Source: Jimgerdemannia flammicorona
Lineage: Eukaryota
Reading direction: 5' to 3'
Assembly (NCBI GenBank): GCA_003990765.1
Contig: RBNJ01000295.1
Coordinates: forward strand, 1-33,865
DNA length: 33,865 nucleotides
Numbering within the stretch: the first letter of the stretch is position 1; every line of letters begins with the position of its first letter. The translations under genes were made by a program, and so were the position numbers. The notes beneath the pieces were generated by a model, which was not told the DNA's origin, searched no databases, and saw only the letters and a program-made list of their open reading frames with translations. Shown one piece after another: positions 1 through 33,865 of this stretch.

Positions 1-354
1 ATCGTCACGCAGAAATCGCATAAGGAGAACCGCTAAATTACCAGACCGTCACGCACAGAGATCGTCGCGCTACACAAGACCGTCACCCAGAAATCGCATA
101 CTTTTGGAGATCGCCTCGCTACACAAAATTGTGCCATTCCCAGTTGACCCAAGAAGGAAAAGACATACAAATCACCGCTACACCCAGAGAACCGTCCCAA
201 TAAGGAAATCGCTCGCACAGTATCCAGATCTTGACTATTATACCACTAAACACCAAGAACATTTTGTTGCTTTTAACAAAGTAACTGGGGGCTCAAGCCA
301 AACTACATCAACCCCCAATCTTGTAATTTGCCTCCATTGAGCCGGCACGTTACA
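1..354 (+). mobile_element. LTR, 3' portion (cut by window start), same family as the LTR at 7524-8773; relatively unmutated, CpG retained
   Basis: Aligns to ~8470-8773 (shared GACTATTATACCACTAAACAC, GAACATTTTGTTGCTTTTAACAAAGTAACTG, CCTCCATTGAGCC). Ends ...GTTACA at 354. Short tandem units ATCGTCACGCAGAAATCGCATA at 1-110. No PBS (TGG...) follows it. Confidence 0.85.
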
Positions 355-1990
355 ATATCCAGACCTATTCCACCTCATCCAAGATCTCCAACACTATCCT
401 CAGGATATCCAAGTATCTCAAACTCTACTAACAATTCAGAAGGTGAATCAGAATCAGCATCAGAATCAGAATTAGAATCAGAATTAGTACTAGGATCAGA
501 ACCAGAACTAGAATCAGAAGACAGTAATGATGAAATAGCTACTCTATTGCAAACATTTGCAGGATATCCCGAAGAAGACCCAAGAGAATACCTTGATAGA
601 ATTAAAGGAATTACAGCTCTGAAGAATCTTTTTCCCAAAAGGAAAGTTGCCAACTATAAGATCTAACTCAGAGAACCAGCTAAAGGAATTTTCACCCAAG
701 CAAGAAATGATCCAAACTTAGACCTAGGAGTAGCCATCAATGCAGAACTAACTTGGCTAGCAGAGTATAAATCCATGATCCACTGGCTTATTAAAAAGAA
801 TATAGGAGATGAGACCTGCTATAAGGCTCAAGAATCTATCATGGAAATGAAGATGAACCTTAGAGAATTATCTAGAGCATTCTTTACAAGAATTCAAAAG
901 AGAATGTATGCTGCTGGGTTCAATGCTACCAACTAAGACATTCTAGGTCCAATGACCTTCATGAATAGAATTCCCCCAAACATTGCCCAGTATATCTGCA
1001 CCCTAGGTATCAGAAGATCTGAGGAACAAATAGATACAATTTAAGGATTTTTTAATATCAGATAAGGAACTACTCAGAGGGACCATTAAAAGAAGGATGA
1101 CAAATACAACATCCTGGTCAAAGCTCTACAAGGACTCCTCCAAGTACAAGAAAGATTTGAGGAAAGAAAGTCAGCCAAAGAATAGAAGAAGAATAGAAGT
1201 GAAGTTCAAGACTTTAGTTCCAAGTTAGACTGATAGGTTGGATAAATTGAAAAACTTACCATATGTGAAAATCAGAACTACCTACAAAATATCAGAGAGT
1301 ACATACTACAAAGGAACAAAGGTTATCCACTCAGAGATAATAGGAGCTATCAGTAAAAAGAAAGAAGATACCCTGTCAGGAACAAAGCCCAAGTCCAATA
1401 CTTCTACTGTGGACAATTCAGACACTATGCCACTGAATATGACAACAAAAGAAGTGACTGAAGGGACTCAGAATTACCAAACTGAAGAAATGAAACTCAG
1501 TATGAAGATTGAAGCCCACCCTGTTGAAGACCTTGAAGAAGAAAGCAATAGTGAAGACTATAGTGACCTGGACTTACACCCAGCCAGAGTCATTATCAGG
1601 AAGACAGTCTATCTAGCAGAGAAAAGAAAGAGACCAGTGGGAAGACCATCCAGGAATACCAGTAGAAGAATTCAAGAGAAAGGTGAAGAACATGAAGAGA
1701 AGCAAGTAGAAACACCTTCCCAGTTTCCCTTATCTTTTGTTTCCAAACCAAATGAGTTACTCTCAGAAGATGAAGAAATGGAGCAAGATGAACAGAAACC
1801 TGCTGCACCAAAGCCTAAGAAGTAGTACACTCTAAAGACAATACCCAGAGACATTTACAATAAAGCCTGGCAGAAAATCCAAGAAGCCAAGATAGAAGTT
1901 CCTCTTCTGCAGTTTCTGTAACTGATACTAGCTGGAGTCTGAAATAAGTTACTAAGAACCACCAGGTCTAGTACTGGCTGAGTCTCAATT
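355..1990 (+). pseudogene. gag of element A (disrupted)
   Basis: FAGYPEEDPREYLDRI (retrotransposon gag-type F.G...ED...) at ~556-603; decayed zinc knuckle VQYFYCGQFRHYATEY (from CX2CX4HX4C) at ~1392-1440; acidic GAATCA repeats at 445-520. Boundaries approximate. Confidence 0.75.
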
Positions 1991-2029
1991 CCACAACAAG
2001 AATTAGCTCCTACCCCTATTTAAGCTGTA

Positions 2030-2400
2030 GACAGATATGGCAGCACCTACTTACATGGCAATATTGGAGGACAAAAGGTGAAAATTCTTATAGATACAGG
2101 AGTAGCTGTCTGTGTCATTATTAAACAATTTCTAGATACCCTTCAATAGCCCATTGAAGGACCATCTAATCTCAGTATTATAGTAGCAGATAGAGCCCAA
2201 ACCCAACCCCTTGGAGAAGTATAAAACATCACTAACTCTCTTAGACACATTCAGTTTTCCATTCTAAAAGTTGTTGTTACAAAAGCTATTATCTATGATA
2301 TAATACTTAGTATCAACTGGATGAAGGAAATGAATGCAGTTGTTGATATTGATCAACAAGTACTCAAGTTTGACTACTGAGGCAAAAAGTATACAGTTAA
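2030..2400 (+). pseudogene. Retroviral-type aspartic protease of element A
   Basis: VKILIDTGVAVCVI at ~2078-2119 and YDIILSINWM (decayed YDIILGxDW) at ~2294-2323. Confidence 0.88.
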
Positions 2401-3699
2401 AGTTACTAGCTATAAGCAATTGAAGAAGAAGAAGGTCACCATCTAGAAAAAATATACCAATAGTGAAGAATCAACTATAGAAGAAGAAGAAGAATATGAA
2501 GATAAAAATAATTCCAGACTCAATCTATGAATCTATCTGGTAGATGATAGGCCAGAAGACAATGTGTGGGTCAGAAATATCATCCCTATCATAATTGGAA
2601 CTATTGCAGAACAGATCAAAGGATGTCCCACCTATCTCAAAAGACACAAGTGCCCTGAGCACTCCACAAAGATCATTGGGACATGGAATTCGCCTGGGAC
2701 AGCCTGCCTGAGTGCAGAAATAGTAAGAAGAAATACAGAAATGTTCCAAAGACACCTATAGCCGAAGCTACAGAAGTCCAAGCAATCTGGGGTCAAGAAT
2801 TATCTGAGGGAGAAGAAACCCCTGAACAGGAGGTTCCTAAACAGGAAATACCTAAAGAAGAAGAGATCCCTGAACTTATTCTCTGGGATGATCCTTACTA
2901 GATACCACCTGAAGATAATGACCCTTGGAATATTGAAGAAGGACCCAGTATAATCTCCATTGTCCTAAAGTAAGGAACATATTAGGAAAAAGCCTTTCAG
3001 CTAGAAAGATGTCTATATCAAATAGTCTTCCACTCTCCCCAAGACTACTGTTACCAGTGCTACCTACTGGATCTATAAGAAAGATAGAGACCCTGAAGGC
3101 CAGAACTCCCAACTATAATTGTACTATCAACTATCTTCCAAGAAGTCACTATAAGATCATAAAGTCAATTTAGAGGATAAGGTCTCTTTACCCAAACAGA
3201 AGTATATCCCTTGGCCACCCTTCCCCCAACCTATGACTAAGATAGATACCAATTCGTAAGACAACAGGAGATTAATAGCTGGGAACAGCATTTTTGAGTA
3301 ATGGAATATTGCAACCATAGATGACATCTAGACTGCTGAGACTACAGACACCAGAAGATTCACCTTAGCCAAGATCTAGTGGTCCATATACTAAAAAGAG
3401 GAGACAATAGAACTCAGAGTCAAAAAAGCCAGACCAAGAAATCAGGAAGAAGGATTTTCAAAATCTACAAATTGGGAGAAGATATCCTAGCTCCCATCAG
3501 ACATACAATTTGCTGAAGATGGGTAGAAGATGCCATCAATTTTATGGAAGCCCTATACCCCACAGGAAAAAGAGGAATCAACTAGCTCTGAGATCCCTCT
3601 ACTGTAGCCAGATTGCCACACCTTAACCTCAGAGCTTGGAGACTTTCTACCCATGGAGCTTCAGCCCAAAGATAGCCTAAACTTAGCAAAGATATTGCC

Positions 3700-4105
3700 C
3701 AGTATATCCTGCTATATCCTAAGGCCAAACACTAAACCAAAGCTCACCAGGAAGATGTAGGGTATGATCTCTACAGTCTGGAGGATGAATACATCAAGCC
3801 TGGAAGAACATTGGTATTCAGAACTGGACTAGCCATGCAGCCATCCAAAGAAACTTACATCCAACTGACCTCAAGGTCTGGACTTTCCAGACAAGAAGTA
3901 ACTGTAGAAGGAGGAATCATAGATTCAGGATATATAGGCGAAATCAAGATCATCCTACATAATAGTCATACAGAATGGCACTGAATTCTTAAAGGACAGA
4001 AGATTACTCAAGCAGTCTTCATGAAAGTCAAGACTCCTCAATTTAAAGAAGTCTCCAAACTGACTAAAGAAATAAGTCAAGCTGGAGATTTTGGAAGTTC
4101 AGATA
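3700..4105 (+). pseudogene. dUTPase domain of element A pol
   Basis: All five trimeric dUTPase motifs in order: DVGYDLY (I), SRSGLS (II), GGIIDSGYIGEI (III), ITQAVF (IV), QAGDFGSS (V); one internal stop and one frameshift. Confidence 0.92.
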
Positions 4106-4559
4106 AAAAGGAAGTACATCTCCTTCAGGTTAACCACAAGAAGAATGATCCCCAGTAAGTATATTACCAACTAGTCAAACTGCACAGAATCTCATCCTGG
4201 AGTCTAGAGAGCAAAATACCTTCGAAATCTTTGCCCCACCTGATTCCAGGAATCTCTTCTTTGAACATAATAAAGATTTCCCAAATCTGAATATTGAAGG
4301 ATACACATTCTCTGACAAAATGAATCCAGTACACTCCTGAGCAATCAACCAGAGCTGGGAAAGCATCATCTTGCCAAAAGAAACCATCATTGGACATTTG
4401 GTGCTTTTTCTCAACCAAATCCACAGAGAAGTCCATGAGCTTAACTTATCAGGAAATGGAAAAAGGTCTCAGAAGAAAGGAAAGACCTCTCTGCAACCTA
4501 GGAGACAGTGAAGCCTTCCACCAACATTGGAGAAGAATTGACACCTCAGAAATAGTAAC

Positions 4560-5905
4560 AGCTAGTAGAACTCCTCAAAAAATATCAAGATATCTTCACT
4601 ACTAATTATGGTAACCTACCATACAACCCATTATACCACTATAGTATAAATATAGCAAATGTAACACCCATCTGGCAGATATCCTAGAGAATACCCCATC
4701 ACCTGAAGACCTTCAAAAAGGAATATATTTAAGAACTCTTAGACAATGGAGTCATCAGACCATCTGCTAGCCCTTGCACCAGCCCTATACTTATTATACC
4801 AAAGAAAGGAGGATGAAGACTCTGTATAGACAACAAGAAACTCAATTTAGTTACAGAAAAGAGTATCTATCCTTTGCCCAGAATTGTTGATCTCTTAGAC
4901 AGTTACAAGATATCAGATACTTTAGCATTATGGACCTTTTTGCAGGATTCCACAAGATCTCTATAGACCCCAAGGTCATTCCAAAAACAGTCTTTCTTAC
5001 TCTAGGAAAACTGTTGGAATACCTCCAAATATCCTTTAAACTTTGCAATGAACCTCCCATCTTCCAGAGAATGATGAACTCAGTCTATAACCTATTGATC
5101 TACTACTGCCTGATTGTATACATAGGTGATTCTAATATCTATTCAAAAAATTTTGAGGAACTACCTAGAAGAATTCTTCAAGCTCACTCATAAGAACCAC
5201 CTAAGACCCAATGCTAAGAAATGCTATTTTGGAATACAGAAACTTGAATTCCTTAGATTCATAGTTTTGAAAAAAGAAATCCATATAGATTTAAAGAAAA
5301 CTGAGAAGATCAACAATTGGCCAGTACTCAAGACCCTGAAGGAAATACTATTATTTCTGATGGTAGTATTCTACTACAGAAGATTTATCAAGGACTTTGC
5401 CCAAATTACTGCTCTAATCTGAATTCTTCTCAAGAAAAGTGTTTCCTATAAATAGATAGAATTACAGAAAAAACATTCAAAGAACTTAAGCACTATATGA
5501 CTACAGTACTAATCCTTATTTGGCCCAATTTATAGAAGCCATTTATCTTATATACAGATGCCTCCAAAGATAGCCTTTGAGTAGTTCTAGCCTAAGAAGG
5601 ATCTGACCAATAGTACTATGTAATAGCTTATGCAAGCTAAGCATCCAATCAGCAGCAGATCAACTATGGCAGCACTAAATTGGAATTTCTTACAGTCATA
5701 TGGACAGTTATCTGGTTCAGGCATTATCTTATCAGAAAAAGATTTACTCTGATAACTGACTATATAGTTCTCAAATAGCTATTCAACTATAAGGAACCTA
5801 CTGGAATCTTGGTCTGCTGGATCCTCATCCTTCAAGATCATAAAATAACCATCATTCTCAAAGCAGAGAAAGCTCACAACAATGTTGATGTACTTTTCCA
5901 CCAAC
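4560..5905 (+). pseudogene. Reverse transcriptase + RNase H of element A
   Basis: DLFAGFHKI, SFKLCNEPPIFQRMM, IVYIGDSNIYS (decayed YIDD), KCYFG..LEFL, YYRRFIKDFAQI; RNase H FILYTDAS, NYGSTKLEFL, FRHYL, FTLITD, HNNVDVL. Confidence 0.93.
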
Positions 5906-5929
5906 TCCGATGAACCAGAAGAAGGGTGT

Positions 5930-6987
5930 ACTAAGGAACTACACCCTAAAGGAAACTCCTTTGACTATCAAAGTACAAGAAGATCTCATCCAAAAAGAAT
6001 ACCAGAAAGCCTGCCAAGGACAGATATATATATATAGAAGAAAAACTACGAATGATATACCACCATTGATCCAATCTCAGAACACAGGCCCAAGACATAC
6101 TCAAGAAATGTGATATCTGCCAAAAGTACAAAGGAAAGAAGAATTATCAAATATCATTACAACTAAACATACCATCAGACAACATCTTACAAAGATATAG
6201 AGTAGATATAATTGGATCTTTACCAGTTATACCAAGAAGGAACAAGTATATCTTTATATTTGTAAATCATCTAACCAAGTGGCCTAAAGCTTTCCTAATA
6301 GAAATCACAGTGCCTTGACTATTGTAGGCCTCCTCCTAGACTCATACTCAGATATAGACCTCCAGAAGAACTTATCTCTGACCAAGGCACCAAATTCATC
6401 AATAATATAATTATAAGTTATATCTTAATTCACAAGATCCAATACAAACAGACCACATCATACTACCCTCAATAGTGTAACAGAACAAATGAACCAGACC
6501 ATCAAGAAAGAACTTGTCTGAGTCAATTCTACTAACTGAGACCTCTGCTTACCTGAGATCCTATGGGAAATTCAGAACACCCCTACTGCCTCTATCAAAC
6601 AAAAGCCTTTCAAGATGATATTTGTAAAGAAAACCAGAACTACCTATTATAAAAACCTTGGAGATCTCCTCAAGAAGGCAGAATAGTTATATAATCAAGT
6701 CCAAGTTCAGATTATTAAGGCCCAAGAGAGACAAAAGAAGTATTATGATCAGAAGCAGAAGAATCAGAAGATTAAGATTGGAGATCAAGTACAAGTTTGG
6801 AGATATATGATTGCAACACACTTTGCAACCAAACTGAAACCTAAATGGGAAGGACCTTATCTTGAATATAATATCAGAGAACCCAGTATCTATTTAAGAA
6901 GTATAGATGGATGAACTCTAAGGATACCAGTATACATCAACTACCTCAAGATATATCTCTCTCCTTATTATGAACTATACAATTGAC
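5930..6987 (+). pseudogene. Integrase of element A
   Basis: CDICQK (HHCC zinc finger), VDIIGSLP..RRNKYIFIFVNHLTKWPKAF, PEELISDQGTKF, C-terminal KLKPKWEGPY (GPY/F motif); no chromodomain seen. Confidence 0.9.
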
Positions 6988-7076
6988 CAGTGTCTCCAGA
7001 CTCTTGTCCTAAGTTCATTTTAATTACTTCTAGTTCCTCTTGCACAATTCCACTAAGCCAATAGAAACCCCCTCTA

Positions 7077-7481
7077 ATGAATCCAGACCCATCAGGAGAA
7101 TCTCACCTTGGTCAGACATTTACTATAAGTCTATCAGCTATAGGTCTACTATGTAATTAGAGAAAGTTGCAGAACTTTCCAGCCCCAGACCTAATCTATA
7201 TTAGTAACTCCACTGATCTGACCTGGAAAAACACAACTGCTGCAGATAGATTGTATACAATCTACAAACAAAATACCCCAGACCTGATATAGGCATAGTT
7301 CTCTCTAAGTAATATATAACAAATGAATCTCATCATCTATCTGAGTATAATCAATTATGTTGAAATTCTGTTCTTAGAAGAAGAAGAAGAACCTGTTAAA
7401 TTGAGTGACTCTAATCCAAAAAAAGATAACTGTTCAGATATTGATACTGAAGATACTTATACTTATTGAGATAATGACTAA
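7077..7481 (+). pseudogene. Extra ORF3 of element A, ~135 codons, unknown function
   Basis: One frame from ATG 7077 (MNPDPSGESHLGQTF...) to TAA 7481, with an acidic C-terminus (LEEEEEEP..DIDTED). Internal stops are compatible with C>T/G>A decay of CAG/TGG/CAA/CGA codons. Confidence 0.55.
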
Positions 7482-7523
7482 AGGATAGTCCAAGGACAGA
7501 TCATCCTTTAGTAGGGGCTGATT

Positions 7524-8773
7524 TGATGAGTAGCAGAATTATACTGCTGAAATCATAAATTAGCTATATACTATATCTAGTGCTCTAAGCAACTAAGACT
7601 GCCTTACTGTACCAATCTGCATAATTATTCAGAGATATCAGAAACAGTATATTTATCTATATCAGTACAGTATACTATACTAAGTCAGTAATATATAAGT
7701 CCAGTATACTGTACTATTCAGATATACTTGTATTGATAGCAATCTATAATTAGTTATATAGTAACTAGTAGCAACCATAACTGTATAAAATACCCCAGAG
7801 ACAAGAGTGAATAAATGTCAGTTTGAAATTCAGAATACATTTTAACTCCAGTCTCCTTTCTGATATGAAGCTTTGGTTTGCTTGTCAGGTAAGCCTGAAG
7901 AATTTGAGTAAATCTGTGACTCAAGAAAGAGCTGCTATTTTCAAAAAGAAGTCCACCACCTTATCACAAAGCCAGTCTGTTGATATAACTTGCAGTAAGC
8001 TTGTTCATACAAATGAAGCCAGTCTTGATGTAACTTTGCCAAGAAGAAGAGAATCTGAGTTATTATTCAAGGAGTCTGCTGATTCAGAAGAATCCACATC
8101 ATTTACTATTTTCGAGTTATCTGCAATTCCCAGAGAGCCCACCTTAAGAAAACTTGCCACAAGCTAGTCTATCTGATACAACTTCAGAGTAGAGCCAGTT
8201 TCTCTCTGATGTAACTCCATGCAAATGAAGCAAGTCTTTGATATATCTTACCAGGAATCTACAATCCAAGCTATCTGAATTATCTGTGCCATCTAGATTA
8301 TTTCCCAGAAGAATCTGCCAATTCAGAAGAATCCACACCAAACTGAGTTATCCAAGTTATCAAGTTATCTGACATTTCCAGAGAAGCCTGCCAATTCAGG
8401 AGAATTCACACCAAACCAAGTCATCCAAATTATCTGCCAAATCTGCATAAGGAATACTGCCAAGTTCATTATGCCAAGGTCATCATACAGAAATCACATA
8501 CTCTTAGAGATCATCACCCAAGAAGAAAACTGCTAAATTGTCAGATTGTCTTATATAAGGAATTGTCACAAATACACACAAATCACTGCTATATCTAAGA
8601 ACCATTCCAATAAGAAAATCAACTATTGTATCTAGATTGACTATTATACCACTAAACACTAACAAGGAATCTGAGAACATTTTGTTGCTTTTAACAAAGT
8701 AACTGAGAGCTCAAGCAAAACTACACTAACTCCCAACCTTGTAAATTACCTCCATTGAGCCAGGTACATTACA
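7524..8773 (+). repeat. 3' LTR of element A (~1.25 kb)
   Basis: Starts TGATGAG after PPT AGTAGGGG; ends ...ATTACA at 8773; 3' part matches 1-354; TATAAAA at ~7784 and AATAAA at ~7809; internal repeats CTGCCAATTCAGAAGAATCCACACC at ~8075-8415. The 5' boundary is inferred from the PPT only. Confidence 0.8.
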
Positions 8774-8966
8774 CTAGAGTGAATAAACATCAGATCAAAA
8801 TAGTTCAAAGCAAAGAGAAATCAAGAGAACTAGTAAGCCTGCAGATAAATATACTTTGAACTTACCTACTCCTACATTCCAAGGACTCTACAGAGTTAAG
8901 GAAGATCAAGTTTTTAAGATATAGAAATCCAATATACTTTTACAGTTATACATTTACTATGTTATA
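8774..8966 (+). repeat. 3' part of the 5' LTR of element B, followed by a decayed PBS
   Basis: CTAGAGTGAATAAAC...TGTTATA aligns to 14944-15136 (...TATTACA). Followed by ACTTAGTGCCCATTGACTGG, probably TGGTGCCC... with G>A. Confidence 0.85.
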
Positions 8967-8995
8967 ACTTAGTGCCCATTGACTGGTGATTCAAG

Positions 8996-10390
8996 ATGAA
9001 TTCCTCACTTTTAAGCTAAACAATGAACAACTGCTACTGTCTAAACAACCATATAAACCAAACCAAGACATCTAGACAAGATAGATATAAGATCTCTAGT
9101 ATTCCTCAGATATACTTCAGATGAATCAAACATTATCTTCAATGATGATTTTGAGCAACATGCTGCTATAAGTACCCTGACAACAAGGCTGCAAGTAGCC
9201 CTCATACTCTTTAGTCTTTAAGGCCCAGCAAGAGCAGCATTCACAGCTATATCTCATGTAGGAAATGATGATGATGCTCTACTGACAGCACAGAAGATCT
9301 GGCTTAAAGCCACCTACTATATAGATGAGATCAAGTAAGTCCTGAAGGATCAGCTCAACACAACATATCAAGGAATGAATGAGGATCTAAATATATTCTA
9401 CACTAGAATTTGATATCAGATAATCCTCACAGATTATAATACTGCTATCTAAGACAAAGTAGTCAAGGCAATCTTCATAAAGAGAGTTTACCCTAAAATA
9501 GCCAGAGCCATCTATTCATCACCAGTAGTCCTGGATCTGGTACAGAAGGTTGCCTATGCTCAGCAATACTGGATAGCCAGACATCTATAAGACCATACAA
9601 TGGAAAGAGTCACTGGTATCAGAATTGAAAAGACAACTAGTATGATTCTCACTACAGTGATCAACCGAAATACCTCAGCCAAGAGCTACTGAGCAGCAAA
9701 GAAACAGTGACCCTTTGGAGGAACCAGCTAAGAAGTTTGCTAAAATGACCACCCACTTAGGAGATATGGTAAAGGAAATCAGTAAAAGAGTTCATTACCT
9801 AGTTCAGAAGTTTGCCATTACCTCAGACAAGAAGAGGTATCTGCTATACTTATAGAGAAGAAGGCCACTACTTATATGAATATATTAGTGAAACCAAGTA
9901 CAAGGCTCAACCAAGTAATACTATATAAAATAGAGAACAAGTCAACACTATCACTTTTGAAGAGAGTGGAGAATCTGATGAAGAAGAATAGGAGACATAC
10001 CCTGTACAGACCACTAAGGATGTTTATAAGAAACCCTACAAGAGACCACCAGGGAGACTCAAGAAGAACCTAGTGGAGAAACAGATGGAAACTGCAACAG
10101 AAAGCCAAGCTGAAGAAATGGATCAAGACATGGAACTCAAGCAAGTAGTTCAAGATATTATCTGAGAAACTACCTCAGTTCTAGCCAGTAAAGGAGAAAA
10201 GAAAAAGAAGCTTAACAAAACCAAGACCTCAAGTATAATATCTTCAAGGATCTTAGCTAATAAAAGGTCAATAGAACCTTTGGCCAGCTGATAGAAATTT
10301 CCACATTCAGACAGCAAATGAGATTTGGACTGACTGAAGCAACTAAAGAGCAAGGTTGGAAGATAACTGAGGCTAACAATATTCAAGAAG
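8996..10390 (+). pseudogene. gag of element B (disrupted)
   Basis: WLKATYY, YQGMNEDLNIFYTRI (Q..NE....F..R gag motif), decayed zinc knuckle GICYTYREEGHYLYEY at ~9836-9883. Boundaries approximate. Confidence 0.72.
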
Positions 10391-10409
10391 ACTCAGGAGA
10401 AGAAAGTGA

Positions 10410-10760
10410 AGATAATTGCAAGATCTGTCTATACAATCTGTCAAATTGAAGATAGAATCTTCGAGGCCATCATTAATACTAGAGCAGAAGGATGCCTTCT
10501 CAGCAAGAAAGCAGCAGACTGCCTAAGTTGGGAGGTTAAAGAAGCAACCAAGTTAGTATTTGTCACAGTAGATAGAATAAGAGCCACACCTCTTAGAAAG
10601 AGATGAGCTATCTCTATCAAGTTTGGAGGAGCAATCATCTCAGTAGATGTTATTGTAACCAATATAACCAACTATGACATTCTGATCAGCAACCAATGGC
10701 TTCATAAAGCCAGAGCAATAACCAATCTAAATTCCCAGAAGATATAAATTTTTATCAATA
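10410..10760 (+). pseudogene. Aspartic protease of element B
   Basis: EAIINTRAEGCLLS (IIDTGA changed by two G>A substitutions); YDILISNQWL. Confidence 0.85.
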
Positions 10761-11089
10761 TCAACAAAGTAGTACTCCCTGAAATAAAGAAAGAAGAGAG
10801 TGAGCAAGAAAAAGCCTATAAGAGAACTACTCAGAAAAAGAAGAAGAAAGTTGAATGGATTAGTGAAGAAGACTGTTGCAAGAAAATTATGGAAGAATAT
10901 ACACTATAAGTCTGCTCTCATAGAATTAAGATGTACTATATAGAGTATGTCAATGATTGCTATCAGTGTACTAGTGGAATCAAGAAGATCTACTATGAAA
11001 AAGACAGAATATCTTGGAGAAACAAGTAAGAGAAGAGAAGGAGGAGAAAGATAATAACTAATTACCAGCTTTTCTGAAAGATAGTAATG

Positions 11090-11495
11090 ATAAAGAGGAG
11101 ATCCAGGTCAAAATTTAGAAATCTACATGAGTCAGAAAATATAGCAGGAATGGATATCACTATTGTAGAAGAAACTATACTTAAGGGCCAGACAACTACC
11201 CTACTTGTAATAGGTCTGGAGATGACAATTCTAAAAGACAATATCAAAATCCTCAAGACAAGAAGTAGTCTGGCCAAAAGTGAGATTACCATCAAAGGAG
11301 GAATCATTGATTTATAATATATTAAAGAAATACTACTTATTGCTAGAAACCACAACTCTATAATTTCATTTCCAATTAAGAAGAAGGACTGACTGGTACA
11401 GATGTTAATCTTCTCAGTCCCATGGTCAAAGATCATAGAAGACAAGAAGTTGGAGGAAACAAAGAGAGGAAGGAAAGAATTTGGATCTACAGAAA
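11090..11495 (+). pseudogene. dUTPase domain of element B pol
   Basis: Motifs AGMDI (I), TRSSLA (II), GGIIDL*YIKEI (III), D*LVQMLI (IV), RGRKEFGST (V), all in one frame with stops. Confidence 0.9.
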
Positions 11496-11559
11496 GAAGA
11501 AAATTTACTAGTACTAATATTACCAAGCTGGATCACAAGAAGGAAACTACAAACAAGTA

Positions 11560-12945
11560 TAGCTATACAATTGGAAATGAATTCCCACTCCAGAAAGAAC
11601 CCAAGAAGATACTTTATAAATTTGAGGATATTCTAGCAATAGATATTAAGAATATCAAAGGAAAGACTCTATAATACAATCATAATGCAGACATGGGGGA
11701 CATCAAACCAATCTACCAAAAAGCAAGGCCAATACTACCAGTCTATCATAAATAGCTCAGAGAAGAAATCAAGCAGATAAAAGAAGTTGGTATCAACAAA
11801 GAAGCCAGTAGTTCTTGGGTTTCACCAGTTGTACTAGCTCAGAAGAAAGGAAGCAAACCAGGAGAATTTGCCCTAAGGCTCTGTACTGATTATAGGAGTC
11901 TCAACCTAATTACTAAGAAGGATCACTAATCAATGTCTCTCATTAGCAATATTCTTATAATCTTAAGAGATGAAGCACAGTACTATAGTTCTTGAACTTA
12001 TATTCAGGATTCTATCAAATTGGTCTCACAGAAGCAGTAAGTGAGAAGTCAGCCTTCATCACTCCAGACAGAACCTATGTCTATCTGTAAATATCATATA
12101 AAATATACAAAATATTCTGCTACTATATGGAAAGATGAATAATAGTTTATATGGATGATGTGATAATCTAGAGCAAGATAGCTGAAGAACATCTGTAGTA
12201 TATCCAGCAGATAATAGAGAAGCTAAGGAAGTATGGTCTTTATATTAAGCCCAAGAAGTGTAAGTTTGCAGAAATCAAGATCTTCTATCTTAGCTATATC
12301 ATTAACTGAGATGGAACACACACAGACCCTCTCAAGATTCAAGCCATAGTAGTGTACCCAAGGCCCACAACTATCACTGAAGCCCAAGCCTTTATGGGAC
12401 TCACCTCATACTACTATAGATTTATCAAAGGATTCTCTAACATTGCAATTTCAATTTATGAACTCAACAAAAAGAATAGTAAGTTCCAGTAGACAGGCAG
12501 ACAACAAAAAGCATTCAATAAACTCAAGATTAGACTGACCCAAGCACCCATCCTCAGAAGACCTGATTGGACTCAAGAATTTATCCTGTAGACAGATGCA
12601 AGTTCATAAGGATAAGAAGCTATCCTGGCCTAGAAGAAAGATAACGTAAAGTATATTATCAAATATCTTAGTCAAGAAATTCAAGGGGCAGTAAAGAAAT
12701 ATGAATCTTATAGGTTAGAATATCTCACAGTCATCTGGGATATAGAAAAGTTCCACTACTATCTTGCTGAAAGATACTTCACTATTCAGACAGATCATTC
12801 AGCTCTCACCTAGCTACTGATCATTGGACAACTCAAAGGAATCTATATCAGATAGATTATGAAGTTGTAGACCTATGATGTAACCATTGTATACTACTTT
12901 GGAAGAACCAATGTCAATGTAGATGCACTCTTACAGACACTCTGA
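11560..12945 (+). pseudogene. Reverse transcriptase + RNase H of element B
   Basis: SSWVSPVVLAQKK, RLCTDYRSLN, SGFYQI, KSAFITP, IVYMDDVII, KPKKCKF, FMGLTSYYYRFIKGFS, APILRRPDW..EFIL*TDAS, FTIQTDHSAL, NVNVDALL. Confidence 0.94.
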
Positions 12946-12969
12946 AGGATACTCAACCAACAAATAAAC

Positions 12970-14150
12970 AATGAATAATAAGCTTTACTATAGAATTATC
13001 ACCTATCTGAGAGAGCAAAAGATACCCCAACAACCAAAAGAATGGATACAAATGATTATCAACAGAACATAGAAACAATTTAATACTGATAGAGAAATAT
13101 TGAAGAAAGGAAAGCTACTAGTTATATCAGAATATAAGAAGGAGCAAGGAATGATATCAGTACATAAACTTGGCTATCTAGAAGGAATGAATACTTATGA
13201 AAAAGCAAGAAGAACAATATAGTAATCAGAAATAGAAGAAGATATTAGACAATTTGTCAAGATCTGTGATAAATACTAGAAATTGAAACAAGACTAACAA
13301 AATCAGACCCCAGGATCAGTACACATAGAATCAATACTCTTTACACATATTGCAATAGATGTAATTGGCCCTCTACTCTTGACTTTAACTTACAACTAAT
13401 ACATCATCATTATTGTAAACCTTTTTATAAAATAGATAGAGGTAGGATACCTCAAAGAAGCCAATATATAGTTATTTACTGATTTCTTCCAAAAAGAAAT
13501 CATATGCTAATTCAAGACCTCATTGCAAGTAACTATAGACAGAGGAATCGAATTCATGAATCAGTTCTTTAAAGTCCTCTACAAGAAGCATAAGATCCAG
13601 TATATTCAGACTATAGCTTATCACTCTCAGAGAAATGGACAAGCAGAAAGAACCAATAAGACCCTCAAGAATATTATTACCAAAAACCTGAAATAACTAC
13701 AAAAATTAGAATCACTATCTGGCAATAGCATTACCCACTCTTCAGGATATCTGATCACAAAGTATCCATTTTATTTCTAGAGAAATACTGTTTAGAGAAG
13801 AAATTTCCCAAGAAACCCTATCATTCAATAGAGATGCTATATGGAAACATATAGATATGGAGATATGGAGACTATACTAAATCAGAAAGAAGGCTGAAGA
13901 TTATATAACCAAGATACAGGCACTACAATAGAATAATATGGAAGCCTCTGGAGATTATCAAGATAGGAGACAAAGTTCTAGTATATTGGTATATAGTAGA
14001 AGCTTCATGGTTACAAAAACAGAGCCTAAGTGGGAAAGACCTTACCTGGTACAAGATATGAAAGGAACTACATTTTGGCTATGAAAACTCTCTCATACAA
14101 TAATCCTCACTACTATTTACTAAAACTGATATAAGAAATATCATGGCTAA
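12970..14150 (+). pseudogene. Integrase of element B
   Basis: FVKICDKY (from CxxC), FTHIAIDVIGPL, TIDRGIEFMN, TIAYHSQRNGQAERTNKTLK, EPKWERPY (decayed GPY). Confidence 0.92.
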
Positions 14151-14602
14151 CAAACTGAGTACTGCTGCAGCCATCAAGATAACCAGTGCTGCCCAAAGTA
14201 CTATAGAAAGACAATGGTATACTACTGAGCTACCCTCTATAGAGAAATTCTTCAATAGTATCCAGAGTATAGTACAGATATACTTGTTGTGAATTTCACA
14301 TTTCAAGATCTACCAGAACTGGACCAAGTTTCAAGAATACTCAGTTAGGATAGCTACTGAATGTACAGCCAAAGATAGGAAAAGAAGACTAGATTAGAGA
14401 GTGTCAGCTCTCTTATACTTAGATTACAATTACTAAATAAGTTAATAAGTTATTCAAAGATAATAAGCCAGCCATAGCTCATTTCTGAGAAGTAGTTCCA
14501 GAAGACTTTAGATATATTAAGAGTTACCATTGGGAGAGTATAATGATACAAATTACATAGTACAAAGAGATAAAACTTATAAAAGCTTAGGAGTTTAAGT
14601 AA
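14143..14602 (+). pseudogene. Extra ORF3 of element B, ~150 codons, unknown function
   Basis: ATG overlaps the end of pol (CATGGCTAA). Reads MANKLSTAAAIKITSAAQSTIERQWYTTELPSIEKFF...YQNWTKFQEY...VVPEDFRYIKSYHWESI...EFK* with stops and one apparent frameshift, ending just before the PPT. Confidence 0.55.
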
Positions 14603-14643
14603 ATAGGATATTTCAGAGACAAATCACCTATTCAGAAGGAAGT

Positions 14644-15136
14644 TGTGACAGTTAATCCAAATTAGAAACATGAATCAGAGGAACAGATATTTGATCATGG
14701 TATCTAAATACAATTCCCTAATATTGTATAGCCTTATAAATAGTAGTTATTTTATAAATTTTAAAGTTTTAATAAATGTTAAAGTATTTACAAATGTCAA
14801 GATTTTACAGATGTTAAAGTTTTGACAATTATCAAGATTTAATAGAGATCAAGGTTTAATACTTGTGAAAAGTGACTTACATGAAATATAGTCATAACTT
14901 AACTATCTTATAGCTAGCAAACTTATATAAATATCTCCAATATCTAGAGTGAATAAACCTCTGATCAAAATAGTTCAAAGTAAAGATAAAACAAGAGAAC
15001 TAGTAAGCCTTTACACAGATATATTTTGAACTCACCCACCCCTATATTTTAAGAACTCTACAGAGTCAAAGAAGATCAAGTTTTTATAATACAGAAATCT
15101 GACATACTTATATAGTTATACATCCACTATATTACA
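14644..15136 (+). repeat. 3' LTR of element B (~0.49 kb)
   Basis: TGTGACA...TATTACA ends; preceded by purine tract AGAAGGAAG; contains TATATAAA and AATAAA; 3' part duplicated at 8774-8966. Confidence 0.85.
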
Positions 15137-17055
15137 ATATAAAGTCCAACTTCTTTAATATTTGTTATAATGAAATAGTATCTTTTATTATTGTGGGCAA
15201 TGCTTGATATTTAGCTTATATAGATTATATTACTACTGAGCTCTGCTTGCAATATAACTCCTTTATTTAATTAAAAGAAATATCTAGTTATAAATCAATA
15301 ATTATTAAAATCTCTAGCCCAATTAGTATAAAAAGTACCAGATAGCTAGATACTATTACTCTTATTATTACTCTTACTTAATTCCATGGCTCTACTCAAT
15401 ATAAATATATAGTATACTAATCTCTTTAAGTATCTAAAAATCCTCTTGATTGCTGATCAGTATGAGTTATTATAGTATGAATAATACTGTACTACTTTAT
15501 TGATAGTTTAGAATATATCAGACCTCATTTAAAGTATAAGATATGTTAGGGAACTGAATAGAGCTTCTTTAACTCCATTAAATCTATTGTTTTTTATAAT
15601 AATGATATATCAACTCAAATATCTATAAAAGCAACTCTATTAGTATATTATTATAAACTATTATTAAGGAGATATTTATTAATTTTTCAGTTATATAGAT
15701 TGACTGCTTGCTTAATATTATCTAACTCTTTATATAGTACCTTTATATAGTTTATATACTAACTTGTTATTCTAGTCTAATATTCTCAATAAATTGAATT
15801 AAATTAAATTTGACTGAAATTCAATTAGATTCAATTAAATTAAAGACTAATTCAATTCAAAATATAATAACTTAACAAATATATATCCAAATTTAACCAT
15901 TTTTAACTTATTAGATTCTACTATATAGAGTAAATATAATAAGCAAAAAATTATTAAATTTGGATGTGATTTTGTCAAGTTATTGCATTCCTAAAAATAG
16001 TATTCAAATTGGACCCTTGATTTGATTTGATTTGTTTAGAAGTACTATTCTGACCATTATATAGCTCATATTCTTATAGCTAGTAAATGTATAACTCTAT
16101 ATATATCTACATATATTATTGTTGAAAAAGGCTATCTTTATATTTATCTGATAGATTTCCAGATTGTATAGTATCCAAATTATAAGAAGTATTCTCAGAA
16201 AAGTAAGTTTAAATGGTAGAGAAAATGTCTTATTATCATTAATACTAAAATCTTATAAATAATCCTTAGTAATGAAATGTACTTTGAATAATTCTACAAT
16301 TTGATAACTTTTGCAATTAGTCTTATAGACTAAATGAGATCCAATGGTCTGTCAATTGGCCAAAAGTAGTATCAGATCCTACATTCTATTCTTGATAAGT
16401 AAATTATTCTCTTCATCTATAGCTCATTTATATTTCTTATTGTTAGGAGAGATTATTATTTTATTATATATACTTATCATATTGGAAGTTGGGATAAGTA
16501 TATATTTATATACTTCAGCATAACTCATATAGTCTGTCTGAGACTTACTAGTATATTCTAATAACTTTCTAATTCAGAATATATCTCATTTCTGAGCTTA
16601 TGCTTTAGCTTTTACTTACTCTTACTCTTAATAGATCTCTTATCACTGGAGGCTTTATTGTTATCTTTATTATTGATTTCTATTATCCTTGGCTCAGATA
16701 ACACTATTAGCTGTAAATAATTTTCAATCAACTGCATTTGAAAATATTTTTCTTTACTGCTAAAAGTTGGAGATAGAAATAATAATTATCCTGACTACTA
16801 TATTTATACTGACTGAGATAAAGAGGTTTTGATAAATACAACTATATAAATCTCCTGATTGTTATCTTTCTTAAATATAATATTACATAAGATTACTATT
16901 GATACTTATATAGATTTCACAGTCTATATAATTTATTATAATATATAAAAAATATGTATCTATCTATCTTAGACTCAAACTTATAAAATTTTTTTTTTTT
17001 ATAGCTACTTGGACTTTCACTTTATTATCTGATTACTAATCTATATTATATTAAT
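15137..17055 (-). mobile_element. Highly decayed Ty1/Copia pol relic (integrase C-terminus, RT, RNase H)
   Basis: Minus-strand translation in Copia order IN>RT>RH: KFESKIDRYIF..YRL*N (IN C-terminus); AIDEENNLLIKNRM*DL..TIGSHLVYK..FKVHFITKDYL*DFSINDNKTFS; LRILL..NLEIYQINIKIAFFNNN (decayed DLEIHQMDVKTAFLNG); SLTYL..RSDI; SAIKRIFRYLK; TNWARD..KQSSVV..AKYQAL. The YVDD region appears deleted. Confidence 0.88.
15778..16048. mobile_element. MITE-like foldback element inserted in the Copia RT
   Basis: ~50 bp imperfect inverted repeat (15862-15913 vs 15938-15990) flanked by mutually inverted (RAATT)n/(GATTT)n arrays; a related copy lies at 21718-21949. Confidence 0.7.
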
Positions 17056-17168
17056 ACATATCACGAAAATCACTAGAGATATCTGGCTGATCTGGATACA
17101 ATTTAGCAGTCACAATCTAGAGCAGAGACACGTTATTGAGAGGCCAGGTGTGATAACCAAGAACAGCT

Positions 17169-17233
17169 TCTGGATATACATTGGATATACATCTGGATAT
17201 ACATCTGGATATGCATCTGGATATATATCTGGA
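17169..17233 (+). repeat. 12-bp tandem repeat TCTGGATATACA, ~5 copies
   Basis: Directly visible; it explains the SGYT repeats in ORF 17150-17575. Confidence 0.9.
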
Positions 17234-17429
17234 TCTGTGCAAAAAAATATTTTGCTATGGTTTTCGAACTATCTTAGAGCTCTCAAAATTACACCCAGAT
17301 ATGCCAATTTTTCTGTTCTAGTTTTTGTACAATCCTACCCAGATAAAATGCAGATGCTTCATACATATATGTATATTTTACAATTACAGATATTACAATT
17401 GTATGAAATAATTGCCATAAAGAATACAA

Positions 17430-17690
17430 CAGATGATAGACTGCAGACGAGAACTGCAGGATGTAAAATGATTCAAACACAAGACAGTAATAGACTGCAA
17501 AATGATGATAATGGACTGAAAAATGATAATAAACTGCAAGACAAAGATATTGCAAGATTATGGAGTGTAAGATAACAGACAGCAAGATGATGGACAGTTA
17601 GATAATAGACAGCAAGATGATGAATAGACAGTGAGATGACAGATGGCAGATGGCAAGATGACAGACAGTAAGATGACAGATAGCATAATG
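17430..17690 (+). repeat. Degenerate ~15-18 bp tandem array (GATGAYAGACAGCAA)
   Basis: Repeated GATGATAGACTGCA / GATGACAGACAGTAA units. Confidence 0.75.
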
Positions 17691-17777
17691 TAGAATATAA
17701 AATTATTAAATTATATATTAAAACTATAATTCAGTAACTGAATATCAAATGGAATGAAAATGAAATCTTACTTGAAT

Positions 17778-19520
17778 TCAAATCCAGTCATCTAATATAT
17801 CTGAGATGTTGGATTCTGAATATTCATCAGCTATATCTAACCTTGAACTTGTTTCAGATACTGCAACCACCTGCTTCTATAGAGCCTCGAGATCTAGTTT
17901 CTCCTTATCAACCATATTCTGAATTCGCTTCATCCACTTGTGGTATCTAGGTGATTCCATCTTGTCTTCAAACTTCTCTATCAGACCATTAATACACAGA
18001 TGCTCTAACTATAAATATAATTTAAATAAAAGTTATTACCTGATCTGTAATTAAATTGGATTGCATTAGAACTTAAAAAAACTTACCAGACTACAGACAA
18101 ATGCAATCTGAGATACTGTAATATCTAATGACATATTCTTAAATCAGGGCTTTTCTCTGAACCACAACAACTGAAAGACAGAGATAATATATAGAGAGTA
18201 GAAAGGTTCTCATGCTAGTGCCAGAATAATAGGATGTCCATCATAATTATGCCTAATGTTTCCCTCTTCATCCATATCATATATTGGTGGTATATAAATG
18301 AATCAGACATTTGGACTACCCTCTGGACCAGCTAGAGGCTGCAATGCCTTCTGTTTGATCTTTTAGAGGTGTATTGCTTGGTAACTGAAGGTTGATGTCC
18401 AAGAATAATGTACTTAGAAAACTGACACAACATTCTTTTGCTTTACTCTGAGTTTGCGAAATCTCTCTAATGATCTATATAGTGAAAAAGAAATAAATAG
18501 TGTTCCAAATAAACAACAATTGATCAATCAAACTATGTTAAATAGATTTGAGAACAGATCTGGTTCTGTCCCACTCAAAATCAGAATACTACATATAAAT
18601 GAAATATGCTTACCTGAGAAGAAAGATCTTGCTCATCATCAATAACATGAGGTACCAGAGAGATAATTTTTTTGCTGAAATTTTTCTGCTCTATAATGTC
18701 AGGCCAGGCATTCTCTAAGAAGATGAAGTTGTGAACTTGTTGTATAGCCCACTTCTACAGAGTGTCACTCCATCTATGTTTCATAAGTATGGTATCAACT
18801 TTAACTTTTCTATAGTGTGTCTTGGTACTATAAATAGACATATTGATAAGCACCAATATCTGAATTAATGCCAGATATTGTGTTGAAATCCTTACAATAC
18901 ATGACATTAATGTTAGTGAATTATACTTACTTCTGAAGAACAGGTATCTTGGTCACAAGATTGGTATTCATCACCGAGACTTTCTATGGTCCCATAAATT
19001 GCTCTGGTTGTAGATCTGAATGATGCAGTGGACTTGAATGATGCGGATATAGTGGACTTGAATGATGCAGATGTGGTGGACTTGAATGATGCAGATGTGG
19101 TAGACTTGAATAACATAGATGTGGGGGACTTGAATGATGTGGATGCAGTGGAATTGAATGATGCAGATGTAGTGGACTTGAACGATGTAGTAGACTTGAA
19201 TGATATAGTGAACTTGAATGATATGGTGGACTTAAATTATATAGTGGACTTGAACAACACAGACGAGGGGGACCTAAATGATGTGGTAGATTTGAATGGC
19301 TCACCATGGCTCGATCCTATATATCAATGTGTTGGGGAAGCAAATCGTCATCTTCCACAGAAAGTCCGAGTGGACCCAAATGATGTAGTAGACCCAAATG
19401 ATGTGGTAGACTTGAACAATGTAGCAGACTTGAACTTGAATGATGCAGTGAACTTGTTGGGCAATGTGATGAGTTATTATCTTCCAAATCAGCATCCTCC
19501 AAGTTATCATTCACAATAAT
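17778..19520 (-). pseudogene. Spliced pseudogene, DUF6532-like fungal protein with a low-complexity Ser/Pro/(Arg) N-terminus; 5' truncated
   Basis: Phase-compatible GT-AG exons 19520-18931, 18827-18614, 18474-18087, 18008-17778. Reads FIFLENAWPD..IIREISQTQSKAK..EPFYSLYIISVFQLLWF..IAFVCSL/LEHLCING..RYHKWM. Contains in-frame stops and one frameshift. The family call is by-eye pattern resemblance only. Confidence 0.65.
19010..19290 (+). repeat. Tandem repeat of 24-bp and 15-bp units (GTGGACTTGAATGATGCAGATGTG)
   Basis: Directly visible; further copies at 19370-19455. It encodes the HHSSPPHL repeats of the minus-strand pseudogene. Confidence 0.9.
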
Positions 19521-19546
19521 CTGCAACATAATTCAGACGTTTGACA

Positions 19547-19980
19547 ATGCCCCCCTACTCGACTCGAAACCTCCGCTACCTGCGCCTGTCGAAAAACCAA
19601 GCCATCCAGCTCCTGCTCAACCTCAAACAGGAGCATCTGGAATGGTTCAACGACCGTATCTTCCAGCACATTCTCGCGGCCCTGCAGCCCCTCCTGTGCA
19701 ACGCGCTTGTCAGAGATAGGGACGCGAAGGAGAGTTCCAAGGTCGCTCAGGTGTTTCGCGGCCGTAGGAATTGTTCTTGTCCGTCGGCTCGTTTGGTTCT
19801 CCGCCACCACCGTTGCGGGACGCGCTCACCCAGTCGTTTATCATTCATACAATAGCTGATTTTCAGTTTGCATATTATCTCAAGCCGACAGACAATCAGC
19901 ACCACATATTAGTGAAGGTGAAAATTATTGATTGCCAACGACGCACAATACCTCTTTACCGTTTGAGAATGAATATTTAT

Positions 19981-20015
<35 letters not shown>

Positions 20016-20445
20016 CCTCTGATGTAAATACAACGTTCGGAGCTTCACCTCTCGTCCTACTTACTCACCTTCCATACGATCATCTTACAACTAGAACAAA
20101 AACTACATATTTCCCGAAAAACCCACCACCGCCTCTGCCGCCGGTCCCTCCAAACCCTCCAAATCCGGCAAGCCAACCTCGGACGATGATTACTTCGACG
20201 ACGACCTGAATGAAGCCGAGGAGCCCGAGGAGAAGCCGACCTTGCATGTTACCTACTCGGGCTTCACCATCCACCCCAAAACCCTGATGGTCGTAGCCGA
20301 GCCATACGACCCGAGCAGGCCGTCGCGTGCACCCCAGTACCACGGGTTTGAGTACGAGGGAAACGAGGATGAGGTGGTGGGTGAGGAAAGGGCGGTGGAT
20401 GCGGGTGTTGGGTCGAGTCGTAGGGATGCAGATACGGGAGGGTGA
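19547..20445 (+). CDS. Conserved fungal hypothetical protein, 209 aa, 3 exons (19547-19763, 19856-19917, 20095-20445); possibly SLX4IP-like
   Basis: Phase-compatible GT-AG introns give MPPYSTRNLRYLRLSKNQAIQLLLNLKQEHLEWFNDRIFQHILAALQP..FRGPDFQFAYYLKPTDNQHHILVKNK..EEKPTLHVTYSGFTIHPKTLMVVAEPY; GC/CpG-rich with no internal stops. Confidence 0.85.
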
Positions 20446-20764
20446 TGCTGAAGTCGGGTGTGGGTATGTAGGGCATTGTTGATCAAAACGATGGCGTGTC
20501 TACTGTTGCAACTGTTACCTTTTTTGATTGGGAGTTCTTTTGCTTGGGCTTCCGTCGCTACTCTCAAGGATGGCGGTCAGTGCCTAGCGGCTATGTAGTG
20601 TGAGGGACTAGATATACGATACATTTTTAAACAATTTGAGAAAGGATAGATACGAGAGCGCGATTTTAATGATATATCGCAATGCCTAGGTAGCTATTGA
20701 CGAGTGGGGAGGGGGATCCGAGGGGCATTGGCTGAGGGATTGTGGGTACATATGTTGTATTATC

Positions 20765-21052
20765 TATAGACTGAGTGGTAATAAATGGAAGTCCAAGTGA
20801 CTATTAAAAAAAATAAAATAAAATAAAATAGGTAGCTATTGACCATAGGGCCACATATTTCTGAGCTCCTAACAGAATCCCTGAGGATCCCCGATGCCTG
20901 AAGCCGTTGTCCTGAGGCGTTCTGCGAATCCGGCAAGAAGAGCATCGGTTACGGATATGGAGCTAGAATGCACTTGCGGGATAGCCTATCCCTGATCTGG
21001 CGTTTTGGGGTTCAGTTCTTATTAAGGCTTGTTCCGGTATTTCGCATCATCT

Positions 21053-21096
<44 letters not shown>

Positions 21097-21131
21097 GTCT
21101 CTTGGACTGCCCTTTATTACCGAAGTCTATA
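20765..21131. mobile_element. MITE with ~45 bp terminal inverted repeats
   Basis: Left TATAGACTGAGTGGTAATAAATGGAAGTCCAAGTGACTATTAAAAAA vs reverse complement of the right end TATAGACTTCGGTAATAAAGGGCAGTCCAAGAGACTATAAAAAA; TA at both ends; A-tract and T-tract immediately inside. Confidence 0.8.
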
Positions 21132-21717
21132 ATGTATACAGTACAATGTCACCCCTATTCTCATCCAACACCCTGGGGGCCCAAACCCTCCCTCTCATCC
21201 TCCCCCTGCCTGAGCACTACCTAATTACCCACTACCTGAACCCTCCCACCACTCTTCTGGGTGATACGCTGCACCAGACCCCTGCGGTACCCCCCACCCA
21301 TCCCCCAACCCGCCACCAACTATTCAAAATATCCAACATCAACCATTCCCACCTAGCCATCTTGTCACCAACCCTGACCCGGTGCCCTCCCTCAAATACT
21401 ACATCATCTTCCTCTCGTCGACTGCAGTTCCGCACACATTTATTTCATGTTTGTTTTCCTTTCCCCTCGTGGAGGATCCAAACGGAAGGACCATCTCGAA
21501 GCATATTCCATTCCACTACCTTGTCTCCGTCAGTCCTGATCTGGCCTCGAGCCCTGGCTTGTAGCAAATCATTGTAGCTGTAATGTTCTGATGGAAGGGG
21601 ATTGTGGGAGAAAATTAATATGTAACTAATAATAAATAAAGAGAGCACTAAATTATTCAGAAGAATAAAAAAAATACTAATATAAAATTTGAGATATCTA
21701 GAACTGAAAGATATAAA

Positions 21718-21949
21718 TAGTACTTTCAAATAAATTGAATTGAATTGATTCCAATCAAATTGAATTGAGATCTAATTTGATTAAAGATTGAGAGTCAAAC
21801 TTTGAAATACAGTAACTTGACTAAAAATATATCTATATTTGATGATCTTTATTATGTTAGATTCATCTAGATAAGATAAATTTAATAAGTTAAAATTTTA
21901 AATTAAATTAAATTGAAGTTTAATTTAATTTAATTTAATCTAAATACTA
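21718..21949. mobile_element. Second, internally deleted copy of the MITE family at 15778-16048
   Basis: TAGTACTT-(GAATT)n start, shared core AAATACAGTAACTTGACTAAAAATATATCTATATTTGA...TTAGATTC, and (AATTT)n...TACTA end. Confidence 0.65.
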
Positions 21950-23103
21950 AATATAAACTTAAATAAATATTTATAAATAATAAGTAAAAAGATATATTGA
22001 ACTATTAATCTTTATAATTTTATTTATTATATTTCTCTTTTACTTAATATAATAATAAATATATTTAATAATAATATATAAACTTTAATTAAATAAAAGA
22101 AAAAAATTAAATATAAAATTAAATATAGAGATATTTACTTTTTTTATTTTTATTTTTTTTTTATTTTTTTTTTATTTTTTTAATGAACTCAAAGTTTTGC
22201 AGATTTTTATTGAAAGAAAACCTAGACTATATAGATCAAAACTCTCTCTCACTCTTCTCTAAGTACTATACCCTTATTAACCTAGACTAGCTATTATTTA
22301 GTAGCTCAACTATATTAGATACAGTTAGGCATTACTGCTTATATCTCATTCTATATACTATACTCTTTCTATTATTAGAGAGAAAGTAATCATATATTAA
22401 TAACTGAAGGCATATATCTGAAATTTCAATATATATATATATAAGATTATACTCAAGTCAATTTACATAGCCCCTACTATCCTAAGTAAAGTGATAGATA
22501 AAGAAAACCCTCTCTCAAAGTATAAAATAGTAGATAGAATCTAGTTCTTTCCAATGAGGTGAGTAGAGAACTTACATATAAGATAGGAAGAGATCTCTAA
22601 TATTCTACTACTCATATCTATAGATCTCAATTATATTGCTATATTAACTCTCAGTTCTAGTTAAGTATAGCTAAGATGTCTGATCTGGATAGTCTTAAGT
22701 CTCTCAATAATTCTCAAGTAATATTATAATATACTGAGAGTAGTCAAAAATGAAACCTATTATTTAACTATCTCACACTAATCAGAAGATCTTACTAATA
22801 TAGTATCTACCTTAGCCCCAATAACTATTACCAGTTTAACATCTAACTAGTTCACTATAATTATTCTTCTATCTATCTATAATAGCTATCTTCTCTCTTA
22901 TTTTTAAGAAATAGTTATCTATATTAGAACTGTACTTACTAAAAAGCTCACCAAAGCTCAGAGAGCTCTATTATAGATACTGAGAACCTATAGATAATCT
23001 ATACTGACACTTGATATCCAAGGTCAGCTAACTCTCTATATAATCCATAATATACTAAAATAATATCTTATTAATAATAATAAAAGAAAGAAGATATAGT
23101 ATA

Positions 23104-24640
23104 CTATACTTATATTTAATCTTTTTACTACTCCTTTTTAATCTATTTAATAAAAATAAAAAATAAAAAAAATCAGAAATTAATATAATATTCTATCAAG
23201 TTTAATAAAATGAAGAGCTTTTTTAATTATTATATATAATATTTTAATAAAAATAGTTTTTTATTATTTTATAATAAATATTAAAACCAGTCATAATTTT
23301 GGTCTTAAATTAAAGCCAAATCATAAATTACTGATTATAATTTCAAAGTCAATAGAATATTAAATAAGATCAAAATTATAATTAACTTTAGTAAATTATT
23401 TATAATTATATTATTTAAAAAAAAAGACTCTTCATTTAAGTAAAGTAGATAATATTTACTATTTATATTTCTAATAATATTTTTTTTTTTTAATATAATC
23501 AATATAAAAGAGAAGAGATTTAAAAAATATAAAGATTTATATTAAATAAGTAAAAAAAAATAATCTTTATTAAAATATTTTATACAATAATAAAAAAAAA
23601 AACTCTTCATTTCATTAAACTTAATAAAATTTTCTATCAATTTCTGGTTTTTATTTTTATTTTATTAAATATATTAAAAAGAAGTAGCAAAAAGAAGTAA
23701 TAAAAAATTAAACATAAGTTTAGATATAATTATTAATTTATAACTTAGTGATTTTAGTATTATTCTGTAGTTAGTAAATTGGCTGAATTCTCTTTCAAGT
23801 GACCTTAACTCGATTACTAAAAGTAATCTTGAATCATATTCACCTTTGTCAAATTTCCCTTTAAGTAGTCTTAAATTGGATTCTTAAGATAGATTGATCC
23901 ACTTCTACTTTCTTTTACTTCCATTTGATCTATCTTGAGAAAGTAGAAAAAGAAGGTAGATTAGATAGAAGTGGATTAGATAGAAGTAGAGAAAGATGGA
24001 TCAGGTGAAATAGCTCCCCTTTGCCATCAATTATCAAAATTATTCTCCTTTGCTGAATTTCTCAAATTCTCCTTAAAGTGGCCTTAAATTAATTACTAAA
24101 AGTAGCCTTAAATTGTATTCTCAAGTAGAAGTGAAAAAGAACCTCAATTTTACTTGATCTACTCAATTGTATTCCTAAGATAAATCAATCCACCTCTATT
24201 TTCTCTCACTCCATCTCAAGAAAGTGGGGAGAGGTGGATCAGATGAAAGTGAATTGGGTAGAAGTGAGTTGGGTAGAAGTAAGTTAGGTAGAAGTAGATT
24301 GGATAGAAGTAGATCAGGTAGAAGTGGGTCAGGTGAAAGTAGGGGAAGGTGGATCAGATAGAATGACTCTCCTTTGTCTCAATTACTAAAATTATTCTCC
24401 TTTGCTGAATTCTCCAAATTTCCTTTAAATCAATTACTAAAAGTGGTCTTAAATCATATTCATCTTTGTCAAATTCCTCTTTAAGTAGTCTTAAATTGAT
24501 TATCAAAAGTAGTCTTAAATCATATTTATCTTTATCAAATTCTCCTTTAAGTAGTCTTAAATTAATTATTAAAAGTAGCCTTAAATCATATTTATCTTTA
24601 TCAAATTTCTCTTCAAGTGGTCTTAAATTGATTATTTACT
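23104..24640 (+). repeat. Left TIR (~1.5 kb)
   Basis: Reverse complement of ~28190-29677 (e.g. TCTTAAATTAAAGCCAAATCATAAATTA); contains ~63-bp and 15-bp (GGGTAGAAGTGAGTT) sub-repeats. Inner boundary approximate. Confidence 0.85.
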
Positions 24641-24785
24641 TCTACTTAATCTATATATCTCTACTTTCTTCTACTTTCACTCAATCTACTTTCATCTTCT
24701 TGATCTCTATTTATTGAATATATTTGATAAGATAGTATTATTTATATAATATATCTGGTAGCTAATTCTGTCTTGGCTAAATAAT

Positions 24786-26790
24786 CTAAGAGATACATCA
24801 ATGTGGATGATATTTTTTAATATCATTTTCTATATCTACTAATATAAGTCCTTTTTGATATATATTTATATATTTTTGTAAATAATATATATATTTTCTA
24901 ATTATAATAAGATCAATAGAGACTAAAGCTTTTGAAATATTTTACTTCAATCTAGTTCATATATAATTGCAATGAGTTCTAAATATTAATATTATTACTA
25001 AATTATAATTATAATTTAATAATATATATATTATATATCTATAATATTTTTTTACACTATTTCAAAAATATTTAATATAATTAAGTTTATAATAAAACTT
25101 AGAATAAAAAATATATTTATACCCTAAGTTTTCAATAACTTCTTGAAGAAGTGACTTCTGTACTTTAAAATCTTCTTAATAAGATAGAATTTGTATAATA
25201 CAATAATCTTCTTTTTTGCATTTTTTTTTACATTTTCTTTTTAAATCTTTTCTCTAAAGATTTCTTTCTTTAAGTACTTATTATAAGTTCTTTGTTTTAC
25301 TATACAGTTTAACAATTTTATATTTCTTTAGAAATATCATTTCTTGAGTAATATTGTTAAACTTTGTCATACTGTTTTCCACTAGATCCAAGATTTATCT
25401 TATAAGCAAATAAAGTATCTGATATATACATTGAATATTCTTAACTATGATCAAATACAAATACTGTCACATAGTTAGGATGAATAGTATTGAAAATTGA
25501 AATAGCATTTTTTTGAATCTAATTATATAATATTAATTTATATTATAAGTTTTTTTATTAATATATTATTAAATTAAATTATTATTATAAATATATATAT
25601 ATTTGATCTATTAGATAATTTTCAGTCTAATAACCTTTCTTAGCTTTTCTAATTTCAAGTAGACAATAAGCTTCTCTTAGAGGCTTTAGATTTTTCATAT
25701 CTTTATATTATTCTTTAGATATAGCCAACCTTCTAACAATATTCAGAAGAAAGTCACTAACTATTATACTAGTACCTCTACTTTTTTTTCTAAGTAAAAA
25801 TTGTCCTTTAGATCCCTATCTATAGTTTAGATCATTATTAGAATTAAAAGTAGTCTCATCATGTATTACTAGAATATATTATTGTCCAAGAAAAAAGTAT
25901 GTTATATATAATGATTGAAAATCTTCATCATATTGAACCATAAATAGTTTCTAGTCAGCTATCTGCTTTAAAAATTATTTATGAGATACTTTAACATTAT
26001 CTCTTTAATGACTATTAATATAAAGTCCTTTTCTGTGCCTACTATAAGTATAGCCCATCTTTAGCATCTATTTTTTTGCTGTATCTTTATGAATTTGTAT
26101 AGATTCTACTAATATTGAAAGAATCTCTTTTTCTAAATATTTTTTGAGAGACTTTGGAGTAGCAGTAAACTTATTATTTTCTAAATAAGTTTTAACTATA
26201 AGTTTAATATTTTTATCTTTAAGAAGACTTTTCTTCTTAGTATGTTTTCTTTGTTGAGAAATAGAAAGAGTTCTATTGTTAATCCAATTTTGTATTCATC
26301 TTCTTAAAAGCTTTACATAGTATAAGCCTTTATTGATATTTTCTACAATTAGATGACTAGCTTAAGAAGCACTCCTATTATTATTTCTAAATACCATATA
26401 TTGTAATATATGTATATATTTTAAAATAAAATTTAAAAATAGATTTCCTAAATTCTTCATATGAGTATCAAGTATAATAATATGAGATTTTCAACTATTA
26501 TTAGCTTTTTTATCTTTATCTTTATTATCTTCATTCTCATTATCTTTATCTTTATCATTATTATTTTCATTTTCTTCTCTTTCATTATCTTCTTCCTTAC
26601 TATTTTCATCTCCTTCCTCTTCTTCTTCTCTCTTATCATCATCATCTATATTATAATTATAATTATAATTATAATTAATATATTATAAAATCAATAATAT
26701 TTATATAATAATATTTATCTATAATATTTTCTTCAAGTTTACTTTTTTGTAAACTTTGTAAGTACTGAGTTTGTTTAAATAGTTTTGGTA
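24786..26790 (-). pseudogene. DDE transposase, intron-containing, heavily mutated
   Basis: Acidic N-terminus, then TAKK*MLKMGY..RKGLYINSH*RDNV, LVIHDETTF (D1, ~25846-25863), LRKKSRGTSIIVSDFL, IHPNYVTVFVFDHS (D2), SGKQ, VLKERNL, KCKKKCKKEDYC, FYSKFYYKLNYIKYF* (decayed YPKFHCELNxIExxW, E), RTHCNY, KKYHPH*CIS. Start position uncertain. Confidence 0.9.
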
Positions 26791-26839
26791 TTTTGTTATA
26801 ATTAAAAAAAAAAATATAAATTTAATAATTTAGTAAGAT

Positions 26840-27190
26840 CATCTAAAAAGATAATATGAGATGGATAATAGAAGATAGACAATAGGAGACAAGACAAGTA
26901 ATAGGAGATAAGATAGAAAATAGGTGATAATACAATAAGTAATAAGAGATAAGATAGAATAAGATAGACATAACCATTATCTATCTTGTTTCTTATTACC
27001 TATCTCATCTCCCATATCTGTCTTATCTTCTATCATCTATCTCATCTTCTATTATTCATCTCATCTCCTATCACCCATCTCTTATTGCTTATCTTATCTT
27101 CTATTACCTGTCTTGTCTTCTATTACTCATCTTGTCTTGTCTCCTATCATCCATTATATTTTCCATTATCTATCTCATCACTTATCTCAG
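26840..27190. repeat. Palindromic minisatellite: purine-rich ~19-bp units followed by inverted pyrimidine-rich copies
   Basis: AATAGGAGACAAGACAAGT-type units up to ~26970, then CTTGTCTTGTCTCCTATC-type units. Confidence 0.75.
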
Positions 27191-27317
27191 AAAAAAAAAT
27201 ATATATTATATATCTTGATTTTGTAAGATATCAAAGAAAGATTATTAATAATATTGACAGATAAATGATCTTATAGCTGAGTTAGAAATAAAATGTAGAT
27301 GTCATACTTGAATTATC

Positions 27318-28122
27318 TGGGTTTGAAGTACAGTTTGAAGTACAGTTTGAAGTGCAGTTTGAAGTGTAGTTTAAAGTGTAGTTTGAAGTATAGCTGTAGT
27401 TTGAAGTATAGTTTGAAGTGCAGTTTAAAGTATAGCTTGAAGTATGGCTTTAAGTAAGGCTTGAAGTGATAGCTTAAAGTATATAGCTTGAAGGAGAATT
27501 TGGCCACTTTTGGTAATTAATTTGGCAATGGTGAATACAATTTAAGGCTACTTTAGTAATTGATTTAAGGTTACTTAAAGAAATTTAGAAAAGATGAATA
27601 TGATTTAAGGCCATTTTTGATAATTGATTTAAGGCTACTTGAGGCAAAGGTGAATATGATTTAAGATTACTTTTGGTAATTGATTTAAGACTACTTGAAG
27701 GGTACTTCAAACTATACTTCAAACTATACTTTTCAAACTACACTTCAAACTATACTTCAAACTATACTTCAAACCACACTTCAAACCACACTTTAAACTA
27801 TACTTCTAAACTATACTTCAAACTATACTTCAAACTATACTTTCAAAACTATACTTATATAATTTTGACTCCTCTTTATCATTAATTACTAAAATTGTTC
27901 CCCTTTGCTAAATTTACAAAGGTGAAGAGAAATTTGGCAAAGGTGAACATGATTTAAGATCACTTTTGGTAATTAATTTAAGACTACTTAAAGGGTACTT
28001 CAAACTGTACTTCAAACTACACTTTTTAAATATACTTCAAACTATATTTCAAACTATACTTTAAACTATACTTTAAACTATACTTCAAACTATACTTCAA
28101 ACTGCACTTTCAAAACTATACT
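27318..28122. repeat. 12-bp tandem arrays in opposite orientation: (GTTTGAAGTATA)n at 27320-27490; (CTTCAAACTATA)n at 27704-27855 and 27998-28122
   Basis: Directly visible; interleaved with extra copies of the TIR sub-repeat. They explain the FKLY/NYTS pseudo-ORFs. Confidence 0.88.
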
Positions 28123-28189
28123 TACATATACAATTTTAACTCCTCTTTGCCATTAATTATTAAAATTGTTCTCCTTTGCCAAATTTGCA

Positions 28190-29677
28190 AAGACAAATAC
28201 AATTTAAGATCACTTTTAGTAATCAATTTAAGGCTACTTAAAGGGGAATTTGACAAAGATGATTTAAGGCCACTTTTGATAATTGATTTAAGGCCACTTG
28301 AAGGAGAATTTAGCAAAAGTGAATATAATTTAAGGCTACTTTTAGTAATCGATTTAAGGCCACTTAAAGGGGAATTTGACAAAAGTGAATATAATTTAAA
28401 GCCACTTGAAGGAGAATTTGGAGAATTTAGCAAAGGGAAATAATTCCACCTGATCCATCTTTCTGACTCACTTCCACTTAACTTACTTTCACCTGATCTA
28501 TCTTCCTAACCTACTTCTACCTAACTCCCACCTGATTCATCTTCTCCCACTTCCTTGAGATAGAGTGGGAGAAGGTAGAGGTAGATCAAGTAGAAGTAAG
28601 AGAAGATAGAGATAGATTGAGTAGATTAAGTAGAAGTGAGTAGATCAGGTCCACCTTCTTTACTTCTACTTAATCCATCTTAGAAATATGATTTAAGGCC
28701 ACTTTTGGTAATTGATTTAAGACCACTTGAAGGAAAATTTGGAGAATTTGATAAAGGGGAATAATTTTGATAATTAATGGTAAAGGGAAGCTATTCTACT
28801 TAATCTACCTTCTCCTACTTCCATCTGACCCACTTTTATCTGATCTATCTTTTTCTTCACTTTTTCAAGATAAATTAAGTAGAAGTGGAAGAAGATGGAG
28901 ATAGATTGATCTATCTTGGAAATATAATTTAAGGCTACTTTTGGTAATTAATTTAAGACTACTTAAAGAAAAATTTAATAAAGGTAAATACAATTTAAGG
29001 CCACTTTTGATAATTGATTTAAGGCCACTTAAAGGAGAATTCAGCTAATTCATTAGTTATAGAATAATGCCAAAATTACTAAGTTATAAATTAATAATTA
29101 TATCTAAACTTATGCTTAATTTTTTGTTACTCTTTTTTATTACTTCTTTTTAATATATTTAATAAAATAAAAATAAAAACTAAAAATTGATAGAAAATTC
29201 TATTGAGTTTAATAAAATGAAGAATTTATTATTATTATTATTATATAAAATATTTTAATAAAGATTATTTTTTTACTTATTTAATATAGATCTTTATATT
29301 TTTAAATCTCTTCTTCTTTATATTAATTATATTAAAAAAATATATTATTAGAAATATGAATAGTAAATATTATCTACTTTACTTAAATAAAGAGCTTTTT
29401 TTTAAAAAAATAATATGATTATAATATTTTACTAAAGTTAGTTATAATTTTAACCTTATTTAATATTCTATTAGGTTTGAAATTATAACTAATAATTTAT
29501 GATTTGGCTTTAATTTAAGACTGAAATTGTGACTGGTCTTAATATTTATAAAAAAAACTATTTTTATTAAAATATTATATGTAGTAATTAAAAAAGCTCA
29601 ATTTTTGATTTTTGATTTTTGATTTTTTTTTTAAATAAATTAAAAAGAAATAGCAAAAAGGTTGAATATAAGTACAG
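28190..29677 (-). repeat. Right TIR (~1.5 kb)
   Basis: Reverse complement of 23104-~24640. Inner boundary approximate. Confidence 0.85.
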
Positions 29678-30617
29678 TATAGCATACTGTACTAAAATGA
29701 ATATATCTCAGATACAGCCAGAGGTATCAGAAACTACAAAAAAGTAGAGAAAGTACTAATTTAATATCAATAAAGGAGTAACTCATTACTATTATCTCTC
29801 TTTTATTATCTTATAATAGGTACAGTAAATCAACTTAAGATAAAGAGAGTATAAGTTATGAAAAAGAAACTTAGAAAATTATCTACCAAACCTTATAATT
29901 AGTAAGGAGAGATATATAAAAATATTTACTTATTAATCATTAATATTATTAATAGATGATTATTATTATTATTAAAAACTAAAATTAATTTTTTATATAT
30001 TATATAAAAAAATTTAAAAATTTTATAATAAATAAAAAGATATATTAATTTATAAATTTATTTAATTATATAATATATAAAATATTATTATATTAATATT
30101 AAAATTATTATAGCTACTAATTTAATCCTTAAAGTAAAACTTATAGTTTTTTAGCTAAATATTATAACTACTATATATATTTTAAATAATCTAAAATATA
30201 ATAAATAGAACTTAGTTTATAATATAATATTACTTATTTCAATAATAATATTAAATTAAAATAAAATATTTACATATATTAAAGTTACTTAGTTATTTTA
30301 AATAATATAGTTACTCTTTAGTTTTATATTCTAATCTATTATAAATATTGTCACTTATATTTTAATATCTAAAAGTCTAAGACAATATTTATTTGTAGAT
30401 AAATAACTAAAGAACAGATATACATATATTGCTCCTTTTTTGTCTTTCGGGAGTTCTATTTCTGATTGGATTTTCTAAGTGTTGGCCACTGTAAAAGCAA
30501 CTCAAATTTTCTCTGACGTCACTAATTCAGCAAATGAAAAAAAAGTAGACCCACACTGATTGGACGCATCTGTTGAGCAGATTGATCGAAAGTGTTTGTT
30601 TGTCAGGCAGCCCACGG

Positions 30618-30993
30618 TTTCCTTCTCTTTCCGCCTGTAACTAGTCTATTATATCAAGGTACGCACGTGCGGACTATGCACCTGTTAGGGGAGAAGGAAC
30701 TTTTATGTTTTTTGAAGCGGGGAGGAGGAGGGGGAGGGGGAGGGAGGCTCGGAAGAGAGAATTGGCCGATTGCAATTATGGTGAATGCGCGGAATGGTGG
30801 GGAATGTGGACGTGTTGGAGTGAAAACATTAAGGTTCGAGCCTGACCTGCTGACCGTCAACAATCGCACACATACCGGCAATACATGGACACGCCTATAC
30901 CCCCACCACGAGCCTACCCAATCCCAATGGGATCTTCCCCCCCTAAACAATACCAATCCAACGAAAAATTACTGTTGCCCCTCTCCTATGCAG
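30618..30993 (+). promoter_or_regulatory. RPS19 non-coding first exon (pyrimidine-tract start, ends 30658) and 5' UTR intron 30659-30993
   Basis: TTTCCTTCTCTTTCC tract; donor AAG|GTACGC; acceptor TATGCAG|ATG directly before the start codon. Confidence 0.7.
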
Positions 30994-32104
30994 ATGGCTG
31001 GTGGTGTCACAGTCAAGGACGTTAACCCCCATGAATTCATCAAGGCCTACGCTGCCTACCTCAAGCGCACCGGCAAGATTGAGGTGCCCAAGTGGGTTGA
31101 CTTGGTCAAGACTGCTCCTTTCAAGGAGCTGGCCCCTTATGACCCTGACTGGTTCTACGTTCGCGCGGGTGAGTGGGAGAGTTAAGAGGAGTTGAGGGTC
31201 AAACTGTGAGCGCGGGAAAACGAAGGGGTGGGTGGGAGAGTTAAGATGAGTTGAGGGTCAAACTGTGAGCGCGGGAAAACGGATGGGTGAGTGTGAGAGT
31301 TAAGATGAGTTGAGGGTCAACTATGAACGGATGGGTGAGTGTGAGAGTTAAGATGAGTTGAGGGTCAACTATGAGCGCGGGAAAACGGAGGATGATGATG
31401 TCTGTGTGGTGGATGTGTGAGCTGGATTGGTTTGCGGAAATGGTGCCAAGGGGCCGTGTTGTGTAATGGAATTGGAGGCACGGCTGCCCGATGTTCTATG
31501 AATCTACAACAAAGCAAGCTAGCGCGGCGGCGACGTCGCTTCACGTCGTGCTATTTCCTCCCATATTTCTCGCCGAAATGCTCCGATCATCGTCGATTCA
31601 TTCTCCTCCCCCACCTCCTTCTGTCCTACCAGCGTCCGTCGCCCGCCACATCTATCTCCGACCCAGCGTCGGCGTCGGCGCCCTGAAGAGGCTGCACGGT
31701 GGCCGCAAGAACCGCGGTACCCGGCCCTCGCACCACGTCACCTCGTCCGGTTCCGTCGCCCGCAAGGTTCTTCAAGCTCTGGAGAAGATCAGGGTGCTGG
31801 AGAAGGATGCCAACGGGTAGGTTTTTTTGGAGGGGGAGTGGGGTGCTTGGAAGGGGGGGGGGGGGATGGGATACGTGCAAGGTGATGAGGGCGGAGCTTG
31901 GTTGGGATCGTGTTCAGGAACGTGAGAGATTGGGAAGGGGTTTCGCGATGCGATGAATATATGAGCTGATTGGATTTTTTTTCTACAATTCCTTGATCAC
32001 GCCTATAATTCTTGCGCATAACCAGTGGCCGCAAGATCACCCAGGACGGCCAGCGCGATCTCGACCGCATCGCTCAGAACATCGCCAAGGCTGTTGAAGC
32101 CTAA
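30994..32104 (+). CDS. RPS19: 40S ribosomal protein S19 (eS19), 145 aa; exons 30994-31168, 31633-31816, 32026-32104
   Basis: [113 protein letters not shown] introns in phase. Confidence 0.98.
31167..31390 (+). repeat. ~59-bp tandem repeat x4 at the start of the RPS19 intron, each unit beginning with the splice-donor sequence
   Basis: Units GGGTGAGTGKGAGAGTTAAGATGAGTTGAGGGTCAA(A)CTRTGAGCGCGGGAAAACG; unit 2 starts GGGTGGGT and unit 3 is shortened. Confidence 0.9.
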
Positions 32105-32140
32105 ACGAATTTTTCATGTCCCCATGCCCGTGTCCTACGT

Positions 32141-32204
<64 letters not shown>

Positions 32205-33384
32205 AATAAATTGAAATAAAAATCGACGTGCGTTCGGTCTACTGGCTTCGGTTGCGTATGGAATGTGTACGAGAGGTTGCGACGGAATATTACACCGCGG
32301 AGAATTTCGGCGGATTAACGGGATTGCGAAACACAACTGATTGTCATGTTCTCGGCGTCCTACCCCAAGTTTTACTCTCGCGACGAGACGACGTGCTCAC
32401 CTTCCGCAATCGTTATTGTTTACACATACCACGATCCACTACTCGGCCGTTCGGGATACTTGACATAGTAAACAAAAGACGCAGGGTCAACTGATCCTGC
32501 GAGCCCGAGGAACGAGAGACACAAGGGATTGTTGTTTGACTTTGGCCGGCGTTACGGTTTGATCGGGTGGGAAACAAACGTGGGTTGGTGGTGGAAGCTG
32601 ACACAAACAATGTTTGTTTTCTGTTTTACCTCCCCCCTCAAACACCATCCGTCCCGTTATGGCTGATTAATTTACGGCCGGACGGACCGGATGCGAGCGA
32701 GCGATCCCATCCCGTGGGGGGGGGGGGGGGGGGGGGGGGGGGTGGGTGTTAAGTGAGTGGTACCGGTTACAAAGAGTATGCAGGGTTTGAGGCATACGGG
32801 GAGGGCGGGGCCGCGTGTTGATAGTGGCGTAGTGAGGGGATATGGGATAGTATTAATACGGAAGGGGATAAATTGATGATCATGACTAAGACGGAACACA
32901 ATGGCTTTCACAGGGGAGGCTCCTATTAGGTCAATAAGCACACAATGACATAGGATTATTGGTTGGCGACGCTGTTGGCTGGAAAAGGGGAGGGCAAGAT
33001 GTTCCGACATTGTAAGCATGTAACCTTCCCAATGGCTGAGTGATGTCACAGTGGGAGGATGACCTGATATGGACGAGCTGGCCAAAGTTGGCCATATAAA
33101 CAAAATCCACAGAGAACCAACTGCTCGGACTGCTCCTTTGATCGCTGCTTGAACTCTTGCGTATGTTTTCCCTCCACCCCTCCAACCACCCCGTCTGAAC
33201 CCTGCAGTCGTCCTTTTGAACTCGGCAGCCGAGAGTTGCCCTTGCGTTGACGCCCTTTGAGTATTGACTCTGTTCCCTTTTGACCTTCCCTTTCCGCGCG
33301 TGCACCAATAGCGTCAACATCTCCGACATTCAAAAGGAGTCCGTGTCTTATTTTTTGACTTGACCGAGTTTTGGAAGCTTCGCC

Positions 33385-33865
33385 ATGGTACGTGTCTTCT
33401 CGTCCTTTCTACGCGTATTTTATTCCATTGTGCGAAATTCAAGCACCGGATTCCACCCCACACAGTCCACATTACAGTACATACCAATCTCATCCCCGCT
33501 CCGAGGCTCTCGCGTGTCAGTCGCAAGCCACCATATCCCTCTATCATACCGTCCCCCCACTTCCATTCCGCCCTCAAAGCTAACACCCTCCGCACTTCTT
33601 CCTCTTCTCCTTCACCCCCTTCAATTCCCGCCAGTCATCCATGGAGAACATCTCCCCAGCCGTCATCAAACGAGTCTCGCGCGAGTTGCAGGCCCTCCAC
33701 AATGAACAGCCGGAGGGCATCAAAATCATTATCAACGAGGATAACATTGCCGACGTTCAGGCATGGATTCTTGGTCCCGGTAAGTTGCTGAGGAGGGTCG
33801 TTGGGTCCCGGAGTAGAGGACATGGGAGCCGATGTCATTTTATTTTACTTTTTTTTTTTTTTTTT
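33385..33865 (+). CDS. UBE2S: Ubiquitin-conjugating enzyme E2 S-type, 5' part (exons 33385-33387 ATG only, 33635-33779; continues beyond the window)
   Basis: M|SSMENISPAVIKRVSRELQALHNEQPEGIKIIINEDNIADVQAWILGP followed by G|GTAAGT. The EN.P....EL..L....PEGI....N.....D.Q..I.GP pattern is typical of UBE2S. Branch point GCTAAC in intron 1. Confidence 0.85.

Follow-up and report, generated by a model that had tools for sequence, protein, structure and literature searches.

Dead transposons in the window (the whole stretch of DNA analysed, 33,865 nucleotides) have decayed by C-to-T transitions that are confined to the transposons and spare the adjoining genes, which confirms the overall observation of the initial annotation. 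Cytosines have been lost in the context order CpG > CpA = CpC >> CpT. The decay probably reflects DNA methylation targeted to transposons more than classical RIP, a reading to which we assign a probability of about 0.58.

Repeat elements and the borders of CpG loss

The repeat DNA (358-19530 and 21501-30440) has 27 CpG dinucleotides against ~672 expected, whereas the two gene islands have 304 against ~338 (Table 1). The transitions are sharp, at 357, 19538, 21548 and 30448. The borders initially placed near 19535 and ~30440 are real, as dense CpG begins at 19538 (the preceding CpG lies at 19367) and again at 30448; those at 357 and 21548 are additional. Non-coding DNA of the gene islands has GC 0.49-0.51 and normal CpG, and therefore genome-wide drift is not toward GC 0.15-0.24. 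A 59-nt tandem repeat in the RPS19 intron has kept its CpG, with three transition and four other variable columns, a very small sample.

Table 1. Features of the window (CpG counts are observed vs expected)
Feature	Position	Strand	Evidence and composition
Element A (Ty3/Gypsy) 5' LTR	1..357	+	aligns with 8475-8776 (73-79% identity); extends past window start
Element A interior, degenerate	358..8474	+	Pfam matches, motifs; CpG 9 vs 278
Element A zinc knuckle	1399	+	motif; Tyr at expected Cys
Element A protease IDTG	2090	+	motif
Element A dUTPase	3736-4155	+	Pfam
Element A RT	4891-5190	+	Pfam
Element A RNase H	5641-5775	+	Pfam
Element A 3' LTR	8475..8776	+	CpG 0 vs 8, GC 0.338
Element B (Ty3/Gypsy) 5' LTR	8774..8978	+	82% identical to 14944-15148; end TTATA, then TAGTGCCCA
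Element B interior, degenerate	8979..14943	+	Pfam matches, motifs
Element B zinc knuckle	9842	+	motif; Tyr at expected Cys
Element B protease INTR	10472	+	motif; codons ATT AAT ACT AGA
Element B dUTPase	11078-11314	+	Pfam
Element B RNase H	12634-12810	+	Pfam
Element B 3' LTR	14944..15148	+	end TTACA
Unclassified repeat relic, AT-rich	15149..16900		CpG 0 vs 24, GC 0.235
Block with the CpG layer only	16901..19530		CpG 14 vs 75; CpA/TpG o/e 1.36; composite RIP index -0.80
Gene island 1, control	19531..21548		CpG 100 vs 115, GC 0.485 (over 19531-21500)
AT-rich block described as CpG-free	21549..23099		GC 0.239; composite RIP index +0.21
Long inverted repeat, left arm	23100..24634	+	66-nt sub-repeats; pairs with reverse complement of 28220-29681
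Inverted-repeat element interior	24635..28219		12-nt arrays at 27321-27483, 27703-27856, 27996-28123
Long inverted repeat, right arm	28220..29681	-	partner of left arm
Most decayed block	29682..30447		GC 0.150, CpG 0 vs 4 (over 29682-30440)
Gene island 2, control	30448..33865	+	CpG 204 vs 223 (over 30441-33865)
RPS19 (gene island 2)	30994-31170, 31638-31817, 32027-32101	+	exon matches
UBC-type E2, N-terminus (gene island 2)	33584-33865	+	

The initial annotation held that repeats of all classes lack CpG. This is true of most repeat segments (element B, for example, has 4 CpG against 185 expected over 8777-15148), but not of the block at 16901-19530 or of the 5' LTR of element A, which has 19 CpG against 18 expected at GC 0.459. 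As to classes, two Ty3/Gypsy elements are confirmed, whereas the inverted-repeat element could not be assigned to a class: no transposase family was found among 61 ORFs scanned, and it shows neither LTRs nor a reverse-transcriptase signature. The twin LTRs of element A differ in that one retains all of its CpG and the other has none; the retaining copy contains an open frame at 2-337 and may be a younger LTR acquired via recombination.

Individual lesions listed earlier were recovered at the sites given in Table 1, including the protease motif that is IDTG in element A and INTR in element B, the Cys-to-Tyr zinc knuckles of both elements, and the LTR end TTACA that reads TTATA in the 5' copy of element B; the counterpart of HCELNxIE, YYKLNYIK, is found at 25094 on the minus strand. 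Trp and Gln codons changed to stops also occur, alongside Arg: relative to the intact relative P0271, stops in element A replace Arg four times, Gln three times, and Trp, Tyr and Pro once each, the Pro-to-stop change being unreachable by any single base change.

Among the remaining blocks, 16901-19530 shows little decay beyond CpG loss and contains tandem repeats of 24 and 18 nt at 19022-19254. A segment of the unclassified relic, 15788-15960, is similar to 21729-21909 (72.5%). Two CpG remain at 21501-23099 (23 expected) and two at 23100-29681 (89 expected). The inverted-repeat element has GC 0.230 in its interior, a sequence unique in cis, and 0.229 and 0.242 in its arms, so the duplicated part shows no extra decay.

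Context and direction of the mutations

Three non-coding repeat pairs with almost no CpG remaining were compared, namely the inverted-repeat arms (1405 aligned bases, 83-84% identity) and the LTRs of elements A and B. Transitions outnumber transversions by 204 to 20 in the arms (29 transversions with MAFFT), 41 to 19 in the A LTRs and 27 to 11 in the B LTRs (43/32 and 28/14, respectively, with a second alignment). The transition excess is therefore not limited to CpG, as the earlier reading required. The ratio is 7-10 in the arms and 1.3-2.5 in the LTR pairs; simple clock-like decay does not predict this difference, and the higher ratio in the arms is what one would expect of a burst acting on long repeats that lie close together.

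Pooled over the three pairs, C/T mismatches as a fraction of C=C plus C/T positions were 9/9 at CpG, 100/171 at CpA, 51/88 at CpC and 48/215 at CpT, a ~2.6-fold difference in rate between CpA/CpC and CpT. Trinucleotide counts gave 82/140 for NCA, 38/60 for NCC and 33/169 for NCT (Fisher p = 1.6e-15), and at NCA sites the 5' base had no effect (54-75% whichever base). The 12-nt arrays, with 27 units found and 20 usable (12 nt long), follow the same pattern: all five variable columns are transitions, 13 units carry TA, 5 TG and 2 CA where CG once stood, and 39 of 40 CpT cytosines are retained.

The direction is likewise one-sided. Taking the CpG-keeping 5' LTR of element A as reference, its 3' LTR shows 33 C>T/G>A changes versus 8 in reverse (binomial p = 1e-4). 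The intact metagenome relative L001 (GC 0.457) is 72.9% identical at the DNA level to element A over 3185-7151; from L001 to element A, 3952 aligned bases contain 498 C>T/G>A changes versus 184 in reverse, and 389 transversions. Forward versus reverse counts are 184/19 for CA>TA, 122/55 for CC>TC and 130/80 for CT>TT. Because the raw non-CpG fractions in this comparison differ little (CpA 0.30, CpC 0.24, CpT 0.24; chi-square p = 0.039), CpT sparing is clear only in the repeat pairs, the composition and the net flux. In composition, the CpT share of surviving cytosines rises as GC drops from 0.46-0.51 to 0.15: it is 0.21-0.24 in the genes and the A 5' LTR, 0.41 in the A 3' LTR, 0.44-0.48 in the A and B interiors, then 0.52-0.61 (56% at 15149-16900), and finally 0.70 at 29682-30440, where the CpA/TpG o/e is 0.49 and the composite RIP index +0.69. 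That index is negative in the Gypsy elements and is passed by 15 of 66 one-kb windows, in the oldest blocks. The "classic" CpA signature proposed initially thus gives way to an order in which CpG comes first and CpA and CpC follow at about the same rate, with CpT largely spared.

Two testable hallmarks of RIP are absent. The suggested check for strand clustering of C>T per copy found none in the three repeat pairs: in six runs tests (two copies of each pair) and in three tests of copy identity, the chance of so few runs exceeded 0.2 each time, and the strand counts of the arms (63/43 and 50/48) show both strands hit about equally. Damage to the twin LTRs of element A is also unequal, at 33 versus 8 changes.

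Host placement and competing explanations

RPS19 falls outside a supported Ascomycota clade in the phylogenetic tree (support 96/91), and among named sequences it matches Calcarisporiella and Bifiguratus best (81-88% per exon, versus 55-69% for Pezizomycotina). RPS19 thus places the host outside Ascomycota, nearest to the early-diverging Mucoromycota, and the host is not a member of Pezizomycotina, in agreement with the initial annotation. The accounts in PMC8647823 and PMC12543289 also support its view that canonical RIP has yet to be established for this lineage.

A true RIP-like defence would act in bursts on duplicated sequence and the DNA around it, through a homology-triggered mutator, premeiotic or mitotic, with a DIM-2-like or other C5-methyltransferase-like enzyme and without RID. 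It could account for C>T changes that occur only in repeats and vary with the 3' neighbour, the strongly one-sided CA>TA flux, the higher transition ratio of the long, close inverted repeat relative to the short LTR pairs and the index values of the oldest blocks, but not readily for the lack of strand tracts and copy clustering, for twin LTRs of which one keeps every CpG, or for a unique inverted-repeat interior as decayed as the arms. CpG was lost first and completely, unlike in Neurospora RIP, and decay reaches GC 0.15, far below the similarity usable for pairing. The literature points both ways: Neurospora DIM-2 alone is described as able to mediate RIP and mutate flanks and linkers (bioRxiv 10.1101/2021.04.05.438447), and RIP-index signals have been suggested outside Dikarya, in Zoophthora (PMC10515909), whereas no RID is reported beyond Pezizomycotina (PMC9963178) and a kingdom-wide k-mer screen gives the label 'no_rip' to the presumed host species and to a related Endogone (PMC12543289, supplement file 12). 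We regard such a defence as rather unlikely here. Of the two options that the initial annotation had hedged, heavy non-CpG methylation fits better and a separate RIP-type defence less well, although sequence alone cannot separate them.

It is improbable that CpG-only 5mC deamination together with neutral AT-biased drift of the dead copies suffices without a dedicated process at non-CpG sites. CpG loss is indeed the first and strongest layer, the Gypsy elements have negative composite indices, raw context differences from L001 are small, and once coding sequence is dead, the end of selection against TpA would alone yield some CA>TA flux. Such drift, however, explains neither the transition ratio of non-coding arms with 2 CpG, nor the gap between CpA/CpC and CpT rates, nor the transition-only arrays, and the composition of gene-island non-coding DNA and the RPS19 intron repeat (the latter a very small sample) also argues against it. 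Still less probable is an AID/APOBEC-like cytidine deaminase editing retrotransposon cDNA or genomic DNA, even though C>T changes dominate and are confined to mobile elements: LTR-LTR and arm-arm differences post-date integration, both strands are affected about equally, the inverted-repeat element, in which LTRs and a reverse-transcriptase signature were not seen, is affected in the same way, and the 3' base sets the rate, whereas known deaminases of this type read the 5' side of the target.

Known systems and probable methylation-driven decay

The measured context rank matches the preference described for Zymoseptoria tritici Dim2, which methylates CG and CA most, CC less and CT hardly at all, and drives mitotic CA>TA change (PMC8016269); in both cases repeats gain TpA through C>T transitions, and strand tracts are not needed. 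Methylated CG was not mutated at high rates in that experiment, whereas here CpG was lost first and completely, and Zymoseptoria belongs to the ascomycetes and has rid as well. The RID- and DIM-2-dependent RIP of Neurospora crassa and other Pezizomycotina shares the repeat-confined C:G>T:A change with nearby genes spared (PMC12543289; bioRxiv 10.1101/2021.04.05.438447), the prominent CpA>TpA and the AT-rich end product, but differs in context order, strand tracts, treatment of twin LTRs and host, and in RID, which is reported absent from the host lineage (PMC9963178). Transposon-restricted CpG depletion with TpG/CpA gain and a sharp contrast to genes is likewise described in the CG-methylating Rhizophagus irregularis (PMC8647823) and in Basidiomycota with DNMT1 and DNMT5 (PMC7862722); unlike such CpG-only decay, our window has 204 transitions in nearly CpG-free arms and CpA/CpC loss down to GC 0.15. 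Hypermutation in Pucciniomycotina is also RIP-like, CpG-centred and outside Ascomycota but is reported as TpCpG-specific (PMC3318451), whereas here CpG is lost altogether and decay continues at CpA and CpC. RIP-like composition has been suggested for Zoophthora radicans and other Entomophthorales, also outside Dikarya, from an index alone and with the authors' own caveats (PMC10515909), unlike the aligned, polarised and context-resolved counts here, where only 15 of 66 windows have a composite index above zero.

The sequence directly shows the spectrum of mutations, their context rank and direction, their restriction to repeats, the sharp borders and the lack of strand tracts; for the preferred reading of methylation-driven decay, we infer the methylation, the acting enzymes and their timing. 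The transposon blocks would sit in a cytosine-methylated chromatin domain, with the gene islands outside it. A maintenance-type enzyme would hold CpG fully methylated, and a DIM-2-type enzyme would methylate CpA and CpC but hardly CpT; "DIM-2-type" here denotes the Zymoseptoria preference and not a family-wide rule, because a preference for CpT is attributed to the Neurospora enzyme (PMC13297926, PMC8016269). RID-1 is reported in Pezizomycotina only, and Endogonales and Glomeromycota are reported to have DIM-2-like homologs (PMC9963178). Deamination of 5-methylcytosine to thymine, spontaneous or methyltransferase-assisted, would then remove CpG first and completely and CpA/CpC more slowly, so that the survivors would increasingly be CpT. 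Such decay would act on both strands, site by site and over the long term, tracking the domain and not the pairing of homologous copies.

Composition of the window and limits of the CpG-poor domains

The window (33.9 kb) is divided by composition into repeat blocks, which are nearly CpG-free, and two gene islands with normal CpG content (see the table). The repeat blocks include two degenerate Ty3/Gypsy retrotransposons in tandem, elements A and B, both of which retain remnants of protease, dUTPase, RT and RNase H in a Pfam scan of 266 stop-to-stop ORFs of at least 45 aa. The ORF at 17033-17572 has neither a Pfam family nor an Atlas match. The class of the inverted-repeat element could not be assigned: none of the 61 ORFs of at least 22 aa at 24600-27350 matches a transposase family, which leaves the hAT-like reading of its motifs in the initial annotation unconfirmed, and no target-site duplication is readable at its ends.

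Features of the window, with CpG dinucleotides seen and expected in the segments counted
Feature	Coordinates	CpG seen/expected (segment)	Remarks
Element A LTRs	1-357 and 8475-8776	0/8 (8475-8776)	Ty3/Gypsy, dUTPase domain; first LTR continues beyond window start
Between the LTRs of element A	358-8474	9/278 (358-8474)	
Element B (coordinates of its LTRs)	8774-8978 and 14944-15148	4/185 (8777-15148)	Ty3/Gypsy, dUTPase domain
AT-rich relic	15149-16900	0/24 (15149-16900)	Repeat DNA
Partly decayed block	16901-19530	14/75 (16901-19530)	Repeat DNA with tandem repeats
Gene island 1	19531-21548	100/115 (19531-21500)	
AT-rich block	21549-23099	2/23 (21501-23099)	
Inverted-repeat element	23100-29681	2/89 (23100-29681)	6.6 kb, between the two AT-rich blocks
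Inverted arms	23100-24634 and 28220-29681		1.5 kb, built from 66-nt and 12-nt sub-repeats
AT-rich block	29682-30447	0/4 (29682-30440)	
Gene island 2	30448-33865	204/223 (30441-33865)	RPS19 in three exons, start of UBC-type E2

The initial annotation had proposed repeat-confined C-to-T hypermutation with sharp CpG borders. Its sequence examples are present in the window, both of its borders are genuine (at 19538 and 30448), and two additional sharp borders lie at 357 and 21548, so that the observation is confirmed and refined. CpG depletion and a matching gain of TpG/CpA are found in the transposon domains only, as expected of decay through methylation, and aligned TG/CA pairs persist in the arms (seven) and in the B LTRs (one). 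In the partly decayed block, four fifths of the CpG are gone and the observed/expected ratio of CpA/TpG is raised to 1.36; since CpG is mostly gone there while CpA is still intact, CpG appears to have been lost first. The same block contains a 173-codon open frame (18998-19519) of 24-nt and 18-nt tandem repeats with VDLNDAD-like units, which vary mainly as CG/TG/CA/TA; this frame adjoins the gene-island border at 19531.

The gene islands, a good part of which is non-coding, served as control DNA and have a GC content of 0.49-0.51 with normal CpG. The first RPS19 intron begins with four 59-nt tandem copies (31167-31391), in which CpG is kept and three variable columns are transitions versus four others, a very small sample. 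The donor site of exon 1 lies within the first copy; an identical GT-containing donor-like motif opens three copies, giving the intron repeated donor look-alikes. Directly 3' of RPS19 is an uninterrupted run of 61 T (32143-32203), which is matched at 95-100% by T-rich tracts of about 40 nt in the gene islands (19976-20015 and 21053-21093).

Sequence context of the changes between repeat copies

Three non-coding repeat pairs, namely the inverted arms, the A LTRs and the B LTRs, provide a record of post-duplication changes. An excess of transitions confined to CpG, which would have told against the initial annotation, was looked for and is not what these pairs contain, as non-CpG contexts are hit as well. 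Transitions and transversions number 204/20 with a transition-tolerant aligner and 204/29 with MAFFT in the arms (1405 aligned bases), 41/19 and 43/32 in the A LTRs (289-293 aligned bases), and 27/11 and 28/14 in the B LTRs (209-212 aligned bases). Only two CpG-related mismatches are left in the arms.

When the three pairs are pooled, the fraction of cytosines mismatched between copies varies with the 3' neighbor: 9/9 at CpG, 100/171 at CpA, 51/88 at CpC and 48/215 at CpT. This rank departs from canonical RIP, in which CpA is preferred above all and CpG is not favored. Mismatch at CA plus CC differs from that at CT (Fisher p = 1.6e-15), the trinucleotide counts being 82/140 for NCA, 38/60 for NCC and 33/169 for NCT, and the 5' neighbor is without effect at NCA sites. 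The 12-nt arrays, of which 20 of 27 units were usable, behave similarly: the five columns that vary do so by transitions only, the old CG position reads TG in five units, CA in two and TA in 13, and 39 of 40 CpT cytosines are retained. Over the full length of the window, CpT makes up a growing share of the remaining cytosines as GC drops, from 0.21-0.24 in the genes and the 5' LTR of element A to 0.44-0.48 inside A and B (0.41 in the 3' LTR of A), 0.52-0.61 in the AT blocks and 0.70 in a block at GC 0.15.

At 7-10, the transition-to-transversion ratio of the 1.5-kb arms exceeds that of the 200-300-nt LTR pairs (1.3-2.5), with a similar transition divergence of about 13-15% in both. A simple clock does not account for this gap. 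Part of the cause may be small counts, together with noise from aligning the indel-rich LTRs; a homology-boosted burst acting on long, closely spaced repeats would also account for it.

Direction of change in element A

The claim of the initial annotation that the repeats lack CpG holds for most repeat blocks and fails for the 5' LTR of element A, to the left of the start it had assigned, where 19 CpG are seen versus 18 expected; this LTR has a GC content of 0.459, versus 0.338 in its twin 3' LTR, which has no CpG. The start of the CpG-free domain coincides exactly with the LTR/interior junction of the element. Taking the CpG-keeping 5' LTR as a proxy for the ancestor, we counted 33 C>T/G>A changes toward the 3' LTR versus 8 in the opposite direction (p = 1e-4); hence two LTRs that were identical when inserted have changed unequally. 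The escape of the 5' LTR could reflect a position at the domain edge, an unmethylated LTR, or a younger LTR gained by recombination. This LTR also carries a 112-codon arginine-rich open frame (2-337), which continues past the window start.

A relative of element A was reached through its dUTPase. Among longer proteins searched for homologs of the RT fragment, none of the 38 candidates was significant, and the phmmer matches of the dUTPase fragment are mostly cellular dUTPases, P0142 being the only close transposon relative. This protein fragment led to the related protein P0271 and then to L001, a metagenome contig of 4101 nt; nine other loci (L002-L010), with 37-49% match, were left out of the comparison. 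L001 is an almost intact relative of A, its frames are mostly open, and its coding is split over overlapping frames (3-848, 852-1379, 1310-2791, 2770-3852 and 3699-4100). It is already CpG-poor (observed/expected 0.36) despite a GC content of 0.457, and its TpA ratio is 0.50.

Over window positions 3185-7151, element A is 72.9% identical to L001. Read in the direction from L001 to A, the alignment contains 498 C>T/G>A changes, 184 transitions of the opposite sense and 389 transversions; this comparison includes much ordinary divergence and lost coding constraint. The forward and reverse counts are 184 versus 19 for CA>TA, 122 versus 55 for CC>TC and 130 versus 80 for CT>TT, from which the net flux is ordered CpA > CpC > CpT; the raw fractions are close (0.30 at CpA, 0.24 at CpC and 0.24 at CpT; p = 0.039). 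Stops in A stand opposite four Arg, three Gln, one Trp and one Tyr of P0271.

Host placement, possible mechanisms and significance

Judged from one short protein, the host appears to lie outside Dikarya and to group with Mucoromycota. Among the matches listed, the best named ones for the RPS19 exon, with 73-83% identity across the aligned part, belong to Calcarisporiella, Bifiguratus, Glomeromycotina, Umbelopsis and Mortierellomycotina, versus 55-71% for the Pezizomycotina listed, and there are no basidiomycete names among the named matches in the best 120 listed. Taken one by one, exons 1 and 2 are 81-88% identical to Calcarisporiella or Bifiguratus. A tree of 39 sequences places RPS19 outside the supported Ascomycota clade (96/91) as a sister to a metagenome protein and leaves its position among early-diverging fungi unsettled.

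The most plausible explanation on sequence grounds, with a probability of slightly under 0.6, is methylation-linked C-to-T decay inside a transposon domain. Putative methyltransferases of the DNMT1 and DIM-2 classes would be responsible, and 5mC would be expected on the transposons and not on the gene islands. We favor it because the changes cluster neither by strand nor by copy, the two LTRs of A are unequally hit, CpG went first, decay of the inverted-repeat element has reached the same degree in the interior, which is unique in cis, as in the arms (GC 0.230 versus 0.229 and 0.242), and decay in repeats extends down to GC 0.15. The ranking of non-CpG contexts also argues for it, being that of a known methyltransferase preference, namely CA, then CC, with CT nearly free: according to PMC8016269, Dim2 of Zymoseptoria places 5mC at CG and CA, then CC, and hardly any at CT, and is accompanied by mitotic CA>TA mutation. 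The resemblance is to Dim2 of one species; for DIM-2 of Neurospora, a preference for CpT is stated (PMC13297926 and PMC8016269). The survey distribution would point the same way for a host in Endogonales: RID-1 is reported in Pezizomycotina only, whereas Endogonales and Glomeromycota are reported to have DIM-2-like homologs (PMC9963178); RID is said to have been lost in Mucoromycota sister clades of arbuscular mycorrhizal fungi (PMC8298701). Decay limited to CpG, for which the CpG loss might speak, is given low odds, the other contexts being hit as well, and so is editing of the APOBEC type.

A rather unlikely alternative is a DIM-2-type, RIP-like mutator acting in repeats. It gains from the higher transition-to-transversion ratio of the arms relative to the LTR pairs, which would then represent a homology-boosted component, and from Neurospora, where, according to bioRxiv 10.1101/2021.04.05.438447, DIM-2 alone is able to mediate RIP, with linkers and flanks mutated. 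Put specifically, it is conceivable, if improbable, that Endogonales-type fungi possess a RID-independent active mutator of this type, converting C to T in repeats at CpG, then at CpA and CpC, and sparing CpT. Like canonical RIP, the pattern is dominated by C:G>T:A transitions in repeats, with single-copy genes spared. Strand tracts within a copy are absent: runs tests on both copies of the three pairs gave a chance of so few runs above 0.2 each time, and the strand clustering of C-to-T changes per copy that the initial annotation had suggested checking was found in none of the pairs. Such tracts could have been blurred by many overlaid rounds. Further traits of Neurospora-type RIP are a RID/Masc1 homolog, a trigger by duplicated sequence, with both copies struck, and action before meiosis in the sexual cycle. 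Returning to methylation-linked decay, we regard the earlier suggestion of a distinct repeat-targeted defense or heavy non-CpG methylation as supported in part.

The window displays context-specific C-to-T hypermutation that goes past CpG, in transposons whose host is a Mucoromycota-like fungus. Published kingdom-wide screens confine RIP-like repeat mutagenesis to Ascomycota. In PMC12543289, a k-mer screen finds repeat-enriched RIP-like signatures in ascomycete classes only, and lists as 'no_rip' both 'Jimflamm', with enrichment of 23 k-mers in non-coding DNA and of 0 in repeats, and 'EndFLAS' (13 and 0, respectively). RIP signatures are reported as undetected in Gigaspora or Mucoromycotina (PMC8647823), RIP outside Dikarya is suggested for Zoophthora from an index, with caveats (PMC10515909), and PMC7928374, which contains both Jimgerdemannia and RIP, names RIP among fungal genome defenses without tying it to Endogonales. 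Of 66 one-kb windows, only 15 have a positive composite RIP index, and over both Gypsy elements the index is negative, which may be the reason that index and k-mer screens miss the pattern. In the literature searched, we found no description of this decay pattern in Endogonales and, judging by the titles of the papers listed, no dedicated study of their DNA methylation; the kind of process, methyltransferase-linked C-to-T decay of transposons, is known, and the lineage and the spectrum appear undescribed in print.

If the decay is methylation-driven, heavy non-CpG 5mC with a preference like that of Zymoseptoria Dim2 is implied, in a group commonly portrayed as 6mA-dominated (PMC13297926), and index and k-mer screens would be able to miss such decay, as the negative index over both Gypsy elements illustrates. 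If an active mutator is at work, a RIP-like defense would originate below Dikarya; were it of the DIM-2 type, repeat-targeted C-to-T mutagenesis would predate Dikarya, and RIP would be a specialized descendant of a methyltransferase-driven decay system. Under either reading, the pattern offers a direct target for methylome work in Endogonales and would explain in part how a very repeat-rich genome holds its transposons dead.
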